Positions 1 to 61,108 are shown, counted from the first letter of the stretch. The stretch is 61,108 bases of DNA from Thermoplasmata archaeon (GCA_030037875.1 JASHPV010000089.1:1-61108); one strand, 5' to 3'. Notes: a model not told the origin generated them from the sequence alone. A program made the numbers and translations.

Positions 1-1179
1 GGCTCGATCGATAACCTGATCTTCTACGCCGGGGCCGTTCGGACGCTGGACGCGAAGAGCCCCCAAGAGTTCCTCGGAGATGGGACGACCATCTTCCGAC
101 GGGAACCCGTCGGCGTGGTCGGCTCGATCACGCCGTGGAACTATCCGTTCATGATGGCGGTCTGGAAGGTCGGACCGGCGTTGGTGACCGGCAACACGGT
201 CGTCCTCAAGCCCGCAAGTTGGACCCCTTTGACCACTCTCGAACTGGGCAAGGCGTTCACGGAAGCCGGGCTTCCGGCCGGCGTACTGAACGTCGTGACT
301 GGCCCAGGGCCAGAGGTCGGGGACGAGCTGTGCCGCAACGCGAAGGTCGACATGGTCTCCCTTACCGGGGACACCGCGACCGGAAAGAAGGTCATGGAAG
401 CGGCGAGCAGCACCGTGAAGCGCGTGCAGCTCGAGCTGGGGGGCAAGGCGCCGTTCGTTGTCTTCGAGGACGCGGATATCCCCGCCGCCGTGGAAGGAGC
501 CATCGTCGGCGGCTACGTGAACGGGGGCCAGGACTGCACGGCGGCGACCCGGATCATCATCCACCAGTCGGTCCGCGAGAAGTTCGAGAAGGGGCTCCTA
601 GAGCGGGTCAAGCAGGTCCGCGTCGGCGACCCCGCTTCCCGGTCCACCGACCTGGGTCCGCTCGTCCACGCGAGCCACCAGAAGAAGGTGCTCGATTGGG
701 TGGAGGAGGGCAAGCACGAGGGAGCGAAACTGCGGATCGGCGGGACCGAAGCCGGGGGGAAGCTCAAGCAAGGGGCCTTCGTCAACGCCACCGTCTTCGA
801 CCAGGTGGCGCCGGACATGGAGATCGCCCAGCGGGAGATCTTCGGGCCGGTCCTGGACGTGATCGAGTTCGAGAAGTTCGACGACGCCATCGAAATCGCC
901 AACGGAGTGGACTACGGTCTGGCCGGCAGCGTGTGGACCCAGAACGTTCGCACGGCGCTGCGTGCGGCGAACGCCCTGCGGTTCGGGGACGTGTGGGTGA
1001 ACGACCACCTGCCGCTGGGCTCGGAGACGCCCCACGGCGGTTTCAAGCAATCCGGCTTCGGGAAGGACCTCGGCACGGATTCATTGAACGACTACACGGT
1101 CGTGAAGAACCTCTACATCGACCTCACGGGACAGGCGCGCAAGGGTTGGCACTACACGGTCTACGGCGACCCGGCCTAG
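1..1179 (+). CDS. Aldehyde dehydrogenase, gamma-aminobutyraldehyde-dehydrogenase-like (5' end cut by window edge)
   Basis: Frame 1 is open from base 1. Motifs ITPWNYPFMMAVWKVGPAL, ELGGKAP and catalytic-Cys GQDCTAATR resemble PatD/YdcW-type ALDHs. Confidence 0.9.
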   Translation, partial: GSIDNLIFYAGAVRTLDAKSPQEFLGDGTTIFRREPVGVVGSITPWNYPFMMAVWKVGPALVTGNTVVLKPASWTPLTTLELGKAFTEAGLPAGVLNVVTGPGPEVGDELCRNAKVDMVSLTGDTATGKKVMEAASSTVKRVQLELGGKAPFVVFEDADIPAAVEGAIVGGYVNGGQDCTAATRIIIHQSVREKFEKGLLERVKQVRVGDPASRSTDLGPLVHASHQKKVLDWVEEGKHEGAKLRIGGTEAGGKLKQGAFVNATVFDQVAPDMEIAQREIFGPVLDVIEFEKFDDAIEIANGVDYGLAGSVWTQNVRTALRAANALRFGDVWVNDHLPLGSETPHGGFKQSGFGKDLGTDSLNDYTVVKNLYIDLTGQARKGWHYTVYGDPA

Positions 1180-1200
1180 GACCCGCCGGCGCAGGGAGTC

Positions 1201-2679
1201 ATGGCGTCGGCCGAGTCGGGGGAAACGGGTCTCCTCTTCATCGGCGGCAACTGGGTTCCGTCCCGGTCCGGCCGCTGGCAAGAGGTCGACGACCCCTCCA
1301 CGGGCCGTCGGCTCGGCCGGGTGTCCGTCGCCTCCCGGGAAGAAGCCTCGGCCGCCGTGGACGCGGCCGCCGCGGTCGAAGAGTCCTGGGGCTCCACCCC
1401 GATCCACGAGCGGGCCCGACTGTTGCGTGCCCTCTCGGACCGACTCGCGGCGGACAGCGAGGGAATGGCCCGGTTGATCGCGCAAGAGGTGGGAAAGCCG
1501 ATCGTCGATGCTCGGGTCGAGGCCGGACGGGCGGTCACGGTCTACCAGCTCGCCGCCGACGAAGCCCGCCACCTGACGGGAGAGTCCTTCCCGGCCGATG
1601 CGTACGCCTACCCGGCGGGCAACGAGCGACGGTTCTTGTTCTCGGTCCGAGACCCGATCGGCGTCGTCGTCGCGATCAGTCCGTTCAATTTCCCTCTCAA
1701 CCTGCTTTCCCATAAAGTGGCTCCCGCGCTCGCCGCGGGCAATCCGGTCGTGATCAAGCCCACCAGCTCGGCCCCGCTCACGGCCCTCAGGCTCGCCAAG
1801 CACGCGGACGCCGCAGGCTTTCCCCGAGGGGTCGTGAATGTGGTCGTGGGCCCGGGCGGCGAGGTCGGCGATACGCTGGTCGAGCATCCTCGCACCCGGC
1901 TCGTGACGTTCACCGGCTCCACGTCGGTGGGTAAGAGCATAGCCGAGAAGGCCGGACGTCACGCGAAGCGGGTGATCTTGGAAATGGGAGGACTGGACCC
2001 GTTCATCGTGCTCGACGATGCTCCGCTCGACGTGACCGTAGCGGCCGCGGTGCGCGGTGCCTTCGGATACTCGGGCCAGGTCTGCACGGCGTCCAAGCGG
2101 CTGCTGGTCTCGGACGCGGTCGCCGACCGATTTGCCCGGGCCCTGACCGAGCGCGCGGGGAAACTGAAGGTGGGACCGGCGCTTTCGGAGGACACTCAAG
2201 TGGGCCCGGTCATCGACTCCGCGGCGCTGGACCGAATGGACCGGCTCGTCGGCGATGCGGTGTCCCACTCGGCCAAGGTCCTTCTCGGGGGACAGCGCGC
2301 CTCTGAGCTCGCCCCGGGTTACTTCTACCGACCGACGGTCCTCGATGACGTTACCCCTGAATCGAAGATCGCGCAAGAGGAGCCGTTCGGTCCGGTCGCC
2401 CCCATCCTGCGATTCCGCGACCTCGACGAGGCGGTCCGGATCGCCAACGGAACCCCCTACGGGCTCCAGGCGGCGGTGTACACGAACGACATCAAGAGCG
2501 CGTTCGCCATCGCGAAGCGGATCCGGGCGGGCGGCGTCCACATCAACGACCCTACCTCGCTCCGGTGGGACGCGCTGCCCTTCGGCGGCGTGAAAGAGAG
2601 CGGCCTCGGGCGCGAGGGGCTCCGGTACGCGATGGAAGAAATGACCGAGGTCAAGCTGATCTCGGTCAACTACGGCTGA
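1201..2679 (+). CDS. Aldehyde dehydrogenase family protein (succinate-semialdehyde/lactaldehyde DH-like)
   Basis: 492-aa ORF with ATG start 22 nt after the previous stop. Motifs FNFPLNL, LEMGGLDP and GQVCTASKR (catalytic Cys). Confidence 0.9.
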   Translation: MASAESGETGLLFIGGNWVPSRSGRWQEVDDPSTGRRLGRVSVASREEASAAVDAAAAVEESWGSTPIHERARLLRALSDRLAADSEGMARLIAQEVGKPIVDARVEAGRAVTVYQLAADEARHLTGESFPADAYAYPAGNERRFLFSVRDPIGVVVAISPFNFPLNLLSHKVAPALAAGNPVVIKPTSSAPLTALRLAKHADAAGFPRGVVNVVVGPGGEVGDTLVEHPRTRLVTFTGSTSVGKSIAEKAGRHAKRVILEMGGLDPFIVLDDAPLDVTVAAAVRGAFGYSGQVCTASKRLLVSDAVADRFARALTERAGKLKVGPALSEDTQVGPVIDSAALDRMDRLVGDAVSHSAKVLLGGQRASELAPGYFYRPTVLDDVTPESKIAQEEPFGPVAPILRFRDLDEAVRIANGTPYGLQAAVYTNDIKSAFAIAKRIRAGGVHINDPTSLRWDALPFGGVKESGLGREGLRYAMEEMTEVKLISVNYG

Positions 2680-2712
2680 GCGCGAGATCCTGCCATCGGG
2701 AGTGGAGCCCGA

Positions 2713-4275
2713 ATGTACGACGTCGTGATCATCGGGGGAGGGCATAATGGCCTCACCGCGGCGGCCTACTTGGCCCGGGGCGGGGCCAGGGTCGTCGTGC
2801 TGGAGCGGCGCCCCATCGTCGGAGGCGCCTGCGTTACGGAGGAGCCGTGGCCGGGCTTCCGCATCAACACCTACGCCTACCTCGCCGGGATGCTGAGCGC
2901 GAAAGTGATCGACGAGCTACGGTTGTCCGAGTTCGGTTATCGAACCATTCCGCATGACCCGGAAGGGTTCATTCCCTTCCCCGATGGCCGGTCGCTCACG
3001 GTGTGGGCCGACACGGCCCGGACCCAGAAGGAGATCGCGCGATTTTCTGCCCGAGATGCGGAGGCCTACCCCCGGTACCTCCAGCATTGGGCGGAGATCC
3101 TGAAGCTCCTTGAGCCGATCCTCGGCGGCAGTCCGCCCTCTTTACGAGAACTGACCGAGCGGTTCCGGGGCCCCGAGTACGAGCGATTGCTCCGCGACCT
3201 GGTCCTGCGGAGCGCAGAGGATTTTCTCTCCGAATGGTTCGAGTCGGAAGAGGTCAAGGCCGCCCTGGGGTTCAGTGCGTGCGTCGGGGCGTTCACCAGC
3301 CCCCGCCGGCCGGGAACGGCATACGTGCTGGCGCACAACAGCGTGACCGAGCTCGGAGGGCGTGCGGGGGCGTGGGGATTCGCCGTGGGAGGCATGGGGC
3401 GGACCACCGAGGCCCTCGCGCGGGCCGCTCAAGGGTTAGGGGCCGAAATTCGGACCGGCGTCGAGGTTCGGTCGCTGCTCGTCGAAGCCGGCCAGGTTCG
3501 CGGGGTCCAGACCACCGATGGCCACCGGGTCGAAGCGAGAGCGGTGGCCTCGGGGGTCGACATCAAGCAGACGCTACTGGGACTCGCGCCGGCCGACTCC
3601 GTTCCGCCAGAAGTCGCGCGTCAGGTTCGGAGCTTCAAGACCTACGCCACGACGCTCAAGTTCAACGCCGCGCTCCGCCGCCTGCCGCGCTTCACTGCCC
3701 AACCCGAAGTGCCGGGCCCGCATCATCAAGCCTCGATCACGATAGGTCCCTCGTTGGCGTACCTCGACCGAGCCTACGCGATGGCCGCGAGCGGCCAGCT
3801 TTCGGACCCGCCGTTCGCCGAGATATTGTTCCAGAGCGCCGTCGACCCTTCGGTCGCGCCCCCGGGTCAGCATACCATGACGTGCTCCGTCAAGTACGCG
3901 CCTCGGGAGCTCGTCGGAACCTCCTGGTCGGACCATCGGGCCGCCGCCGCGGAACTCGTCCTGTCGACCTTGGAGGAGTACGCTCCGGACATCCGCGAGG
4001 TCGTGAAGCACGCCCAGGTCGTGACCCCGGAGGACATCGAGACCACACTGGGCATGACCGGCGGCAGTTGTTTTCATGGAGACCTGACGCCCGACCAAAT
4101 GTTCTCGATGCGTCCGTTTCCCGGCGCAAGCGGGTACCGTCTCCCGATCCCCGGTCTGTACCTCTGCGGCTCGTCGGCCCATCCGGGCGGCGGCGTCACG
4201 GGCGTGCCGGGGCGGAACGCGGCCCAGGTCATCCTGGCCGATTTACATCGGGCGGGAGCCCCGCCTGCGGGCTAG
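2713..4275 (+). CDS. FAD-dependent oxidoreductase, phytoene-desaturase/PYROXD2-like (paralogue 1)
   Basis: N-terminal dinucleotide fold YDVVIIGGGHNGLTAAAYL..LERRPIVGGACVTEE. Colinear similarity to 4335-5933 and 10032-11621 along the full length. Confidence 0.85.
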   Translation: MYDVVIIGGGHNGLTAAAYLARGGARVVVLERRPIVGGACVTEEPWPGFRINTYAYLAGMLSAKVIDELRLSEFGYRTIPHDPEGFIPFPDGRSLTVWADTARTQKEIARFSARDAEAYPRYLQHWAEILKLLEPILGGSPPSLRELTERFRGPEYERLLRDLVLRSAEDFLSEWFESEEVKAALGFSACVGAFTSPRRPGTAYVLAHNSVTELGGRAGAWGFAVGGMGRTTEALARAAQGLGAEIRTGVEVRSLLVEAGQVRGVQTTDGHRVEARAVASGVDIKQTLLGLAPADSVPPEVARQVRSFKTYATTLKFNAALRRLPRFTAQPEVPGPHHQASITIGPSLAYLDRAYAMAASGQLSDPPFAEILFQSAVDPSVAPPGQHTMTCSVKYAPRELVGTSWSDHRAAAAELVLSTLEEYAPDIREVVKHAQVVTPEDIETTLGMTGGSCFHGDLTPDQMFSMRPFPGASGYRLPIPGLYLCGSSAHPGGGVTGVPGRNAAQVILADLHRAGAPPAG

Positions 4276-4305
4276 ACCCGGGGCCCCCGTTCCTCGAGCC
4301 GCGGA

Positions 4306-4312
4306 TTAAATA
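4306..4312 (+). promoter_or_regulatory. TATA-like box (TTAAATA) upstream of paralogue 2
   Basis: The only AT-rich heptamer in the 59-nt GC-rich spacer. Its centre is about 26 nt upstream of GTG 4335, which fits a leaderless archaeal transcript. Confidence 0.3.
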
Positions 4313-4334
4313 GCGGGACCGGGCTGCCCCGCGC

Positions 4335-5933
4335 GTGTCCTCGTATGATGTGATCATCATCGGCGGCGGCCACAATGGGCTCGTAGCGGCGGGGTACCTC
4401 GGAAAAGCCGGAGCCAAGGCCCTCGTTCTCGAGCGACGACCGATCGTCGGCGGCGCCGCCGTCACCGAGGAACCTTGGCCGGGGTACCGCATCAACACGT
4501 TCTCGTACGTCGCGGGCCTTCTGCGCCCACAGATCGTCGATGACCTGGAACTGAGTTCCTACGGCTATGAGACGATCCTGTACGACCCGCAATCCTTCGT
4601 CCCCTTCCCGAACGGCACGTCGCTGAGCCTATGGAACGACACGGAAAAAACGCAGAAGGAGATCGCTAAGTTTTCCGCCAAGGACGCGGCGATCTACCCA
4701 AAGTACGAAGAGTACTGGGACAATGTTCTGGACCTCGTCGAGCCCTTGTTGCTGGCGCCACCGGTCCCGCTGCCAGAACTCGTGGGGATGTTCGAGGGGA
4801 CACAGGCCGAGGAGCTCGTGCGCGAGCTGTTCCTTCTCAGCGCCTGGGATTTCCTGGACGAGTGGTTCGAGAGCGACGAGGTCAAGATCAGTTTCGCGAC
4901 CAACGCGGTGATCGGCGAGATGTGCGGGCCCCGTACTCCTGGGACCGCCTACGTGCTCGCCCACCATAACATCGGAGTGCTCGACGGTCAGCGCAAGGTA
5001 TGGGGATTCTCCAAGGGAGGGATGGGCCGGATCTCCGAAGCCCTGGCCGCGTCGGCCCGTCATCACGGGGTCGAGATCCGGACCGGCGTGGGAGTGCGCC
5101 AGATTCTGCTGCAGAACGGAAAGGCCGTCGGAGTCGAGACGGCGACGGGGGAACGGATCCACGCCACCGCGGTCGCCTCCAACCTCGATGTGAAACGCAC
5201 GCTGCTCGAGCTGACCCCTCCGGACGCGGTGCCCGCCGACATCCGCCGGCAGGCGGAACGGTTCCGGACCCGCGGGGCGGCGCTCAAATTCAATGCCGCG
5301 CTCGATGACCTGCCGGAGTTCACGGCGGCTCCCGGGCGCCCGGGTCCGCATCACCGGGGAGCGATCGAGATCGCTCCGTCCATGGAGTATCTCGAGAAGG
5401 CGTTCGACGACGCCAAGTACGGAAACTTCTCCCAGCACCCGTTTCTCGACATCGAGTTCCAGAGCGCCTCGGACCCCACGATGGCGCCCCCGGGGAAGCA
5501 CGTGATGACGTGCTTCGTGATGTACGCTCCTCGCGAGCTATCGGGTACCACGTGGTCGGAGTTCAAGCCGGCCGCCGGCGAGCGGTGCCTGGACACGATC
5601 GCCGAGTACGCGCCGGATATCCGGAAACAGGTCCGGCACTGGCAGATCATCTCGCCCGAAGATATCGAGACCACTCTCGGGATGTCCGGCGGGAATATCT
5701 TCCAGGGTGACATCACCCCCGACCAGATCTTCTCCTTCCGACCCTTGCTCGGATGGGCGAACTACCGGACACCGGTCCCGGGATTGTACTTCTGCGGCTC
5801 CACCGCCCACCCCGGGGGCGGGGTCACCGGGGCACCGGGCTACAACGGCGCCCATGCCCTTCTGGAGGACTTGCCAAAACTGAAGAAAGGCGAGTTCCCC
5901 CGGCCCGGGGTGGGCCCGGGCGGAACAAGTTAA
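4335..5933 (+). CDS. FAD-dependent oxidoreductase, phytoene-desaturase/PYROXD2-like (paralogue 2)
   Basis: GTG start. SYDVIIIGGGHNGLVAAGYL..LERRPIVGGAAVTEEPWPGYRINTFSYVAGLLRPQIVDDLEL. C-terminal GSTAHPGGGVTGAPG is shared with the paralogues. Confidence 0.85.
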   Translation: MSSYDVIIIGGGHNGLVAAGYLGKAGAKALVLERRPIVGGAAVTEEPWPGYRINTFSYVAGLLRPQIVDDLELSSYGYETILYDPQSFVPFPNGTSLSLWNDTEKTQKEIAKFSAKDAAIYPKYEEYWDNVLDLVEPLLLAPPVPLPELVGMFEGTQAEELVRELFLLSAWDFLDEWFESDEVKISFATNAVIGEMCGPRTPGTAYVLAHHNIGVLDGQRKVWGFSKGGMGRISEALAASARHHGVEIRTGVGVRQILLQNGKAVGVETATGERIHATAVASNLDVKRTLLELTPPDAVPADIRRQAERFRTRGAALKFNAALDDLPEFTAAPGRPGPHHRGAIEIAPSMEYLEKAFDDAKYGNFSQHPFLDIEFQSASDPTMAPPGKHVMTCFVMYAPRELSGTTWSEFKPAAGERCLDTIAEYAPDIRKQVRHWQIISPEDIETTLGMSGGNIFQGDITPDQIFSFRPLLGWANYRTPVPGLYFCGSTAHPGGGVTGAPGYNGAHALLEDLPKLKKGEFPRPGVGPGGTS

Positions 5934-5957
5934 CACCCTCCCCGGCTCGGGCACTCG

Positions 5958-7295
5958 ATGCCGGCCGGCCCCTCTTCCCACCGTCGAAAGAAGTCGGTGG
6001 GGACCGATTACTGGGCGCGGTACCAGCAGCTGTTCCCTCGCTACTTCTGGTCGGAAGAAACCCGTCTCGCGAGCGTCATCGTGGCCGACGCGAAGGGGTC
6101 GACGGTCCGGGACACGTCCGGCAAGAGCTACATCGACCTCACGAGCCAGTGGGCGACGAACAACCTAGGAAACGTTCCGCCGGAGGTCCTCGGCGTGACG
6201 GTCGAGGCGCTTCGTCGGTACGGGTTCCTGACCTACTTCATGACCCCGCATATTCCGATGATCGAGCTGGCGGAGCGGCTGATCGAGAACCGGCCCTCCC
6301 CGAATCTGTCCCGAGTGTTCCTGGAGCTCTCCGGCACCGGGGCCGCAGAAGGCGCGGTCAAGCACGCCGTCGAGGCGAGCCACCGACCGCTCATCCTCAG
6401 CTTCCTGGGGCAGTATCACGGTCTCTCGATCGGAACGAACCTCATCGGTAGCCTCAGCGCGCATGAACGGAGATATTGGGAAGCGTGGGGCGGCGGAGCG
6501 CTGCACGCGCCGTACCCGTTTCCGTACCGGCGACCCCGAGGGATGAGTCCGGAGGAATACGGGGACTGGGTCCTGGAGTACATCGAGGAACAGGTCGTGG
6601 GCCGGCAGGCGGAAGCCGACCGGATCGCCGGGGTGATCCTGGAACCGGTCGCCTGCGAGGCCGGTATCTGGATTCCCCCGGCGAAGTTCGTTCGGGGGCT
6701 CGCCAAGCTCTGCGAGGCCCATGACTGGTTCTTCATCGATGACGAGGTCGAGACCGGCCTCGGGCGAACGGGGAAGATGTGGGGGATCGAGCACTTCGGA
6801 GTAGCCCCGGACCTGATGGCGATCGGGAAGGGGATCTCGGGCGGGTTGATGCCCATCGGCGCGGTGATGGGGACGGAGGAGGTCATGGGCGAGGCGATAG
6901 TCGCGGCGGGGACGACCTTCGCGGGCCATCCGGCGGCGTGCGCTGCCGCCACCAAGACCCTCGAGATCCTGCGGCGAGACAAGATTCCGGAACGCTCGGC
7001 TCGACTCGGCGCCGCGGCGCTCAAACGGATGAAGGAATGGGAACGCCTACCGAACGTCGGCGAAGTGAGAGGGTTGGGTCTCTGCCTCGCGGTCGAGCTG
7101 GTCCGGGACAAGCGGTCCCGAAAGGCCTTCTCCGAGTTGGGCCGGCGCATTTTCTTCGACTGCGTCGAGCACGGCACGATCCCGCTTTGGAACTACGGTG
7201 ACCATGTCGTCCGCATCGAACCTCCATTGACGATCGAGCCAGAAACTCTCGACGCCGGCCTGGACGCGGTCGAGTCCGCCCTCCGACGCGGCTGA
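5958..7295 (+). CDS. Class-III (omega) aminotransferase, PLP-dependent
   Basis: DDEVETGLGRTGKMWG and the PLP-lysine region AIGKGISGG. 445 aa. Confidence 0.9.
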   Translation: MPAGPSSHRRKKSVGTDYWARYQQLFPRYFWSEETRLASVIVADAKGSTVRDTSGKSYIDLTSQWATNNLGNVPPEVLGVTVEALRRYGFLTYFMTPHIPMIELAERLIENRPSPNLSRVFLELSGTGAAEGAVKHAVEASHRPLILSFLGQYHGLSIGTNLIGSLSAHERRYWEAWGGGALHAPYPFPYRRPRGMSPEEYGDWVLEYIEEQVVGRQAEADRIAGVILEPVACEAGIWIPPAKFVRGLAKLCEAHDWFFIDDEVETGLGRTGKMWGIEHFGVAPDLMAIGKGISGGLMPIGAVMGTEEVMGEAIVAAGTTFAGHPAACAAATKTLEILRRDKIPERSARLGAAALKRMKEWERLPNVGEVRGLGLCLAVELVRDKRSRKAFSELGRRIFFDCVEHGTIPLWNYGDHVVRIEPPLTIEPETLDAGLDAVESALRRG

Positions 7296-7449
7296 ACGCG
7301 GGTCCGCCGTACTCCGGGTCCCCGAACCGACCGGGGATTTCCGTCTTGGAATCCGTTCCGAATCGGTCACTTTCGGCCCAGTTCCGGTTCCGGTTTCTGT
7401 CCGAAACGGGTTATTTCTGTACATAATCGACATTTTTCACATCTAAAAT

Positions 7450-7481
7450 GGTCTATTCAGCGCTCAAACGTGACATAGACC
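7450..7481. repeat. Inverted repeat GGTCTAT-N18-ATAGACC
   Basis: Perfect 7-nt arms at 7450-7456 and 7475-7481, inside the unusually AT-rich 339-nt spacer upstream of the Rieske genes. Confidence 0.5.
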
Positions 7482-7603
7482 ATAGGACCCCCGAGACAGG
7501 CTAACAGCAGCCCGGCATTGCACTTTGGCTCGTGGGGTCAATACAAAGGATAGAGCATCGAACTGTATCGAAATACGGGGTAAACACCCCCTCTGGCGCC
7601 AAG

Positions 7604-7610
7604 TTTTTAT
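7604..7610 (+). promoter_or_regulatory. TATA-like box (TTTTTAT) for the Rieske oxygenase operon
   Basis: Centre is about 28 nt upstream of ATG 7635, and no Shine-Dalgarno lies between. This suggests a leaderless or near-leaderless mRNA. Confidence 0.35.
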
Positions 7611-7634
7611 GCGCAGGACGGTCTTCCTCCGATA

Positions 7635-8795
7635 ATGTCGGCGATCGCGAAGGGACGGGGAGGTGCGCGCGAGACGGAACCCAAGGGACATCTCTCGGGT
7701 ACAACTCCCGACGGCCACGTCTACTGGGACGAGGCCGTGCTCCGCACGGAGCTCGACCGATTCTTCTACCGCAACTGGGTCCTCGTCGGCCGGGAGGAGC
7801 AGATCCCGAAGACCGGGGACTACCTGACCCGGTCCATCGGGACGGAAGGCATCATTCTCCTTCGGGACAAGGAAGGACAGATTCGGGGGTTCCAGAACGT
7901 CTGCCGGCATCGGGGGACCCAACTCCTCGAACAGCCCCATGGCTCCGGCCTTCGGTCGATCGTCTGCCCGTATCACGTCTGGACCTACGGGCTCGACGGA
8001 CGCCTCAACGGCGCCGGACACATGCAGTCCGTTCAGGGGTTCCGTAAGGAGGACAACGGGCTGTTCCCGGTCCGCGTCGAGGCGGCCGCCGGATTCATTT
8101 GGGCGAATCTCGACCCGAACGCTGCCCCCCTCGCCACCCAGCTTGGCCCCTTCCTGGAGCGGATCGCTCGCTTCCCGCTGGCCCAGCTACGAGCCGGCCC
8201 GACGCATACCTACACGATCGAGGCGAACTGGAAGCTACTGGTCGAGAACTACTCGGAGTGCTACCACTGCGCGCCGATCCACCCCGAACTGAACCGGATC
8301 ACCCCGTACATGACGGGGGACAACGACGCCTTCTTTACCGAAGGGAAGGGCAAGTTCTCCGGGGGGTACCAGACCTTCGCGGGCGACTACACGTCGATGA
8401 CGATGACCGGCTACACCCGCCGGTCGGCGCTGCCCGGCATGACCGAGGAGGACCGGAAGCGGATCTACTACTATGTGCTCTGGCCGAACACCTTCTTCAG
8501 CCTGCACCCCGACTACCTGATGGTCCATACCGCCTGGCCGATCTCCCCCGGCCGGTCCCGGGTCGAGAACGAGTTCTACTTCGACCCCGCGGAGATGGCG
8601 AAGCCGGACTTCGACCCGAGCGATGCGGTGGGGGTCTGGGACATCATCAACCGACAGGACTGGCACGTTTGCGAGCTGGCCCAGAAGGGTACCCAGAGCC
8701 GCACCTGGCACGGCGGCCGGTACAGCGAGCAAGAGACGCTGGTGTGGGACTTTGATGCGTACTATCAGGACCAGATGGGACGAGAGACTCCCTAA
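7635..8795 (+). CDS. Rieske [2Fe-2S] non-heme-iron oxygenase, alpha subunit (paralogue 1)
   Basis: Rieske motif CRHRGTQL...CPYHVWTY. Catalytic-domain motif NWKLLVENYSECYHCAPIHPEL. Confidence 0.85.
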   Translation: MSAIAKGRGGARETEPKGHLSGTTPDGHVYWDEAVLRTELDRFFYRNWVLVGREEQIPKTGDYLTRSIGTEGIILLRDKEGQIRGFQNVCRHRGTQLLEQPHGSGLRSIVCPYHVWTYGLDGRLNGAGHMQSVQGFRKEDNGLFPVRVEAAAGFIWANLDPNAAPLATQLGPFLERIARFPLAQLRAGPTHTYTIEANWKLLVENYSECYHCAPIHPELNRITPYMTGDNDAFFTEGKGKFSGGYQTFAGDYTSMTMTGYTRRSALPGMTEEDRKRIYYYVLWPNTFFSLHPDYLMVHTAWPISPGRSRVENEFYFDPAEMAKPDFDPSDAVGVWDIINRQDWHVCELAQKGTQSRTWHGGRYSEQETLVWDFDAYYQDQMGRETP

Positions 8796-8804
8796 GGAGG
8801 TCGG

Positions 8805-9983
8805 ATGAGCAGCGCGGCCCGTCCCTCGGTCCCCCGCCCTCCGGGGAAAGACCGGCTCGTGTCCAGCGCCTTCGGCGCCGTCGACCGGCCGTACAAGGAA
8901 GCTTCCACCCTTCCCGGCTGGATGTTCTCCGACCCGGCGCTCTACGCCGAGGAGCTCCGCCGGATGTTTCATCGTACCTGGACGTGCATCGGCCGGGACG
9001 ACGAAGTGGCCGGGCCGGGTGGCTTCCGGACGGTCGACGTCGGTGGGTCGGGCGTGCTGGTCGTGCGGGACAAGGACGGGGTCTTGCGCGCCTTCCACAA
9101 CGTCTGTCGGCATCGCGGGACCCGGCTCGTGGAAGAGAACGCGGGGATGGGGCTCTCGAACATCCAGTGCCCGTACCACGCCTGGACGTACGACCTCACG
9201 GGCCAGCTGCGAGGCGCCCCCCACATGACCGGCGTCGCGAATTTCGACAAACGAGACTACGGGCTCCACCCGGTGGCCCTCGAGACGTGGCGGGGGTTCC
9301 TGTGGGTGAACCTGGACCCGAACCCGGCGCCGCTCTCCGAGCATCTGGGGGCGCTGGTCGAGCGCGCCCGGCCCTTCCCACTCGAGCGGCTCCGCCTCGC
9401 CCACCGAGTGGTCTACGAAATCGCGGCGAATTGGAAGCTCGTGGTCGAGAACGCCAACGAGTGCTACCACTGTCCGGGCGTCCACCCGCAGCTCGTCAAG
9501 ATCACCCCCTACACTTCCGGCGAGGAGGACATCCACCGGGGCCCGATCTTCGGCGGCTGGATGGACATGGTCGATGGTGCGGAGACGCTGACGGCCACCG
9601 GGAAGAGCGACCGGAAGCGATTCCCGGCGCTCTCTGCCGAGGACCTCCGCCGGGTCTACTATTACGTGCTGTTCCCGGCGAATTTCATCGCCCTGTCGAC
9701 GGACTACGTGACCATGGATTGGTTCCAGCCGCTGGGCCCCGACCGAACCCGCCTGGTCTTCGATATGTACGTCGACCGGGACGAGCCGGACCCGGCGACG
9801 GACGCCATGGACTTCTGGGAGCAGACGAACCGCCAGGATTGGCACATCTGCGAGATGGCCCACCTCGGGTCGAAGACGATCGGCTACGACCAGGGCCGGT
9901 ACAGTAACCAAGAAGACACGGTCCACGCGGTGGACCGATACTACCTCCACCGGATGGGTTTCGTCGGCGAGCCCCACGAGTAG
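8805..9983 (+). CDS. Rieske [2Fe-2S] non-heme-iron oxygenase, alpha subunit (paralogue 2)
   Basis: CRHRGTRL...CPYHAWTY and NWKLVVENANECYHCPGVHPQL. GGAGG at 8796-8800 sits 4 nt before the ATG. Confidence 0.85.
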   Translation: MSSAARPSVPRPPGKDRLVSSAFGAVDRPYKEASTLPGWMFSDPALYAEELRRMFHRTWTCIGRDDEVAGPGGFRTVDVGGSGVLVVRDKDGVLRAFHNVCRHRGTRLVEENAGMGLSNIQCPYHAWTYDLTGQLRGAPHMTGVANFDKRDYGLHPVALETWRGFLWVNLDPNPAPLSEHLGALVERARPFPLERLRLAHRVVYEIAANWKLVVENANECYHCPGVHPQLVKITPYTSGEEDIHRGPIFGGWMDMVDGAETLTATGKSDRKRFPALSAEDLRRVYYYVLFPANFIALSTDYVTMDWFQPLGPDRTRLVFDMYVDRDEPDPATDAMDFWEQTNRQDWHICEMAHLGSKTIGYDQGRYSNQEDTVHAVDRYYLHRMGFVGEPHE

Positions 9984-10031
9984 AACGGAGACCCTCGGAG
10001 AAGGAATCCCCGGGGTCCCAGGAGTCCCACC

Positions 10032-11621
10032 GTGGCCGAGTTCGATGCGATCGTGATCGGCGCGGGGCACAACGGCCTCGTCACCGCCGGGTACCTGTCC
10101 CGGGCCGGGGCCCGAGTGTTGGTCCTCGAGAAGCGGGGGATCGTCGGGGGCGCCTGCGTGACGGAGGAACCGTGGCCGGGGTTCAAGCTCAGCACGTTCG
10201 GCTATGCGGCCGGCCTGCTGCGACCGAAAATCGTCGAGGAGTTGGAGCTCAAACGGTTCGGCTACCACCCGATCCTCTGCGACCCGCAGGGATTCTCGCC
10301 GTTTCCCGATGGACGTTCACTGACCCTTTGGCTGGACGACGAGAAGACCCAGCAGGAGATCGCCCGTTTCTCGAAGCGGGACGCCGCCGCGTATCCCAAG
10401 TACGTGGCCTGGTGGGACGACATCCTGGACCAGATCGAGCCGATCTTGCTAGCGCCGCCGGTACCGTTGGGAGAGATGCTCAGCTCGTGGAAGGGAGGTG
10501 ACCCGCAACAGCTTCTCAAGGACCTGTTCCTCCAGAGCGCGTCCGATCTTCTTGACGGGTGGTTCGAATCGGAGGAGCTCAAGGGCCTCATGGCCTCGTC
10601 ATCGATCATCGGCACGTTTGCCGGTCCGAGGACGCCGGGCACGGCGTACATTCTAGCGCATAACGAGCTCGGGTACCTGGACGGCCACCGTCGAATCTGG
10701 GGGCTCGCCCAGGGCGGGATGGGAGGGATCACGCAGGCGATGGCCCGGGCCGCGACCCACTATGGGGCGCAGATCCGAACCAACGCGGGTGTTCGGCAGA
10801 TCCTCGTGGAAGGGGGTCGTGCCGTCGGGGTACTGACCGACTCCGGCGAAGTCCATCGGGCACCGACTGTCATCTCCTCGCTTGACCTGAAGCAGACGTT
10901 CCTGCGACTTGTTCCGGAGGAGGCCGTGGACCTTGGCTTCCGCCTCCGGGTGAAGAAGATCCGGAGCGAGGGGGCCTGTCTCAAGTTCAACGCCGCGCTG
11001 GACCGATTGCCGCGCTACACCGCGGCCCCGGACCCGTCCCGTCTATCGGGGTCGCTGGATATCGCGCCGTCGGTGGACTATCTCGAGCGGGCGTTCGACG
11101 AAGCGAAGTACGGCCAATTCTCGAGCCGCCCCTACATCGATATCTACCATCAGAGCCTCCTCGACCCATCGGTGGCGCCACCGGGGAAGCACACGATGTC
11201 GTGCTTCGTCCAGTATGCCCCGACGGAGCTCCGGGGGATGGATTGGAGCGAGGCCCGGTCGCAAGTTGCCGAGACCGTTCTCGATACGCTCCAGGAGTAC
11301 GCCCCGGACATCCGCGAGACCGTGCTCCACTGGCAGGTCGTGACTCCGCAGGACATCGAAAACATCCTGGGGATGACCGGCGGCAACATCGACCAGGGTG
11401 ACATCACCCCGGACCAGCTCTTCTCGTTCCGTCCGATCCCGGGGTGGACGTCGTATCGGACCCCCCTCCCCGGGCTCTACCTCTGCGGTTGCGCCACGCA
11501 TCCGGGGGGAGGCGTTCTAGGGGCTCCGGGCCACAATGCGGCTCAGGTGATCTTGTCCGATTGGGAAGCCACAGGGGGAGGGTCGGCCCCTCCTCCGGCT
11601 AGTCAGTCGGCCCGGCCGTAG
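10032..11621 (+). CDS. FAD-dependent oxidoreductase, phytoene-desaturase/PYROXD2-like (paralogue 3)
   Basis: GTG start. FDAIVIGAGHNGLVTAGYL..LEKRGIVGGACVTEEPWPGFKLSTFGYAAGLLRPKIVEELEL. Colinear with paralogues 1 and 2. Confidence 0.85.
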   Translation: MAEFDAIVIGAGHNGLVTAGYLSRAGARVLVLEKRGIVGGACVTEEPWPGFKLSTFGYAAGLLRPKIVEELELKRFGYHPILCDPQGFSPFPDGRSLTLWLDDEKTQQEIARFSKRDAAAYPKYVAWWDDILDQIEPILLAPPVPLGEMLSSWKGGDPQQLLKDLFLQSASDLLDGWFESEELKGLMASSSIIGTFAGPRTPGTAYILAHNELGYLDGHRRIWGLAQGGMGGITQAMARAATHYGAQIRTNAGVRQILVEGGRAVGVLTDSGEVHRAPTVISSLDLKQTFLRLVPEEAVDLGFRLRVKKIRSEGACLKFNAALDRLPRYTAAPDPSRLSGSLDIAPSVDYLERAFDEAKYGQFSSRPYIDIYHQSLLDPSVAPPGKHTMSCFVQYAPTELRGMDWSEARSQVAETVLDTLQEYAPDIRETVLHWQVVTPQDIENILGMTGGNIDQGDITPDQLFSFRPIPGWTSYRTPLPGLYLCGCATHPGGGVLGAPGHNAAQVILSDWEATGGGSAPPPASQSARP

Positions 11622-11716
11622 GCCTTCGCTCGGAGTCGGCCCCCAAGGGGGGTTTGATAGGCTATATCAAGGGGGGCTGGATAGCACTCGAACCGGTCCC
11701 GGACGCCGCCGTCACC

Positions 11717-13630
11717 ATGGAACCAAAGTGGCTCAGGGTTTCTGCCGTCGTTGTCGCGGTGCTGACTGCGGCGTCGGCCTACGGCGTGTACAATTACTAC
11801 TCCAGCGCCGCCGCCACCGGTTGCGGCCTTCAAAGCACGAACCCTCTGATCTTCGACCAGGCCGAGCAGGTCCACACTCTCGACCCGCAGTGGGCCTATT
11901 CGACCCCCGACTGGGGCGCCGCGCAGCAGGTCTACCAGGCCCTCATCCTGTACAACCAGTCCGACACCATTCAGTTTGACGGGCAGCTTGCCAAGAACTG
12001 GACAAATTCCTCCAACGGGCTGCACTGGAACTTCACCCTCTGGCCGGACGTGCACTTCTCGAACGGTGACCCGTTCAATGCCTACGTGATGTGGTACTCC
12101 CTCTACCGGACCCTCGCCATGTACGGGGCCGACCAGTACCTCCTGGACGAGAACTTCTGGCTGCCGAATGATTGGTACAACAACCCCAACACCACCTATA
12201 CGGACCAAGCGGAACAAAGCCTCCTTTGGGACCTCAACAACTTCAACTTCACGGACCCCAGCAGTGGCCCGGCCAACGAGACCGCGACGCTCTACGCGTC
12301 GAATCAGTCGTTCCAGGTCCTCAACGAGTACGAGATCGAGCTGAACCTCGGAGATGGATACATCGACACCAACTACACGCAGCCGGTGGCGTACACCTAC
12401 CTGCTCGCCGAGATATCCTCCGTCGGCGCGGATGCCGTCGACCCGATCGTCATCGACGCCCATGGCGGAGTGACCGAGGCCGTGAACGAGTGGATGGAGA
12501 ACCACATGGTCGGTACCGGGCCATTTGTCCTGGAACTTTGGAGCCCGGGCAACAGCATTTCATTCAAACCGAGCCCCAACTACTGGGCGGCGGAGGGCAG
12601 CCCCTCCCCGGCCTCCACCGAGCCGTGGAACAACAACCTCCAGCCCGCGAAGACGGCGTTCGAGATCAGCTTCCAGGAAGACCCGTCGATCAACATCCAA
12701 AACCTCCGGAGCGGCGCCTCGGCCGGTGCGTCGTTCGCGTTCCTGGGTCCGGGCACGATCAGCGCGCTCCAGGGCGACACCTGTTTGGAGGTGAAACCCC
12801 TATCCCTCTCCTACTCCGTCGCGAACGGTGGCTGGTGGATCTACATGAACCAGTCCTACGCTCCGTTCAACAATCTGACCGTCCGGGACGCGATCGCCCA
12901 CGCCATCAACATCTCCTACATCGATAACGTGGCCTTTGGTGGCTGGGCCTCCCAGTGGGTCGGCCCTGTGCCGCCGGGGTATCCCGGGTATGACCCCAAC
13001 AATCTGACTCCGTACAAGTTCGACCCGACGCTCGCGAAGCAGCTCATGGCCCAGTCTCCCTGGCCGCATGGGTTCAACACCGCCGCCACTGCGCTCCCGT
13101 TCGTCTACGTGGGCCCGAGTCCGGACTGGGATACGGCGATGACCTTCGTCGCCCAGAATCTGTCCAGCATCGGGATCTACATCACGCCGATCGCGCTGAA
13201 TCTCCCCACGTACTACACGGAACAAGGGTTCGACCTGACCACCGGGCTCTGCATCGCCCAGGAGCATCTCAATGGAGGGCCGTTCGAGATCGGGATGGAG
13301 TTCTACTCCTCCGATTGGATCGCGCCGGACGACTGGACGCTCAACAACGTGTGGACGTATGGTTCCGCCAACCAGTGCATGGGAGGGTACTCGAACGCCA
13401 CGATGGACGCGCTGGCGATCCAGGCCGCGGGCGAGCACAACGAGGCGAAATTCCTCCAGGACTACGCCACGATGACCCAGACGATGTACTACAACTACAC
13501 CGACGTCTGGTTCAACGTCCCGACCCTCTTCGCGGTCTACAACAAGAACGTCGGGGGTCTCTTCCCGAACCCGATCGGGAGCTGCTTGCCCGCGTGGAAC
13601 CTCGAGTGCAACACTGAATACGCCACTTGA
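11717..13630 (+). CDS. ABC transporter substrate-binding protein, family 5 (peptide/nickel/opine type), membrane-anchored
   Basis: ATG 11717 gives MEPKWLRVSAVVVAVLTAASAYG as a signal anchor. LAKNWTNSSNGLHWNFTLWPDVHFSNGDPFNAYVMWYS is typical of SBP family 5. The track ORF starts at an upstream TTG (11654). Confidence 0.8.
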   Translation: MEPKWLRVSAVVVAVLTAASAYGVYNYYSSAAATGCGLQSTNPLIFDQAEQVHTLDPQWAYSTPDWGAAQQVYQALILYNQSDTIQFDGQLAKNWTNSSNGLHWNFTLWPDVHFSNGDPFNAYVMWYSLYRTLAMYGADQYLLDENFWLPNDWYNNPNTTYTDQAEQSLLWDLNNFNFTDPSSGPANETATLYASNQSFQVLNEYEIELNLGDGYIDTNYTQPVAYTYLLAEISSVGADAVDPIVIDAHGGVTEAVNEWMENHMVGTGPFVLELWSPGNSISFKPSPNYWAAEGSPSPASTEPWNNNLQPAKTAFEISFQEDPSINIQNLRSGASAGASFAFLGPGTISALQGDTCLEVKPLSLSYSVANGGWWIYMNQSYAPFNNLTVRDAIAHAINISYIDNVAFGGWASQWVGPVPPGYPGYDPNNLTPYKFDPTLAKQLMAQSPWPHGFNTAATALPFVYVGPSPDWDTAMTFVAQNLSSIGIYITPIALNLPTYYTEQGFDLTTGLCIAQEHLNGGPFEIGMEFYSSDWIAPDDWTLNNVWTYGSANQCMGGYSNATMDALAIQAAGEHNEAKFLQDYATMTQTMYYNYTDVWFNVPTLFAVYNKNVGGLFPNPIGSCLPAWNLECNTEYAT

Positions 13631-13636
13631 TCCCGT

Positions 13637-13661
13637 TCGCCCCGGGCCCTCCCCGGGGCGA
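13637..13661 (+). terminator. GC-rich hairpin just after the SBP stop codon
   Basis: TCGCCCCGGG (13637-13646) pairs with CCCGGGGCGA (13652-13661) around a 5-nt loop. No T-tract follows, so the terminator role is uncertain. Confidence 0.3.
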
Positions 13662-13853
13662 GATAATCCCTCAGCGGGGCCGATAGGTTAAAGGGGGCCG
13701 CCGGTCCCCCGCGCGCAGGGGTTCGGTACTATTCCCACCCAAGGTGCGAAAGTCGTCCAAATCGGTTGCGGAGCCGTCGGACAAGTCATCGCTCGCCATC
13801 TCGCGGAAAGCTCGGCCATTCGGGAGCTGGCGCTTGCCGACCTGGACGGGCCG

Positions 13854-14927
13854 TTGGCCCAGACAGTAGCCCGGGGACTCCCAGGCGGCCGGGCCACCGG
13901 CGTCGCGATCGATGCCGGGGATGCCTCGGCCGTCGCTTCGTTCGTGAAGGGCGCCGACGTCCTCGTCAATGCCAGCCTTCCCCGGTTCAACAATACCCTC
14001 ATGACGGCCGCCCGCGAAGGCCACGCCGCGTACATCGACCTCGCCTCGGCCTCCAGCGACCCGTTCGTCGACGATGCCAAGTGGAAGGCCGCGGGCGTTC
14101 CCGCAATCATCGCGATGGGGGAGGACCCGGGACTGAGCAACGTGTTCGCTCGGTACGGCGCGGACCAGATGGACTCGGTCGATGCGATCCGGATCCGCGA
14201 TGGCGACACCGCGTCGAGCCCGGACTTTCCGTTCATCTGCCTGTTCAGCCCGGAGACCTTCATCGGAGAGACCCTGAATTCGTCGCGCATCTGGAGGAAC
14301 GGAGCGTACAGCGTCGTGCCGCCCTTCGGCGAGTTCGAGCAGTACGCCTTCCCGCCGCCGGTGGGGCCCCAGCCGGTCTACGAGGTCGATCATGAGGAGG
14401 TCGACACCCTCCCGCGGTACATCGGGAAAGGGGTCCAGTACGTCGATTTCAAGCTCGCGCTCGACGACCGGACGGTCCGGGTACTTCGCACATTCCAGGA
14501 CCTCCAGATCTTCGGGAACGACCGGCCGGACCGCGTGGCGGCCCGAAAGGCGATTCTCAACGTCATCCCGAAACCCGCGGACCTCACGGGCAAGGTCGAC
14601 GGCTCGGCAGCGCTCGTGGTCGAAGTGGACGGCTTGAAGGACGGCCACCATCGGCGCCTCCGGTTGTCGACGTTGATCAGCCACCGGGACGCCGCGAGCA
14701 AGTACGGCGCGACGGGAACGGCCTATCTGACCGGGACCGGGGGCGCAGTCGGAGCGCTGCTGTTGGCGACCGGCCAGGTCCGCGCGCCCGGGATGCACTC
14801 GCCCGAGACGCTCGACCCCGCCCCGTTCCTTCCCCTCTTGGCCGAACGCGGGGTCGCCGTCCACGAGGAGCGGCTCCCGGAGAAGGCGTCGTCCCGCAGG
14901 CAGGCGAGGAAGTCCCGGAAGCGCTAG
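13854..14927 (+). CDS. Saccharopine-dehydrogenase-like NAD(P)-binding oxidoreductase (N-terminus unresolved)
   Basis: VLVNASLPRFNNTLMTAAREGHAAYIDLAS and downstream Sacchrp_dh-like regions. The in-frame upstream sequence (13749-13853) encodes the expected Rossmann motif KVVQIGCGAVGQVIARHL but has no canonical start (see finding). Confidence 0.75.
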   Translation: MAQTVARGLPGGRATGVAIDAGDASAVASFVKGADVLVNASLPRFNNTLMTAAREGHAAYIDLASASSDPFVDDAKWKAAGVPAIIAMGEDPGLSNVFARYGADQMDSVDAIRIRDGDTASSPDFPFICLFSPETFIGETLNSSRIWRNGAYSVVPPFGEFEQYAFPPPVGPQPVYEVDHEEVDTLPRYIGKGVQYVDFKLALDDRTVRVLRTFQDLQIFGNDRPDRVAARKAILNVIPKPADLTGKVDGSAALVVEVDGLKDGHHRRLRLSTLISHRDAASKYGATGTAYLTGTGGAVGALLLATGQVRAPGMHSPETLDPAPFLPLLAERGVAVHEERLPEKASSRRQARKSRKR

Positions 14928-14952
14928 CCCCTCCGGTCGGGCCGAGAGCGGT

Positions 14953-16005
14953 TCACGACGTCGGGGCCGCGGAGCCCTTCCCGATCTCGCCGGCCGAGGC
15001 GGCGGTGACCGCCAGGGCTCTACGGCTCCGGGGGTCGAGGATATCGCGGAGCCCGTCTCCGAGGAGACTGAACGCCAGGACCGTCACGAAGACGGCTAGC
15101 GCGGTGAAGAGCGTGGGCCACGCGTCGAACGCGAGGTCGGCCTGGTACGAGGAGATCATGGAACCCCACTCCGCGGTGCCCGGGGTGAACCCAATGCCCA
15201 GGAACGTGATCGTCGAGAAGGTGATCAGCACGCTCCCGACATCGAGCGTGTAGTACACGATCAAGGGCTCGGTGATGTTCCGGATGATATGGCGGAAAAG
15301 GATCCCCCGGTCCGAGAGTCCCGCGGCCTTGGCGGCGACGATGAAGGGCGCTCCCTTCACCGCCAGCACCTCCCCGCGCACGAGGCGAACATAGAACGGC
15401 CACCACGTGGCCGCGATCGCGAACAGCACGACGGTGAACCCTCGTCCCAGAACCTCCGCGATCGCCAGCGCGAGCACGAGACTCGGGAAGGCCAGGAAAA
15501 TGTCCGTCACCCGTAGGATGACGACGGAGACGAGTCCTCCCGCGGTCCCCGGGGTGTCCCAGAACCCGGCGATGAGCCCGAGGATCCCCCCGACCGCGAG
15601 TGAGAAGAGTGTGATGCTGAGCCCGATGCTCAGGTCGATCGGCGTCGCAGCAAGAACCCTCGAGAAGACGTCCCGACCGGCCTCGTCGGTGCCGAACGGA
15701 TGGGCGAAGGACGGAGGGAGGTACTTGTTTCCGGAGGGGATGATGATGGAATACGGGACGATCGTCGTGGGGTGACCGATGAGCCCCGACAGGAGCGGCA
15801 CCAGCCAGACGAGGAGACCGGTGATGCAGATGATCGCCACGATGACGAACCCTATCAGTGTGAGCGGGTTCGCCTTCAGTACGGCGTATAGGGTCGCCCA
15901 TTGGTCCCGTCGGGAGGCCCGACGGTGGACGGCGGCCTCGATCGCTGCAGCGAGCTCTTCCCGGCTCTTCGGAGATTCCGCCGAAAGGTCGCCCGGCTCC
16001 GCCAT
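14953..16005 (-). CDS. ABC transporter permease (DppC/OppC-like)
   Basis: Multi-TM protein with FIVAAKAAGLSDRGILFRHIIRNITEPL (EAA-loop region). The start abuts the stop of the upstream permease. Confidence 0.9.
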   Translation of the reverse strand: MAEPGDLSAESPKSREELAAAIEAAVHRRASRRDQWATLYAVLKANPLTLIGFVIVAIICITGLLVWLVPLLSGLIGHPTTIVPYSIIIPSGNKYLPPSFAHPFGTDEAGRDVFSRVLAATPIDLSIGLSITLFSLAVGGILGLIAGFWDTPGTAGGLVSVVILRVTDIFLAFPSLVLALAIAEVLGRGFTVVLFAIAATWWPFYVRLVRGEVLAVKGAPFIVAAKAAGLSDRGILFRHIIRNITEPLIVYYTLDVGSVLITFSTITFLGIGFTPGTAEWGSMISSYQADLAFDAWPTLFTALAVFVTVLAFSLLGDGLRDILDPRSRRALAVTAASAGEIGKGSAAPTS

Positions 16006-17028
16006 CTAGCGCCACTCCACCCGCGGGTCAAGGACGCCGTACAGTATGTCGGCCGCCAGGTTCGCTACGACGACCCCGATCGAGAACACGATCACGGTTC
16101 CCACGACGCCGGTGAAGTCGTAGCTCTCGATCGATTCGTACGCGTAGTATCCGATACCGGGCCATTGGAAGATCTCCTCGATGACGACCGTTCCCGAGAG
16201 CAGATAGCCGGCGGTGAGCCCGAGCACCGTGACAGTGGTGATCAGCGCGTTTCGCAGGGCGTGCTTGTACAGAACCCAGACCTCGGTGAGTCCCTTCATC
16301 CGCGCGGTGCGCACGTATTCCAGGGGCAGCACCTCGAGCATGGAGGCCCGGGTCATCCGGGTCGCGATTCCGAGGTTAAAGAACGCCAGCGCGATGGCGG
16401 GCAGCGACAGGTGCTCGAGGGCGTTGAGGGTCCATGGAATGTTACCGGCGATCAATGCGTCGACCACCGACATGTGAGTGTACTGAGGGAACGGAGGGGT
16501 TCCCGTGAACGCCCCCGTCGGAGCGATATGGAGCGCCGGAGCAACGAGGATGGCGAGAACCAGCCCTCCTACGTAGGTCGGCACGGCCCAGCCACTCAGG
16601 TAGAACACCCGGACCAGGTGGTCGGCCCAGCGGCCGTTGCTGTTCGCCGCGATGACGCCAAGCGGGATGCCGACGACCACCATCAAGAACAGCGCCGCGA
16701 TGACGAGCTCGAACGTGGCGGGGAAGTACTCCCCGATGAGGGTCAGGACCGGTTGCTGGTTCACCTGGTCTATGCCCCAGTTCCCCGTCAGCAAGGTCTC
16801 GAGGTACTGGTACAGCTGAACGTAGATCGGGTGGTTCAGCCCGAAGAACGATACGCAATGCTCGTACGCGAGCTTCCCCGCGTGGGGCCCGACCCACGCG
16901 ATACAGGGGTTCGACGTCGAAAGATGGCTAACGACGAAGGTAACGACGATGGCACCGAACAGCACGAGCGCCAGTTGGACCATGCGCTTGGCGATGAACA
17001 CGACCAGGTCGCTGAGGCTGCGTCCCAC
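16006..17028 (-). CDS. ABC transporter permease (DppB/OppB-like)
   Basis: GTG start. FIAKRMVQLALVLFG N-terminus and YVRTARMKGLTEVWVLYKHALRNALI. Confidence 0.9.
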   Translation of the reverse strand: MGRSLSDLVVFIAKRMVQLALVLFGAIVVTFVVSHLSTSNPCIAWVGPHAGKLAYEHCVSFFGLNHPIYVQLYQYLETLLTGNWGIDQVNQQPVLTLIGEYFPATFELVIAALFLMVVVGIPLGVIAANSNGRWADHLVRVFYLSGWAVPTYVGGLVLAILVAPALHIAPTGAFTGTPPFPQYTHMSVVDALIAGNIPWTLNALEHLSLPAIALAFFNLGIATRMTRASMLEVLPLEYVRTARMKGLTEVWVLYKHALRNALITTVTVLGLTAGYLLSGTVVIEEIFQWPGIGYYAYESIESYDFTGVVGTVIVFSIGVVVANLAADILYGVLDPRVEWR

Positions 17029-17204
17029 TGGTACCCCCCCGGCCGACGCCGACCGTTCGGTAGCGTCGGTTAGGGCTACGCCTCGAAAGTCCGCTGACTA
17101 CAAATAAGCCCCGACGGGCACTTGTTGAGGCCTGGCGTTCGAGGCAAGTTCACGCCGTTCGGACTGAGGCTATTTCGCGTTCGCCGAACGAGCCCCCGCG
17201 GCGC

Positions 17205-17293
17205 CCGGTTTATGGCGTCTGTCGCGAACGCCCGTCGTGAGCTCGTCGTACGGTTCGACGGCCCGTGAAACGGCAGGGTGCGCCGGTTTATGG
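17205..17293. repeat. Two copies of CCGGTTTATGG, 78 nt apart
   Basis: Copies at 17205-17215 and 17283-17293. Extended match GCGCC(C)GGTTTATGG. The second copy overlaps the aminotransferase stop codon. Confidence 0.4.
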
Positions 17294-18784
17294 GAGATTG
17301 CGCCCGGGCGGAGGCGGGCTTTGCGCCGGGTGGTGCGGCGGAATCAGGCCGGGCTCCAGGGGTGGCGCCGGTTGAGGCCGCGCGGGGGAGATGGTAGAGG
17401 GCGGCACGGGACTCTTCTCCGCCGGCGCGGCATCCAAGTTCGACAGGGCCTCCTCGAACACTGCGAGTCCCCGCTCGAGGAGAGGGTCCTCGATCGTGAG
17501 CGGGGCCATGAACCGGAGGGCGTTGTCGTAGCTCCCGCAGGTGTGCATCAACAGCCCGTTCAGGAAGAGTTCGCGCCGCATCGCCTTCGCGCGCTCGTCC
17601 CACGGAGTCTTCCGGGCCGCGTCCTTCACGAACTCGACTCCGATCATGAACCCTTTCCCGCGCACGTCGCCGATCGAGGGATGCGTCCGGGCATACTCCT
17701 GGAACCGGGCCAGGACCTGCTTGCCCCGACGCGCCGCCAGAGCGATCCAGTGTTCCTCGCGCAGGACCTTGAGGACCTCGGTTCCGACGGCCAGTGCCAA
17801 GGGGTTGCCGCGGTAGGTTCCTAGGTGGAAACCGCGGGGCAGCTCCTTGACGAGGTCATTCCGATACGCCACCATGGAGGCCGGTATTCCGCCCCCGATG
17901 GTCTTGGCGATACAGATGATGTCGGGAGTGACGTTCCAGTTCTCCACCGCCCAGAACTTGCCGGTCCGTCCCAGCCCCGTTTGGACTTCGTCGGCGATGA
18001 GGAGGAGGTCGTGCTCGTCGCAGAACTCCCGGAGCGACGGCAGGAAATCGTCCGGCGGCACCACGTAGCCCCCCTCCCCGAGGATCGGCTCGACCAGGAC
18101 GGCCGATGCCCGGTCGACCCCCGAGTAGGGGTCGTTGAGAAGATGTTCCATGTACCGGATCACGCCCTGGGCGCTGTCCGGGCTGTTCAGGACAGGCCGA
18201 TACGGGTTCGGGAACGGGATTCGTATCACCGAAGCTCCGTGGAACGAACTGGTCTCTCGGTACCGACGTCCCCCGGTCAGGTTTACTGCGCCGCCGTGGA
18301 CGCCATGATAGGCGCCGGAAAACGCAAAGGTTCCGGAACGGCCCTTGGCGTAGTCGGCCAGGCTCACGGCCGCCTCGATGGAATCTCCACCGGTGATCGT
18401 GAAGAGCACCTTGGCATGGTTCCGGAGCGTGCCGGGCAGCGACGCGGTCAGCTGCTCCAGGAACTCGACCCGGGCTTCGGTGGGGACTTCGAGTGAATGC
18501 CAGATTTTCTCGGCCTGGCGCTGGAGGGCCGCCACGAGCCGCGGGTGCCGGTGGCCCAGATTGAGAACCGAGATTCCCGCGACCCAATCGATGAAGCGGT
18601 TGCCATCCAAATCCTCAATGGTCGAGCCCCGCGCTTCGCGGATGGCCATCGGGAAGTACTTCGGATAGGCGACGGCATCGGTCTCGAGTCGGGCTTGCGT
18701 TTCGAGCAGTGCCCGGGACTTGGGCCCGGGCGGTGGCGTCACGATTTTCGGAGCGTCCGGGAAGCTCAACCAGTTCTCCGCCAT
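17288..18784 (-). CDS. Class-III (omega) aminotransferase with proline-rich C-terminal tail
   Basis: ADEVQTGLGRTGKFWA and PLP-lysine region CIAKTIGGG. The last roughly 55 aa are P/A/S-rich. Confidence 0.9.
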   Translation of the reverse strand: MAENWLSFPDAPKIVTPPPGPKSRALLETQARLETDAVAYPKYFPMAIREARGSTIEDLDGNRFIDWVAGISVLNLGHRHPRLVAALQRQAEKIWHSLEVPTEARVEFLEQLTASLPGTLRNHAKVLFTITGGDSIEAAVSLADYAKGRSGTFAFSGAYHGVHGGAVNLTGGRRYRETSSFHGASVIRIPFPNPYRPVLNSPDSAQGVIRYMEHLLNDPYSGVDRASAVLVEPILGEGGYVVPPDDFLPSLREFCDEHDLLLIADEVQTGLGRTGKFWAVENWNVTPDIICIAKTIGGGIPASMVAYRNDLVKELPRGFHLGTYRGNPLALAVGTEVLKVLREEHWIALAARRGKQVLARFQEYARTHPSIGDVRGKGFMIGVEFVKDAARKTPWDERAKAMRRELFLNGLLMHTCGSYDNALRFMAPLTIEDPLLERGLAVFEEALSNLDAAPAEKSPVPPSTISPARPQPAPPLEPGLIPPHHPAQSPPPPGRNLP

Positions 18785-18899
18785 CGGAATTCCTCGGGGG
18801 CGCCGACCGGACGCCCCGAGTCGATATCAAGCCGTCGGCGACTCGGACGCGCAGTCGCACGAGGGGTTTTCCGCCCCGAACCATCCCGAGGCGAGGGCG

Positions 18900-19754
18900 A
18901 TGGCAGAACTGGGTCCCCGAGTGGACGTTCACGTGCACCCGAGCCGGTATTCCCGGCACGGAGCCGCCTTCGCCGAAAAGAACCGAATCGAGTACACCCC
19001 CTCCGGCCTACTCGGGGAAATGGACGCGGCCGGAATCGGCTGGGGCGTCTTCCTGTGTCCGCGCCTGGCGCCCACCCTCGAAGCGGGTCTGGAGAACGTG
19101 TCCGAGGTGGCTTCGGCCAGCGGCGGCCGACTGCTTCCGACGGGAACGGTGGACCCGACGCGGGGAGAAGCCGAGGTGGCCCACGCGGTCGATCTCTGGT
19201 CGCGGAACCGGCCCCGTCTCCGGGGGATCAAGCTCTACCCGGGGTACCTCCCTTTTGATGTGACGGACCCGCGGCTCGAGCCGGTATACCGGTGGGCGGA
19301 GCGCGAACGGGTTCCGGTCTGGGTCCACCAGGGCGACACCGCGGACCCGGACGGATTGATCCGGTTCGCCCGGCCGATCTTCCTGGACGAAGTGGCGGTA
19401 CGATGGCGCTCGGTCCGGTTCGTCCTCTGCCATGTCGGCAATCCCTGGATGGAGGAGGCGGCGGAGGTGACGTACAAGAATGCCAACGTCTACACCGACA
19501 CCTCCGGGCTTCTGAATCCGTTCGCCGAGCACTACAACCTTCAGATCCGACGGATGCGAACGCGTCTCCACCACGCGATCTTGGCCGTCGGCGACGTGGG
19601 GAAGGTCCTCTACGGGTCCGATTGGCCGATCAGCTCGATCGTCGACGCGGTAGGATTGGTCGAAAGCCTCGACCTGTCGCGACCGGACAAGGAACGCATC
19701 CTGGGAGACAATGCGCGGGAGCTGCTGGGGCTTCCCGGCAGCGGTTCCGGGTGA
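18900..19754 (+). CDS. Amidohydrolase-2 / TIM-barrel metal-dependent hydrolase (paralogue 1)
   Basis: ATG 18900 gives MAELGPRVDVHVHPS (HxH metal motif). VWVHQGD and CHVGNPW are present. The track ORF start at 18720 overlaps the divergent aminotransferase. Confidence 0.8.
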   Translation: MAELGPRVDVHVHPSRYSRHGAAFAEKNRIEYTPSGLLGEMDAAGIGWGVFLCPRLAPTLEAGLENVSEVASASGGRLLPTGTVDPTRGEAEVAHAVDLWSRNRPRLRGIKLYPGYLPFDVTDPRLEPVYRWAERERVPVWVHQGDTADPDGLIRFARPIFLDEVAVRWRSVRFVLCHVGNPWMEEAAEVTYKNANVYTDTSGLLNPFAEHYNLQIRRMRTRLHHAILAVGDVGKVLYGSDWPISSIVDAVGLVESLDLSRPDKERILGDNARELLGLPGSGSG

Positions 19755-19788
19755 AAAGGTTCGTAAACTCCGTCGACTAGCGAGCCGT

Positions 19789-20643
19789 GTGCCGGTTCTC
19801 CCCCTAGGGCGCCGCGTCGATGTGCATGTGCACCTGAGCCGGTACTGGCCGGACCTGGCGCGAAACTCGTACCGGTCCGGCCTCGACTTCACCGTCCCCT
19901 CGCTGCTGCGCGAACTGGACGCTCAGTCGGTCGGATTCGCCGTGCTCCTCCAACTGTACCTGTCCCCCAGCCCGGCCGAAGTGCTTCGAGAGGGGGAGGA
20001 GATGTTCACCAAGAGTGGGGGCCGGCTCCTGCGCACCGTCACCGTGGACCCCACCCAGGGAGAAGCCGCCGTCCACGAGACCCTGGAGATGTGGAAGCGG
20101 GCCCGCGACCTCGTGGCAATCAAACTCTATCCGGGGTACCGGTCGTTTTACCCTCATGATGCGCGCCTCCATCCCGTCTACGAGTTCGCACACAAGGCGC
20201 AGATCCCGGTGATGATCCACCAGGGAGACACTCTCGACCCCAACGGTCAGCTGAAGTTCGCCCGCCCACTCGAAGTGGACGAGGTCGCGGTCCGGTTCCG
20301 TGACGTGCGGTTCGTCCTTTGCCACCTAGGGAACCCGTGGATCGAGGAAGTCGCCGAAGTCGTCTACAAGAATTCCAACGTCTACACGGATACTTCCGGC
20401 CTACTCGCGAACCCGGCGGTGCCCTACTTCCGGGAAATGATGGGAAGGGCCCAGCGACGGCTCACCAACGCGATCGCCGCGATGGGGGATGCCCGCCGGG
20501 TACTGTACGGCTCCGATTGGCCCCTCGAGTCCATTGAGACGGCCGTGGGATTGATCACCGGCCTCGACCTCCCCGCGGAGGACAAGGAGCTGATCTTGGG
20601 AGAAAATGCGCGGGCGCTGTTCCGGATCGACGTTTCGGACTGA
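19789..20643 (+). CDS. Amidohydrolase-2 / TIM-barrel metal-dependent hydrolase (paralogue 2)
   Basis: VDVHVHLS, VMIHQGD and CHLGNPW are colinear with 18900-19754. The start is either GTG 19789 or ATG 19711 (44-nt overlap with the previous gene). Confidence 0.75.
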   Translation: MPVLPLGRRVDVHVHLSRYWPDLARNSYRSGLDFTVPSLLRELDAQSVGFAVLLQLYLSPSPAEVLREGEEMFTKSGGRLLRTVTVDPTQGEAAVHETLEMWKRARDLVAIKLYPGYRSFYPHDARLHPVYEFAHKAQIPVMIHQGDTLDPNGQLKFARPLEVDEVAVRFRDVRFVLCHLGNPWIEEVAEVVYKNSNVYTDTSGLLANPAVPYFREMMGRAQRRLTNAIAAMGDARRVLYGSDWPLESIETAVGLITGLDLPAEDKELILGENARALFRIDVSD

Positions 20644-20771
20644 CCACGTCCCTCCATGCCTGCGCGGAAGAAACGTTACGCGCGGCGCAACCCGCGTCGC
20701 CGTCCGAGCCTTGATATCGGTTCCCGCGTCCGGTACGTCGCTACGCACCGGTGAAGGACCGGTCCCTTTCT

Positions 20772-21698
20772 ATGTCCCGTACTTTCGAGGCGGCGCTGTC
20801 GCGAGCGCCGGTGTTCTTTGAGCCGGTGCCCCCGTCCCTTCGGACCCGGCCGGACCGGGTCGATTCGTACTTCCAGGAGCTGGCCACGCGCCTCCAGTCC
20901 ATCGAATCGCTGGATGCCATCGACGTTCCGGAACTGATTGACGAGAATCATGACGGCCGACCGTACTATCGGACGGCGGACCCACGCGAGATTGGCCGAC
21001 GGCTGGCGGAGCTAGTCCAGCGGCCCGTCGTGGTCAACAAGGTAGTCGCTCACCTTCCCTCCCAAGCGGCCTTGATCGAATGGACCCGCCAAACGCTCGA
21101 AGGGGGCATCCGCCACGTGGTCCTGGTCGGAGGATCCAGTCGCTACATCCCCTATCCGGGTCCCCAGGTGATCGAGGCCGACCGGGCCTGCGCGAGCCTG
21201 CTCCGAGAGCAAGGCGGACACCTGGGAAACATTGCGATTCCCCAGCGGCAAGGGGAAGCGCACCGCATGTTGGCCAAGACGCGGGCGGGGGCGTCGTTCT
21301 TCACCACGCAGATCTTGTTCGATAGTGAAAGTCTGCGACGCACCCTCCAAGAATACGACGCGCTCTGCCAGAAGGCTGGCGTTCCACCGGCGGCCGTACT
21401 GCTCAGCTTCGCGCCCCTGGCCGACGAGACCGACGCCGAGTTCGTCCGCTGGCTTGGAGCGGACATCCCGGAGGCGGCCGAGCGGTGGATACTGAACGGA
21501 GAGGAGACCTCGGCGGGGGATCGGGCCATCGAGCATGCGAGACGGGTTTGGGCCGACACGCGAACGGGTGCAGAAGCCGACGGACTCTCCCTCGCGCTCG
21601 GCGTGAACGTGGAGCAATTGACGCAGCGTCACCTCGACGTGGCCCTGCGAATGCTCACCGAACTCTCCGACACGGTTCGGCAACGTTCGGTGGCCTAG
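20772..21698 (+). CDS. Methylenetetrahydrofolate-reductase-like (MetF family) protein
   Basis: KTRAGASFFTTQILFDSESL resembles the MetF GADFxxTQxxFD signature within a beta/alpha-barrel-sized protein. Alternative GTG start at 20751. Confidence 0.6.
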   Translation: MSRTFEAALSRAPVFFEPVPPSLRTRPDRVDSYFQELATRLQSIESLDAIDVPELIDENHDGRPYYRTADPREIGRRLAELVQRPVVVNKVVAHLPSQAALIEWTRQTLEGGIRHVVLVGGSSRYIPYPGPQVIEADRACASLLREQGGHLGNIAIPQRQGEAHRMLAKTRAGASFFTTQILFDSESLRRTLQEYDALCQKAGVPPAAVLLSFAPLADETDAEFVRWLGADIPEAAERWILNGEETSAGDRAIEHARRVWADTRTGAEADGLSLALGVNVEQLTQRHLDVALRMLTELSDTVRQRSVA

Positions 21699-22558
21699 CG
21701 GGTCCCGGCCGGCGGCGCGGTGCGGCGGAACACCAGACAGTAGTGGTGGTGGTAGTTCGGGACGAACGTCGAGGGATACCCCCAGATGCCGAGGGGTTTC
21801 GAGTCCTGGCACCAGACGCGTTCCCCCTGAAACTGGAAGGGGGGCTGATCCAGTCCTCGCGCGAGGTCCCAGGCGAGGGTCCGGATCGACCCGTCGACGT
21901 CGCGAAGGTTCTGCGCGACGACGACGAGGTAACGGCCCGGTTCTAGTATCCCTCCCGTCGCCCTCAGAACCTCCAACGTGGAAGAGAGGAAGTCCGCGTA
22001 GTCGTGGAGGTTCCCCAAGTCGTCCGGGTCCCGTGAGTACGTGGTGGACAGCCCGCTCTCGGCCCGGGTCCGGTGCGCGGAGCGTGACCCGCCGCGGCTT
22101 TTCCCGAGCATGTCCCAGTACGGGGGCGAGGTCAGGACCAATTGAGCCGGGGGCAAGCCCTCGTGCTCCCAGATCGCCGCAAGGTTTCGGGCATCACCCG
22201 TGACGATCCGGACCATTGCCCCGGGCGCGCGGGCCTTCTGTGCCCGTTCCTCGGCCAGGCGGGAGAAGGTCGGGTTGATCTCGATTCCGATCGCGTTGCG
22301 ATGATGTCGTACGGCTGCAACGAGGGTCGATCCGGTTCCCGCAAAGGGGTCGAGGACCCACATCCCGCTCCGGGTGAAGAATTGAACGAAGGTCTCGCAC
22401 AACGCCTCCGGAAACTTGGCGGGATGGGATCGCTCCGACGGAGTGCGGCGGGGCGGGCTCGCGACGAACCAGGATTTCGTGAACCGGACCCACTCCTTCC
22501 CTGAGAGGTCGTTCAGTCGGGGACGAGGCCCCGACCGCGTACCGGACGCCGGGGTCAT
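21695..22558 (-). CDS. DNA (amino) methyltransferase, N4-C/N6-A type
   Basis: HPAKFPEAL..VLDPFAGTGSTLVAA (motifs X and I) is followed by LVLTSPPYWD (motif IV, SPPY). 287 aa. Confidence 0.8.
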   Translation of the reverse strand: MTPASGTRSGPRPRLNDLSGKEWVRFTKSWFVASPPRRTPSERSHPAKFPEALCETFVQFFTRSGMWVLDPFAGTGSTLVAAVRHHRNAIGIEINPTFSRLAEERAQKARAPGAMVRIVTGDARNLAAIWEHEGLPPAQLVLTSPPYWDMLGKSRGGSRSAHRTRAESGLSTTYSRDPDDLGNLHDYADFLSSTLEVLRATGGILEPGRYLVVVAQNLRDVDGSIRTLAWDLARGLDQPPFQFQGERVWCQDSKPLGIWGYPSTFVPNYHHHYCLVFRRTAPPAGTR

Positions 22559-22601
22559 AGCAAACCCAAGGCCGGCCCAAGGAAAAGGGTCTCTGTTCGG
22601 A

Positions 22602-23381
22602 TCAGTCGGGTAGGAGCCGGTCCGCGAGGCCGGTGAGCTCTTCGAACCGGTCGATGCGGAACTCTGCGTCCGGACTCTCGGACCGGGGCGGGTTCAGGAG
22701 CCGTCCGTAGGTTGCTCCGTACCGTTGTTCGCCGGTGTACAGAATGCCCGCGCGGAGTCCGGCAGCCCGGGCTCCCACGATATCGGCCCACCCGTCGCCG
22801 ACGTGGACGGCTCGCTCTCGTCGAGTTTCCAGCATCCCGAGGCAGTGCCAGAAGATCTCCGGGGCCGGTTTGGTCCATGGCAACTGGTCACTGAACGCCC
22901 ACGCCTCGATGTAGCTCCCGATGCCGGCGCGGTCGAGTTGCTGTTGCAGGGACTCGCCGGGCTCTCCCAGGGCATTCGACACCACTCCCAGGCGGTATTC
23001 CCGGTTCCGGAGCGTCGCGAGGGTCTCGGGAACGCCTGGGCAAGGCCGGAAGGGGGTTCGTTCCACCAAGGCGGCGAGGGCCTGAGAATACTCGAGCGGC
23101 CGGACGGCTCGGCCCAGTCGGCGTGCTCCATGAAGCGCCTGCGTCGCGAGGGGTATGGAAACACCCCCTCGGGCCGCGGCGACGACCTCAGCGCGGACTT
23201 CCTCAGCGGCCTGCCGCGGGTCGTGGGTCGGCGGGTGGCGTCCTCGGGGCGAAGGCGGCCACTGCTCGAATACCCGGACCATCGTCTCCAGCTGGTCCGC
23301 CATGTATCGTTCCTCCTCGGCGGGTTCGAGGTACACCAGCGTGTGCCAGAGGTCGAGGAGGACCGCCCGCGGTTCCCGCAT
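22602..23381 (-). CDS. HAD-superfamily hydrolase
   Basis: N-terminal AVLLDLWHTL (degenerate DxD motif I), VVSNA (motif II) and HVGDGWADIVGARAAG (motif IV). Confidence 0.75.
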   Translation of the reverse strand: MREPRAVLLDLWHTLVYLEPAEEERYMADQLETMVRVFEQWPPSPRGRHPPTHDPRQAAEEVRAEVVAAARGGVSIPLATQALHGARRLGRAVRPLEYSQALAALVERTPFRPCPGVPETLATLRNREYRLGVVSNALGEPGESLQQQLDRAGIGSYIEAWAFSDQLPWTKPAPEIFWHCLGMLETRRERAVHVGDGWADIVGARAAGLRAGILYTGEQRYGATYGRLLNPPRSESPDAEFRIDRFEELTGLADRLLPD

Positions 23382-23486
23382 CTACGGCCAGGAACGATCG
23401 AGGAGGGTGAAAGCGTCGCCTCGGGTTCGGACCGTCATTCGCCCCTTCGAGCTGGGACTACGAGAGTGTCCCGGGGGTGTACCCGC

Positions 23487-26400
23487 TCAGCCCTCGGACC
23501 ATGGCGGGGGTTGGGGTGGCGGCGGAGGCGGAGTTGCAGCGCCGGACGGCCAGGCCTGAGGCGGCGGTGGGCTCCGACGCCGACCCGTTACGGCGAGGAC
23601 CAGGAAAATGACCGCCAATGCGGCGAGGACTCCGATGAGGACGTAGGCGAGCGTGCTCAGGTAGGTCGAGGAGAGGGCGGGCGTGGGGCTCAGGACGATC
23701 TTCGCCGAGGTCGTGGCGTTCCCGACGATATCGACCAGCGAGGCGTACGGGAGGTAGCCGGGGTCGGTCACGTCGATGGCGTGGAAGCCGGCGGGGAGTG
23801 TGATATTGAACGCCCCATTCACCACGGTCTCTATCTGGCCGTCCACGGTCACCGTCGCCGAAACCGGGGAGACCGTACCCGCGAGATACCCGGAGACCGC
23901 CGCCGTGGCCGTCAGTGCGATGGTCACCGTCGTGGTGCCCCCCGCCGTTACCGAGACGTTGTTGCGATAGGTGAAGTAGCCCGTCGCGGATGCGACAACC
24001 GAGTGGACGCCCGCGGTTACGGTCGTGCTGAAACCTCCGTCCGTCACGGCGACCGGCGCGCCGTCGACCTCGACCGTCGCCGTCGCGGGCTTCACGGTAC
24101 CCGAGATGGTTCCTGAGCTGCCGGCGAAGACGATCGGGATCGTCTGGGCGACTCCCGAGACGGTCGGGCTCCCTGTCGCCGGAGAAGAGGCATATCCGGT
24201 TACGGCGCCCACCGTATACTCATAGGAGCCGTTGGTGAGGAAGTAGGAGATCTCGCTCGTCGAAGAGACGATCTCCCAGCCGTCCAGCCAGATCGACCAT
24301 GGGGTGCCGGCCGGCAGTCCGCTCTCGGTGAACTCGACCGCGGACACGTTCCCGACCAGCGACCCCGGCGGGAGCGGCGCGGAATCGCCGCCGAGCGATA
24401 TGTATCCGGTTTCGTCGTACGGCAGATCGCCGTACGGATTGTCCGGGAACGGGTCGAACTGGTCGCCGTAATCGGCCCAGTAGTTTCCGCCTTGCCAGGA
24501 CGTGTCCGCGATACTGCCGACCAATGGGACCTGTGAGAATCCGGACGCGTGGGCGACGACCGACGCAGCCTCCGGGGTCACATTCCAAGTGTTGGAGTTC
24601 GCTTCGGCGACGCCGGTGAAGTCGTTGAAATCATACTCCTGCGCCAGGATAGGGTACCACAGATACGGATCGAGGAAGGCGTTGTTGTAGATGAGGTCCC
24701 CCGACTCCGCCTCCGTGAGGCCGTTATACGGTGGCGCGGCGGGTGGAGCCGGGCTCTCGGTGACCGGCGGGTTGACGGCTACGATCGTGTTTCCCCAGAT
24801 CGTGTTGTCGGTGCCGCCGAAGAGGAAGATCCCCTGCACAGTGTAGTCGATGAGGTTGTCCGCCACGAGATTGTGGGAGGAGTTCCAGAACGAGATATCC
24901 GCCGGGGTTTCCGCGTCGTCGACGATGTACTCCACGTCGAGGAGGTCGAACCACCACGTACCGGGGAGCGCCGTATCCACCAGCGACACGTTGGAGACTT
25001 GCCAGAACCAATACGGCATGGAGTTCGTCGTCGGCACGTCGCGGTAGGGGACCGAGACGATGAGCGGCAGCTCGTCGACGATCTCCACCGACGCGTCCGT
25101 GTTCATCAGGAACACGCCGCTGTAGACCGGGAACGTCCAGTCGTTCAAGACTCCGAAGATGTCGTCGATCAGGTCGGGCTGACTGTTGTAGAGGATGTAC
25201 GGGTCGGTCGGCGTGCCCGCTCCCCCCGAGGAGATCGAGCGCAATTGCGCGTTCGTCCAAGCCCAGAGCGGAGTGTAGATCCCCTCGCCCGGCGTCGACT
25301 CAAGACTTGCGGTCCAGGTCAGCGGCGCCGTGAGAGTCCCCTCGGCGCCCATTCCCGTGTAGCCGCTCAGCACCGCCACGAGATCGTAGCTGATGCCCGG
25401 ACTGAGGTAGATCGTGGTCGTGTCGATCAGGGGGGCCCACTCCGGGTTTGTGTTATAGAAATTCGTCGAGGCGGAGGGGTAAACGAACACGAAGGCATTG
25501 GAAGGCGTGATATCGATAGTGATCGGCTCCGAGCCGGACTGTCCCGTGGCATTCCAGAGGCCGTCCAGGATCGACGGACCGGTGGTCATCACGCCGTACT
25601 GGTCGCCGGACGTTCCGGCCCAAGTTACCGTCGCGCCAGTGACCGTCTCCCCGGTGTCGCCCCCGTAACTGTAGGCCGAGGGAATGGGCTCTAGCTTCGA
25701 GCTGGTCGCGTTGAGGAAGTCGAGCGAGAAAGTGGCGTCCGCCGAGAAAAGGTCGACTTGGCTACCGCCCCCCGGGCCGCCGACATCGAGCTCGAAGTCC
25801 TCGGTGGCGTGGATCGCGTTGAAGGCGTACCCATCGGCGGTGAAGTTAGTGGGGTGCGTGATCGGAGCGGATGTGCCGCCGGTGCTGTCAAACACCACGT
25901 AGTCCCAGTCGGCGAAATTGTAGAGGGTGGTCCCGCCCCGGGTGATGAGGGTGGAGTACTCGAGTTCCTGCTCCCCGCCCATGGTCGAATTCACGAAAGA
26001 CCGGGAGGTGAAGGAGAGCGAGAACGGGTAGGTGAGCGGGAAGGTCGGACCGACGGAGAAGTAGAGCTCGTCGCCCGTCTGGATGCTCCCGTACGGCCCA
26101 TGGGCGAGAATCGAGCTCGGCAAAACCAGCGAGCTAGTCGTCGTGAAGTTCCAGGTGTCTGAGACGAGCGTCCCCTCACCGAGAATCTCGTTATAGTAGA
26201 GGGTGTCCTGGGTCCAGTACTCGAACGTGTGGTTGCCCCAGATGGTGACGTTCGTGAGCCACGCATTCTGCTGCACCGAGTACCCGCCGGGATTCGCGAA
26301 GTAGGAGTACGACGGTGCGAGGAGGCCCGCCCCCGTGGTCGTGAAGTTACCCTGAAGCTCGGTTGTGTTCAGGATATACGGTACCACCGTGCCTCCGGTG

Positions 26401-26804
26401 CCGTTCCGGAGCCCGTAGTCCGCGACCCCCATCGGGGCCGGCCCGATGGTGTAGAGGGGGCTCACGTAACCCTGCGCGAGCGCCTGCGCCTGTTCAGCGG
26501 GAGTGGCGGGCGGCCGTGGCAGGGAGATCAAACGCCCATCGGGTCCAGCTGTTCGAATGGCGGCGAGCGCCCGTTGGAGGAAAGGAGAGGACAAGTCGGG
26601 CGCGGTCTGGGCGGCTGGGGACGGTACCGACTCCGCCACGGAATGGCCGCCAGTCGAGGTTGTGGCGGGAGCAGCGGACTTGATCGAAGGGGCCCCCGCA
26701 GCCAAACGGGTTGTGGCCGGACCGGCGAACGATAGGAGACCGACGGCGGAGACAATCAAAATCGACGCGATTAGGACAACTAGGGCAGCGGTCGTTCGCG
26801 GCAC
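23487..26804 (-). CDS. Large surface protein: thermopsin (peptidase A5)-like domain + beta-helix + Ig/PEGA-like modules + C-terminal TM anchor
   Basis: Signal anchor. GPAPMGVADYGLRNGTGGTVVPYILNTTELQG..YSVQQN..YWTQD matches the thermopsin N-terminal signature. NLIDYTVQGIFLFGGTDNTIWGNTI is beta-helix-like. GLPAGTPWS module, two PEGA-like repeats, a TM helix and a poly-Pro tail follow. Confidence 0.75.
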   Translation of the reverse strand: MPRTTAALVVLIASILIVSAVGLLSFAGPATTRLAAGAPSIKSAAPATTSTGGHSVAESVPSPAAQTAPDLSSPFLQRALAAIRTAGPDGRLISLPRPPATPAEQAQALAQGYVSPLYTIGPAPMGVADYGLRNGTGGTVVPYILNTTELQGNFTTTGAGLLAPSYSYFANPGGYSVQQNAWLTNVTIWGNHTFEYWTQDTLYYNEILGEGTLVSDTWNFTTTSSLVLPSSILAHGPYGSIQTGDELYFSVGPTFPLTYPFSLSFTSRSFVNSTMGGEQELEYSTLITRGGTTLYNFADWDYVVFDSTGGTSAPITHPTNFTADGYAFNAIHATEDFELDVGGPGGGSQVDLFSADATFSLDFLNATSSKLEPIPSAYSYGGDTGETVTGATVTWAGTSGDQYGVMTTGPSILDGLWNATGQSGSEPITIDITPSNAFVFVYPSASTNFYNTNPEWAPLIDTTTIYLSPGISYDLVAVLSGYTGMGAEGTLTAPLTWTASLESTPGEGIYTPLWAWTNAQLRSISSGGAGTPTDPYILYNSQPDLIDDIFGVLNDWTFPVYSGVFLMNTDASVEIVDELPLIVSVPYRDVPTTNSMPYWFWQVSNVSLVDTALPGTWWFDLLDVEYIVDDAETPADISFWNSSHNLVADNLIDYTVQGIFLFGGTDNTIWGNTIVAVNPPVTESPAPPAAPPYNGLTEAESGDLIYNNAFLDPYLWYPILAQEYDFNDFTGVAEANSNTWNVTPEAASVVAHASGFSQVPLVGSIADTSWQGGNYWADYGDQFDPFPDNPYGDLPYDETGYISLGGDSAPLPPGSLVGNVSAVEFTESGLPAGTPWSIWLDGWEIVSSTSEISYFLTNGSYEYTVGAVTGYASSPATGSPTVSGVAQTIPIVFAGSSGTISGTVKPATATVEVDGAPVAVTDGGFSTTVTAGVHSVVASATGYFTYRNNVSVTAGGTTTVTIALTATAAVSGYLAGTVSPVSATVTVDGQIETVVNGAFNITLPAGFHAIDVTDPGYLPYASLVDIVGNATTSAKIVLSPTPALSSTYLSTLAYVLIGVLAALAVIFLVLAVTGRRRSPPPPQAWPSGAATPPPPPPQPPPWSEG

Positions 26805-26856
26805 GACGGGAAATTCAGTTACCGGGTCCTACTTGAGCATTATCAGTCGGTCGGGC

Positions 26857-26865
26857 GGGGGGGGG
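26857..26865. repeat. G9 homopolymer (C9 on the gene strand) upstream of the surface-protein gene
   Basis: Nine consecutive G, 53-61 nt upstream of the GTG start at 26804. Confidence 0.6.
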
Positions 26866-27038
26866 CTGACCTGGACCCCGACGTTTCGGAAGCTCGTTTC
26901 CATTGATGAAGCGGGGGAGACCGCGCAAGCGGTCCCCCGCCGGGCGGAGTTCCCGGCCTCTCGGAGTATACGGCGCGCCGCCCGGGAAGCGAGGGTCTCG
27001 TGCGGTTCAGAACCCGGAGCCGAGTGCCCCGTGCGACG

Positions 27039-27497
27039 CTAGAGGTACAGCTCGTAATGCAGGAAGGCCTCGTCCCGTTTCCAGCCGTGCGCCTCGTAGA
27101 GCTTCTGGGCAGGGTTATCGCGCGCGGTCTCGAGGCTGAGTCCGTCGGCGCCGGTTTCCCGTGCGAGTTGCTTCGCCCGGTCGAGAAGGAGGGAGCCCAC
27201 TCCTCGTCGGCGAGCCGCCGGCACCACGTACAGATCGTAGAGCACCCACCACGGCTTCATGGAGAGGGAGGCAAAGGTCGGGTACAATTGGGTGAATCCG
27301 AGGGTGGTGCCGCGCTCCTCTGCGATGTACACGACACTTTCGCCACGACCCAGACGCTCCGCCAGGAAACGTCGGGAACCTTCGGGGTCCGCCGGCCGGC
27401 GGTAGAATTCCCGGTAGGCACCGAAGAGCGGGACTAGGCGATCAACGTCCTGCGGGGTGGCGCGGACAATGCGGAGTTCGGCGGTCGGGGCGGCCAT
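27039..27497 (-). CDS. GNAT-family N-acetyltransferase
   Basis: ATG 27497 gives a 152-aa protein with VVPAARRRGVGSLLLDRA and NPAQKLYEAHGW. The longer track ORF (to 28175) overlaps ggt out of frame. Confidence 0.85.
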   Translation of the reverse strand: MAAPTAELRIVRATPQDVDRLVPLFGAYREFYRRPADPEGSRRFLAERLGRGESVVYIAEERGTTLGFTQLYPTFASLSMKPWWVLYDLYVVPAARRRGVGSLLLDRAKQLARETGADGLSLETARDNPAQKLYEAHGWKRDEAFLHYELYL

Positions 27498-27577
27498 ACG
27501 AATGCCAACCAACCGGACGAGCGGTTGAACGTTGCGTAGGGCGGAGCAGATTCTAGGCCCGTGGTCCTCCCCGGTTT

Positions 27578-29044
27578 CTACGTCCAGACCGGGCCGGCCA
27601 GCGGCAACCGGCCCTCTCCCCTCGGGTCGATTCCGACCACGACTTGCGCGCCGACTTGAATACCCTGGCAGTGGCCCATTTGTGCGGAATGGCCGGGGCG
27701 CGGAACGGAGGGGAGGCCCCGGCCCGCCTCCGCGATGAGCGGCGCAGTCCCATAGATGGAAGCAGGGTAGGCGAAGCGGGGCGCGTCGATCGCTTCCTGG
27801 AGTGTCAGGCCCCGGTCCACAACTCCGGTGAGGACCTGCACCTGGACCTGGGGCTGGACATCGCCGCCCATCGTCCCCAGAAGGATAAGATCGGGTCCGG
27901 TCGCGGCCGTGGCCATGAGCGTGTGGAATGTTTTCTTCCTCGGGGCCACAACGTTGTGATGGGCCCGGTCGAGGGTGAAGTACGACCCCCGGTCGTTCAG
28001 GTTGATCCCGGTGCCCGCGACCGTGTGCCCGGACCCGAAGCCCTCGTAATTGCTCTGGATCACGCTCAGACCGATTGTTCCGTCGAAGACCGAGAAGGCA
28101 GTAGTATCCCGACCCGGGGTCGGGCCGCTCGTCGGCGAAACTCGCGGGGGATCCCGCGCGTTCGCGTCGATCCACCCCGGTGGAAGGGGCAGGCGATCGG
28201 GGTCTCCGATGTACCGGGACCGGAATTCGTACGCCGGGTACATCGTCTCAACAAGAGCGGATGCGTAGTCGGCGGGAGTCATCGAGGCCAAAGTGCTCCG
28301 CTCTAACCGGGCGAGCCAGTACAGAGCGGTAGCGCCTTGACTGTTCGGAGGCGTAGTGTACACGTCGTACTTCCGATACTGCATCCGTAAGGGTGGGGGC
28401 CGGGTCGGCTGAAACCGGTCGAGGTCGTCGAAACGCAGTAAGCCACCCTTCTTGATCATGTCCCGTTCGATGGTTCGTCCGAGTGCGCCATGGTAGAAGC
28501 CGTGGCCCCCATCCGCGGCCACGCCCTCCAAGGTGCGAGCCAAATCCGCCTGACGCAGGACGTCTCCCGGCGGCCGGTTCCGGTAGATGGCCGTCCAGTC
28601 CGGGTCGGCCCAGGGCATCGTTCGGATGGACTGGGCCAGAAGCGGCGTAATCGGCACTCCCTCGCGCGCGTAGCGGATCGCGGGTGCCAGCAGCTCTGGT
28701 AACCGGAGGCTGGCGCGCTCGGCAAAGAATGACCAGCCGGCGATCAAGCCCGGAACCGTGAACGACGAGAGAGGGCCGTGCTCGGGAATGGTCCGGTAGC
28801 CGGCGGCCTCGAACCTTTCCGGGGTCGCGAGGTCCGCCGCAGGGCCGCTGGCGTTGAGCGTCTCCACCGATTGCTCTCGGACGACAGCGAACAGGTCCGA
28901 GCCGAGTCCATTGGCTTGCGGGAGGACCACCGGGAGCGCGGCGCTCACGGCAAGGGCCGCGTCGTAGGCGTTGCCGCCCTTCGCCAAGACCGATCGACCG
29001 ATGTCGGTGGCTATCGGGTGAGCCGTCGCCACGTCGCCGCGCAT
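27578..29044 (-). CDS. ggt: Gamma-glutamyltransferase family protein
   Basis: ATAHPIATDIGRSVLAKGGNAYDAA N-terminus and autoprocessing/nucleophile region GRDTTAFSV. MGGD near the C-terminus. Confidence 0.9.
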   Translation of the reverse strand: MRGDVATAHPIATDIGRSVLAKGGNAYDAALAVSAALPVVLPQANGLGSDLFAVVREQSVETLNASGPAADLATPERFEAAGYRTIPEHGPLSSFTVPGLIAGWSFFAERASLRLPELLAPAIRYAREGVPITPLLAQSIRTMPWADPDWTAIYRNRPPGDVLRQADLARTLEGVAADGGHGFYHGALGRTIERDMIKKGGLLRFDDLDRFQPTRPPPLRMQYRKYDVYTTPPNSQGATALYWLARLERSTLASMTPADYASALVETMYPAYEFRSRYIGDPDRLPLPPGWIDANARDPPRVSPTSGPTPGRDTTAFSVFDGTIGLSVIQSNYEGFGSGHTVAGTGINLNDRGSYFTLDRAHHNVVAPRKKTFHTLMATAATGPDLILLGTMGGDVQPQVQVQVLTGVVDRGLTLQEAIDAPRFAYPASIYGTAPLIAEAGRGLPSVPRPGHSAQMGHCQGIQVGAQVVVGIDPRGEGRLPLAGPVWT

Positions 29045-29136
29045 CGCCCTGGCTTCCTCCCAGTCCGACGGGGGCCGCGAGAATCAAGGCAGTTCTTAGA
29101 ACCGCTGGACTCGGGGCCATGGCACGCCCACCCTAC

Positions 29137-29143
29137 TAAGTAT
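29137..29143 (+). promoter_or_regulatory. TATA-like box (TAAGTAT)
   Basis: Centre is about 24 nt upstream of ATG 29164. Confidence 0.3.
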
Positions 29144-29163
29144 CCGAAGTCAGTGGCGGACCC

Positions 29164-31011
29164 ATGAAGCCGGGACGCCGCGGAAGGGCCCGAGTATCCT
29201 GGCTCGCGCTGGCGATCGTTATCATTGCAATCCTCGCCTGGTCCTCGTCAGGACAGACAACCACTGCCCCGGCCCGAGGCCTCATATCGCCCCTCCTCGG
29301 GGAGAGGACCGTCTCGGCGCGGACGTCGGCAGTTCAGCCGCGTTCAGCCGCCGACACGAGTTCCCTCCCGGCCGACCCCACCCTCGCGTGGACTGAGCTT
29401 TCCCCATCTCCCATGCCCTCGCAGCGAGTCGATAGTGGGATGGTGTACGACTCCACCGACGGGTACGTTCTGTTGTTCGGAGGAGAGAACGACCTCAGCA
29501 TCCCCGTGGCCTACTACAATGACACGTGGGCCTTCTCTCACGGAGTGTGGACGAACGAAACAAACTCCCATGCCCCGTCGCCCCGCTCGGGATTTGGGCT
29601 GGCCGACGACCCGATCGACCACGAGGTGGTCCTCTTCGGCGGATTCTCGGCGAAAGGAATCAGGTTGAATGACACCTGGACGTACTCGGCTGGTACCTGG
29701 AAGAACGTTACCCCGACGGAGGGGCCCTCCCCGCCCGCGACGGCATGGGGATCGATGGCCTACGACAACCAAACTGAGACGGTGATTTTGTTCGGTGGCC
29801 TGACGGGACTTAGCCCCAGTACCGAGTACACGAACGAGACGTGGTCGTTCCATGACAACTCCTGGACGGAGCTGTCTCCCGCAACCTCCCCTCCGGCGCG
29901 GAACAGTGCATCGCTCGTGGACGATGTGAGCGATGGTAGTCTCTTGCTATTCGGCGGCCAGAACGACTCCGGGCCCTTCAACGACACCTGGACTTTCTCG
30001 GGGACCGATTGGAGCCGGGTGGCGACCTCCACGGCGCCGCCGGAAAGCTGGGGAGCCGGAGTGGCCTACTACGGCGCCCAGTCCGAGGTGGTTCTCTTCG
30101 GCGGAACGCCCGCGTCCCAATACTACACGTACACCTTCCACGCGGGGACCTGGACCCAGTACGATCCAACCCCCAACCCCGGTCAGGCGGTGGGCCTCAC
30201 CCAGATGACCTACGACTACGCGGATCAGTACACCCTCCTGTTCGCGGACTCGCCGGACGGGGTCAATTCGACCTGGGAGCTCTCCGTCACCTCGGGGCCG
30301 CCGCCTCCTGCTCTGTCTGTGGTGGCCTCCGCCACGCCGCAAAGCGGCGTGGTCCCCCTTCGAACGACGTTCAATTCCAGTATCTCTGGGGGAACTCCCC
30401 CGTACACAGTAACCTGGAACTTTGATGACTCGACGCCCGAAGTATCGGGCAGTCCCAGCACCGCGGGAAACACGACCCACACGTACGAGTCCGTGGGCCG
30501 TTACAACGCTACGCTGACGGTCGTCGATTCGTCCGATTCGACCGTTGTGAAAAACTGGACCATCGCCGTGACGCCCTTGGCTCTCACCCTGACGATCGCC
30601 GCGTCGCCCACGAGCGCGAAGATCAATCAAACGGTCAACTTCACCTCGCTTCCTTCCGGAGGTACTCCCCCGTACACGTATACTTGGACATTCGGGGATG
30701 GGGGAATGGCAACGACAAGAAACGCCAGCCATGAATACGCGACCGCGGGAAAGTTCTCTGCCGAACTGGTCGTGATAGACCATGCCGGGGTTTCGGTCTC
30801 GCGGACGGTCAACGTTACCGTGTCCTCGAGCAGCCCAGCCCCCAGCAGCTCCGCGAACGACTCATGGATCTACATCATCGCCATCGTCGTAGTGATCGTC
30901 GCGGCACTCTTGTTCGTGCTCCTCTACCGTCGCCGTAAGCAACAGAATCCACCCGCCTCGCCGCCGCCGAATCCGCCACCCGGCCAGGGCGGCGGCGGAC
31001 CCGCCCACTAG
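29164..31011 (+). CDS. Kelch-repeat beta-propeller + 2 PKD domains surface protein with C-terminal TM anchor
   Basis: About six repeats of the type GxVYDxxDGYVLLFGG..NDTWxF. Two PKD signatures (GGTPPYTVTWNFDDS, GGTPPYTYTWTFGDG). TM helix IYIIAIVVVIVAALLFVLL and a Pro-rich tail. Confidence 0.8.
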   Translation: MKPGRRGRARVSWLALAIVIIAILAWSSSGQTTTAPARGLISPLLGERTVSARTSAVQPRSAADTSSLPADPTLAWTELSPSPMPSQRVDSGMVYDSTDGYVLLFGGENDLSIPVAYYNDTWAFSHGVWTNETNSHAPSPRSGFGLADDPIDHEVVLFGGFSAKGIRLNDTWTYSAGTWKNVTPTEGPSPPATAWGSMAYDNQTETVILFGGLTGLSPSTEYTNETWSFHDNSWTELSPATSPPARNSASLVDDVSDGSLLLFGGQNDSGPFNDTWTFSGTDWSRVATSTAPPESWGAGVAYYGAQSEVVLFGGTPASQYYTYTFHAGTWTQYDPTPNPGQAVGLTQMTYDYADQYTLLFADSPDGVNSTWELSVTSGPPPPALSVVASATPQSGVVPLRTTFNSSISGGTPPYTVTWNFDDSTPEVSGSPSTAGNTTHTYESVGRYNATLTVVDSSDSTVVKNWTIAVTPLALTLTIAASPTSAKINQTVNFTSLPSGGTPPYTYTWTFGDGGMATTRNASHEYATAGKFSAELVVIDHAGVSVSRTVNVTVSSSSPAPSSSANDSWIYIIAIVVVIVAALLFVLLYRRRKQQNPPASPPPNPPPGQGGGGPAH

Positions 31012-31194
31012 GCGACTGCCTCCCCGGGCCTCCGCCGTCACGAAACGCAGACGCCGTCGAAATTCCGGAGGAATCGCTCACCGCGGGAAGGGGAATCCGG
31101 CCGGTTATTCACGGTGTGAACGGGTTTCGTAGTTGCTTCACAGACACAGCGCTTATAATGCGTTCTTCGGTTGAGCCGGACCGGTCGTCGGCTC

Positions 31195-31968
31195 ATGGCG
31201 AACTTTCCCCTGTTCCTGGTCCTGGCGACCGTCATGGGTCTGTCGATCTTCCTGTCGCTTCCCGTCGTCTACAGCAAGCGGGCCCAAGGACGCTGGGCGG
31301 TGGGCCTCAACGCGGCCGCGATCGGGATCCTTGTCTTTCTCTTGGCGGACATCTTCTCGGACGTGAGCCCGATTCTGTATCCCGGCGGCAGCTACGTCTC
31401 CAATCTCGGTTATTCGCTCCTCTTTGGCGCCGCGTTTCTCGTGGCCTTCGTCGGGCTGTATGTCGTTGACAACCTGCCCAGCCGCGCCGCCGTGGCGGCG
31501 GAGGGAGGTCCGCGGCTAACCGCCATGATCATCGCGCTCGGGATTGGGCTCCAGAACCTAACCGAGGGTCTGGTGTTCGGTGCCAACTGGGTCAAGGGTA
31601 CCCTCGGAATCCTAGCAGTGGTCTTCGTCGGTTTCTTTCTGCAGAACGTGACGGAGGGATTCCCCATCGCTTCGCCCTTCCTCGGAACCCCGGCGAAACG
31701 GAGCGGGGCAGTTATGGCGGGACTGTTCCTTATTGGGGGGCTGCCGACGATCATCGGCGGAGCGATCGGGTATTACTGGAGCAGCAATCTGTTTCTGATC
31801 GCGTTCGACGCGCTGGCAATCGGTGCCATCGCGTATGTCATCCTTCCGATGCTCAAGGTCGCGTTCCGGCCTCTCGAAACCCGGGAGGCCGCGGTGCGTC
31901 GGAACCGGCTCGTGTACATCGGCGTCATGGTCGGGTTTCTGATCGGGTTCGCGGTGAACGCCATCTGA
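31195..31968 (+). CDS. ZIP-family divalent metal transporter
   Basis: Multi-TM protein with GIGLQNLTEGLVFG and FFLQNVTEGFPIASP (ZIP HNxxEG-like motifs). TTATAAT at 31153-31159 lies upstream. The track start TTG 31171 is less likely. Confidence 0.7.
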   Translation: MANFPLFLVLATVMGLSIFLSLPVVYSKRAQGRWAVGLNAAAIGILVFLLADIFSDVSPILYPGGSYVSNLGYSLLFGAAFLVAFVGLYVVDNLPSRAAVAAEGGPRLTAMIIALGIGLQNLTEGLVFGANWVKGTLGILAVVFVGFFLQNVTEGFPIASPFLGTPAKRSGAVMAGLFLIGGLPTIIGGAIGYYWSSNLFLIAFDALAIGAIAYVILPMLKVAFRPLETREAAVRRNRLVYIGVMVGFLIGFAVNAI

Positions 31969-31972
31969 GACC

Positions 31973-32758
31973 ATGACGGCCACCACCACCTCACCCGTCG
32001 TCTGGGTGCAGGTCATGCAGGCTCTCGTGGCGCGGGAGCTGGTGGACGGGTTCGGTCTGCCGGAGCGACAGGCCGCGGCACTTCTCGGCCTCGTCCCCTC
32101 GTCGGTCTCCCAGTATCTCTCCGGCAAGCGGCTGGGACCCCGGTTGGCCCGTTACCTCGACAACGAAGCCGCTCGACGCATCGCCCGCAGCACAGCGCAA
32201 CGACTCATGGAAGAGCCCGGGGGGCCTCCGGTCGTCCTGGAGGCGGCCATTGCTCTGGGGGAGCTCTATGATCAGCCGACCCGGAAGCGGAGGGCAGGCG
32301 CCGGGTCCTCGATACGGCCGGCGCTCCGACGGGAGGCGCCCCGCTGGCTCCGCAACCGTATCGTCGGAGAACAAAACGCGGTCGCCGAGTGCATGCGCCT
32401 CGCCCAGCGCTCTCGGGACGAGCTGACCCGAGCCCTGTTCCGTCAGATCGCTTCCGACAGCCTGCGTCACGCCGAGATTGTGGCGTCGCTCGCCGCCTAT
32501 CTGGACCGGGGCGTCACCTCCAGCGTTCCGACGGGAATCACCCGGGAAGACGTCGAGCATCTCATCGAACGGGAGCATGAAGCCGAGGAGAACAGCGGCA
32601 ACGACTTGGGTCCGGAGCTCGGCGGCGTAATGCGGATCCTGTGGAACAGCATGGTCGCCGATGAACAGAAGCACGAGCGGGTGCTCCAGGAACTCCTGCA
32701 GGCTGGCCTTGTCGCCGGAGTCAGGTCGCCTCCTCGACGAACGAAAGGAACCTCTTAG
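31973..32758 (+). CDS. Putative transcriptional regulator: N-terminal HTH + C-terminal ferritin/rubrerythrin-like four-helix domain
   Basis: GLPERQAAALLGLVPSSVSQYLSGKR is HTH-like. The C-terminal half has helical ExxH-type strings (EREH, EQKH) and RHAE. It starts 4 nt after the ZIP stop. Confidence 0.55.
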   Translation: MTATTTSPVVWVQVMQALVARELVDGFGLPERQAAALLGLVPSSVSQYLSGKRLGPRLARYLDNEAARRIARSTAQRLMEEPGGPPVVLEAAIALGELYDQPTRKRRAGAGSSIRPALRREAPRWLRNRIVGEQNAVAECMRLAQRSRDELTRALFRQIASDSLRHAEIVASLAAYLDRGVTSSVPTGITREDVEHLIEREHEAEENSGNDLGPELGGVMRILWNSMVADEQKHERVLQELLQAGLVAGVRSPPRRTKGTS

Positions 32759-33024
32759 GGGTCGAGAACTCGAAGTCGGGGCACTCCCAGTGATCCCCTT
32801 CGTGGACCATTGTCTGGGCGAGAGGCACGGCCGTTACAAAGCACCGTACAATACGCGGGCCCATTGATTGAGTTCGTCAAGATCAACGTCGACGCTTGTC
32901 GTGCGACTCCGATTCGTACCCCAAAGCACCTGGGACGCCCCGCGCCTAGAGCTCGCGGGTCACCGCGAACAGTCTGTTCCAAGTAGACCAGCGGACTAGG
33001 GGCCCCCGTCGCGGAGCGGCCTCG

Positions 33025-34314
33025 GTGCAGCCTCGGCCTTCAGACACATCCCTTCAGGCTCCCGCGGGAACGGCCCGTGAGAGCGCGGGGCCGGCCCGGA
33101 GAATTCATCCGGATGTCTGGTCGATCTCCGTCACCAGTCTCTTTTCCGATTGGTCGTACGAGATGGTTCTCCCCATCCTACCTTTCTTTTTGATCTTCAC
33201 TCTGGCCGCTACCCCGTTCCTAGTGGGATTGATCGACGGGGCCGCCCAGTTTGCTCAGAGCAGCATCCAGACGGTGGCGGGCTCTCGATGGGCGAATGGG
33301 CCGGACCGCAAGGTGCAGGGGTCGTACGGTTACCTCGCGACGACGGTCGGTCATGGATTGCTTGCGATCGCCATCGTCTGGCCCGAGGTTCTAGTGTTTC
33401 GAGTAGCGGCCTGGCTGGGACGAGGTTCGCGACAACCGATCAAAAAGGCGATCGTTGCCAACGCGACCACCCCGGAGAACCAGGGGATCGCCTTCGGCCT
33501 CGAACAGGCGTTGGACTCCGCGGGCGCGGTGCTCGGGACGATTACGGCCGTGGTTCTGCTCCTCGTGGGCGGACTTGGGGCGTTCCGGACCATCTTTGCT
33601 GTGAGCGTCATCCCGGGGTTCGTCGCCGTGGCGGTCCTCCTTCTCTTTGTAAAGGACCGTTCATCGCGGAATTCGTCGGGGGCCGCCCCTCGTCCATCGG
33701 TCCGATGGCACGACTTCCCCCGGACGTTCCAACTCTTTCTGGTGGCCGAGGCCGTCTTCGGCCTCGGCTATTTCAGCATCCTCCTGGCCCTGTTGCGGGT
33801 GGGAGAGAACTTGCTGCCGACGACCGGCGGCTCGGTGGTGACGGCCGTCGTGGCGGCCCTCTTTCTCTACCTTCTCTACAACCTGATCTTCGCCGGCATG
33901 TCGTACCCTGCCGGACGGTGGGCGGACCGTTCACCGGGAGTCGGCCTCGTGGCGCTCTCGTTCGGGCTGTTCGCGGTGGTTGACCTCCTGCTCATCCGCA
34001 ACGGGGGACTCGTGGCCGGCGTACTGGCGTTCTCGGTCGCTGGAGTCCAGGTCGGCCTTCAAGGCGTGGCCGAGTCCGCTTGGGTCGCTCGAAAGATGCC
34101 GGCGGGGCTGGCGGGCCCCGCCTTCGGATGGCTGGGGATGGTTCAGGGACTGGCCATTCTCGCCGGTTCACTGCTGGCGGGGGGCCTGTGGACGTACGTC
34201 TCCGCTCCGCTCGCGTTCGGAGTGTCGGCAGCGCTCTCGGTGGCCGGCGCGGCTCTGTTGCTGCCGCTACTCCGGCCGCAATCAGGACATCCGGGGCCGG
34301 CCGCTCCGTCGTGA
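33025..34314 (+). CDS. MFS transporter
   Basis: About 12 predicted TM segments. PAGRWADRSPG resembles MFS motif A. Confidence 0.7.
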   Translation: MQPRPSDTSLQAPAGTARESAGPARRIHPDVWSISVTSLFSDWSYEMVLPILPFFLIFTLAATPFLVGLIDGAAQFAQSSIQTVAGSRWANGPDRKVQGSYGYLATTVGHGLLAIAIVWPEVLVFRVAAWLGRGSRQPIKKAIVANATTPENQGIAFGLEQALDSAGAVLGTITAVVLLLVGGLGAFRTIFAVSVIPGFVAVAVLLLFVKDRSSRNSSGAAPRPSVRWHDFPRTFQLFLVAEAVFGLGYFSILLALLRVGENLLPTTGGSVVTAVVAALFLYLLYNLIFAGMSYPAGRWADRSPGVGLVALSFGLFAVVDLLLIRNGGLVAGVLAFSVAGVQVGLQGVAESAWVARKMPAGLAGPAFGWLGMVQGLAILAGSLLAGGLWTYVSAPLAFGVSAALSVAGAALLLPLLRPQSGHPGPAAPS

Positions 34315-34321
34315 CTTCGAC

Positions 34322-35245
34322 TCACCGTATGAGTGTCAGCCAATGGGCGTACTGCTTCGAGCGCCCGTGGATCGCGTCGTCGTAGCGCTTCTGGAGCTTC
34401 TGCGTGATCGGGTACGTTCCGGTGCCGATCGCTCGTCCGTCGACCTCGCGGATTGGGGTGATTCCGGCCGCGGTGCCGGTGAACAGCAACTCGTCCGCGG
34501 TGAACATCTCCTCTCGCGTGAAGTCGGAGCGACGGAAGATGAGTCCCTCATCCGCCACGAATTGGATGACCGAGTCCCGGGTCACGCCGCGCAGAATCCC
34601 CGAGCTCGCGGGCGGAGTGCTGACGATGTCGTTCTTGACCCGGAATATGTTCTCCCCCGGCCCTTCGGCGACCATCCCAGCCGAGTTCAGCAGGATGGCT
34701 TCGTCATAGCCGGCGGCCACGGCCTCCATCTTGGCCAGCCCGCTGTTGGCATAGTTGGCCGCGCACTTCGCCTGGGGGGGCAGCGAACGCGAGTCCATCC
34801 TCGTCCAGCTCGATACACTGGCGCGAACCCCCGTGCGAGCGTTCTCCTCCCCTAAGTACGCCCCCCACGACCAGAGCGCTATGGCGACCTGGGTGGGGCT
34901 TCGCGTGGGGTCGAGCCCCATCTCTCCATACCCCGAGAACGCGATGGGACGGAGGTACGCGTCCGTGATCCCATTGTCCTTGACCAGATCGATGCACGCG
35001 CGTTCGAGCTGCTCCTGCGAGTAGGGGATCTTCATCCGATAGATCTTCGCGCTGGCGAGGAATCTCCGGATGTGCTCCGGGAGCCGGAAGAGCCCGGGGC
35101 CGGTCGGGGTACTATGGCAGCGGAGCCCCTCGAAGATCGCGTAGCCGTAGTGCAGGCCGTGCGTCAGGACGTGGACCTGGGCGCTTTCCCAGGGAACGAG
35201 CTTTCCGTCGAGCCAGATGCTTTTCAGCGCCTTGATCGCGACCAT
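34322..35245 (-). CDS. ilvE: Branched-chain amino-acid aminotransferase
   Basis: HGLHYGYAIFEGLRCH, fold-type IV PLP enzyme length (307 aa), GITPIREVDG. Confidence 0.9.
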   Translation of the reverse strand: MVAIKALKSIWLDGKLVPWESAQVHVLTHGLHYGYAIFEGLRCHSTPTGPGLFRLPEHIRRFLASAKIYRMKIPYSQEQLERACIDLVKDNGITDAYLRPIAFSGYGEMGLDPTRSPTQVAIALWSWGAYLGEENARTGVRASVSSWTRMDSRSLPPQAKCAANYANSGLAKMEAVAAGYDEAILLNSAGMVAEGPGENIFRVKNDIVSTPPASSGILRGVTRDSVIQFVADEGLIFRRSDFTREEMFTADELLFTGTAAGITPIREVDGRAIGTGTYPITQKLQKRYDDAIHGRSKQYAHWLTLIR

Positions 35246-35329
35246 GGCGCGATGGGGATTCCCGGGTTGCGTAAAGCATCACGTCAACCCCGGCTGACCC
35301 TTCGACCCGGCAGGCCCTTCCGCCAAAGT

Positions 35330-35349
35330 GTCGCGATGTCAGTCGCGAT
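35330..35349. repeat. Tandem GTCGCGAT-N4-GTCGCGAT (each contains palindromic TCGCGA)
   Basis: Copies at 35330-35337 and 35342-35349 in the ilvE/dps divergent spacer, 50-70 nt upstream of ATG 35399. Confidence 0.5.
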
Positions 35350-35398
35350 TGACGGCCGGTTCATGCCCTCGTTGGAGGTCCCCCGGCCGGGGTCGCTC

Positions 35399-35932
35399 AT
35401 GGAGTCCCATCATCCTTCCCAGCTCGTCGCGTACCTTCGGCACGAACAGGCGAATGCAGTACAGCTCTACCTCCAGTACAAGGGGTATCACTGGAACGTG
35501 AGGGGACCGCAGTTCCATGACCTGCACGTGATGTTCGACGAGCACGCGAAGCTCGTGCTCGACACGATCGACCCGCTCGCGGAGCGGCAGCGAATCCTCG
35601 GCGCCCCGGCCCACTACGACCTCGATGCCCTCGGCCGGTCCTCCCAGCTCGCCGTCGACGTCCAGCTACCCGGCACGGGGAAGGATATGATAGAACACCT
35701 CGCGGAATCCCACCGCCACATTATTCGAGACCTCAAGGCGGGCTTCGAACTGAGCACCGAGCTCCATGACCCGGGAACCGCGGACCTCCTCACTCGGTGC
35801 TTGGTAGTCCACGAGAAGTTGGAATGGTTCCTCCGGGAACTGCTCGAGAGCCGGGTGGACACGCTCGGAGAACTCAACGTGGGTCCGATGGTCATCCGAG
35901 GACACGGGCCGATCCAGACCGGGGTGGCCTGA
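35399..35932 (+). CDS. dps: Dps-family DNA-protecting/ferritin-like protein
   Basis: QLYLQYKGYHWNVRGPQFHDLHVMFDEH is the Dps ferroxidase signature. Alternative in-frame ATGs at 35336 and 35363. The track start at 35072 overlaps ilvE. Confidence 0.85.
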   Translation: MESHHPSQLVAYLRHEQANAVQLYLQYKGYHWNVRGPQFHDLHVMFDEHAKLVLDTIDPLAERQRILGAPAHYDLDALGRSSQLAVDVQLPGTGKDMIEHLAESHRHIIRDLKAGFELSTELHDPGTADLLTRCLVVHEKLEWFLRELLESRVDTLGELNVGPMVIRGHGPIQTGVA

Positions 35933-36104
35933 ACCGACGGCGTTCTCTTCGCGGGCCCGGCCGGGATCGAAATGGGAGTACCGGGAGTTGCCGACCTCCC
36001 GCCGGGGACCAGGGGGACCCCCGCCTAGGCTCGGGAAAACGTCGTTCTCCGCCGTGCCGCCAAGGGTTTAATGGACCGTCTCGAGTCGATTGGCTCACGT
36101 GTCA

Positions 36105-36953
36105 ATGGATCCGCAGCTAACGCCGTCCCTGAGTTCCAGATTTGACATCAAGGCGGTCACCGAGCTCGGGGAAGCCCGCCAGCTGGTCTTCGGCGATCTG
36201 TCGGACTGCTTCAATCCGTTCCTTCCCCGTTTCGTGCGGGAAGCGCTCCTGGGGGGAGGAGAGGTCTGGGTCTCGAGGGAGGATTCGGTCGTCGACGGAC
36301 TTCTCCTGTACAATGTCATCGAAAGGGTGGGCTCCATCTTCACCCGCGATGCCCGAGTGGCGCGGAGACTGTTCGACGTCAAGGCCGCGGGCGCCTTCTT
36401 CTCCGAGTTCTCGCTCAGTACGAAGACCGAAATTTACCCCGTCTTTGCGGTCGAACCGACGGAGGGAGCGGACACCCACCCTTTCGCTCACCCGGTTCGG
36501 ATGGCCCGGAGGTCGGAGCAACCGGCGATCATCCGAATGCTGAACGAGATGTACGGTCCCATCGACACACGGTGGCTGCAGATCGCCTCGCGCGAGGAGG
36601 AAAGATGCTTCGTGGTCGACGTCGCAGGGGAAATCGCTGGCGTCGGATGGGTTTCGGTCGTGGGAGCCCACGGTCGCCTCCACTCCCTCTCGGTACGCCC
36701 CCATTACCGCCGAATCGGGATCGGCACGGACCTCTGGCATGCCCGGGTCCTGTGGGCGCAGAAGGCCGGAGGCCGCCGCGTGATCTCCGAGATTTCGGAG
36801 CTCAACGTGGCCTCCCTTGCTATCGCCCGTGCCGGCGGGATGCGCCGGATCGGCCAGCAGTTCCTTTCCCACAATTCGGCGGGAGGACCTATCCCGGTCT
36901 CACCCTTGGGGAGCCCCGCAGAACGGGCAGACCTTGTCGGTCACGTCGATTAG
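36105..36953 (+). CDS. GNAT-domain acetyltransferase with unrecognised N-terminal domain
   Basis: C-terminal LSVRPHYRRIGIGTDLWHARVLWAQKAGG is a GNAT motif A. ATG at 36105 (TTG at 36090 is possible). Confidence 0.7.
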   Translation: MDPQLTPSLSSRFDIKAVTELGEARQLVFGDLSDCFNPFLPRFVREALLGGGEVWVSREDSVVDGLLLYNVIERVGSIFTRDARVARRLFDVKAAGAFFSEFSLSTKTEIYPVFAVEPTEGADTHPFAHPVRMARRSEQPAIIRMLNEMYGPIDTRWLQIASREEERCFVVDVAGEIAGVGWVSVVGAHGRLHSLSVRPHYRRIGIGTDLWHARVLWAQKAGGRRVISEISELNVASLAIARAGGMRRIGQQFLSHNSAGGPIPVSPLGSPAERADLVGHVD

Positions 36954-37949
36954 GTTCCCGCAGTATCGGCATTTCACTTTGACGGTTTCGCGCAGCACCA
37001 CCTGAGGTACCGGCTGTCCCGGGGGCGTCAGGTTGATCGGGGGCGGGCCCCCCATCGCGGCGAACGGGGGCGGGGGAGGGACCCCGTATCCGATGTTCCC
37101 CGGGGCGGCGTGCTGGGGAAGCCGCTTCGGCCGGTTCCGGGAGCGGAGCACGAGCCAGATCACGAGGACGATGATCAGCAAGAAGACGACGAGCCCGATC
37201 ACGAGAGCCCAAGGGAACGGCGTCGACGGCGGAGGCGCTTGGGCGGGCGTGAGAGCGTACGTGGTACCCGTGACGTAGAGCGTGTCGGTCCACGTAAATC
37301 CATCGCCGGTACTCGAGTTGAGATCGTGCTCGGTGTACAGGTATCCGACGATGTAACCGGTGGCCGGGTCGAAGTAGGACTGCCACGTGTAGGTGGCGTT
37401 GAAAATGCCGTACGCGTCGTCCCGCTCGTAGCTCCCGGTGCCCCGGGCCTCGATCGTGGCGACGTACCCGGTACCGGGGAGGTCGTAGGCGTAATCCCTG
37501 GAGACGACGCTCATCTCCGTGTTGAGGAGGTAGAACGTGTCCCCGGGGCTGAACGAGTTGTTCATGTAGAACCAGACGTACGGGTTCGTGTAGCCGGTTT
37601 GATTATCGGTCCCCTTCACGTAGAGGAACGAGTTCGCGGAGAACGTGAAGTTCCCCGACGCACCACCGGTCTCGTGCGAGCCGGTGTTGTTGCTCCACGA
37701 CCAAGCGTTCTCGAAGGAGGCCGATTCGGTCCCGTTCGGCAGTACCCCGGTCACCCCGACCGTGCCGTTCAGGTACGTGTTCTCGGTATAGCCCGAGTAG
37801 TCGTAGCCCGTCCCGTCGTTCAGCACGATGGTCTCGTAGTAGTAGAACCGGTCGCCGGACCGGGGGACGTAGTGGCCGCCCGCCCCGGCCGCGCTCGGAA
37901 GGCAGAGGAGGAGCACCAGTGCGAGGAGCCCCACGATCCGTGGGCTCAT
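36900..37949 (-). CDS. Type-I membrane protein: secreted Tyr/Thr/Asn-rich domain, TM helix, Pro-rich linker, C-terminal zinc ribbon
   Basis: ATG 37949 gives MSPRIVGLLALVLLLCLPSAAGAGG as a signal peptide. TM helix ALVIGLVVFLLIIVLVIWLVL. Ends CRYCGNLIDVTDKVCPFCG (CxxC-x10-CxxC). The ATGA overlap with the upstream gene supports this start. Confidence 0.65.
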   Translation of the reverse strand: MSPRIVGLLALVLLLCLPSAAGAGGHYVPRSGDRFYYYETIVLNDGTGYDYSGYTENTYLNGTVGVTGVLPNGTESASFENAWSWSNNTGSHETGGASGNFTFSANSFLYVKGTDNQTGYTNPYVWFYMNNSFSPGDTFYLLNTEMSVVSRDYAYDLPGTGYVATIEARGTGSYERDDAYGIFNATYTWQSYFDPATGYIVGYLYTEHDLNSSTGDGFTWTDTLYVTGTTYALTPAQAPPPSTPFPWALVIGLVVFLLIIVLVIWLVLRSRNRPKRLPQHAAPGNIGYGVPPPPPFAAMGGPPPINLTPPGQPVPQVVLRETVKVKCRYCGNLIDVTDKVCPFCGAPQG

Positions 37950-39481
37950 CCCACGAACCCTCCCATCGCGTGGGCGTGGGCCGGATGGGCGCCTCCGAAC
38001 CCGCTGTAGGTCGAGAAGTACGCCCCGTGCCCGACAAAGACCGGCACGAAGAAGAACCACATCCCGGGCATGTAGTGGAAGTTCACCGGCGGAGCCGGGA
38101 CGGCCTTGCCCGTCGTGTCGAGTCCGGTCACGGTCTCGGCCCGGATCCCGTGGATCATGCGCACGGCGAGGGTGATCAACTCCGGTTGGGACATCATCAT
38201 CGCCCGCTTTCCCAGAATGTCGTAGGCCTGCTCGAGCAGTCCGAGCGTCTCGTTGGCCTCGAGGACCGGGATCGAGGCAAGGATCGCGGCGGCGACCAAC
38301 GGGTACTGAAGGTACGCGCCTAACCCTCGGGTCAGGACCGCCAGCTTCGGGCTAAGACCGTCCATCGGCATATCGGACACGGCAAGGTACGCCGACGAGA
38401 GCTCGACGTCCTCGGAGGGGGCGAACCCCCATCCCCCGAACATGGAGCGGAGCCCGGTGAACCGGGCCCCGATCTCATCGAGGGGTCGGTTCACGATCGC
38501 CATCAGGGCCGCCGACTCGTACGAGGGGGTCGCGTGGAGCCAGGTCGCGAGGTTGTCGGTGGCGAACGTGCCGTCGCCGCGTTGACCGAGCAGGATGATC
38601 GAGGAGACCCCCAGGGAAGATTCCTTGGCCACTCCGAGGGACCTCACCTGAGCGTCGAGCTGTTTCAACAGGGGGAGGCTGTCGCCGATGCTGCGGGACG
38701 ACGCGGTCAGGATCTCCGCCGACATGAGCCGGTTCTCGTCGTTGTGCGCGAGGTCGCGAAGGCCATTGTACGCGTCCAGGAATCCTTGGGCGCCTTTCTG
38801 GAGGTCGCTTTCCCGTTTCGCGAGACCGATCGAGATCGCCCACAGGTACGTTCGGTCGGCGGAGGCGAGCGGTTCCACCAGGAGCGAGAAGTACTGGGCG
38901 CCCAGGTTCGCGATATCGTTCAGTTCCCGATCGACCTCCTGGGTTTGGCCCATGTACGAGGCGAACGGCAGATCGGAGACCCGGTAGAGCCGGGTTCCGA
39001 GGTCCCGTAGGGAGAGGGCGCCGAGACTCGTCAGGCCGACGTACCCGTCTCCGTACGGGGTGAGGCTATCGAGCAGCGCCCGCTTCCCCATGTTCTGGTC
39101 GTACTCCTTCTCTTCCGCTGCGAGGTCGCTGTCGGCCGCTTGGAGAGCGGCCTGGTCCTGGGCCTGTTTCTGCAAGTCCGTGGCCTGCTTGTCCTTCGCT
39201 TCGAAATGGAAGAGGATCGAGTGGGACTTTTCGACCTCCTGCCCCAATTGGTTGGCGAGCTGCGCCCGGGCCGCGGCCTTCGCGGCAATGTCCTGCTGGG
39301 CGGGGAGCAGCTGTTGAACGTCTTGCGCGAGTTGGGCATACTGGGCGGCGCCCACGACCTGGAGCAGGCTGAGCTGCTGCAGCGACGTGATGTCCGCCGG
39401 AGGCAGGCTCGCGGTGACCGACCGGTTGCTTACCTGGGTCATGAACGTGTACACGTCCTGACAGTTCGCCATGCTACGCAT
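37946..39481 (-). CDS. Hypothetical protein: N-terminal coiled coil + helical repeats + hydrophobic Gly/His tail
   Basis: 511-aa ORF overlapping its neighbours by 8 and 4 nt. Residues from about 30 to 135 are Q/A/L/D/K-rich heptad-like. No recognised motif. Confidence 0.65.
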   Translation of the reverse strand: MRSMANCQDVYTFMTQVSNRSVTASLPPADITSLQQLSLLQVVGAAQYAQLAQDVQQLLPAQQDIAAKAAARAQLANQLGQEVEKSHSILFHFEAKDKQATDLQKQAQDQAALQAADSDLAAEEKEYDQNMGKRALLDSLTPYGDGYVGLTSLGALSLRDLGTRLYRVSDLPFASYMGQTQEVDRELNDIANLGAQYFSLLVEPLASADRTYLWAISIGLAKRESDLQKGAQGFLDAYNGLRDLAHNDENRLMSAEILTASSRSIGDSLPLLKQLDAQVRSLGVAKESSLGVSSIILLGQRGDGTFATDNLATWLHATPSYESAALMAIVNRPLDEIGARFTGLRSMFGGWGFAPSEDVELSSAYLAVSDMPMDGLSPKLAVLTRGLGAYLQYPLVAAAILASIPVLEANETLGLLEQAYDILGKRAMMMSQPELITLAVRMIHGIRAETVTGLDTTGKAVPAPPVNFHYMPGMWFFFVPVFVGHGAYFSTYSGFGGAHPAHAHAMGGFVG

Positions 39482-40709
39482 CGACCGCCCGGAATTTTGT
39501 ATAAAAGAATTCCTCTTCGCAGCGGTTCTGGATGAGCAGGTCCAGACTCCCGTGGAGGTTCTGGACCTCGACGAAAGGGTCGGCCTTCAGCGCCTCCCGG
39601 AGCACGCCCTCGAAATGTCCCTTCCGACTGGCCGAGACTCCGAACCGTCGGCGCCGTTCCCCTTCGATTTGTTCGTACGCGAACGTGAGCTCGTAGAGGG
39701 ACCGATGGACTTGGTCCTCGATCTTCTCCCGCACCATATCCCGATCGAGGGCTCGCTCCACGATCCCCTCCAGGTCGACGAAGTACGCGGACCCGTTCGG
39801 AGCGAGCACAGCGTCCTTGTCCAGCCACACATCGTCGAAATCTAGGCCCACGTATTTTCCTCGGGACGAATCGAAGGCCATCGTACGCGCGAAGAGGGTC
39901 AGCATCGCCACCGTGCTGCGGACGAAATTGGTCTCGAACTGGAGAGCCCGGGCTTCGGAGTCGATACCGAAGAGCTCGAAGATGTGGCGGATGTTGTGCC
40001 CGACCGTGCTTTTCCCGTGGAAGTAGATCCGTACGTTGGAGGGCACGAGTCGCAGTTCCTGCACGAAGCGTCCGCCATACTTCCGGTACCAATGGATGCT
40101 CCGCAGCCGCTCTTCGAGCGATTCCGGCAACAGGCAGATCTTGACGACCGGTGCGATAAGGAAGCCGGCCACCGAGGTGAGGTCGGCGCGCTCCGAGACG
40201 TGGAGGGCCGTCGAGGCATGGTCCAGGCCCTGGCCCCCGTACGGCGAGCCGCGAAGCCAGACCTCCCCGGTAATGATGCGGTCTGTGGGCGCCGCGGGCT
40301 CGCGCCGCAATCGCCCCCGCACTTCCGGGTCATCCGAGAGTTCCGCAGCGTAGAAGCGGTCCAGGGCTCGCCAAGAGTAGGGGTCGATCGTCGAGCCGAT
40401 ACCCTTGACCGATAGGAAAAACGGAGTTCCATCCAGGGTCACGATCGATTCTGGAAATATCGCCCCCCGGTTGTCGTCCTCGACGAACTCCCGTCTGTCG
40501 ATTGGCGGCTCGTCCATTAGGCCGGTCATGGCGCAGGGGAGGTAGAACCGCTCCAGCCGCGTCAGGTCAAAGGTCTGGAACCGCGGATTGGTAATGCAGT
40601 GGGCCGGGTACGCGGCCAGCTCCACGGGCATTCCGGTGAGTTTCGGCGGTTCGGTGCCCGCTGTAGGAGGCGCAGGCAACGGGGGATGAGGGGCGGTTCG
40701 AGCCGACAT
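39474..40709 (-). CDS. Hypothetical cytosolic protein with weak kinase-like/ATP-grasp-like strings
   Basis: 411-aa ORF with coding-like composition. FFLSVKGIGS, RGSPYGGQG, DFDDVWLDKDAVLAPNGSAYFVDLEG. Family not recognised. Confidence 0.65.
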   Translation of the reverse strand: MSARTAPHPPLPAPPTAGTEPPKLTGMPVELAAYPAHCITNPRFQTFDLTRLERFYLPCAMTGLMDEPPIDRREFVEDDNRGAIFPESIVTLDGTPFFLSVKGIGSTIDPYSWRALDRFYAAELSDDPEVRGRLRREPAAPTDRIITGEVWLRGSPYGGQGLDHASTALHVSERADLTSVAGFLIAPVVKICLLPESLEERLRSIHWYRKYGGRFVQELRLVPSNVRIYFHGKSTVGHNIRHIFELFGIDSEARALQFETNFVRSTVAMLTLFARTMAFDSSRGKYVGLDFDDVWLDKDAVLAPNGSAYFVDLEGIVERALDRDMVREKIEDQVHRSLYELTFAYEQIEGERRRRFGVSASRKGHFEGVLREALKADPFVEVQNLHGSLDLLIQNRCEEEFFYTKFRAVDA

Positions 40710-40716
40710 CGAAATC

Positions 40717-41793
40717 CTACTTGGCGTAGTACGCCGCGACGGCGCGAAACGCCTCCTTCGGTTCCCACGGCACGTCGGGATACGTCGACCCGTGACCGTG
40801 CTCCAGGGTTTTGACCAGACTGAGCGCCGACATGTCTAGGTCGTAGTACGGTTCCTCGGAGTACGGCGAGATGGGGTCTACGAATGTGTCGATGAAAACA
40901 CCATCGACCCCCGCGCGGTCGAGGAGTTCCAGCACGGAGGTGAGTTGACGGGCCTGGGCCCCCTCGTCGCGGACGTGGGCGCCCGGCTTGAGGTGCGGCC
41001 GAACGAGACGGCCCACGACCGGCAGACTGTGCCAGAACTGTGATGCCGGGTCGCCGATCCCGAATCCTAGCGTACCAGTGGAGTGGGCACCCTGGTAAGC
41101 ACGGGAACCAGTCCCGGTCACCACGACCGGTTTTCCGGCGGCGAAGAAGGGCTGGAGCATTTCGATAAATCGGTCCCGGACCCGCTCATCCCAATAGTGA
41201 TCGACGCCGACGAGATCGAACGGTGTCCAATCCACCCCTTCCCACGGCAAGGCGGCGTACGCGACCGGGCCTTGAAAGACGCGGCGAGTTGCCGCGCTTG
41301 CCTCTGCGAGGAATGCGTTGAGCGCGGGACCCCGGCTTCCGGTCCGGATGATGTGGCGGAGAGAGGGATTGTGGAGGCGTTGCAGTAGCGTGCGACCGGG
41401 CAGGATTCCGTTCATGAAGAGCATCAGCTCCTGCCCGACGCAGTACACGAGTTTCCCGCTCGACCTTTGCCGAACCCTCTCCGCGACCTGAGCGGCCCGG
41501 GTGATGTACGAAAGGGTCTCGGACGGGGGCCTATTGAAAAGGGCAGGAGAAAACCAAACCTCGAGACCTAGTTCCAAGGCATAGGACGCGGCCCCCGCGA
41601 TCCGATCGGTGTCGTAGCCAACGACCTTGATTGCGGTACAGTGGAGGTCCCGCTGCACCGTCTCTAGCTCCCGCCGCACGACGTCGTCGACGAAACGCGG
41701 TCGCGTCGATATGCCCAGCGCGTACCGAGTACCGACGTCGTAGGAAACTCCCTTCAATCTCATGAACGCCAGCGCCAGAGCAGGTCTTGCCAT
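40717..41793 (-). CDS. Hypothetical protein, possibly (beta/alpha)8 glycosidase-like
   Basis: MRLKGVSYDVG..., CVGQELMLF, alternating beta/alpha-like pattern. No clear nucleophile. The start is ATG 41793 or ATG 41763 (ATAAAT box overlapping the 41793 ATG, about 28-33 nt upstream of 41763). Confidence 0.5.
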   Translation of the reverse strand: MARPALALAFMRLKGVSYDVGTRYALGISTRPRFVDDVVRRELETVQRDLHCTAIKVVGYDTDRIAGAASYALELGLEVWFSPALFNRPPSETLSYITRAAQVAERVRQRSSGKLVYCVGQELMLFMNGILPGRTLLQRLHNPSLRHIIRTGSRGPALNAFLAEASAATRRVFQGPVAYAALPWEGVDWTPFDLVGVDHYWDERVRDRFIEMLQPFFAAGKPVVVTGTGSRAYQGAHSTGTLGFGIGDPASQFWHSLPVVGRLVRPHLKPGAHVRDEGAQARQLTSVLELLDRAGVDGVFIDTFVDPISPYSEEPYYDLDMSALSLVKTLEHGHGSTYPDVPWEPKEAFRAVAAYYAK

Positions 41794-42034
41794 TTATCCC
41801 ATCGAGGGTTTCGATCCGGTGGGAGGAGTGCGAGATCACGGAGACAGAGGAACCGGTGTGTTTCTCCTGCCTACGGTATGGATTTCCCGCCGGCACGATG
41901 GGGCCCCCTCGTCTTCGAGTGGTCTCTCGTTCACGTGACGCGCAAGCTCGCCGGGAACTGTCCCACGTCCTTGAGGGTGTCGATAGAACATCTAAAGTTC
42001 AGTTTCCTCTCGAACCCCCGGTTGCGATGAGGTC

Positions 42035-43006
42035 ATGAGCCTCGCTCCGGTCCCGATCGCATCGGCCGCCGTGCCGGCAGAACCTGAGCCGGTCATTTCC
42101 GTCCAACATCTCGTCAAGCGGTATGGCGACGTAGTGGCAGTCGACGATGTTTCATTTTCGATCCGTAAGGGAGAGATTTTCGGGATAGTCGGGCCGAACG
42201 GGGCGGGTAAGACTACCACGGTGGAGTGCATCTCAGGTCTACGGGTTCCGGATTCCGGTCGGATCCTCGTAGAGGGATTTTCTCCGCGGACGGATCGCGA
42301 CAAGATACGACAATTCGTGGGAGTCCAACTCCAGGATTGCGCGCTGCCGCCCCGCATCACGGTGGGTGAAGCGGTCGGACTGTTCGCCTCCTTCTATCGC
42401 GACCCGCTGAATGCGGACGAGCTGCTCGAATCGCTGGGGATCCGAACGATCGAGGAAAAGCAGTTCCGAACGTTATCCGGGGGCCAGAAGCAGAGGCTCT
42501 CCATCGCGCTGGCGCTGGTCGGGAATCCGACGATAGCCGTCCTGGACGAGCTGACCACCGGGCTCGACCCGGAGGCTCGGCGGGAAACCTGGGGCCTCAT
42601 CGAACGAATCCGAGACCGTGGTGTCACGGTCGTACTCGTGACCCACTTTATGGACGAGGCGGAGCGACTTTGCGACCGGATCGCCCTCATTGATCACGGG
42701 ATCGTTCGGGCATTGGACACTCCAGAGGCGATCGCGGCGCGCGCGGGAGGATTCCGGGTCCGATTCGTTCCGTCGGCTCCCGTCGACGATCAGACACTTC
42801 GGGCGATTCCGGGGGTGGAATCGATTGAAAGAAAAGACAAGTACGTCACTGTCAGGGGCACGGGGGACCTAGCGGCCTCGGTTGTCGACGCGCTGGCGAA
42901 AGCCGGCATTCGCGTTACCGAACTCGAGGCCCGGGGAGGGAGCCTCGACGATGCCTTCGTCATGCTGACCCGGGAGACCGGTCCCATGGGGCGTGACCGG
43001 GCTTGA
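42035..43006 (+). CDS. ABC transporter ATP-binding protein (ABC-2/DrrA-like)
   Basis: Walker A GPNGAGKTT, signature LSGGQKQRLSIA, Walker B VLDELTTGLD. GAGGT sits 4 nt before the ATG. Confidence 0.9.
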   Translation: MSLAPVPIASAAVPAEPEPVISVQHLVKRYGDVVAVDDVSFSIRKGEIFGIVGPNGAGKTTTVECISGLRVPDSGRILVEGFSPRTDRDKIRQFVGVQLQDCALPPRITVGEAVGLFASFYRDPLNADELLESLGIRTIEEKQFRTLSGGQKQRLSIALALVGNPTIAVLDELTTGLDPEARRETWGLIERIRDRGVTVVLVTHFMDEAERLCDRIALIDHGIVRALDTPEAIAARAGGFRVRFVPSAPVDDQTLRAIPGVESIERKDKYVTVRGTGDLAASVVDALAKAGIRVTELEARGGSLDDAFVMLTRETGPMGRDRA

Positions 43007-43779
43007 CGTCGGTTTCGGATTCCGCCCAGCCCCATGTCCGCAGCCGGGGGGCGTTTTCCGAACTGTTCAAGGTGCAGGGACGGCTCGCCCTAAGAGAACC
43101 GTATGGGGCCGTTGGACTCGCCTTACCCGTCGGCCTTCTCGTGGTCTTTTGGTACATCGGAACGCTGAATCCCGGGGAAGTGGGCAGTACCGGATTGACC
43201 ATCCTCGAACTCTGGATTCCCACCATTCTCGTGCTATCGTACACAGCGCTCGGCCTGATCGGGCTCCCGGCGGTCTTTGCCCGGGACCGGGAGATTGGTT
43301 GGCTCCGCCGAGTATCGACCACGCCGGTCCGGCCGTCCCGGTTGCTCGCCGTACAACTACTATTGAACGTCATCATCGCCGCGATAGCCACCGTCATCAT
43401 GATCGTGGTCGCGGTGACGCTCCTCGGCGCCCCGCTGACAATCGGTGTTGAGTTCGTGGGCGTCGCGATTCTTGCCATCGCCGAACTATTTTCGCTGGGC
43501 CTCGTAATCGCAGCGATCGCTCCAACGCAGCAGGCGGCGAGCTACATCGCGGGAGGGTTGTTCTTTCCCCTGTTGTTCTTCTCGGGTCTCTGGGTTCAAC
43601 CCGCCCAGGTCGGGGGCTCGTTGGCGACCATCATGTACTTCTCGCCGACGGGCGCGGCCGTACGGGCGCTTCTGTACTCGGTTTTCAATGCCACACCGCC
43701 GTACACGACCGTCGTGACCATGGCGGTGTACACCGTCATCTTTGCATTCCTGGCGGTCCGATTTTTCCGGTGGGAATAA
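43003..43779 (+). CDS. ABC-2 type transporter permease
   Basis: 6-TM-like 258-aa protein. 4-nt overlap with the ATPase gene. Confidence 0.8.
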   Translation: MTSVSDSAQPHVRSRGAFSELFKVQGRLALREPYGAVGLALPVGLLVVFWYIGTLNPGEVGSTGLTILELWIPTILVLSYTALGLIGLPAVFARDREIGWLRRVSTTPVRPSRLLAVQLLLNVIIAAIATVIMIVVAVTLLGAPLTIGVEFVGVAILAIAELFSLGLVIAAIAPTQQAASYIAGGLFFPLLFFSGLWVQPAQVGGSLATIMYFSPTGAAVRALLYSVFNATPPYTTVVTMAVYTVIFAFLAVRFFRWE

Positions 43780-43872
43780 TCGCTCGGGTCGGGGCGAGAA
43801 CGTCCCCTCGCGGGGGAATTCTTGCGTGGGTCGCCGGGTCAATTTAACCTGCCTCAATCTCGGCGCGCGGTC

Positions 43873-44080
43873 GAACGCCACCTGGCCGCGGTCGTGTTCA
43901 CGGACCTCGTCGGTCTCCCCGCGTCGGCGCGTTGCTCGAGGCGAGCCACCTCCCGACCTATCGCCTGGAAAGGCTGTCGGCGAGGAGCGAGCACGGTCAA
44001 GTCACCCCGTCGTGATGTGGATTTCATCCTCTTCGGGGGCCTGAAAAGCGAGAACAGGTTCGTGCTTGGGTCCTCGAAAG
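43873..44080 (+). pseudogene. Probable frameshifted 5' fragment of a class-III nucleotidyl (adenylate/guanylate) cyclase domain
   Basis: ERHLAAVVFTDLVG (frame a), then SPRVGALLEAS...SEHG (frame +2), then VKSPRRDVDFILFGG (frame a). This mirrors cyclase ERRLAxVLFxDxVGST....HGG.V.K.IGDxxMxxFG. The second half of the domain is absent. Confidence 0.35.
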
Positions 44081-44249
44081 TCGCCGTTCGGTCTGAGTCT
44101 CGCGAAGAGTCCTCTCAGGCGGGGCCGTTCCCCGCTCCACGGGGGGGTGGAGAACTGGGAGCCGGCGCTTAGGTAGGACAACCCGACGGCGTAATTCCTC
44201 ACGTCCCAGCCTAGTAATACTTCTCTCGTGCACGTTTATTCGGGACGGA

Positions 44250-44705
44250 ATGGCACATTCTCCACCCAGTAGGCGATTCACGTCATGGCGTTGGCTGATC
44301 ATCACAGCCGTTTGCGTCGCTTTCGCGGTCGTCCTGGCAGCGTATCTGTACTGGCCGACGCTCGAACACGAGGTCACGGTCACCCACGCCACCATTCGTA
44401 TCGTCGAGGGCAAGACCCCTACGGACTGGTTCGGAAGTCCATCCATCAACGAGACGACCGGGTATCCGTTCAGATCCACAACGGGCGCTGCGTTCACCGT
44501 CCCTGTGCATTTGATCAATTTCGATTACAACGAAACCCACGTCATTGTAGGGGTGAACGTCTCGAGCCCATTCGTCTTCGTGGGCACGTCTCCTTCGCTG
44601 CCACTTTACGTGGGCCCAGAGGATTCGGTCCTATTCAACGTCACAGTCGATTGCCCACCGACCGTGGGCACGTACGCACTCACGATTACTCTCAGTGCGC
44701 TTTGA
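44250..44705 (+). CDS. Small N-terminally anchored secreted protein (hypothetical)
   Basis: Basic N-terminus plus TM helix WLIITAVCVAFAVVLAAYLYW, then a beta-rich roughly 110-aa domain. Confidence 0.5.
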   Translation: MAHSPPSRRFTSWRWLIITAVCVAFAVVLAAYLYWPTLEHEVTVTHATIRIVEGKTPTDWFGSPSINETTGYPFRSTTGAAFTVPVHLINFDYNETHVIVGVNVSSPFVFVGTSPSLPLYVGPEDSVLFNVTVDCPPTVGTYALTITLSAL

Positions 44706-44811
44706 CGCATGGAGAAGGAATTCCCCGGGCTTCGGACCGCTTGGTGGCGAGAGCTCAATCCAGCCGTCGGCAGGTCGCTTAATAGTTCGCTCAACGCTTT
44801 TAGTTAGGACG

Positions 44812-47097
44812 ATGGGCCCGCGGTTAGTATTGGCTGCCGTTGTGTGTACGCTCGTGCTTCTCGCGGTCGCCGTGTTCGCGGTATCCTCCCTCGAAGGAAC
44901 CGCACCGGGCACCGCGGTCGTTCCTGCGAACCGGACCCCCGCCTTCGATGGATCGGACGCCCCAGGGGCGAACCACGTCATCGCGTCGCTGTCAGTCGGG
45001 AAAAATCCGCTGCCGCCAGTGTACGATGCTGCGAACGGCAACTTGTACGTGGCCAACTACGACATGACCAACGTGAGCGTTATCTCGGCTACTGGGAACG
45101 AAGTCGAAGCCACGATCACTGTCCCTGCTCAGCCCATCACGCCCACCATCGACTCGGGCAATGGAGACCTGTACGTCGCAACCCAGGTCTCGGACAGCGT
45201 GAGCGTGATCTCTGGCCTGACGAACGCGGTGATCGGCTCCATCCCTCTCGGTACGAATGTGGAATCTCTCCCACCGGTGTACGACAGCCGTAACGGGGAC
45301 CTGTACGTCGCCAGTGCATTTTCCAACACTATCGCCGTGATCTCGGGGGCGACGAACACAGTGATTGCCAACCTTTCCTTGCCGGGGTATCCTCTTGTGC
45401 CGACCTACGACGATGGGAATGGCAACATCTACGTCGCCATCGAGGGGACCGGCATTGTGAGCGTCATCGACGGAATGACGAACACGTTGTCGGCGAATGT
45501 GTCGCTGGGTTCCCAGTATCTCCAAACCGGGGCGTACGACGTCGCGAACGGGAACCTGTACTTTCCAGAAATTCCCGCCGGGCCATCGAACCCCCCCGGA
45601 TCCGTGGTGGTGCTTTCCGGGGCAACAAACACGGTGATTGGGACCGTTCCGGTCGGAAAGCTCCCAGAGACTCCGGTCGTGGACGCCCAGAATGGAAACC
45701 TCTACGTGGCCAACTACGGAACGAACAACGTGAGCGTAATCTCGGGGACTGCGAACGCGGTGATCGGAAGCGTACCAACGGGCGCGGGACCCAATCCTCC
45801 GACCTACGACGGGGGCGACGGAGACCTGTACGTTACCTGCGATATCTCGAACAACGTCACGGTGATTTCGGGAGTCACCAACACCGTCGTCGCGAACGTG
45901 CCGGTCGGTCTGACCCCCGAAGTCGGATCGTACGACCCTACCACGGGGTCGGTGTTCTTCACGAACAAGGCGTCCAACAACGTGAGCGTGATGGCCGATG
46001 GAACTGTCCCGATGTATTCCACCACGCTCACGGAAACCGGTCTCCCGGGAGGCACCAAATGGTCGGTGACGATGGATGGAGTCGTTCGAAACTCGACTCA
46101 GGATTCCGTTGTGTTTCTTCTGCCCAACGGCAGCTACCCTTACTCCATCTCCTCCGCTCGGTGTGCTGCGACTTCGCCCCGAGGGACCGTTACCCTGAGC
46201 GGAACCGAGGCAGCGGTCGCAGTCCCATTTCCTCCAGGAAAATGTTCCGGCGCGGTGGGGCTGACGGACCTCCAGTATACGGGGATCGGGATACTGGCTG
46301 CGGTCGCCATTGTACTTGGGACGCTCGTGGCCACAGGTCGACTCCCACCAAGGAGGATCGGTGGGAAGGGAGGACCTGAGTCGACTACCTCTTCCCCGGA
46401 CGGCCAAACGTCCCCGGTACGACCCGAGAGCGGCGCCGAAGGAGCGACGAGCCGTTTCCGGAAGGACAAAAGGAGACGGCGGGTCCGCTGGACGGTCGCC
46501 GCCGGGGTCGTGGTTCTGATGGTGATTGCCGCGTACCTTGTGGTCATTCCCCCGACCTCTCCGAGTCGATCCAGTCCCGGGTCACCCTTCGCCGGGGTTG
46601 CAGTCCATCTCGGAAACTCCTCCTTGGACGTCGTCACTTGCGGAACAGGGACCTCTGTGATCGCCGAACGAGTCCCTTGGATCTCCGCTACGACTCGAGT
46701 CACGACCGCCCAGATCGTGATGCTGGTCTCGGATGTCGATGGAGACATTCTGTCGGATACGGGTCCGTCGCCCAACGTAACCTCGTCGAATTCCTGCGCA
46801 GGGGCGCCTCCCGAGCCGCGCCCGCTGGCGGGCGTCGGCAACGACTTCAGCTGGTATGTGGTGTTAAGCAACCCCAACGGGACGAACGTCGCGTTCTTTA
46901 CCATCACCCAGGGATGGGTCCTGGTCCCCGCCGGACCGTCGACCCCGCTGACCGTGGCCAACGGTTCAGCGTTGACCCTATTCTGTACGCCGTCCGTCTC
47001 CCGGTTGGGCCCCTACAACTTCGAGGGCACCTACGAACTGAAAGTCGGAATCATTGTAAATGGCAGCACGGGGGTCCTCGCGGCCGTCCCCTTGTGA
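44812..47097 (+). CDS. YVTN-repeat beta-propeller surface protein fused to a two-TM linker and a C-terminal novel domain
   Basis: ATG 44812 gives MGPRLVLAAVVCTLVLLAVAVFAV. About 9 repeats of NGNLYVANxxxNxVSVISGxTNxVIxxIxVG. GLPGGTKWSV module. TM, basic cytoplasmic loop, second TM, then a roughly 230-aa domain homologous to 47125-47913. Confidence 0.8.
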   Translation: MGPRLVLAAVVCTLVLLAVAVFAVSSLEGTAPGTAVVPANRTPAFDGSDAPGANHVIASLSVGKNPLPPVYDAANGNLYVANYDMTNVSVISATGNEVEATITVPAQPITPTIDSGNGDLYVATQVSDSVSVISGLTNAVIGSIPLGTNVESLPPVYDSRNGDLYVASAFSNTIAVISGATNTVIANLSLPGYPLVPTYDDGNGNIYVAIEGTGIVSVIDGMTNTLSANVSLGSQYLQTGAYDVANGNLYFPEIPAGPSNPPGSVVVLSGATNTVIGTVPVGKLPETPVVDAQNGNLYVANYGTNNVSVISGTANAVIGSVPTGAGPNPPTYDGGDGDLYVTCDISNNVTVISGVTNTVVANVPVGLTPEVGSYDPTTGSVFFTNKASNNVSVMADGTVPMYSTTLTETGLPGGTKWSVTMDGVVRNSTQDSVVFLLPNGSYPYSISSARCAATSPRGTVTLSGTEAAVAVPFPPGKCSGAVGLTDLQYTGIGILAAVAIVLGTLVATGRLPPRRIGGKGGPESTTSSPDGQTSPVRPESGAEGATSRFRKDKRRRRVRWTVAAGVVVLMVIAAYLVVIPPTSPSRSSPGSPFAGVAVHLGNSSLDVVTCGTGTSVIAERVPWISATTRVTTAQIVMLVSDVDGDILSDTGPSPNVTSSNSCAGAPPEPRPLAGVGNDFSWYVVLSNPNGTNVAFFTITQGWVLVPAGPSTPLTVANGSALTLFCTPSVSRLGPYNFEGTYELKVGIIVNGSTGVLAAVPL

Positions 47098-47124
47098 CCG
47101 GGCGGCCGCTCCCACGTCTCCTGC

Positions 47125-47913
47125 TCAGAGCTCACCACAAACGTTGATGGTCGGGGCCCCGACGTCCCCCAGCACGCACAGGGCGAAAGAGAGGCCAGCG
47201 TACGAGGGATCCGACAGGACGAATAGAGTGGAACCGTCCGCGATGGTGATCCCGACCCCCGGTTGGTTCAAGTTGACCCAGCCTTGGGAATAGCTGAAGA
47301 AGGCAATGTTGGCGCCGGCGGGATTCTGCAGGACGGCGTACCAACTTGTCCACGCGCTCTGGACCGGCGCTCCGCAGAGGTAACTCGCAGAGACCGAGGG
47401 ATAGGCAGTGGGCCCTCCATCGATATCGCCGTCAATGAGTTCCTGAAGCTCGAGCGCAATCTCGCTCGTGGACACTGGGGCGCTGGAGCTCACCCACGGA
47501 ACGCCCTCGGTGGTTGTTGTTTTTCCGTCGGAACATGTTGTGGTCGCGACCGTGGCGGGACCTAGATTGACGGTCACGCTCCCCGAGGGCCCCGACGGGG
47601 AACTCCCGCCGCTGGACGCGCCTTGGCTTCCGCTCAGACTGGCCCCTGGCGCAAAGAAGAGCCCCAACGCGACGATCCCCACGACGAGGAGGACTCCGAG
47701 GACCGTTCGACGCCGTTGGTCACGGCGGTAGCTCCGAACCCGGAACTCACTGGCCCGGGCGGGCCGAACTGGCTCCGCGGCGCCGTTGGCCGCCGGAGTG
47801 ACCACGCCGGTCGGGGGAACGGCCGATGGGCCCGAAGGCGTGTACGCTGGGGGTCCGTTCATCCCAGCGTCGGCCTGGGCGGGGCGGGCCGGTCGTTGCA
47901 GAGATTCCGACAC
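47125..47913 (-). CDS. Membrane-anchored secreted protein (hypothetical), paralogous to the C-terminus of 44812-47097
   Basis: Pro-rich cytoplasmic N-terminus, RRDQRRR plus TM, then TTCSDGKTTTTEGVPWVSS...SWYAVLQNPAGANIAFFSYSQGWV. This aligns with VTCGTGTSVIAERVPWISA...SWYVVLSNPNGTNVAFFTITQGWV. Confidence 0.6.
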   Translation of the reverse strand: MSESLQRPARPAQADAGMNGPPAYTPSGPSAVPPTGVVTPAANGAAEPVRPARASEFRVRSYRRDQRRRTVLGVLLVVGIVALGLFFAPGASLSGSQGASSGGSSPSGPSGSVTVNLGPATVATTTCSDGKTTTTEGVPWVSSSAPVSTSEIALELQELIDGDIDGGPTAYPSVSASYLCGAPVQSAWTSWYAVLQNPAGANIAFFSYSQGWVNLNQPGVGITIADGSTLFVLSDPSYAGLSFALCVLGDVGAPTINVCGEL

Positions 47914-47935
47914 CTTCGGCCTCTCTTTCCAGGTC

Positions 47936-48847
47936 CTATCCGGCGGGGTTAGCGCCGATGACCTCCAGGTACGCGTCTTCCAGCGCCGGGAAGGCGCTGG
48001 TAAAGCTCCTTACCGGGCCGAGGCGCAGGGACTCCTCCAAGATCCGGGAACGCGTTTCGGCCCGGCCATCAAAGCCGAGTCGGTATCGGCGGTCGCTCAC
48101 CCTCGCGTAGTCCTGTATCCAGGGCTTCAGGGCTTCGAAGGCCGAGGGTCCCACGGGGGTGGCAAACTCGACCTCCACGAGACGGCTCTCGGTCCGCCCA
48201 GCAACGGCGTCCGTCGAATCCTGCAGGAGAATCCGGCCGCTGTCGATGAAGATGAGCCGGTCGCACACTTCCATAACATCGGCCATCAGGTGCGAGCTCA
48301 TGAGAATCAAGTGGTCCTTTCGAAGCGTTTGCAGCAGCCTCCGGACCTGAACGCGACTGGTAGGATCCATGCCGTCTGTGGGTTCATCGAGCAGCAAGAC
48401 CCGGGGATCCCCCATCCGGGCGGCGGCGAGGGCCACCCGCTGCCGTTGACCCTTGGAGAGCCAACCGCACCGCATCCCCAACTGAGGGAGACCTAGCTCC
48501 TCGTTGCATCGGTCAATCTCCTGGTCGATCTCCCTCGTGTCCAAGCCCCGCAGGATCCCGACGCGGTTGAGCGCGTCGAAGACCGTCTCAGAAGGATAGG
48601 CCTCCGGATTCTCGATGACCGCTCCCACGTCCCAGAGCGCCCTCTGTCGGTTCTCCCTGGGGTCGACCCCGTTCAAACGTGCGGCACCGGCCGTGGGGAG
48701 GAGCAGCCCGACAAGGAGCTTCAAGGTCGTCGATTTCCCGGCGCCGTTGGGGCCCAGGTATCCGATCGCTCCGGCGCCTTCGTAGCGGAAGCTGACATGG
48801 TCCAGCGCCGGCGCTCCATTTCGGTATGATTTGGTCAGTTGTTCCAC
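47936..48847 (-). CDS. ABC transporter ATP-binding protein (ABC-2/NosF-like)
   Basis: Walker A GPNGAGKSTT, signature LSKGQRQRVALA, Walker B LLLDEPTDGMD, plus a C-terminal extra domain. Confidence 0.9.
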   Translation of the reverse strand: MEQLTKSYRNGAPALDHVSFRYEGAGAIGYLGPNGAGKSTTLKLLVGLLLPTAGAARLNGVDPRENRQRALWDVGAVIENPEAYPSETVFDALNRVGILRGLDTREIDQEIDRCNEELGLPQLGMRCGWLSKGQRQRVALAAARMGDPRVLLLDEPTDGMDPTSRVQVRRLLQTLRKDHLILMSSHLMADVMEVCDRLIFIDSGRILLQDSTDAVAGRTESRLVEVEFATPVGPSAFEALKPWIQDYARVSDRRYRLGFDGRAETRSRILEESLRLGPVRSFTSAFPALEDAYLEVIGANPAG

Positions 48848-48869
48848 TTCGATCGACGGCTCCGTATCC

Positions 48870-49724
48870 TCACCCCCGGGACTCCTTTCGTTGGTACAGG
48901 ACGATACTCAGTGCCAAGAACACCACAAGGTAAGCGGCCATGATCGCCGCCCCTTCGGCAGGGGAGGCGGACCATGCCGTGAGATACTTGCCCCCGCCCA
49001 CCGGGATGACCTGTTTCGGTGTAAACGCCCAGTCGAGCGCTGAGGAGATGGCACCCCCGGCGTAGTTGAGGGACCACCACGGCTCGTACCCAGTGATCTG
49101 CACTACGTTCTGCAGGGTCGTGAGCGCGACGAAAAGGACCAGGATGGTCACGAGGACCCCGGTGGCGGGTGCCTTGAAGAGGGCGCTGAAGCTGAACGCG
49201 ACGCTGACCACGGCGAGAGTGAACAGCACGGCCAATGCCAGCGAAGTTCCAAGGGAGCCCCAGGGGATCGCGTTCCGCCCGAACGCGAAGGACGCGCCGA
49301 GGACGCCGAACACGGTGTACTCCAGCACCACAATGAGCGACACTGCCGTGGCGGAAGCGTACCGGCCGGCGAGAAGGGTGCTGCGTTCTACTGGCAGCAC
49401 GAGGGTGTAATAGCCGGCCCCGGTGTTGAAATCGACGCTCAACGCGTCTCCGCCGAAAAATGCCGCCGCCAGGATGATCCAGAGCGGCGTGCTCTGCGTG
49501 TAGTCCGTCAGGAATTCGGAAACGGAGTTGAGGAAGCTCAGCCGTACGATGCCGGTCCCCGCCTCTACCAAGAAGAAGAGCCAAAGGCCCGCCACCACTC
49601 CCACGAATGCGACGAGCCCGAGGAACCGGTAGGTCCGCAGATAGTTCCGAAACTGGCTACTGGCGATCACCGCCCACTGGGTGAAGACAGACACCCGACG
49701 ACGCGTCGGACGGCTCGCCGCCAT
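48870..49724 (-). CDS. ABC-2 family permease (NosY-like)
   Basis: 284 aa, about 6 TM helices, 22 nt upstream of the ATPase gene. Confidence 0.75.
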   Translation of the reverse strand: MAASRPTRRRVSVFTQWAVIASSQFRNYLRTYRFLGLVAFVGVVAGLWLFFLVEAGTGIVRLSFLNSVSEFLTDYTQSTPLWIILAAAFFGGDALSVDFNTGAGYYTLVLPVERSTLLAGRYASATAVSLIVVLEYTVFGVLGASFAFGRNAIPWGSLGTSLALAVLFTLAVVSVAFSFSALFKAPATGVLVTILVLFVALTTLQNVVQITGYEPWWSLNYAGGAISSALDWAFTPKQVIPVGGGKYLTAWSASPAEGAAIMAAYLVVFLALSIVLYQRKESRG

Positions 49725-49844
49725 CTAAGTACCGACAGTACAATTCTAGAGTCGGCTATTGAAGCGTTACGGGTGGGACATTCTCTCGTTACGAAAGGAG
49801 AGAAGATTTCGGAAGGAAAGGCCACCCCCGTCCGACGTGGGACC

Positions 49845-50351
49845 CTACAACAGGGGAGTCGTGTAAGTGCCATTAATCCATATCGTCGTGTCGGGGGGAA
49901 AGAAATCCCCCAGCGTGACCATCTCAACCGTGAAGGTGAAGGGCGATCCATGCCCTGAGAACGTCCCTGCGCCTCCCTGGGCCCATGTGACGCTGAGATT
50001 GTAGGGGTTGCCCTGCATGTACTCTGCAACCGCTAGGTAGACGGGTGAGCCGTTCGACTTTGTGATGTTCAATTGGGCCGACCCGTTGGAACCGATCCAA
50101 GTTACCCACCAACTGAAGTCGACGGTCGCCTGCGACGGGAATCCGTATGTGTCCTGAGTCACCAGGGCGCATCCACACGCCGGAGCAGCAAAGGAGAACG
50201 AGAAATGGTGCGGCGACGTGGTGGCTCCTGCTAGGAGACGGGCTCCAATCACGACCGCGAGCACGACTGCCAGGACCGATACTGTCGTCCAGAGGATGGT
50301 ACCCTTACGGCGGGTCCATAGCTCCGTCAAGCGGGACGAAAGGGTCGCCAT
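49845..50351 (-). CDS. Small N-terminally anchored secreted protein (hypothetical)
   Basis: TM helix ILWTTVSVLAVVLAVVIGARLL followed by a beta-rich domain. VDFSWWVTWIGSNGSAQLNI weakly resembles the DFSWYVVLSNPNGTNVAFF segment of the neighbouring paralogues. Confidence 0.5.
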   Translation of the reverse strand: MATLSSRLTELWTRRKGTILWTTVSVLAVVLAVVIGARLLAGATTSPHHFSFSFAAPACGCALVTQDTYGFPSQATVDFSWWVTWIGSNGSAQLNITKSNGSPVYLAVAEYMQGNPYNLSVTWAQGGAGTFSGHGSPFTFTVEMVTLGDFFPPDTTIWINGTYTTPLL

Positions 50352-50624
50352 ACGCGATCAAGAGGTCGTGAGGAGAATTTGGACTCTAGCTTCCATCTAG
50401 CGGCAAATGTGAGGGGTACCCCGGGGACCGGGTAGAGCGTACGCTCATTAGCCGTCGCGGCGCTTTTAAGAACGAAGAACAGGCGGGCCGGCGGGGAGTC
50501 ACCCACCTAGCCCATCCAAGAGGAGTAGCGTGAGATCCCCTACCATCGTCGTCTTCGCGGCCCCTTTTCCGGGCGCAGTTTCGACAGGGTCTCACGCGGC
50601 CCGGTCCCGACCAGGAGGGAGCCT

Positions 50625-51857
50625 TTGAACAACACCCCCTCAGCCGGCGCGAACGATTCTCAAGAGGATACCCAAAGGGTAGCCCGAACCGCCAGAGGTC
50701 CGCGGAGCAGAATCAAGGTGGTCGTGGCCGTCGTGGCTATCCTCGCGATCATGATCGTTACGGCGGGGTGGCTGGCCGGGTGGTTTGCTCCGACCAGCGC
50801 GGAGGTTGTTTCGAAGAGGTGCGCGGCAAGCGTGGAACTTGCAGGGGTAGGGGCTTACTCCGTAGGCCCGGCGATGCGCTCGTGGTCCGCCGAATTCAAC
50901 ACAACGGCCTGCGCGACGGTGACCTATGCGAGCGTTAGTTCGGGGGTTGATGAGCTGGCAGCGAAGACCGTGGACTTCGCCGTTATCGACACTTCCCTTA
51001 GCTCCTCGGAGGCCACCGAACTCGGCTTGGCAGCGATTGTCCTTCCCGTGGCCCTCGAGGCCACCACGGTGGTCTACAGTATTCCCGGCGTACCCGCCGG
51101 CCTGCATCTCAGTGGCGGCGTTCTGGCAGCGGTCTATCTAGGGGAGATCACGAATTGGAACAGCTCGGCGATCCAAGCGCTCAATCCCACGGTCCGGCTC
51201 CCGTCGGATCTTCCTATCACCCCCGTCCATTGCTCCGGAAGCTGCGCGACTACGCTTGCCTTCACAGGGTACCTGTCGCGGACAAACTCGACGTGGAATG
51301 ACACGGTCGGGTCGAGCACTTCGCCGACCTGGCCGGCCGTGGGGGTGGGGGAATCCGGTAGCCTCGCAGTGACGAGCGAGGTCGCCCTTACCCCTGGGGC
51401 GATCGGATACGCCGAGCTCCCACTAGCCCAACAGGCGAATCTGACGTGGGCGGACCTTCAAAACCCGGCGGATTCGTTTGCAGCGCCCTCCCCGGCCAAC
51501 ACGACCGCCGCCGCGGCGAGTGCGTTTCCCACGCTGCCGCCCGAAACGGGCCTTCCCTCGAACCAATCCATCCTGAACGAGGCCGGTCTCAACAGCTACC
51601 CAATGGCCACGTTATCGTACGTCGTTGTCTACCAAGACCTCGGCATCGCGTACAACGGAACGCTTGCGAAGGTCACGGCCCAGTGGTTGGGGGCTTACAT
51701 TCTCTGGGTCACCACCGCGGCACAGCCGAACGGGGTTCCGCTGGGGTATGCTCCCCTTCCGGCGATCCTTGTGACCTGGAATCAGGACTCGCTGGAGAAG
51801 CTACTTTACGACGGTGTGAGCGTTCTGCCCGGGGGCGATTCCGGCGGAGAACCCTAG
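50625..51857 (+). CDS. PstS-like (phosphate-type) ABC substrate-binding protein, membrane-anchored
   Basis: TTG start preceded by GGAGGGA. LSGGVLAAVYLGEITNWNSSAIQALNP and SGSCATTLAFTGYLS resemble PstS G.I..W and SGTT.xFTxYL motifs. Confidence 0.6.
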   Translation: MNNTPSAGANDSQEDTQRVARTARGPRSRIKVVVAVVAILAIMIVTAGWLAGWFAPTSAEVVSKRCAASVELAGVGAYSVGPAMRSWSAEFNTTACATVTYASVSSGVDELAAKTVDFAVIDTSLSSSEATELGLAAIVLPVALEATTVVYSIPGVPAGLHLSGGVLAAVYLGEITNWNSSAIQALNPTVRLPSDLPITPVHCSGSCATTLAFTGYLSRTNSTWNDTVGSSTSPTWPAVGVGESGSLAVTSEVALTPGAIGYAELPLAQQANLTWADLQNPADSFAAPSPANTTAAAASAFPTLPPETGLPSNQSILNEAGLNSYPMATLSYVVVYQDLGIAYNGTLAKVTAQWLGAYILWVTTAAQPNGVPLGYAPLPAILVTWNQDSLEKLLYDGVSVLPGGDSGGEP

Positions 51858-52057
51858 TCGGTCCGAGAGCATCCCTCGCTTCGTGAGGGCGCGCCGCCAC
51901 GGCGGCCCCCCGGAATGACCGCTTCTGAATGCAATGGTCCCGGGTCATCCTTCTTGGGTGGCTACAGTGATTGAGATTCAGTTCCACGGGTGGGCCCGCC
52001 CGCCATCGCCTCGCCCGAGGGCCGGTCGGTCTTTCGGTACCTGAAATGCAGGTTTAA

Positions 52058-52131
52058 CGGGCCCAAGGGGATTCGAACCCCTGATCTTGCGGTTAAGAGC
52101 CGCCTGCTCTACCGGGCTGAGCTATGGGCCC
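52058..52131 (-). tRNA. tRNA-Lys (anticodon CUU)
   Basis: The reverse complement folds as a cloverleaf: GGGCCCA/TGGGCCC acceptor, GCTC..GAGC D-arm, GGCGG-CTCTTAA-CCGCA anticodon arm (27-43 G-A mismatch), AGGGG-TTCGAAT-CCCCT T-arm, discriminator G. No encoded CCA. Confidence 0.85.
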
Positions 52132-52145
52132 GCCTCGTCGGGCTC

Positions 52146-52161
52146 GCCCGATTTCGGGCGG
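52146..52161. other. Palindromic hairpin CGCCCGATTTCGGGCG between the dys stop and the tRNA
   Basis: 6-7 bp GC stem. Could be a processing or termination element. No T-tract. Confidence 0.3.
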
Positions 52162-52166
52162 CCCAC

Positions 52167-53138
52167 TTAAGGCCTCGCTCTTCGGACCATCGGCCGGCCT
52201 AAACGTTCGAGGGCGGCCCCGACCATCCAAGGCAGCAGTACCGTGATGTCGCCGTCGACCGTCACGTGATGTGCTGTGGGCTTCACCTTCCCCCACGAGA
52301 CCGCCTCGCGCGTCCGGGCACCGGAGAGACTCCCGTCCCACTCGACGGCCGATGTGATGTAGAGCGCCGCGTCGAGGCCTTCCCGGAACTGGTTCCACCA
52401 TATCGTGTGGTGCTTCGAGATGCCCCCCCCGAGGAGAATCGCCCCACTTCGTTTGGCCTCGAACACGAGGTCCGAAAGACGTTGCTCGTCCGGCAATAGG
52501 TCGACTTGGAACTCCTTGTGCATCTGCCAGAACAACCAGAGCTGCGAGCCCACCGCGCCGTCGGTGATGCCCGGGACGATGACCGGGATCATCCGCTCGA
52601 AGGCTGCCCTCGCGAGACTTCCTCGGCCGGCCCGGTCTCCTAACGCCTCCCCGATCTTCCAGACAAGGTCGGTGGTGGAAATCCGGCGAATGCCCGCTTT
52701 CCACAGACGGTTCAAGAGCCTCTGCATGAACCGCTCGACGGTGCCGCCATAGACCTTCTCTTCGATCACCAGATTCCCGAGCCGGTAGAGTCCCTTCGCG
52801 CGCAGGGCAGCGTCGTCGAGGAGCCAATCGCCGTGAAGATACGGCCCGTAGGACCGCGCGATGTCGTGGTCGAGCGTGCCGCAGGTCGTCACCACGGCGT
52901 CGACGTATCCTCCGGCGAGGAGGGTGTGTAGCACCCCTCGGGTTCCCGTCGCCACGATATCCGCGGGAAACGAGAGGAAGGTCGTCATCTCCCGATCGCC
53001 GAGAATTTCGGTCAGCACGTCGACCCCCTGGGCGAATCCCTTGGCCGTGAACCCTCCGGCCGCGTCGAGGCGCCGGGCCAGCGTGTCGAGCGAGGGTCGG
53101 TCGTCGATCCGAATGTCCTCCACTCGACGACGGGCCAT
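52167..53138 (-). CDS. dys: Deoxyhypusine synthase
   Basis: Typical DHS length (323 aa). TGTRGV..., LGGGISKHH and SWGK strings. Confidence 0.9.
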   Translation of the reverse strand: MARRRVEDIRIDDRPSLDTLARRLDAAGGFTAKGFAQGVDVLTEILGDREMTTFLSFPADIVATGTRGVLHTLLAGGYVDAVVTTCGTLDHDIARSYGPYLHGDWLLDDAALRAKGLYRLGNLVIEEKVYGGTVERFMQRLLNRLWKAGIRRISTTDLVWKIGEALGDRAGRGSLARAAFERMIPVIVPGITDGAVGSQLWLFWQMHKEFQVDLLPDEQRLSDLVFEAKRSGAILLGGGISKHHTIWWNQFREGLDAALYITSAVEWDGSLSGARTREAVSWGKVKPTAHHVTVDGDITVLLPWMVGAALERLGRPMVRRARP

Positions 53139-53153
53139 CGGTGCGCTCCGCTC

Positions 53154-54122
53154 TTAGAACGTCAGGCTGAAGCCCAGCCCCAGATGATGGAAGATGAGCA
53201 GATAGAGGATAATGTAGCCGGCGATGGCGCCGCCGTCGAGGAATGGGAGTCCGGCCTGCGGGTTGCCCGACCGGGCCCGGCGCATGAGGAGAGCATAGCC
53301 GACCAGCGAGCCCACGATGGCGCCGAGCGCAGTCCAGAGGTTCGCCCCGATCCCGGCTAGGACCGGGTGGCTTGGAAGCCAGATGTACGCGGAAGCGACG
53401 AGGGCTCCCGGGATCACGACGTCGCCGAGCCCCATGAATGTCGCCTCGCGCTCCTCGACCGGCTGCTCTCTCTGGGCGTTAAGGGAGGGAGCTTGCGTGT
53501 AGTCGTAGCCGGCCGAACTGGGCATGACCATCAGGATCGGCAGTCGCATCTCGGTCACGACGTCCGCGAGACTGATCATGTGCTTCGTTCGGTAGACGGC
53601 GATGTAATCGTAGATGGCGAGGGCGATCAGGAGGATGAACACCGGAAGGATGCTGAAGGAGATCCCGAGCAGCGCGATGAGCGCGCCGGCGGCGAGAAAA
53701 CCGGCCGCATCGACCACGTACCACTGCGGTTCGATCCAGAGGGCGAGGAGGATCGTCACCGCGATGGACCCCGCGATGGTGGCCGCGGGGTCGAACAACA
53801 ATCCCGCCTCAGCGGGGGGAATGAAGTGGGTGGCGGGCAGCAGGAGCTCGAGCGTGTAGTACAGCGTCAGGTTGAGAGAGGCCGCGATGGCGACCAAGAG
53901 GACGACCCGGAGCGTGGCCACCCCGCCCTTGCGGCGGGTGAACCAGAGGATGAGAAGCGGCGCCAGCACGATGGCGACGATGATGACGAGTGGCGCTGCG
54001 GGGCTGTTGGGGTTGGACGTCGACGCGAGCCCGGCCGACTTGAACGGCGACGCGAGGGCCAACGCCACCAGCTGGGCGCCCACATAGAGGGCCAGCAGTC
54101 CGAGCGAGCGAAGGTTGCGCAT
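53154..54122 (-). CDS. Presenilin/signal-peptide-peptidase-family intramembrane aspartyl protease (PSH-like)
   Basis: About 9 TM helices. YD motif (LAIYDYIAVY), GxGD motif (FMGLGDVVIPG), PAL-like PFL (GLPFLDGG). Confidence 0.8.
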   Translation of the reverse strand: MRNLRSLGLLALYVGAQLVALALASPFKSAGLASTSNPNSPAAPLVIIVAIVLAPLLILWFTRRKGGVATLRVVLLVAIAASLNLTLYYTLELLLPATHFIPPAEAGLLFDPAATIAGSIAVTILLALWIEPQWYVVDAAGFLAAGALIALLGISFSILPVFILLIALAIYDYIAVYRTKHMISLADVVTEMRLPILMVMPSSAGYDYTQAPSLNAQREQPVEEREATFMGLGDVVIPGALVASAYIWLPSHPVLAGIGANLWTALGAIVGSLVGYALLMRRARSGNPQAGLPFLDGGAIAGYIILYLLIFHHLGLGFSLTF

Positions 54123-54131
54123 GCCGGCGGG

Positions 54132-54749
54132 TTAGGGCTGCACGATGGCGTAGGCGTTGTTCCCGAGCACCTTCGTGATCTTGGCGTTGACCGTCGCCCC
54201 ACGGGTCGTGGCACCTGTCACGAAAACGACGAACCCTTCCTTCCGGGCGACGCCGTCGCCCCGTCGGCCGATGTCCTCGATCGTGAGCCGGTACACCTCT
54301 CCGGCGATGACGGGGGCCTTTGGTTTGACGACCTCGACGACCCGGCGAACGGTGACCGGTCGTTGAGCGCCGCACGCCTCGCAGACCAGGAGGGTGAATT
54401 TTCCCTCCTTGACGAGGTGGGTGTCCGGTCGCTTGCACTCGGAGCAGATCACGTATTTCTCGGTGTACTCCCGGATGCGCTGGGCGATGGCCTCCTTCGG
54501 GATGCGGGACTTGAGAACGCCCCGGGGCAGGTCGAGTACACCCGGGCAGCCGAACTCTCGGGCGAGGTAGCCGATCAGGTGGGCCGGTTCGCGGCGCAGG
54601 ACGCTCGCGATCTCCTGGAGATTCCGGATGACCGTGTTCTTCCCATCGGTCATCACGTCGGGTTCGGGCACCTGGAATCGTTCCCCGCTGGTCCGGACCT
54701 CGGGCAACTGGGACCGGGCCCGGTCGAGGAGTTTCTGGTAGGCTTCCAT
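54132..54749 (-). CDS. Translation initiation factor aIF2 beta subunit with C-terminal TRAM domain
   Basis: ATG 54749 gives MEAYQKLLDRA. Zinc ribbon CSECKRPDT...CEACGA. C-terminal GEVYRLTIEDIGRRGDGVARKEGFVVFVTGA..GATVNAKITKV is TRAM-like. Confidence 0.85.
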   Translation of the reverse strand: MEAYQKLLDRARSQLPEVRTSGERFQVPEPDVMTDGKNTVIRNLQEIASVLRREPAHLIGYLAREFGCPGVLDLPRGVLKSRIPKEAIAQRIREYTEKYVICSECKRPDTHLVKEGKFTLLVCEACGAQRPVTVRRVVEVVKPKAPVIAGEVYRLTIEDIGRRGDGVARKEGFVVFVTGATTRGATVNAKITKVLGNNAYAIVQP

Positions 54750-54783
54750 TCCGCCGATTGAAGGCCGAGCGGCGCTCAAAAGC

Positions 54784-55467
54784 CTATGGGCCAGCCCGAG
54801 GGCTCTTCGAGGCCCGGGGGCCCTCCTCGGTGAGGGGGCCGATGACTCGGCGCAGGTCCTTCTCCGTCACGATGTGGGTAGCCCGACGCCGGACGTGCTC
54901 GTCCTCCGGGAGGAACGCCACCGCGATCCGCGACCGCTCGAACATCGCCACATCGATCTGGGAGTTCCCCACGGCGGCGCATTCACTGACCGAGAGGCCG
55001 AACTCTCGCTGGAGCCCGGCCACCACATCCCCCTTTCGTTTGATCGGGACGCGGATAATGCCCTCGTCCGTCAGCCGGCCGTGGCCGTCGAGCACGAAGC
55101 CGTTCGCCAGTACTCGGTCGATGCCGAGTTCCCGGCCGATCCGCTGGGCGATGACATCGAGACCCCCGCTGACGATCGCCGTACGGATCCCACGCGTGTG
55201 AAGCGCATCGAACAGCTCGTGGGCGCCCGGCATGAGGGGCACCGAGGCCAGGATGGACACGAGGTCATCTTCTGTGATGTGCGGCCGGTGACGTCGCCAG
55301 AGTTCGAGGTCCCGGCGCATGAACTCCTGGTCGTCGATGCGGTCGTCGAGAAAGAGCTGGAGGGCCTCGGTGTTCTTCTCTCCGAAGAACCGGTGGACCT
55401 CGGCCCATGAGCTCGACACGTCGAGCAGGGTGCCATCCATATCGAAGGCGACGAAGCTAACCGTCAT
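54784..55467 (-). CDS. HAD-superfamily phosphatase (phosphoserine-phosphatase-like)
   Basis: ATG 55467 gives MTVSFVAFDMDGTLLD (motif I). IVSGG (motif II). KGD..VGNSQIDVAMF (motifs III/IV). The longer track ORF overlaps the upstream gene. Confidence 0.75.
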   Translation of the reverse strand: MTVSFVAFDMDGTLLDVSSSWAEVHRFFGEKNTEALQLFLDDRIDDQEFMRRDLELWRRHRPHITEDDLVSILASVPLMPGAHELFDALHTRGIRTAIVSGGLDVIAQRIGRELGIDRVLANGFVLDGHGRLTDEGIIRVPIKRKGDVVAGLQREFGLSVSECAAVGNSQIDVAMFERSRIAVAFLPEDEHVRRRATHIVTEKDLRRVIGPLTEEGPRASKSPRAGP

Positions 55468-56455
55468 GGCCCAGAGCGATCGCATCGGCCCGAGCCAACA
55501 CCGCCGCCGTGGGTCGAGCCGCCCAGGCGGCGAGGACCTCATCCACCTGAGCCGGCTGGCTCGCGCCGAAGAGCGGTGCTATGCCTCGCTCCGACAGCCA
55601 GTGCAGCGCGAGCGAGGCCATCGGCACTCCCGCCTCCTCGGCAAGGGTGTGGAGTCGGCGGGCCCTCGCCTGCATCTCGGGGAGCTGCTCGCGGAGTCCT
55701 GTGCTTCGAGCCGGCCCCACGGGGATGGATCCCGATAGGTACCGTCCCGCCAGCAGGCCGCGGGCCAGGGGGGTGTACGCCTCGATGAGGATCCCCTCCT
55801 GCCGACAATAGGGCAATACCTCGTCGCCGTCGGCCCGCTCGAACAGGTTGTACAGTACTTGGTTCACGACCACGTCGGTCTCCCGGAGCGCAGCGCGGGC
55901 CTCGACCAGCTGCGCGGCAGAGAAGTTGCTGACCCCGATGGCGCCGATCTTTCCCTCCTTCCAGAGCGCTTCGAGTGCTGACATCGTCTCGGCGATCGGA
56001 ACCCGGGGGTCCGGGGAATGGACCAGGTAGAGGTCGACCTTCGAGCGGCCCAGCCGTTGCAGGCTACCCAGGAGAGCGGGCCGGACCTGGACCGGCCGAA
56101 GGTGCTCCCAGGAAAGTTTCGTGACGATCAGGGCCTCGGCCGCGGCCGGCCCCGCCCGGTAGAACACGTCACCGAGGATGCGTTCCGATCGGCCCGCTCC
56201 ATAGACCTCCGCGGTATCGAACCACCGGATCCCACGTTCGAGCGCGTGGCCGAGCGTGGCCTTCGTCCGCGCTTCGTCTTCCGGCCGCCAGCGACCGAGG
56301 GCCCACAGTCCCAGACCGAGCGGTGGGTGAATTTTGCCAGTCTTCCCCAGGGGGAAGCCGGGTCCCACCTCGGAGACCGGGCGAGCGACCGACGTCGTCC
56401 GCCGTCGGGTGCCCGCCTTCCGGGCCGGTTGGGAGGGCGCCTTCTTTTTCGTCAT
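55457..56455 (-). CDS. Aldo/keto reductase
   Basis: GLGLWALG, FDTAEVYG, LYLVHSPD and IGVSNF motifs. The ATGA start/stop overlap with valS at 56452-56455. Confidence 0.9.
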   Translation of the reverse strand: MTKKKAPSQPARKAGTRRRTTSVARPVSEVGPGFPLGKTGKIHPPLGLGLWALGRWRPEDEARTKATLGHALERGIRWFDTAEVYGAGRSERILGDVFYRAGPAAAEALIVTKLSWEHLRPVQVRPALLGSLQRLGRSKVDLYLVHSPDPRVPIAETMSALEALWKEGKIGAIGVSNFSAAQLVEARAALRETDVVVNQVLYNLFERADGDEVLPYCRQEGILIEAYTPLARGLLAGRYLSGSIPVGPARSTGLREQLPEMQARARRLHTLAEEAGVPMASLALHWLSERGIAPLFGASQPAQVDEVLAAWAARPTAAVLARADAIALGHDG

Positions 56456-59136
56456 CCGGTTCCGGTCGGGGTGTCCGCGGCGAGGTGCTCGTCGATTCGC
56501 CGGACCCGCTCGGCCAGGTCCTGGGCCTTCTCTTCTGCCGCTTTGAGGACTTCGGGAGGGGCCCGGTCGCGGAATCCGGTGTCGGCGAGACGTTGTTCGG
56601 TCTTGGCGAGCAGCCCGGAGAGCTTCGCGCGCTCCCGCTCGAGCGCCCGGCGCTCTGCTGGAGTGGTTTCGGTGGGCAGGGCCAGGAAGAACTCCCCGTG
56701 CACCGTCACGCTGGGCGCAGTGCCGGCCGGGGGAGGGGCGCCGGCCTCGAGGAAGTCCAACGCTCCCACGCGAGCCTGCTGAAGAACGAGAGCCTTCTGG
56801 GCGCGGAGGACCTCGGCGGTTTCCTCTCCGGACGGACGGACCCAGGCGGGCGGAGATGAAGAGGGAGCGAGCCGATTCCCGGCGCGGAGACTGCGGAGAG
56901 TCCGGATCGCGTCATAGACCACCTCCATGGCGACGATCGCCTCGGGGTCGTCGGGGGCCTCGTTGGACCGGGGCCACGGCGCGAGCGCCAGCAGGGTTCC
57001 TCGGTGGGGGATCGCGTGCCAGAGCTCCTCGGTGACGTGCGGTACGATCGGATGGAGGAGGCGCAGGGTACGCTCGAGGGTGAAGAGGAGCACCGCTTGG
57101 GTCTCTCGCCGAAGAGGCTCCCCCCGGTGCCCGGAGAGCGCCTCCTTACTGACCTCCACATACCGGTCCGCCAAGTCGTACCAGATGAACGAGTGGAGGA
57201 GACCGACCGCGCGCGTGACCTCGTAACCGGCCAGGGCCTGCTCGAACTCGTCCACGGTCCGCCGCCATCGAGCCAATATCCACCGATTCTCGAGCGGTGA
57301 GTCCTCCGTCAATATCGGCGCGCGATCGGGCGCGTCGACCCCTTCGGGAAGGTACGCCTGCGCGAAACGCACGAGGTTCCACACCTTCGTCAGGAAGTTT
57401 CGGGCATTGTCCAGCGTCGCCAGGCCAAAGACCCCGTCCTGGTCGACCGGGCTCGGAAACAGCAGAGCGAACCGGAGCGCGTCGGCGCCCCGTTCGTGGA
57501 GAAGCTCGACGGGGTCCGGGGAGTTCCCGAGGTGCTTCGAGAGCTTTCGGCCCTCGAGGTCGCGCAGGATCCCGGTGAAGGAAACGTCCCGGAACGGCGG
57601 ACGACCGAGGAAGTAGTACGATGCCATCATCATCCGGGCGACCCAGAAGAACATGATGTCGCGGCCGGTTTCGAGAAGGTTGGTGGGGAAGTAGTGGGCC
57701 AGGTCCGGCGAATCCTCGGGCCACCCCAGGGTCGCGAACGGCCACAGCCACGAGGAGAACCAGGTGTCGAGCACGTCCGGGTCTGGGGTGAGCGGAGCAT
57801 GTCCGCACTCGGGACACTTCGCGGGCGGTTCTTCGGCCGCCGTCTCATGCCGGCAAGCGGGGCAGTAGTAAACCGGGATGGGGTGCCCCCACACGACCTG
57901 ACGCGAGATGCACCAGTCCTGGACCTTCTCCATCCACCGGTAGAAGGAGAGCTCCCACCGGGCCGGGTAGAGCCGGACCTCACCCGAGCGGACCGCTTCG
58001 ACCACGGCCGGGGTGAGAGGGGCCATTCGAACGAACCACTGGGTCGAGAGGCGGGGCTCGATCACCGCGTTGGATCGCTCGGATCGTCCCACGGCATGGA
58101 TGTAGGGTGTCTCGTGGTCCACGAAGCCGCCGGAGCGGAGTGCCTCGGTGACCCATTTCCGCGCCTCTTCCCGGTCTTGGCCACGGAATTGCTCGGGGAC
58201 CCAATCGGAAGCGAGTCGTCCGTCCGCGTCGATGACGTCCGGGGGCATCGGGAGACCGGGATGCCGCTGGAAGATCTCGTAGTCCAGGAGGTCGTGCCGG
58301 GGAGTGATCTTGAGGGCGCCGTTCCCAAACGTCGGGTCGACGCCGGGGTCCGTGATGACCGGCACCTCCCGATCGACGAGCGGTACCCGGACCTTTCGGT
58401 CGACCGCCGCGGCGTGCCGCGCGTCGTCCGGATGGACCGCGACGGCCACGTCGCCGAAGATCGTTTCCGGTCGCACCGTGGCGACCAGGAGACCGCCCGG
58501 CGATCCGTCGGCCCAGGGATACCGAAGATAGAGCAGCGAGGTCGGCTCCTCGGAGTGCTCGACCTCGAGGTCCGAGACCGCGGTTTGGAGCACCGGATCC
58601 CAGTTCACAAACCGCTCCCCCCGATAGACCAGCCCCGCTTTGTGGAGCGCGACGAACGCTCGTCGCGTGGCCCGCTCGTACGCGGGGTCCATCGTGTATC
58701 GGTACCGACTCCAATCGAGCGAGAAGCCTCCGGCCCGGAGCGCCGCCAGGATCCGTCGTTCGTGGTCGCGCTTCCAGCCCTCGACCTGTGCCAGGACCTG
58801 GTCCCGCGACATGTCCTCCAGCCGGATTCCCTGCTTCGCGAGGTGGGCCCGGACCGCGACCTGCGTCGAAAGTCCGGCGTGGTCGATCCCCGGGAGCCAG
58901 AGGGTGGGGACCCCGGACATCCGGGAGCGGCGCACGAGGAGGTCCGTCACGGTGTTGCCGAGGAAGTGGCCGAGGTGCAGGTCCCCGGTGACGTTCGGAG
59001 GAGGGAGGACGACGGTGAACGCGGGCGTGGGAGGCCGGTCGGGTGCGCGGCCCAGCTCGGCCTGGTCCCAGGCCTCCTGCCATCGCCGCTCGATCGCCCC
59101 GGGCTCGAACCGGGGCGGCAGGGGGGCGGAGGTCAG
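56452..59136 (-). CDS. valS: Valyl-tRNA synthetase (start codon unresolved)
   Basis: PPPNVTGDLHLGH (HIGH), KLSKHLGNS (KMSKS), editing and anticodon-binding regions. The conserved N-terminus LPPRFEPGAIERRWQEAW begins right after the upstream gene's stop. There is no ATG/GTG/TTG there (see finding). Confidence 0.9.
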   Translation of the reverse strand: MTSAPLPPRFEPGAIERRWQEAWDQAELGRAPDRPPTPAFTVVLPPPNVTGDLHLGHFLGNTVTDLLVRRSRMSGVPTLWLPGIDHAGLSTQVAVRAHLAKQGIRLEDMSRDQVLAQVEGWKRDHERRILAALRAGGFSLDWSRYRYTMDPAYERATRRAFVALHKAGLVYRGERFVNWDPVLQTAVSDLEVEHSEEPTSLLYLRYPWADGSPGGLLVATVRPETIFGDVAVAVHPDDARHAAAVDRKVRVPLVDREVPVITDPGVDPTFGNGALKITPRHDLLDYEIFQRHPGLPMPPDVIDADGRLASDWVPEQFRGQDREEARKWVTEALRSGGFVDHETPYIHAVGRSERSNAVIEPRLSTQWFVRMAPLTPAVVEAVRSGEVRLYPARWELSFYRWMEKVQDWCISRQVVWGHPIPVYYCPACRHETAAEEPPAKCPECGHAPLTPDPDVLDTWFSSWLWPFATLGWPEDSPDLAHYFPTNLLETGRDIMFFWVARMMMASYYFLGRPPFRDVSFTGILRDLEGRKLSKHLGNSPDPVELLHERGADALRFALLFPSPVDQDGVFGLATLDNARNFLTKVWNLVRFAQAYLPEGVDAPDRAPILTEDSPLENRWILARWRRTVDEFEQALAGYEVTRAVGLLHSFIWYDLADRYVEVSKEALSGHRGEPLRRETQAVLLFTLERTLRLLHPIVPHVTEELWHAIPHRGTLLALAPWPRSNEAPDDPEAIVAMEVVYDAIRTLRSLRAGNRLAPSSSPPAWVRPSGEETAEVLRAQKALVLQQARVGALDFLEAGAPPPAGTAPSVTVHGEFFLALPTETTPAERRALERERAKLSGLLAKTEQRLADTGFRDRAPPEVLKAAEEKAQDLAERVRRIDEHLAADTPTGTG

Positions 59137-60887
59137 CCGCGTCCCCTCCCGGGGAGACCGAGGGCGAAGAGGGAAAAGATCGCGAGCTCGGCGAGGGCGA
59201 CGCCGCCCATGCCGATGAACGACTGGATCGGGGAGACCCCGATGAACTGGAGCACACCAAAGACCAGGATGGGGAAGCCGGCGATGGCGATGCCGGGCAG
59301 CACCACCGTGGTGGCCCACCAGGCTCCCGAGGACATGAGGGAGACCGGTACGCCGGCCTCCTGCGCGCGGCGGAACAAGAGACCGATCTCGAGGAACGCG
59401 GCGGCGACAAGACCGGGCAGCTCCGCGACGATGAACGCGAAGAAGAGCCAGATGTCGAGCAGGCGCAGGACCGTCAGGCTGACGACGATCGCCGATGCGA
59501 CGACGTAGATGAGCACGATCAACGACGATTTTCCGAAGAGCATCGACCGGTTCGTCAACGGAAGCGTCCGGGTGTACGAGTAGCCCATCACTTCGGTCGC
59601 GAAGAACGCCGGACCGAAGAAGGTGGCGAGGATCGCGGTCGTGGAGACGGCGGCGGCGGCCAGGTCGAAAACGCTCTTCGGGGCCGGCGCGCCAATGTAC
59701 GACGAGAGGCCGATGACCACCGCATCGATGAGCGGTAGCAAAATCACGAATGCGTACCCCGGCGTTCGGGAAGCGGTTCGGAGGTCCTTGAGCAGGATGG
59801 CCGCCGGGGCCCGGACCGGGTGGAGCTTCGCCCCCCTTCGTTCGTCGGTCAGCTCGACCTCCGGGCTGAGCCGACTCAGCTCGCGCGGAGCGGTACGCAA
59901 CCACCACGCGACACCCAGCGAGAGCCCCCCGTACCCGAGAGCCGCGAGACCAATGGCCCAGGGGACCCCGCCGGGAAGATAGGAGATCGAGGCGGGCCCG
60001 CCGAGTCCGAAGACCGGGATGAGCCCGAACGGAAAGGGGAACACGAGGAGGAGGCTCCCCAAGGCGGCCGGAGCCGTCCGACCGAGGAAGGAGAGTCCAT
60101 ACATGATCTGGAAGCCGAACGACACGAAACCGTAGATTCCGAAGGCCGGCACCGCCCAGAGGAGAAGGTAGAACCACCGCAGGACCGACGCACGCAGGCC
60201 GCCGCGGGAACCCTGGACGTGCTGGACGAAGAACCGGCCAGTCCGGAGCGAGAGGCCCATGGCCAGGATGATTACGACCACGACGCCGGGTATCACGAGG
60301 AGACCGACCAGCACGGAGTCCAGTGCGATCCCGAGGGCCACGGGGGTGAGCACCAAGGCCGTCACCGCCGGAGCGTCGAAGAGGCGGAGCATGACGAGGA
60401 GGGCCACTCGGTCGAGTTTCTTCTCCGGGATCGGCAGCGTCTCCAGTACCGGCAGGATCTGCGAACCGAGGAAGGTCGGGAGACTCTGCAATCCGACCAT
60501 CCAGAGAAACGAGAGCTCCAACAGGAGAAGTCCGGCGATGACCGTGCCGATGTAGAGGGGAAGCGGTACGGGGTTGGGGACCAAGGAACCCAGGAAGAGC
60601 CTCTCCACGATGCTGGTCAGCGTGAGCATCGACCCGCCGACGAGGAAGACAATCAGGAGGCTCACGAGGAACTTGCTCTGGGCGACCCGTCGCCGGGCCG
60701 TGTTGGCAAGCTCGCCGGGCTCCCGGGGTGCTTCGGCCGCCAGGACGTTTCCCTGCCGGAGTGCGTAGACGGCTTGGAAGCTCAGCTCGAGGTAGGCGAT
60801 CTCCGAGAGACGCAGGGCGCTGGGAGGGGGTGAGGGCGAGCCCGGGAGCTCAGGTTCCGCCGAGGGCCCGGACGGCCGCGTACACAC
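59133..60887 (-). CDS. Large polytopic membrane protein, probable ABC exporter permease partner
   Basis: 584 aa with many hydrophobic helices. GTG start overlapping the upstream ABC ATPase gene by 38 nt. Confidence 0.65.
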   Translation of the reverse strand: MCTRPSGPSAEPELPGSPSPPPSALRLSEIAYLELSFQAVYALRQGNVLAAEAPREPGELANTARRRVAQSKFLVSLLIVFLVGGSMLTLTSIVERLFLGSLVPNPVPLPLYIGTVIAGLLLLELSFLWMVGLQSLPTFLGSQILPVLETLPIPEKKLDRVALLVMLRLFDAPAVTALVLTPVALGIALDSVLVGLLVIPGVVVVIILAMGLSLRTGRFFVQHVQGSRGGLRASVLRWFYLLLWAVPAFGIYGFVSFGFQIMYGLSFLGRTAPAALGSLLLVFPFPFGLIPVFGLGGPASISYLPGGVPWAIGLAALGYGGLSLGVAWWLRTAPRELSRLSPEVELTDERRGAKLHPVRAPAAILLKDLRTASRTPGYAFVILLPLIDAVVIGLSSYIGAPAPKSVFDLAAAAVSTTAILATFFGPAFFATEVMGYSYTRTLPLTNRSMLFGKSSLIVLIYVVASAIVVSLTVLRLLDIWLFFAFIVAELPGLVAAAFLEIGLLFRRAQEAGVPVSLMSSGAWWATTVVLPGIAIAGFPILVFGVLQFIGVSPIQSFIGMGGVALAELAIFSLFALGLPGRGRG

Positions 60888-61108
60888 CCTCCTCTTCGCG
60901 GGTCAGTCGCAGGAAGATTTCCTCCAGCGTCGCGTCGCCTTGCGCGGTCTGACCCCGGAGGGCGTCCATCGTGCCTTCTCCGACCAGACGGCCACGGTCC
61001 AAGATACCCACTCGGTTGCACAGTCGCTCGGCGACCTCCATCGTGTGCGTCGAGAAGAGCACGCCCCGGGGAGCTTGGGCCACATACTGGGTGAGCAACT
61101 CCCTCACC
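60850..61108 (-). CDS. ABC transporter ATP-binding protein (C-terminal part; 5' end beyond window)
   Basis: The frame is open to the window edge. VLFSTHTMEVAERLCNRVGILDRGRLV is the H-loop/D-loop region of an ABC ATPase. Confidence 0.8.
   Translation of the reverse strand, partial: VRELLTQYVAQAPRGVLFSTHTMEVAERLCNRVGILDRGRLVGEGTMDALRGQTAQGDATLEEIFLRLTREEEGVYAAVRALGGT

Follow-up and report, generated by a model that had tools for sequence, protein, structure and literature searches.

A conserved gene island of Thermoplasmata and its candidate role in the catabolism of N-alkylated amines

The question raised by this locus is whether the genes at one end of a contig from a peat/soil Thermoplasmata archaeon serve a single substrate, and what that substrate might be. 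The window, that is the whole 61,108 nucleotide stretch of DNA analyzed, had been annotated from its sequence as carrying about 18 genes of one amine-type catabolic island in positions 1–21698. Pfam and NCBIfam scans identified 16 genes there (Table 1), and the enzyme types that had been named were all present where claimed. They are two aldehyde dehydrogenases (ALDH), three CrtI-fold flavoproteins, two class-III aminotransferase-fold proteins, two Rieske oxygenase alpha subunits, one family-5 binding protein, two permeases, a carboxyspermidine-dehydrogenase-like enzyme (here the SDH-like protein), two Amidohydro_2 proteins and a remote MTHFR-fold protein. Paralogues are 55–58% (flavoproteins; FAD_1 versus FAD_2 and FAD_3, 55–57%), 44% (Rieske), 54% (amidohydrolases), 39% (ALDH) and 32% (aminotransferases) identical. 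Because no island protein reached a curated NCBIfam cut-off, every specific activity is one that we infer. The reading we favor, with a probability of roughly 0.55, is that the island, as one conserved unit, takes up and catabolizes an N-alkylated amine with a positive charge. A quaternary ammonium or N-methylated compound, possibly derived from a polyamine, is the most likely substrate. The combination had not been recognized as a described pathway, and the literature search also produced no paper on such a combination.

Table 1. Features of the island in window coordinates.
Feature	Position	Strand	Assignment	Basis
ALDH_a	1..1179	+	aminoaldehyde/betaine-aldehyde-dehydrogenase-like; 5' end cut off at window edge	Pfam Aldedh 484 bits
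ALDH_b	1201..2679	+	succinate-semialdehyde/lactaldehyde-dehydrogenase-like	Aldedh 554 bits
FAD_1	2713..4275	+	CrtI/amine-oxidase-fold flavoprotein, PYROXD2-like in the initial annotation	Pfam DAO, Amino_oxidase, NAD_binding_8
FAD_2	4335..5933	+	paralogous flavoprotein	Pfam and NCBIfam scans
AT_1	5958..7295	+	class-III aminotransferase-fold PLP enzyme, candidate transaminase or racemase	Aminotran_3 283 bits
Intergenic region	7375..7634	.	conserved region 5' of RO_1	sequence conservation among relatives
RO_1	7635..8795	+	group V Rieske oxygenase alpha subunit, Va type (aromatic pi-cation residue)	Pfam Rieske, Ring_hydroxyl_A
RO_2	8805..9983	+	paralogous group V alpha subunit without the aromatic residue (Ala217)	Rieske, Ring_hydroxyl_A
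FAD_3	10032..11621	+	paralogous flavoprotein	Pfam and NCBIfam scans
SBP	11717..13630	+	family-5 (Opp/Dpp/Nik-type) solute-binding protein	SBP_bac_5 167 bits; ORF open from 11654
SDH-like	13731..14927	+	saccharopine-dehydrogenase-fold enzyme, nearest carboxy(nor)spermidine dehydrogenase	Pfam Sacchrp_dh_NADP, Sacchrp_dh_C
Permease, second of pair	14953..16005	-	ABC permease	BPD_transp_1
Permease, first of pair	16006..17028	-	ABC permease	BPD_transp_1, BPD_transp_1_N
AT_2	17288..18784	-	class-III aminotransferase, GABA/diaminobutyrate-transaminase type	Aminotran_3 333 bits
AH_1	18900..19754	+	Amidohydro_2 metal-dependent hydrolase/decarboxylase-fold	PF04909 94.7 bits
AH_2	19711..20643	+	paralogous Amidohydro_2	PF04909 113.5 bits
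MTHFR-fold	20772..21698	+	remote MTHFR-fold protein, conserved island member, candidate folate/C1 link	Pfam MTHFR_2 19.3 vs 27 bits, below cut-off

The gene island is real and common to the relatives of this archaeon. Relatives whose RO_1 is 82–89% identical keep the gene order. In a relative the island extends ~10 kb further left. In a deeper clade (RO_1 57–61% identical) the order is rearranged and the core is retained, namely FAD_2, AT_1, the SDH-like gene, SBP, RO_1, RO_2, FAD_3, the two permeases and two oligo_HPY ATPases. An ALDH_a-ALDH_b-AT_2-AH-MTHFR-like block directly adjoins this core on the same contigs. Deep clade orthologues are 80–83% (ALDH_a), 71–77% (FAD_2), 62–71% (AT_1) and 55–62% (AH_2) identical. 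In L091 and L092 the ALDH_b orthologues (~72%) adjoin ALDH_a, and the MTHFR-fold orthologues (~60%) come after AT_2-AH. AT_2 orthologues (64–71%) in distant relatives form a divergent pair with an Amidohydro_2 gene. At least one flavoprotein paralogue lies within 10 kb in 38/57 archaeal RO_1-family loci, and at least two in 25/57. The recurrence of these families as a group in distant relatives shows that they have not clustered by chance. Since Thermoplasmata with Rieske proteins only 57–61% identical keep these families together despite the rearrangement, the island is regarded as a functional unit. The initial annotation of a single amine-type catabolic island was supported, and synteny is conserved in relatives.

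A mosaic of unrelated small modules (peptide import, amino acid racemization or transamination, aldehyde oxidation, an orphan oxygenase) that share a flexible region, not one substrate, is quite unlikely. It would explain why the clades differ in gene order and why some relatives have subsets only, such as ALDH-ALDH-RO-SDH-ALDH (L002), RO with AT_2, AH and ALDH (L015, L021, L026, L039) or RO with three flavoproteins (L050–L058). It would also suit the variable accessory genes, an arginase-family gene, an extra ALDH and a TnpB-like gene. However, nine families remain within ~30 kb despite extensive rearrangement at an RO_1 identity of 57–61%, every subset includes a Rieske gene with amine-handling enzymes, and a similar combination occurs in a bacterium, on a Shinella plasmid.

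The Rieske and flavin enzymes had been taken to suggest a larger or N-substituted amine, and they do point to an N-substituted one. Judged by their motifs, both carry the group V (quaternary-ammonium oxygenase) signature as defined previously (PMC7948474, PMC10952381), with the bridging Glu, the Cys-x-x-Cys pair and the His/His/Asp iron site. The RO_1 residues are C90-x-H92...C111-x-x-H114, E208, C209/C212, H211/H216 and D342. The closest solved structure to both proteins is the carnitine monooxygenase CntA, with full-length alignment (RO_1 to 6y8j, 8e-46). RO_1 Y206, which is aligned to CntA Y203, corresponds to the Tyr that makes the pi-cation contact in the CntA/choline-monooxygenase subgroup, whose members cleave C-N bonds, and Tyr or Phe occupies this position in 80/80 family members in the loci. 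RO_2, which neighbors RO_1 in all cases, has Ala there in 19/19 archaeal orthologues. In the CntA study the enzyme accepted quaternary ammonium analogues alone, and no dimethyl, monomethyl or primary analogue (PMC7948474). Rieske oxygenases had been called uncommon in archaea, which is false for this lineage, where those of this type abound. Inspection of the window and of related islands revealed neither a beta subunit gene nor one for a CntB/GbcB-type reductase or ferredoxin partner, and the missing partner counts against the favored reading. The intergenic region 5' of RO_1 is 67–85% identical to relatives, compared with 59–69% at the third codon positions of RO_1, and contains invariant blocks and a TTTTTATG box ~27 nt 5' of the ATG. 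It showed neither RNA-fold covariation nor an Rfam match, and is probably a promoter plus operator.

Carotenoid desaturation or ketolation by the flavoproteins, together with aromatic-ring dioxygenation by the Rieske proteins, is extremely improbable. It has names in its favor: the NCBIfam names that fit the flavoproteins best are CrtO and the crtI family, and databases call the Rieske proteins 'aromatic ring-hydroxylating dioxygenase subunit alpha'. The flavoproteins score 289–337 against a CrtO cut-off of 1000 and 131–151 against the 238-bit crtI_fam cut-off (289 and 151 for FAD_1), far below both, and do not count as carotenoid enzymes. The best PDB match of FAD_3, CrtI 4dgk, reaches 1e-16 only, and the window ORFs scanned included neither a phytoene synthase nor a cyclase. 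The Rieske proteins lack a beta subunit, have the group V motifs and align with aromatic dioxygenases over the Rieske domain only, whereas CntA aligns over its full length. They are not aromatic-ring dioxygenases.

Degradation of choline or glycine betaine to glycine would make RO_1 a choline monooxygenase, ALDH_a a betaine-aldehyde dehydrogenase (BADH), RO_2 a GbcA-like demethylase and the flavoproteins dimethylglycine and sarcosine oxidases. RO_1 and RO_2 differ in a Va/Vb-like way that agrees with such a step order, three methyl groups would match three flavoproteins, the second-best family match of ALDH_a is BADH, and JGI names many homologues 'glycine betaine catabolism A'. K00479 and K00130 are also reported to be enriched in soil Thermoplasmata (PMC9038741). 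We nevertheless consider this route very unlikely. The NCBIfam GbcA model gives 199–208 against a cut-off of 670, and in two pieces; RO_2 is closer overall to CntA than to Stc2; an OpuAC/ProX-type binder is absent; and the conserved SDH-like enzyme, both aminotransferases, ALDH_b and the amidohydrolases would have no role.

Methyl removal is suggested by the neighbors of related genes. Bacterial RO_1 relatives adjoin an ABC importer, whose binding protein is of SBP_bac_8/6/1 type, as well as two GcvT-family genes. In sister archaeal loci RO_1 occurs with three paralogues of the flavoproteins and with a diverged GcvT-like ORF that BLASTP revealed. FAD_3 is 44% identical to a flavoprotein on the Shinella plasmid, where the order is Rieske - aminotransferase - ABC importer - FAD - FAD - GcvT - NADH:flavin oxidoreductase. 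These GcvT folate-protein neighbors of the RO_1 and flavoprotein families would point to loss of a methyl group, though the window itself has no GcvT gene, which counts against the favored reading.

The aminotransferases and ALDHs had been described as exactly the PatA/PatD/GabT/GabD set, a claim that the curated family cut-offs did not support. The nearest that any of these families gets is 580.6 against a 615-bit cut-off, for the full-length ALDH_a orthologue in L001 and the aminobutyraldehyde dehydrogenase subfamily; the best family for ALDH_a itself is PRK13473 aminobutyraldehyde dehydrogenase. ALDH_b scored below the cut-offs for lactaldehyde dehydrogenase (484 vs 650) and succinate-semialdehyde dehydrogenase (SSADH, 419 vs 646), as did AT_2 for DABA-AT (348 vs 671) and GABA-AT (309 vs 507), while AT_2 matches PDB GABA-ATs at ~1e-74. 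AT_1 met no NCBIfam cut-off. Its best PDB relatives are the broad-specificity amino-acid racemase 9wrf and the archaeal aminotransferase 7vno, and the racemase, being nearest, also counts against the favored reading. The proximity of ALDH_a to aminobutyraldehyde and betaine-aldehyde dehydrogenases, and of AT_2 to GABA and diaminobutyrate transaminases, provides links to methylated amines and polyamines.

The SDH-like gene had been noted, and the family is present, but the gene is on the plus strand and has no canonical start codon. ATG, GTG and TTG are absent 5' of the Rossmann motif. An ATT is conserved and is the annotated start in L088, so the gene probably starts there. A long ORF on the opposite (minus) strand, 13671–14864, had no family match. 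The protein matches PDB 4ina (3e-35) and carboxyspermidine dehydrogenase 8deb (2e-34), and scores 100.6 against the NCBIfam carboxynorspermidine synthase cut-off of 800.

Catabolism of a plain polyamine or diamine that has neither a quaternary nor an N-methyl group (spermidine, norspermidine, homospermidine, putrescine, agmatine or a carboxy-polyamine) is a further reading, which we judge unlikely. The flavoproteins would be polyamine oxidases, the Rieske enzymes would cut protonated secondary amines, the SDH-like enzyme would run in reverse, and a PatA/PatD/GabT/GabD-like route would lead to succinate. The closeness of the SDH-like protein to carboxyspermidine dehydrogenase, the L001 score, the similarity of AT_2 to GABA, DABA and putrescine transaminases, the SSADH-like ALDH_b and the Pfam Amino_oxidase matches all agree with this. 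So does a gene of the arginase family, agmatinase/formiminoglutamase-like, that close relatives carry within the island; together with the SDH-like enzyme it suits polyamine or guanidino compounds at least as well as a trimethylammonium compound, and this counts against the favored reading. On the other side are the group V signature of both Rieske proteins, the restriction of CntA to quaternary analogues (PMC7948474), the GcvT neighbors, a binding protein of family 5 and not of PotD/PotF type, and polyamine-pathway cut-offs that were all unmet.

The family-5 ABC importer that had been listed is represented by its binding protein and two permeases; the ATPase is absent from the window, and relatives encode importer ATPases further left. 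The likely ATG of the binding protein gene at 11717 gives 637 aa from M22, in agreement with orthologues called in L088. The protein resembles GsiB/NikA/HbpA-type binders only weakly and matches no characterized binder closely. This counts against the favored reading, as does the fact that betaines are not usually bound by proteins of family 5. AH_1 is called as 284 aa in L086/L087. The MTHFR-like assignment holds at the fold or superfamily level only, where a profile from 29 homologues matched PDB 3ijd (9e-20) and the MTHFRs 7wmw (4e-5) and 8bgr (3e-4).

For an N-alkylated amine, family membership and gene context suggest the following route. The substrate would enter through the binding protein and Opp-type permeases, with the ATPases encoded further left in relatives. 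RO_1, as a group Va monooxygenase, would hold the cationic nitrogen through a pi-cation contact with Tyr206 and hydroxylate the adjacent carbon, so that the C-N bond would break to give an aldehyde and a smaller amine. RO_2 and the three flavoproteins might then act on the tertiary and secondary amines that remain, by oxidation or dealkylation, and the SDH-like enzyme might cleave or make a secondary-amine (opine-type) link. The two class-III PLP enzymes would remove primary amino groups, the two ALDHs would convert (amino)aldehydes to acids, and the MTHFR-fold protein may handle the C1 units set free.

Among known systems, E. coli PatA-PatD-GabT-GabD also has two class-III PLP enzymes and two ALDHs, one of the island's ALDHs being nearest aminobutyraldehyde dehydrogenase and the other SSADH-like. 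It differs in that no island member reaches a family cut-off, AT_1 is nearest a racemase, and the E. coli route lacks the conserved core of Rieske, flavoprotein, SDH-like and importer genes. CASDH/CANSDH of alternative polyamine biosynthesis shares both Pfam domains with the SDH-like protein, whose alignments with 8deb and 4ina run from end to end (~1e-35). However, the equivalog score is far from its cut-off, no carboxyspermidine decarboxylase lies near the gene, its context is catabolic (importer, ALDHs), and the deep clade has two paralogues. For the bacterial flavoprotein-flavoprotein-GcvT modules no characterized function was found; the one on Shinella zoogloeoides plasmid p1 (MOE34_RS22980-22990) resembles the island in its FAD_3 relative and in the Rieske oxygenase, class-III aminotransferase and ABC importer nearby. 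Its Rieske protein is of another type (~30% identical, without the Cys pair), it has GcvT, an NADH:flavin oxidoreductase and TetR regulators, and it lacks an SDH-like gene and the ALDH pair. GbcAB-DgcAB-SoxBDAG and Stc2 (group Vb) are alike in logic: a Rieske enzyme attacks the quaternary nitrogen, flavoproteins then remove alkyl groups, and the C1 link is of folate type. RO_2, like Stc2 and GbcA, lacks the aromatic residue. The low GbcA scores, flavoproteins of CrtI fold and not of DgcA/sarcosine-oxidase types, the absence of GcvT from the window and the extra SDH-like, aminotransferase and ALDH steps set the island apart. CntAB and other group Va systems (choline monooxygenase, OxyBAC) share with RO_1 the full-length alignment, the Rieske motif, the metal and bridging residues and Tyr206, as well as the lack of a beta subunit gene and a nearby ALDH that could take the aldehyde product. 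RO_1 does not align or score with CntA at the orthologue level, the island has no CntB-type reductase gene, and pocket residues Phe319 and Tyr315 of CntA are Ile338 and Trp335 in RO_1. Unlike CntA, RO_1 is found in an archaeal host and in the company of a second oxygenase paralogue, three flavoproteins, an SDH-like enzyme and an Opp-type importer.

The G+C content of the window is 63–69%. Long spurious ORFs are plentiful in it, therefore genes were picked using third-position G+C plus family matches. Pfam and NCBIfam scans bore out 16 genes in 1–21698 and, with them, the enzyme types named in the initial annotation of this interval as an island. A long minus-strand ORF at 13671–14864 has no family match and overlaps a real plus-strand gene, and was therefore rejected as a gene. 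Paralogues within the window are 55–58% identical for the CrtI-fold flavoproteins (FAD), 54% for the Amidohydro_2 proteins (AH), 44% for the Rieske oxygenase alpha subunits (RO), 39% for the aldehyde dehydrogenases (ALDH), and 32% for the class-III aminotransferase-fold proteins (AT).

Genes of the island, with coordinates in the window. A cell is left empty where no value is given.
Gene	Start	End	Strand	Remark
ALDH_a	1	1179		5' end cut by window edge
ALDH_b	1201	2679		
FAD_1	2713	4275		flavoprotein
FAD_2	4335	5933		flavoprotein
AT_1	5958	7295		
RO_1	7635	8795		Rieske oxygenase alpha subunit
RO_2	8805	9983		Rieske oxygenase alpha subunit
FAD_3	10032	11621		flavoprotein
Binding protein	11717	13630		family 5
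Saccharopine-DH-fold gene		14927	+	
Two permeases	14953	17028	-	
AT_2	17288	18784	-	
Amidohydro_2 gene	18900	19754		first of two
Amidohydro_2 gene	19711	20643		second of two
MTHFR-like gene	20772	21698		weak match

The right-hand limit of the island is formed by a DNA methylase, a HAD hydrolase and a thermopsin-like protease. Immediately to the right, at 23487–26804 (minus strand), is the gene for a secreted-type protease of 1105 aa that combines Thermopsin, NosD-like and PEGA domains, and one relative has a Pro-kumamolisin-type protease at this position. Further right are two other enzymes of nitrogen compounds, a gamma-glutamyltranspeptidase (27578–29083, minus strand) and a class-IV aminotransferase (34322–35278, minus strand), which are not assigned to the island. 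At 52057–53153 tRNA-Lys(CTT) adjoins the deoxyhypusine synthase gene, followed by signal-peptide peptidase and aIF2-beta, an ordinary housekeeping context. The remainder of the window has no genes for a reductase, a ferredoxin, an oligopeptide-type ATPase, GcvT, a cupin or an SRPBCC protein.

Both Rieske proteins match the Pfam Rieske model and contain the [2Fe-2S] motif C-x-H...C-x-x-H (C90/H92/C111/H114 in RO_1, C101/H103/C122/H125 in RO_2). The closest solved relative of each is carnitine monooxygenase CntA, which aligns over the full length, followed by stachydrine demethylase-type structures. The iron site and bridging Glu of RO_1 (E208, H211, H216, D342) correspond to CntA E205, H208, H213 and D323 in an alignment whose chain numbering is offset by 20, and RO_2 has the same residues. 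Group V Rieske oxygenases are distinguished by the bridging Glu plus a Cys-x-x-Cys pair next to the iron site. Within the group, the C-N cleaving subgroup Va is marked by an aromatic residue for pi-cation contact at the second position ahead of the bridging Glu (Tyr203 in CntA), whereas the demethylating subgroup Vb lacks it (PMC7948474, PMC10952381). CntA, choline monooxygenase and OxyBAC belong to group Va. The Cys pair flanks the first iron-binding His as E-C-Y-H-C in both RO_1 (C209/C212) and RO_2, and is invariant in alignment A1. The complete motifs are V-E-N-Y206-S-E208-C-Y-H211-C-A-P-I-H216 in RO_1 and V-E-N-A-N-E-C-Y-H-C-P-G-V-H in RO_2, with the Asp ligand present in both. At the pi-cation position RO_1 has Tyr206, and 57 of 80 RO_1-family ORFs have Tyr and 23 have Phe. 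RO_2 has Ala217, as do 19/19 archaeal orthologues, and so falls outside subgroup Va by this residue. By sequence criteria RO_1 and RO_2 are thus predicted to be group V (quaternary-ammonium) enzymes, and for the family placement these sequence-level tests are decisive.

Two other readings of the Rieske proteins were rejected. Orthology with GbcA was rejected using NF058607, which scored 208.2 (RO_1) and 199.0 (RO_2) against a 670-bit cut-off, each in two stretches. Aromatic ring dioxygenation, which the initial annotation had named along with carotenoid synthesis as a reading that would undo its proposal, is opposed by the alignments, since aromatic dioxygenases align over the Rieske domain only and CntA over the full length. 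No Rieske beta subunit is encoded near RO_1/RO_2, and neither the scanned ORFs of the window nor the related islands include a CntB/GbcB-type reductase (Fer2/FNR-type gene). The Rieske gene had no match in any RNA sequencing run. The earlier remark that Rieske oxygenases are uncommon among archaea is not true of this lineage.

The flavoproteins match the Pfam Amino_oxidase/DAO models. They belong to a family that is greatly expanded in these archaea and carries generic names only. Carotenoid synthesis was rejected on the NCBIfam scores (crtI_fam 131–151 vs 238, CrtO 289–337 vs 1000), and no carotenoid genes are present among the scanned ORFs. Known N-demethylases work with GcvT-family proteins as folate-binding partners, and genes for such proteins recur beside members of the RO_1 and flavoprotein families alike. 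Chloroflexota relatives of RO_1 (44–48% identical) adjoin two GcvT-family folate proteins plus an ABC importer with a binder matching SBP_bac_8/6/1. In other Thermoplasmata loci, three flavoprotein paralogues and a diverged GcvT-like ORF accompany an RO_1-family gene. On Shinella zoogloeoides plasmid p1 (326618–346189), genes for a Rieske oxygenase, aminotransferase, ABC importer and TetR regulator are followed by two flavoprotein genes, the first with a product 44% identical to FAD_3, and then by the GcvT and NADH:flavin oxidoreductase genes. Given the role of GcvT, these neighbors tie the RO_1 and flavoprotein families to methyl-amine chemistry.

The other enzymes were compared with curated families. 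The initial annotation had assigned the aldehyde dehydrogenases and aminotransferases to a PatA/PatD/GabT/GabD set. No tested protein reached the curated cut-off for PRK13473, PatA, GABA-AT or SSADH, and that assignment is not upheld. For the aminobutyraldehyde dehydrogenase subfamily (PRK13473, cut-off 615) the truncated window copy of ALDH_a scored 503.7, and its full-length orthologue in the related locus L001, which is 93% identical, scored 580.6. The TIGR03374 equivalog was also below its cut-off (434 vs 909). Aminobutyraldehyde dehydrogenase is the closest predicted family for ALDH_a, with a score just under the cut-off, and betaine-aldehyde dehydrogenase is second. ALDH_b resembles succinate-semialdehyde and lactaldehyde dehydrogenases (SSADH 419/646). 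For AT_2 the closest enzymes are the GABA and diaminobutyrate transaminases (PatA 233/612, GABA-AT 309/507). The nearest solved relative of AT_1 (GABA-AT 247/507) is a broad-specificity amino-acid racemase.

The saccharopine dehydrogenase-fold protein shares fold and domains with carboxyspermidine dehydrogenase (CASDH), its nearest solved relative (8deb, 2e-34), and scored 100.6 bits against the carboxy(nor)spermidine dehydrogenase model NF043000, whose cut-off of 800 was not reached. Both Amidohydro_2 proteins exceed the PF04909 gathering threshold of 26.4 (AH_1 94.7, AH_2 113.5 bits), and neither was placed in a sub-family. The MTHFR-like protein as a single sequence fell below the gathering thresholds of the Pfam models PF02219 and PF19345 (MTHFR_2 19.3/27, the other model 18.2/24), and some of its homologues have a precomputed PF19345 match. 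Its family profile matched MTHFR structures at just 4e-5 to 4e-4 and the uncharacterised structure 3ijd at 9e-20, which suggests a remote relative of the MTHFR fold. A full Opp/Dpp-type importer has a binding protein, two permeases and two oligo_HPY ATPases. The window has the first three proteins and no ATPase, and the islands of relatives encode both ATPases. The binding protein has no close match to any characterised binder.

All of the nearest homologues with a source name come from Thermoplasmata or 'Methanobacteriota' MAGs, one being Ca. Lutacidiplasmatales, and near-identical copies of the stretch occur in peat and soil metagenomes. Relatives with RO_1 82–89% identical have the genes in the same order, right through the AT_2/AH/AH/MTHFR-like part at the right and as far as the flanking methylase; plain collinearity could account for that much. 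A deeper clade, in which RO_1 is 57–61% identical, keeps FAD_2, AT_1, the CASDH-like gene, the binding protein, RO_1, RO_2, FAD_3 and both permeases together in an order and on strands unlike those of the window. Two oligo_HPY ATPases lie alongside this core wherever the locus extends far enough. A block with ALDH_a (80–83%), ALDH_b (72%), AT_2 (64%), AH (55–62%) and the MTHFR-like gene (60%) directly adjoins the core on the same contigs, and thus the whole family set, MTHFR-like gene included, outlasts rearrangement. This clustering is the decisive evidence that the island is a unit, and it answers the call for a synteny check in relatives. At least one flavoprotein paralogue lies within the flank in 38/57 archaeal RO_1-family loci and at least two in 25/57, vs 1/23 bacterial loci with a flavoprotein paralogue.

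The window probably holds just part of the island, because in the related locus L090 (1–9842) it runs about 10 kb further left of ALDH_a. The extension encodes a third aminotransferase (542 aa), a fourth flavoprotein paralogue, a Cupin_2 protein, a second permease pair, two oligo_HPY ATPases and a second family-5 binding protein. Relatives also differ in content. An arginase-family (agmatinase/formiminoglutamase-like) gene that is absent from the window lies between FAD_1 and FAD_2 in L001 (5694–6557), L003 and L090, and an extra ALDH lies beside the permeases in L001, L007 and L043. Deep-clade islands recurrently encode a small SRPBCC (Polyketide_cyc2) protein (L083 14103–14558), a 452-aa amine-oxidase-fold protein (L083 16882–18240) and a Cupin_2 protein (L083 18299–18631), for which BLAST gave 15, 14 and 20 matches in that order, one record being duplicated in some loci. 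None of the three is present in the window. One deep-clade island has a Cas12f1-like TNB (TnpB-type) gene, with the permeases on one side of it and a flavoprotein gene on the other (L084 3835–4887).

The spacer upstream of RO_1 (7375–7634) is 67–85% conserved, vs 59–69% at RO_1 third codon positions, and contains the invariant blocks CAAAGGATAGAG, ATCGAAAT and GCGCCAAGTTTTTATG plus TTCCG/CGGAA repeats. A structured RNA or riboswitch was rejected. Consensus folds are weak (-16 to -18 kcal/mol), the covariation term is unfavourable (+1.4 kcal/mol) with 1–3 compensatory pairs only, and the spacer has no Rfam match. Therefore it is read as a promoter/operator region, likely a promoter with operator sites. 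At the 5' end of the CASDH-like gene (region 13689–13770) no ATG, GTG or TTG lies between the in-frame stop at 13689–13691 and the Rossmann GCGAVG motif. The ATT at 13731 is conserved in the related loci L001 and L088, and the annotation of L088 starts the gene there. The gene probably begins with an AUU start.

The group V residues and the synteny sustain two parts of the initial annotation, an amine island and an N-substituted substrate; its exact enzyme set does not stand. We suggest that the compound would first be imported. RO_1 would bind a cationic nitrogen and hydroxylate the neighboring carbon, yielding an aldehyde plus a smaller amine, and RO_2 and the flavoproteins would dealkylate or oxidise the substituted amines that are left. 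A secondary-amine link may be the target of the CASDH-like enzyme, the PLP enzymes would take off primary amines, and the ALDHs would convert aldehydes to acids. C1 units may be handled by the MTHFR-fold protein. Plain polyamines are a live alternative substrate, and the CASDH-like enzyme plus the arginase-family gene of close relatives favour a polyamine-related skeleton. Choline or betaine is likewise a live alternative. Betaine-aldehyde dehydrogenase is the second family for ALDH_a, the Rieske proteins are not GbcA orthologues, and a survey of soil Thermoplasmata reported that 'betaine catabolism' KOs, gbcA among them, are enriched, with the island itself not described there (PMC9038741). 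The paper describing Lutacidiplasmatales makes no mention of these enzymes.

A broader proposal takes in the bacterial flavoprotein-flavoprotein-GcvT modules. Together, the island and these modules might define an undescribed quaternary/N-methylated amine route, in which the CrtI-fold flavoproteins would supply the missing N-dealkylating dehydrogenases for tertiary/secondary amines and act once a group V Rieske oxygenase has done so. We regard this as tentative, with a probability of about 0.3. If true it would be the first such pathway described in archaea, as far as we found. The initial annotation labelled the flavoproteins 'PYROXD2-like', a candidate relationship. An mQTL for urinary trimethylamine and plasma dimethylamine maps to the PYROXD2 locus (PMC3169529), and the metabolite literature also links PYROXD2 to N-methyl-lysine and N-methyl-pipecolate. 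If the flavoproteins are true relatives, the human orphan enzyme PYROXD2 would gain a directly testable function. Shinella zoogloeoides, a cultured bacterium, offers a tractable model for the family.

Soil and peat Thermoplasmata are abundant and uncultured, and their diet is largely inferred. The island suggests that feeding on cationic amines (betaines, methylated amines, polyamines) from plant and microbial necromass is a specific and conserved ability of these archaea. RO_1 and RO_2 would extend group V Rieske oxygenases into archaea, and the pairing of a Va-like with a non-aromatic enzyme is a natural experiment on what makes such enzymes cleave the C-N bond or demethylate. Repeated association with a large orphan family of flavoproteins yields a concrete hypothesis with cultured model bacteria at hand. 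No characterised pathway matches the enzyme combination of the island, which would be a form of Rieske-initiated amine catabolism.

Follow-up and report, generated by a model that had tools for sequence, protein, structure and literature searches.

The window, a stretch of 61,108 nt from a Thermoplasmata archaeon (GCA_030037875.1 JASHPV010000089.1:1-61108), contains four closely spaced minus-strand genes, here designated i to iv, flanked by a divergent gene and a convergent gene. The features of the locus, with positions counted from the first letter of the window, are as follows.

36090-36953, plus strand: convergent GNAT acetyltransferase gene (Pfam Acetyltransf_1)
36900-37949, minus strand: gene iv, 349 aa
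36909-36980, minus strand: C-terminal zinc ribbon of iv, CxxC-x10-CxxC, CRYCGNLIDVTDKVCPFCG
37146-37217, minus strand: TM helix of iv, residues 245-268
37878-37949, minus strand: signal peptide of iv, residues 1-24
37946-39481, minus strand: gene iii, 511 aa as called; probable start 39472 (508 aa)
37970-37987, minus strand: codons of the HPxHxH motif of iii (H496-P-A-H499-A-H501), the most conserved element of the iii family
39474-40709, minus strand: gene ii, 411 aa
40717-41793, minus strand: gene i, 358 aa as called
41794-42034, no strand: intergenic region separating gene i from the divergent ABC-transporter ATPase gene, candidate promoter region
42035-43006, plus strand: divergent ABC-transporter ATPase gene, bordering the gene i side

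The initial annotation described four minus-strand ORFs with tight junctions, and this was borne out by the ORF list and the junction sequences, where both the 7-nt gap between i and ii (40710-40716, TAGgatttcgATG) and the ATGA stop/start overlap between iii and iv (37946-37949) were found. The 8-nt overlap described for ii and iii requires the first ATG of iii (39481); the likelier second ATG (39472) leaves a 1-nt spacer instead, equal to the gene-call spacing in a related locus (L003), and iii homologues of 505-515 aa in most of those listed are consistent with this start. The ii/iii junction is tight with either start. The divergent region 41794-42034 is the only promoter space upstream of i-ii-iii-iv in the window, and both it and the convergent gene are placed as annotated, but the latter, which shares 54 nt with the 3' end of iv, appears to be a component of the module rather than its border. 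The four ORFs are real genes and not chance ORFs: hundreds of homologues were found at E < 1e-100, and the dN/dS of each ORF (0.10-0.29) indicates purifying selection.

Genes ii, iii and iv were contiguous in every related Thermoplasmata locus with enough DNA, about 130 loci sampled from 80 species-representative genomes, 5 other loci and about 47 metagenome loci, and across these loci protein identity falls to about 35-45%. The synteny is thus conserved for these three genes. In nearly all loci of this architecture (type A), a convergent GNAT gene directly follows iv. Type-B loci, which belong to a distant sister clade, are defined by fusion of an iv-type ectodomain and TM helix to the GNAT, and in 23/23 of them a single ORF runs through these parts without interruption, its stop overlapping the ii start codon, with iii coming next; translational coupling thus links the fused ORF to ii and iii. 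The N-terminal half of the fused GNATs shows homology to the ectodomain and TM helix of iv (E 2e-25 and 2e-15); of these fused proteins, the L092 protein has 585 aa and the L090 protein 500 aa. The C-terminal region of the former matches the GNAT protein of the window (BLASTP E 6e-23), and the C-terminal part of the latter is a GNAT by its Pfam and NCBIfam matches. From the near-constant adjacency of the GNAT gene and the type-B fusion coupled to ii and iii, we therefore take iv, GNAT, ii and iii as the working unit, in which the convergent GNAT, annotated as a mere boundary, would be the fourth component.

The 80 genome loci returned were all from Thermoplasmata-labelled MAGs, except one record labelled only 'bacterium', and in close relatives the position of the module was fixed beside shared housekeeping genes. 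The module appears to be vertically inherited and lineage-restricted, its occurrence being confined to a single group of soil archaea. The suggestion that it is defence-like or mobile found no support: PADLOC gave zero matches at E<=1, PHROGs matched only a generic acetyltransferase, and a search of plasmids and phages returned no homologue of ii. A known anti-phage defence system was rejected on the lack of both a defence-model match and a variable or mobile context.

The convergent gene product begins with an unassigned domain of about 105-150 aa, after which comes a RimI/Ard1-like GNAT domain, and its score against Pfam Acetyltransf_1 (44.3 bits, cutoff 20.7) places it in the GNAT family. 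The best PDB matches of the family profile were RimI (9mto, 5.5e-11) and Ard1 (4pv6, 5.5e-10). TIGR01575 (rimI) was also the top NCBIfam match, but its equivalog cutoff of 86.4 bits was not reached by the proteins of the window (23.5 bits), L092 (48.4 bits) or L090 (36.8 bits), and an assignment as RimI orthologue was rejected.

The annotation of iv as a type-I membrane protein ending in a zinc ribbon was confirmed by the signal peptide, one TM helix and the CxxC-x10-CxxC motif. The ectodomain comprises about 215 T/G/Y-rich residues with eight N-x-S/T sequons, and a Pro-rich cytoplasmic linker connects the TM helix to the zinc ribbon. Pfam Zn_ribbon_3 scored 22 bits, under the 27-bit cutoff; the two CxxC pairs, separated by about 10 residues, are conserved, with all four Cys kept in homologues at 52-58% identity, and the zinc-ribbon tail segment was found in those type-A loci whose DNA reaches that far. 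Apart from this ribbon, ii, iii and iv had no significant match in Pfam, NCBIfam, PADLOC or PHROGs, in line with the view that they lie outside characterised families.

Protein ii was modeled with AF2 at pLDDT 90 and pTM 0.88. A Foldseek search of the PDB returned NIS synthetases first (E from 3e-4), with probabilities of up to 0.98 despite TM-scores of 0.25-0.40 and rmsd values of 8-16 Å, and then, as weak second-tier matches (E 0.03-0.6), protein kinases, MPH and SidJ. In a viral structure library the kinase-like superfamily gave the only named matches. Protein ii, a putative enzyme from a small family without a name (129 clusters among 1.84 billion representatives), has a confidently predicted kinase-like/NIS-synthetase-like fold, as the suggestion of a nucleotide-binding-like or kinase-like protein had anticipated, and it probably uses ATP. 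The family-wide conserved residues are K102, G103, G105, P156, G158, Q160, Q217, R220, P223, S224, R227, D299, D312 and E314. Among these, the strand-end K102 and the D299-x12-D312 pair, with roles assigned by spacing only, resemble, in our reading, the kinase beta3 Lys and the Asn...DFG metal ligands, and we take the D-x12-D spacing to be the Asn-to-DFG-Asp spacing of APH and PKA. A kinase-type catalytic Asp (HRD/HGD) is not conserved across the family; D293 stays invariant within the close clade but has been lost from distant members. Residues 1-25 are a poorly conserved extension, present only in the sub-clade carrying gene i. No Pfam kinase or APH model matched the window protein or family members, Pfam IucA_IucC gave no match at E<=1 to the window protein and 46 family members, and hhalign of the family profile against IucC and IucA of pLVPK gave a probability of 0.1%. 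The most distant ii homologues (L088, L089) lie in another context without recognisable iii, iv or GNAT, and protein ii can therefore work outside the module.

The coiled coil, helical repeats and Gly/His tail annotated for iii were all recovered in its AF2 model (pLDDT 79), which is all-helical: a small N-terminal helical element leads into a coiled-coil hairpin, 12 helices at about residues 207-440 make up an alpha/alpha toroid, and the hydrophobic tail, rich in aromatic residues, Gly and His, is disordered (444-508, pLDDT below 50). Foldseek matched only designed alpha/alpha toroids, with TM-scores normalised to target of about 0.5. Pfam DUF4003 appeared weakly in 2/59 members (best E 0.014) and did not recur when the toroid region was searched by itself. 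There were 477 iii homologues, and a distant one was confirmed by hhalign over 408 columns (probability 75%, E 2.5e-5). In the tail, H496, P497 and H499 are identical in 25/25 sequences, and H501 in 24/25, covering both architectures. Seven residues past the motif the protein ends in Gly508 (codon 37949-37951), whose codon shares one base with the start codon of iv. The C-terminal residue is Gly in 59/59 type-A and 20/21 type-B sequences, and iii of L090 and L091 likewise terminate in Gly. Both HPxHxH and the terminal Gly stay invariant among sequences with an overall identity of only about 25%, and these elements are thus better conserved than the whole folded part apart from G151, E431 and A436.

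Our best guess is a membrane-associated module in which four parts (iv, GNAT, ii and iii) would form a membrane-tethered complex for protein modification or sensing that acts through the tail of iii, whose C-terminal peptide (aromatic stretch, HPxHxH and terminal Gly-COOH) would be the functional centre; we hold this explanation as a whole tentatively, a little short of an even chance. Here iv would be a receptor-like type-I membrane protein that sets the GNAT at the inner membrane face, as a fusion in the sister clade and, after gene fission, probably by holding it through the zinc ribbon. Protein ii would be a soluble kinase-like/NIS-synthetase-like enzyme that probably uses ATP, and iii a scaffold and/or dedicated substrate, the tail of which may bind metal and/or enter the active sites of ii and GNAT, with phosphoryl or adenylyl transfer as the step of ii and acyl transfer as that of GNAT. 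With the GNAT placed by iv and the iii tail entering active sites, the module might thus write or sense a membrane modification in response to contacts of the glycosylated ectodomain. Counting against this explanation are the low TM-scores of protein ii to NIS synthetases and kinases (0.2-0.4), its missing sequence similarity to IucA/IucC and to Pfam kinase or APH models, its lack of a conserved HRD-type Asp, the L088 and L089 contexts, and the predicted disorder of the iii tail.

The initial annotation instead joined i-iv in one envelope-associated or defence-like module, with i and ii as an enzyme pair, iii as coiled-coil scaffold and iv as zinc-ribbon anchor, and regarded the members as unassignable. 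Gene i could be assigned to a solved family, its product having full-length homology to the AcvX structure (PDB 7y4h) with a single-sequence E=1.3e-71 and a profile E=1.7e-99. Residues 11-356 align with 7y4h_A 1-336 at about 50% identity, and as the AcvX alignment begins at Met11, the true start of gene i is likely there (41763). The product is an AcvX-like, probably GH-A-like, barrel protein; a literature search found no publication on what AcvX does, and some NCBI and UniRef records carry the name 'abortive infection protein' for this family, on no evident grounds. In favour of a four-gene unit are the 7-nt gap, the sole promoter space being upstream of i, the i-ii junction in close relatives (L086, L087, L178), a partial gene i copy upstream of ii in L136, and purifying selection on gene i (dN/dS 0.12-0.17) despite the E227G change described below. 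However, no gene i lay within 8 kb of ii in any of the 85 genome-derived loci (L001-L085, comprising L001-L005 and 80 species representatives found by scanning genomes), and 79 of 80 metagenome loci lacked it as well. In the closest genome-derived locus (L006) it has been cleanly deleted, leaving a scar, with part of the intergenic region (41912-41953) still recognisable upstream of ii, and ii-iv and GNAT retained. A TGTG variant of gene i sits away from ii in L177, gene i occurs alone at other loci without the module, and homologues are found in Actinobacteria and Chloroflexota in unrelated contexts; the missing PADLOC match and PHROGs defence support, and the lack of ii on plasmids and phages, also weigh against this reading. 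Gene i is thus a recent, dispensable and lineage-specific neighbour and not a core part, co-transcribed in the window presumably only because it is placed between the promoter region and ii. The four-gene unit is largely refuted, and we consider it very unlikely. The opposite extreme, that unrelated neighbours are merely packed in a compact genome, draws on ii-iv each being without known function; it is extremely unlikely, and already contradicted by synteny and fusion, as order and overlapping junctions are kept over the sampled loci and two independent architectures have the same parts, one of them as a gene fusion.

Other readings keep the parts and differ in chemistry. A metallophore-like pair, in which GNAT acylates an amine, the NIS-like ii adenylates and condenses a carboxylate, and iii is a metal accessory through its His tail, would parallel IucB with IucA/IucC, or the DfoC fusion. 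It is attractive in that the top Foldseek matches of ii are NIS synthetases including DfoC, a natural acetyltransferase-NIS fusion, that GNAT is an obligatory partner, that iii has a conserved three-His motif, and that invariant Arg residues of ii (R81, R220, R227) could hold a carboxylate. We nevertheless find it unlikely: ii has no sequence similarity to IucA/IucC or Pfam IucA_IucC, is much shorter, and superposes at a TM of 0.4 or lower; no decarboxylase, N-monooxygenase/N-hydroxylase or siderophore transport gene was conserved in the neighbourhoods examined; and GNAT is nearest to protein N-acetyltransferases, its tethering to an ectodomain membrane protein being odd for a soluble biosynthetic enzyme. 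It is also quite unlikely, though conceivable, that ii adenylates or phosphorylates the terminal carboxylate of iii and ligates it to an amine on a protein or lipid head group, so that unrelated folds would follow the logic of ubiquitin, Atg8 or Pup. The near-invariant terminal Gly, kept though tail length and composition vary, the resemblance of ii to carboxylate-adenylating NIS synthetases, and the placement of all components at or near the membrane agree with this. On the other hand, neither a beta-grasp fold nor an enzyme of the E1 or Pup-ligase type is present, the richness of type-A tails in Gly itself favours Gly at the last position, and the conservation of HPxHxH is equally explained by metal binding or docking.

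Compared with known systems, gene i, for all its likeness to AcvX, differs in that it and 16/16 close relatives have TGTG (E227G in gene i) where AcvX and more distant family members have TEFG or TELG. The glutamate missing from gene i in this alignment with AcvX and relatives is, by GH-A analogy, a putative nucleophile. Its distant likeness is to the clan GH-A (beta/alpha)8 glycosidases, sub-threshold PDB profile matches being nearly all GH5-type endoglucanase and endo-beta-mannanase chains, aligned up to the TEFG position.

Within the module that we favour, iii recalls ubiquitin-like, ThiS-MoaD and Pup systems by its terminal Gly and by the adjoining gene for a putative ATP-dependent enzyme. 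This likeness is conceptual only, as iii is helical, has about 500 aa and is neither a beta-grasp protein nor a small disordered tag, and no E1, ThiF, MoeB, PafA, Dop or Pup-ligase homologue was present in any neighbourhood examined. The sole structural matches of iii (about residues 200-440) are designed left-handed alpha/alpha toroids (4yxx, 8c3w, 9h3c; TM normalised to target 0.51-0.56), which are artificial, and none of the natural toroid families (LanC, terpene cyclases, GH15, others) was matched by iii in Foldseek.

The best structural matches of ii are the NIS synthetases DfoC (5o7o), AcsD (2w04), DesD (7tgj), IucC (6cn7) and AlcC (2x0p), with E 3e-4 to 1e-2. These are ATP-dependent and work with a GNAT acyltransferase partner, fused to the synthetase in DfoC, and a GNAT partner is also found beside ii. 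Protein ii is, however, about 200 residues shorter (385-411 aa versus about 575-620 aa in three domains), is without sequence or profile similarity, has no siderophore pathway genes nearby, and its partner GNAT is membrane-tethered and RimI-like. Weak second-tier fold matches (E above 0.03) came from the protein-kinase-like superfamily, with eukaryotic-type kinases, SidJ and the macrolide and aminoglycoside phosphotransferases, but without a Pfam Pkinase/APH match or conserved HRD-type Asp, and the invariant motifs DDNR, PYGGQG and QElRLvPSNvR set ii apart from kinases. The GNAT domain, finally, is best matched by the protein N-alpha-acetyltransferases RimI and Ard1 (NatA-type), from which the partner differs by its extra N-terminal domain here and, in the sister clade, by an added TM helix and extracellular domain.

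The four packed minus-strand genes (i to iv), which the initial annotation had read as one envelope-associated or defence-like operon, were recovered in the ORF list with exactly matching coordinates. They are given here with the plus-strand acetyltransferase gene (GNAT) that converges on iv.

Window 40717-41793, minus strand: gene i, ORF of 358 aa
Window 39474-40709, minus strand: gene ii, ORF of 411 aa
Window 37946-39481, minus strand: gene iii, ORF of 511 aa
Window 36900-37949, minus strand: gene iv, ORF of 349 aa
Window 36090-36953, plus strand: GNAT gene

The 7-nt spacer between i and ii (TAGgatttcgATG) and the ATGA overlap of iii and iv were confirmed in the junction sequence. The 8-nt overlap described for ii and iii (gtcgATGcgTAGcATGgcg) holds with the first ATG of iii and is lost with the second (39472), which leaves 1 nt between the genes. 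A start at the second ATG fits the length of the iii homologues, mostly 505-515 aa among those listed, and a 1-nt spacing also separates the called genes in the related locus L003. The i-iv region is flanked by a divergent ABC-transporter ATPase gene and the convergent gene; the window has a G+C content of about 65%, its composition does not shift anywhere across the region, and the sole RNA gene in the window is a tRNA-Lys (52057-52132). At their 3' ends iv (minus strand) and the GNAT ORF (plus strand) share 54 nt (window 36900-36953), and in several relatives the two genes likewise abut or overlap.

Homologues were numerous for ii (1251), i (847) and iii (477). The dN/dS ratios, calculated by the Nei-Gojobori method for the window versus three relatives, were 0.10-0.11 for ii, 0.11-0.16 for iii, 0.20-0.29 for iv, 0.26-0.29 for GNAT and 0.12-0.17 for i. 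From these ratios and the homologues, iii and iv therefore appear to be translated, as far as sequence evolution tells.

In a scan of one genome per species, relatives of ii were found in 245 genomes, the best 80 of which were examined. These 80 are Thermoplasmata-labelled MAGs, bar one record labelled only 'bacterium', and include Candidatus Lutacidiplasma silvani of the TMEG/Lutacidiplasmatales group. The proteins of the window were compared by tblastn with the 80 loci and 5 further loci (85 in total). Every locus with enough DNA carries ii, iii and iv in this order, on one strand and with spacers of a few bases, and nearly all of them have a convergent GNAT homologue after iv. No homologue of gene i was detected by tblastn within 8 kb of ii in the 85 loci.

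Only the closest relatives (L086, L087 and L178) have gene i adjoining ii across an identical 7-nt spacer; L136 has a partial copy of i upstream of ii. In the closest species representative (L006, ii 79% identical), the upstream region and the first codons of i are joined directly to its last ~20 codons: L006 7734-7775 corresponds to window 41953-41912 and L006 7908-7962 to window 40782-40728, beyond which the alignment is continuous through ii, iii, iv and GNAT. L006 is thus a natural deletion of ~1 kb within gene i that leaves everything else intact. The scar itself (L006 7860-7965) reads ATGGCAG... joined to ...YPDMMWDP, stop, EAFRAVSEYWAE, with ii intact just downstream. Elsewhere a copy of gene i with 71% identity is located beside an aquaporin gene (L177), and more distant copies are solitary, beside MFS transporters (Thermoplasmata), beside regulators (Dactylosporangium) or on actinomycete megaplasmids. 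A 360-aa gene upstream of ii in L003 was tested as a gene i homologue and is not homologous. With i missing near ii in the 85 loci, deleted in L006 and solitary elsewhere, the proposed four-gene unit does not stand; the unit of study is corrected to ii, iii, iv and GNAT, which would save follow-up effort.

Residues 1-25 of ii (window 39474-40709) form a Pro/Ala-rich, poorly conserved extension starting 'MS[AV]', with pLDDT below 50. The 411-aa form occurs among the closest relatives, including the three gene i carriers, and in other clades ii begins at the equivalent of residue ~22-26. The extension may be a by-product of the insertion of gene i, with Met26 possibly the real start. In one MAG (YP4.bin112) the whole module is present twice, on separate contigs (L057 and L061), through either paralogy or a mixture of strains.

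The product of gene i matches the PDB entry 7y4h ('AcvX') at about 50% identity over its full length (E 1.3e-71 with the single sequence, 1.7e-99 with the family profile). A literature search for the function of AcvX returned only the unrelated acvABCDEF acetovanillone genes and no AcvX paper. Almost all other PDB matches of the profile, which are sub-threshold, belong to GH5-type endoglucanases or endo-beta-mannanases and align to a stretch ending in the conserved TEFG motif of the family; as a lead, not a proof, this sequence pattern suggests a clan GH-A-like (beta/alpha)8 barrel. The TEFG glutamate is kept in more distant family members and AcvX. At this position the window's i and all 16 close relatives have TGTG (E227G), so the remark in the initial annotation that i lacks clear catalytic glutamates is accurate for this sub-clade. 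Because purifying selection on the protein persists despite E227G, a non-canonical role is probable. Some NCBI and UniRef records label the family 'abortive infection protein', a label without support from any analysis run here.

Searches of Pfam, NCBIfam, PADLOC and PHROGs with the single proteins and with every alignment member yielded nothing for i-iii, and for iv just the zinc ribbon. The iv protein starts with a signal peptide. Its ectodomain spans ~215 residues, has a high content of Thr, Gly and Tyr and carries eight sequons; after the TM helix come RSRNRPKR, a linker rich in proline and a ribbon with four Cys that is conserved in homologues. In the GNAT gene product, the GNAT domain (Pfam Acetyltransf_1, 44 bits vs a cutoff of 20.7) is preceded by an N-terminal region without assignment. 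Its top NCBIfam match is rimI, under the cutoff of that model, and the best PDB matches of the family profile are RimI (9mto, 5.5e-11) and archaeal Ard1 (4pv6, 5.5e-10); the first ~105 positions of the profile have no PDB match.

Evidence for a link between iv and GNAT came from a sister clade. In L090, L091 and L092 the first gene encodes an iv-like signal peptide, ectodomain and TM helix, then the N-terminal domain and GNAT, in one polypeptide, and ii and iii follow directly. By BLASTP the iv-like part matches the window's iv with E 2e-25 (L092) and 2e-15 (L090); for the GNAT part, L092 aligns to the GNAT protein of the window at E 6e-23 and L090 is backed by Pfam and NCBIfam GNAT matches. 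The third protein is homologous to iii in L091 (1e-15 by HMM), and in L090 it aligns to iii over 408 collinear columns (hhalign probability 75%, E 2.5e-5). Scanning metagenomes with the fused clade as seed gave 33 such loci (type B). All of those with upstream DNA carry ectodomain and GNAT ahead of ii, on its strand, and none of them has a zinc ribbon there; ectodomain to GNAT is one uninterrupted ORF, its stop overlapping the start of ii, in 23/23 loci. About 47 other loci of the same scan have the window's arrangement (type A), and there are thus two stable architectures that share their parts.

Type A: ii, iii, iv (ectodomain, TM, Pro-rich linker, zinc ribbon); GNAT convergent
Type B: fused ectodomain-TM-GNAT protein, then ii, then iii

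We regard the fusion as decisive for linking the iv-type protein with GNAT. The convergent gene, which had been taken as the boundary of the unit, is instead a component of it. The ii family is itself tiny, with 129 clusters in a search of 1.84 billion representative proteins.

Some single loci depart from these arrangements. L092 contains a 57-aa double zinc-ribbon ORF (534-707, minus strand), divergent from the fused gene; because the type-B membrane protein has no zinc ribbon, this ORF could be a separate counterpart of the ribbon of iv, or a coincidence. In the type-B locus L090 a 285-aa ORF (10978-11835) is coupled to the end of iii and begins 'GGTLFVYGSLL', which we take to resemble the YGSL motif of gamma-glutamylcyclotransferase/AIG2-like proteins; Pfam and NCBIfam gave no match to this ORF, which was not seen in other loci. 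A database protein of 577 aa (P0462) resembles iv at its start, with a signal peptide, an ectodomain rich in Y, T and G and a TM helix, and resembles the N-terminus of ii at its end, with a garbled Arg/Pro-rich stretch in between; a frameshift or misassembly of the contig, or another gene order, is the probable cause.

For ii, an AlphaFold2 model based on a 52-sequence alignment reached pLDDT 90 and pTM 0.88. The top Foldseek matches in the PDB were the NRPS-independent siderophore (NIS) synthetases DfoC, AcsD, DesD, IucC and AlcC (E 3e-4 to 1e-2, probability at most 0.98), with TM-scores of only 0.25-0.40, followed by a second tier of protein kinases, macrolide phosphotransferases and SidJ; against viral structures there were only weak and insignificant kinase matches. 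No Pfam or NCBIfam match was found for 46 diverse members, nor anything in the PDB by profile, and membership of IucA/IucC at sequence level was rejected (hhalign probability 0.1% vs pLVPK IucC and IucA). Conserved throughout the family, to ~20% identity, are R81, K102-G-x-G105, P156-x-G158-x-Q160, P187, Q217-x-x-R220-L-x-P223-S224-x-x-R227, D299, G306 and D312-L-E314. In the model K102 is predicted to lie at the end of a strand in the N-terminal beta sheet. D299 and D312 are separated by 13 residues, presumably as are the metal-binding Asn and the DFG Asp of APH and PKA; the family has no conserved catalytic Asp of kinase type. From the predicted fold we concluded that ii would represent a new branch of the kinase-like/NIS-like nucleotide-dependent fold. 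The most distant ii homologues (L088/L089 8001-9359, ~21% identity, low G+C) lie in a different operon with small unassigned proteins, and no iii, iv or GNAT is recognisable around them.

The model of iii (pLDDT 79) begins with a short helical element, continues with a long coiled-coil hairpin (helices 55-83 and 93-136) and then has twelve helices (~207-440), which match only computationally designed alpha/alpha toroids (Foldseek, TM normalised to target ~0.5). Neither iii nor ii has a PDB match better than E 0.3 by sequence or profile. Pfam DUF4003 was discarded: it matches weakly in 2/59 homologues and not the excised toroid regions, and its literature is uninformative. Residues 1-40 (window 37946-39472) contain a helix (4-15), a helix (25-33) and a strand (37-40) with the pattern 'L..LQQL.L.QV', and the N-terminus of the L090 protein carries 'DLVKRGLVD'; the predicted structure looks like part of a winged-helix element, for which no profile match was found.

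In the alignments, no part of the iii family is more conserved than the tail. Residues 444-508 are predicted to be disordered. A terminal Gly is present in 59/59 aligned type-A homologues of variable tail length, and 20/21 type-B proteins end in ...FG, the lone exception looking frameshifted (ends in L090 and L091: ...HSHPGHFHGGMG and ...THPMHMHTVPYFG, respectively). When both types are aligned together (25 sequences, ~25% identity), the sole fully invariant residues are G151, E431, A436, H496, P497 and H499, and H501 is present in 24/25. The stretch before HPxHxH is aromatic in type A (FFFVP..HGAYYSTFSG) and reads SWYVWH.YWVYRP in type B. This conservation points to HPxHxH and the free terminal Gly as a metal site and/or a peptide that may dock into, or be modified by, a partner. 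HPxHxHG has what we take to be the spacing of a multicopper oxidase copper-ligand motif, which is used as a lead only. A canonical TM helix in the tail was rejected, as no 19-residue tail window reaches a Kyte-Doolittle value of 1.6 (the maximum of iii, 1.66, is at residue 386 within the toroid); an interfacial aromatic anchor is possible.

The neighbourhood has a housekeeping character that close relatives retain. A ferritin/Dps-like gene and a class-IV aminotransferase gene adjoin GNAT; both are beside GNAT in L086, and the ferritin-like gene is there too in L006-L008.

Window 35072-35932: ferritin/Dps-like gene
Window 34322-35245: class-IV aminotransferase gene

A ferritin next to a module with a His-rich iii tail may or may not be meaningful. 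Further away (window 44695-47097, plus strand) an 800-aa ORF has many repeats of ~40 residues, 'NGNLYVANY..NNVSVISG.TN.V', of YVTN/beta-propeller-like type; it is probably a surface protein, because it combines these repeats with a weak Pfam SGL match and hydrophobic segments.

It is a solid conclusion that the ectodomain-TM protein, GNAT, ii and iii are functionally linked, with at least GNAT held at the cytoplasmic face of the membrane. In type A, after gene fission, the new zinc ribbon of iv would take over the tethering of GNAT. iii would serve as scaffold and/or dedicated substrate, and its tail would be the meeting point of metal, ATP-dependent transfer by ii and acyl transfer by GNAT. 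This overall picture, in which membrane-linked iv, GNAT, ii and iii act through the iii tail, has in our estimate slightly less than an even chance of being right, and any specific chemistry for the module is decidedly unlikely.

Other readings were weighed against the same data. That GNAT and ii are a metallophore-type biosynthetic pair agrees with the NIS synthetases heading the structural matches of ii and sits poorly with the failed sequence comparison to IucA/IucC; we consider it improbable. Activation of the terminal Gly of iii for conjugation would make use of a residue kept in both architectures, and is quite improbable. The envelope or defence unit of four genes draws on the tight coupling and the membrane protein, and is very doubtful given the distribution of i; of the initial interpretation, the unassigned families, the gene coupling and the membrane link were upheld, and the unit membership and defence flavour were not. 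PADLOC gave no match at E<=1 and PHROGs only a generic acetyltransferase, and ii relatives were absent from 72,556 plasmid and 50,697 phage records; together with the housekeeping neighbours kept in close relatives, this speaks against a defence or mobile character. Chance neighbours are scarcely credible beside the constant gene order and the fusion.

By every test run, the core module of ii, iii, iv and GNAT fits no described family or system. Its novelty is that of something uncharacterised and unplaceable, not of a demonstrated new mechanism, and it has no obvious bearing on a long-standing question. If the model is right, a conserved membrane module outside every curated family or system is carried by a whole group of archaea, at the level of an order, that are abundant in acid soil and peat: the Thermoplasmata around Ca. 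Lutacidiplasma (formerly TMEG). The parts of the module would be a receptor-like ectodomain, a tethered GNAT, a new kinase-like/NIS-like branch and a scaffold whose C-terminal peptide is unusually well conserved. The invariant iii tail and the naturally split and fused architectures are concrete handles for choosing mutations and co-expression pairs. At an outside chance, the module performs an undescribed protein modification, in which ii would activate the terminal Gly carboxylate of iii, or its HPxHxH and Ser/Thr/Tyr-rich tail, at the membrane and under the control of a receptor-tethered RimI-like acetyltransferase. If true, this would be an archaeal form of receptor-acetyltransferase signalling or conjugation without a counterpart in two-component, Ser/Thr-kinase or ubiquitin-like systems.
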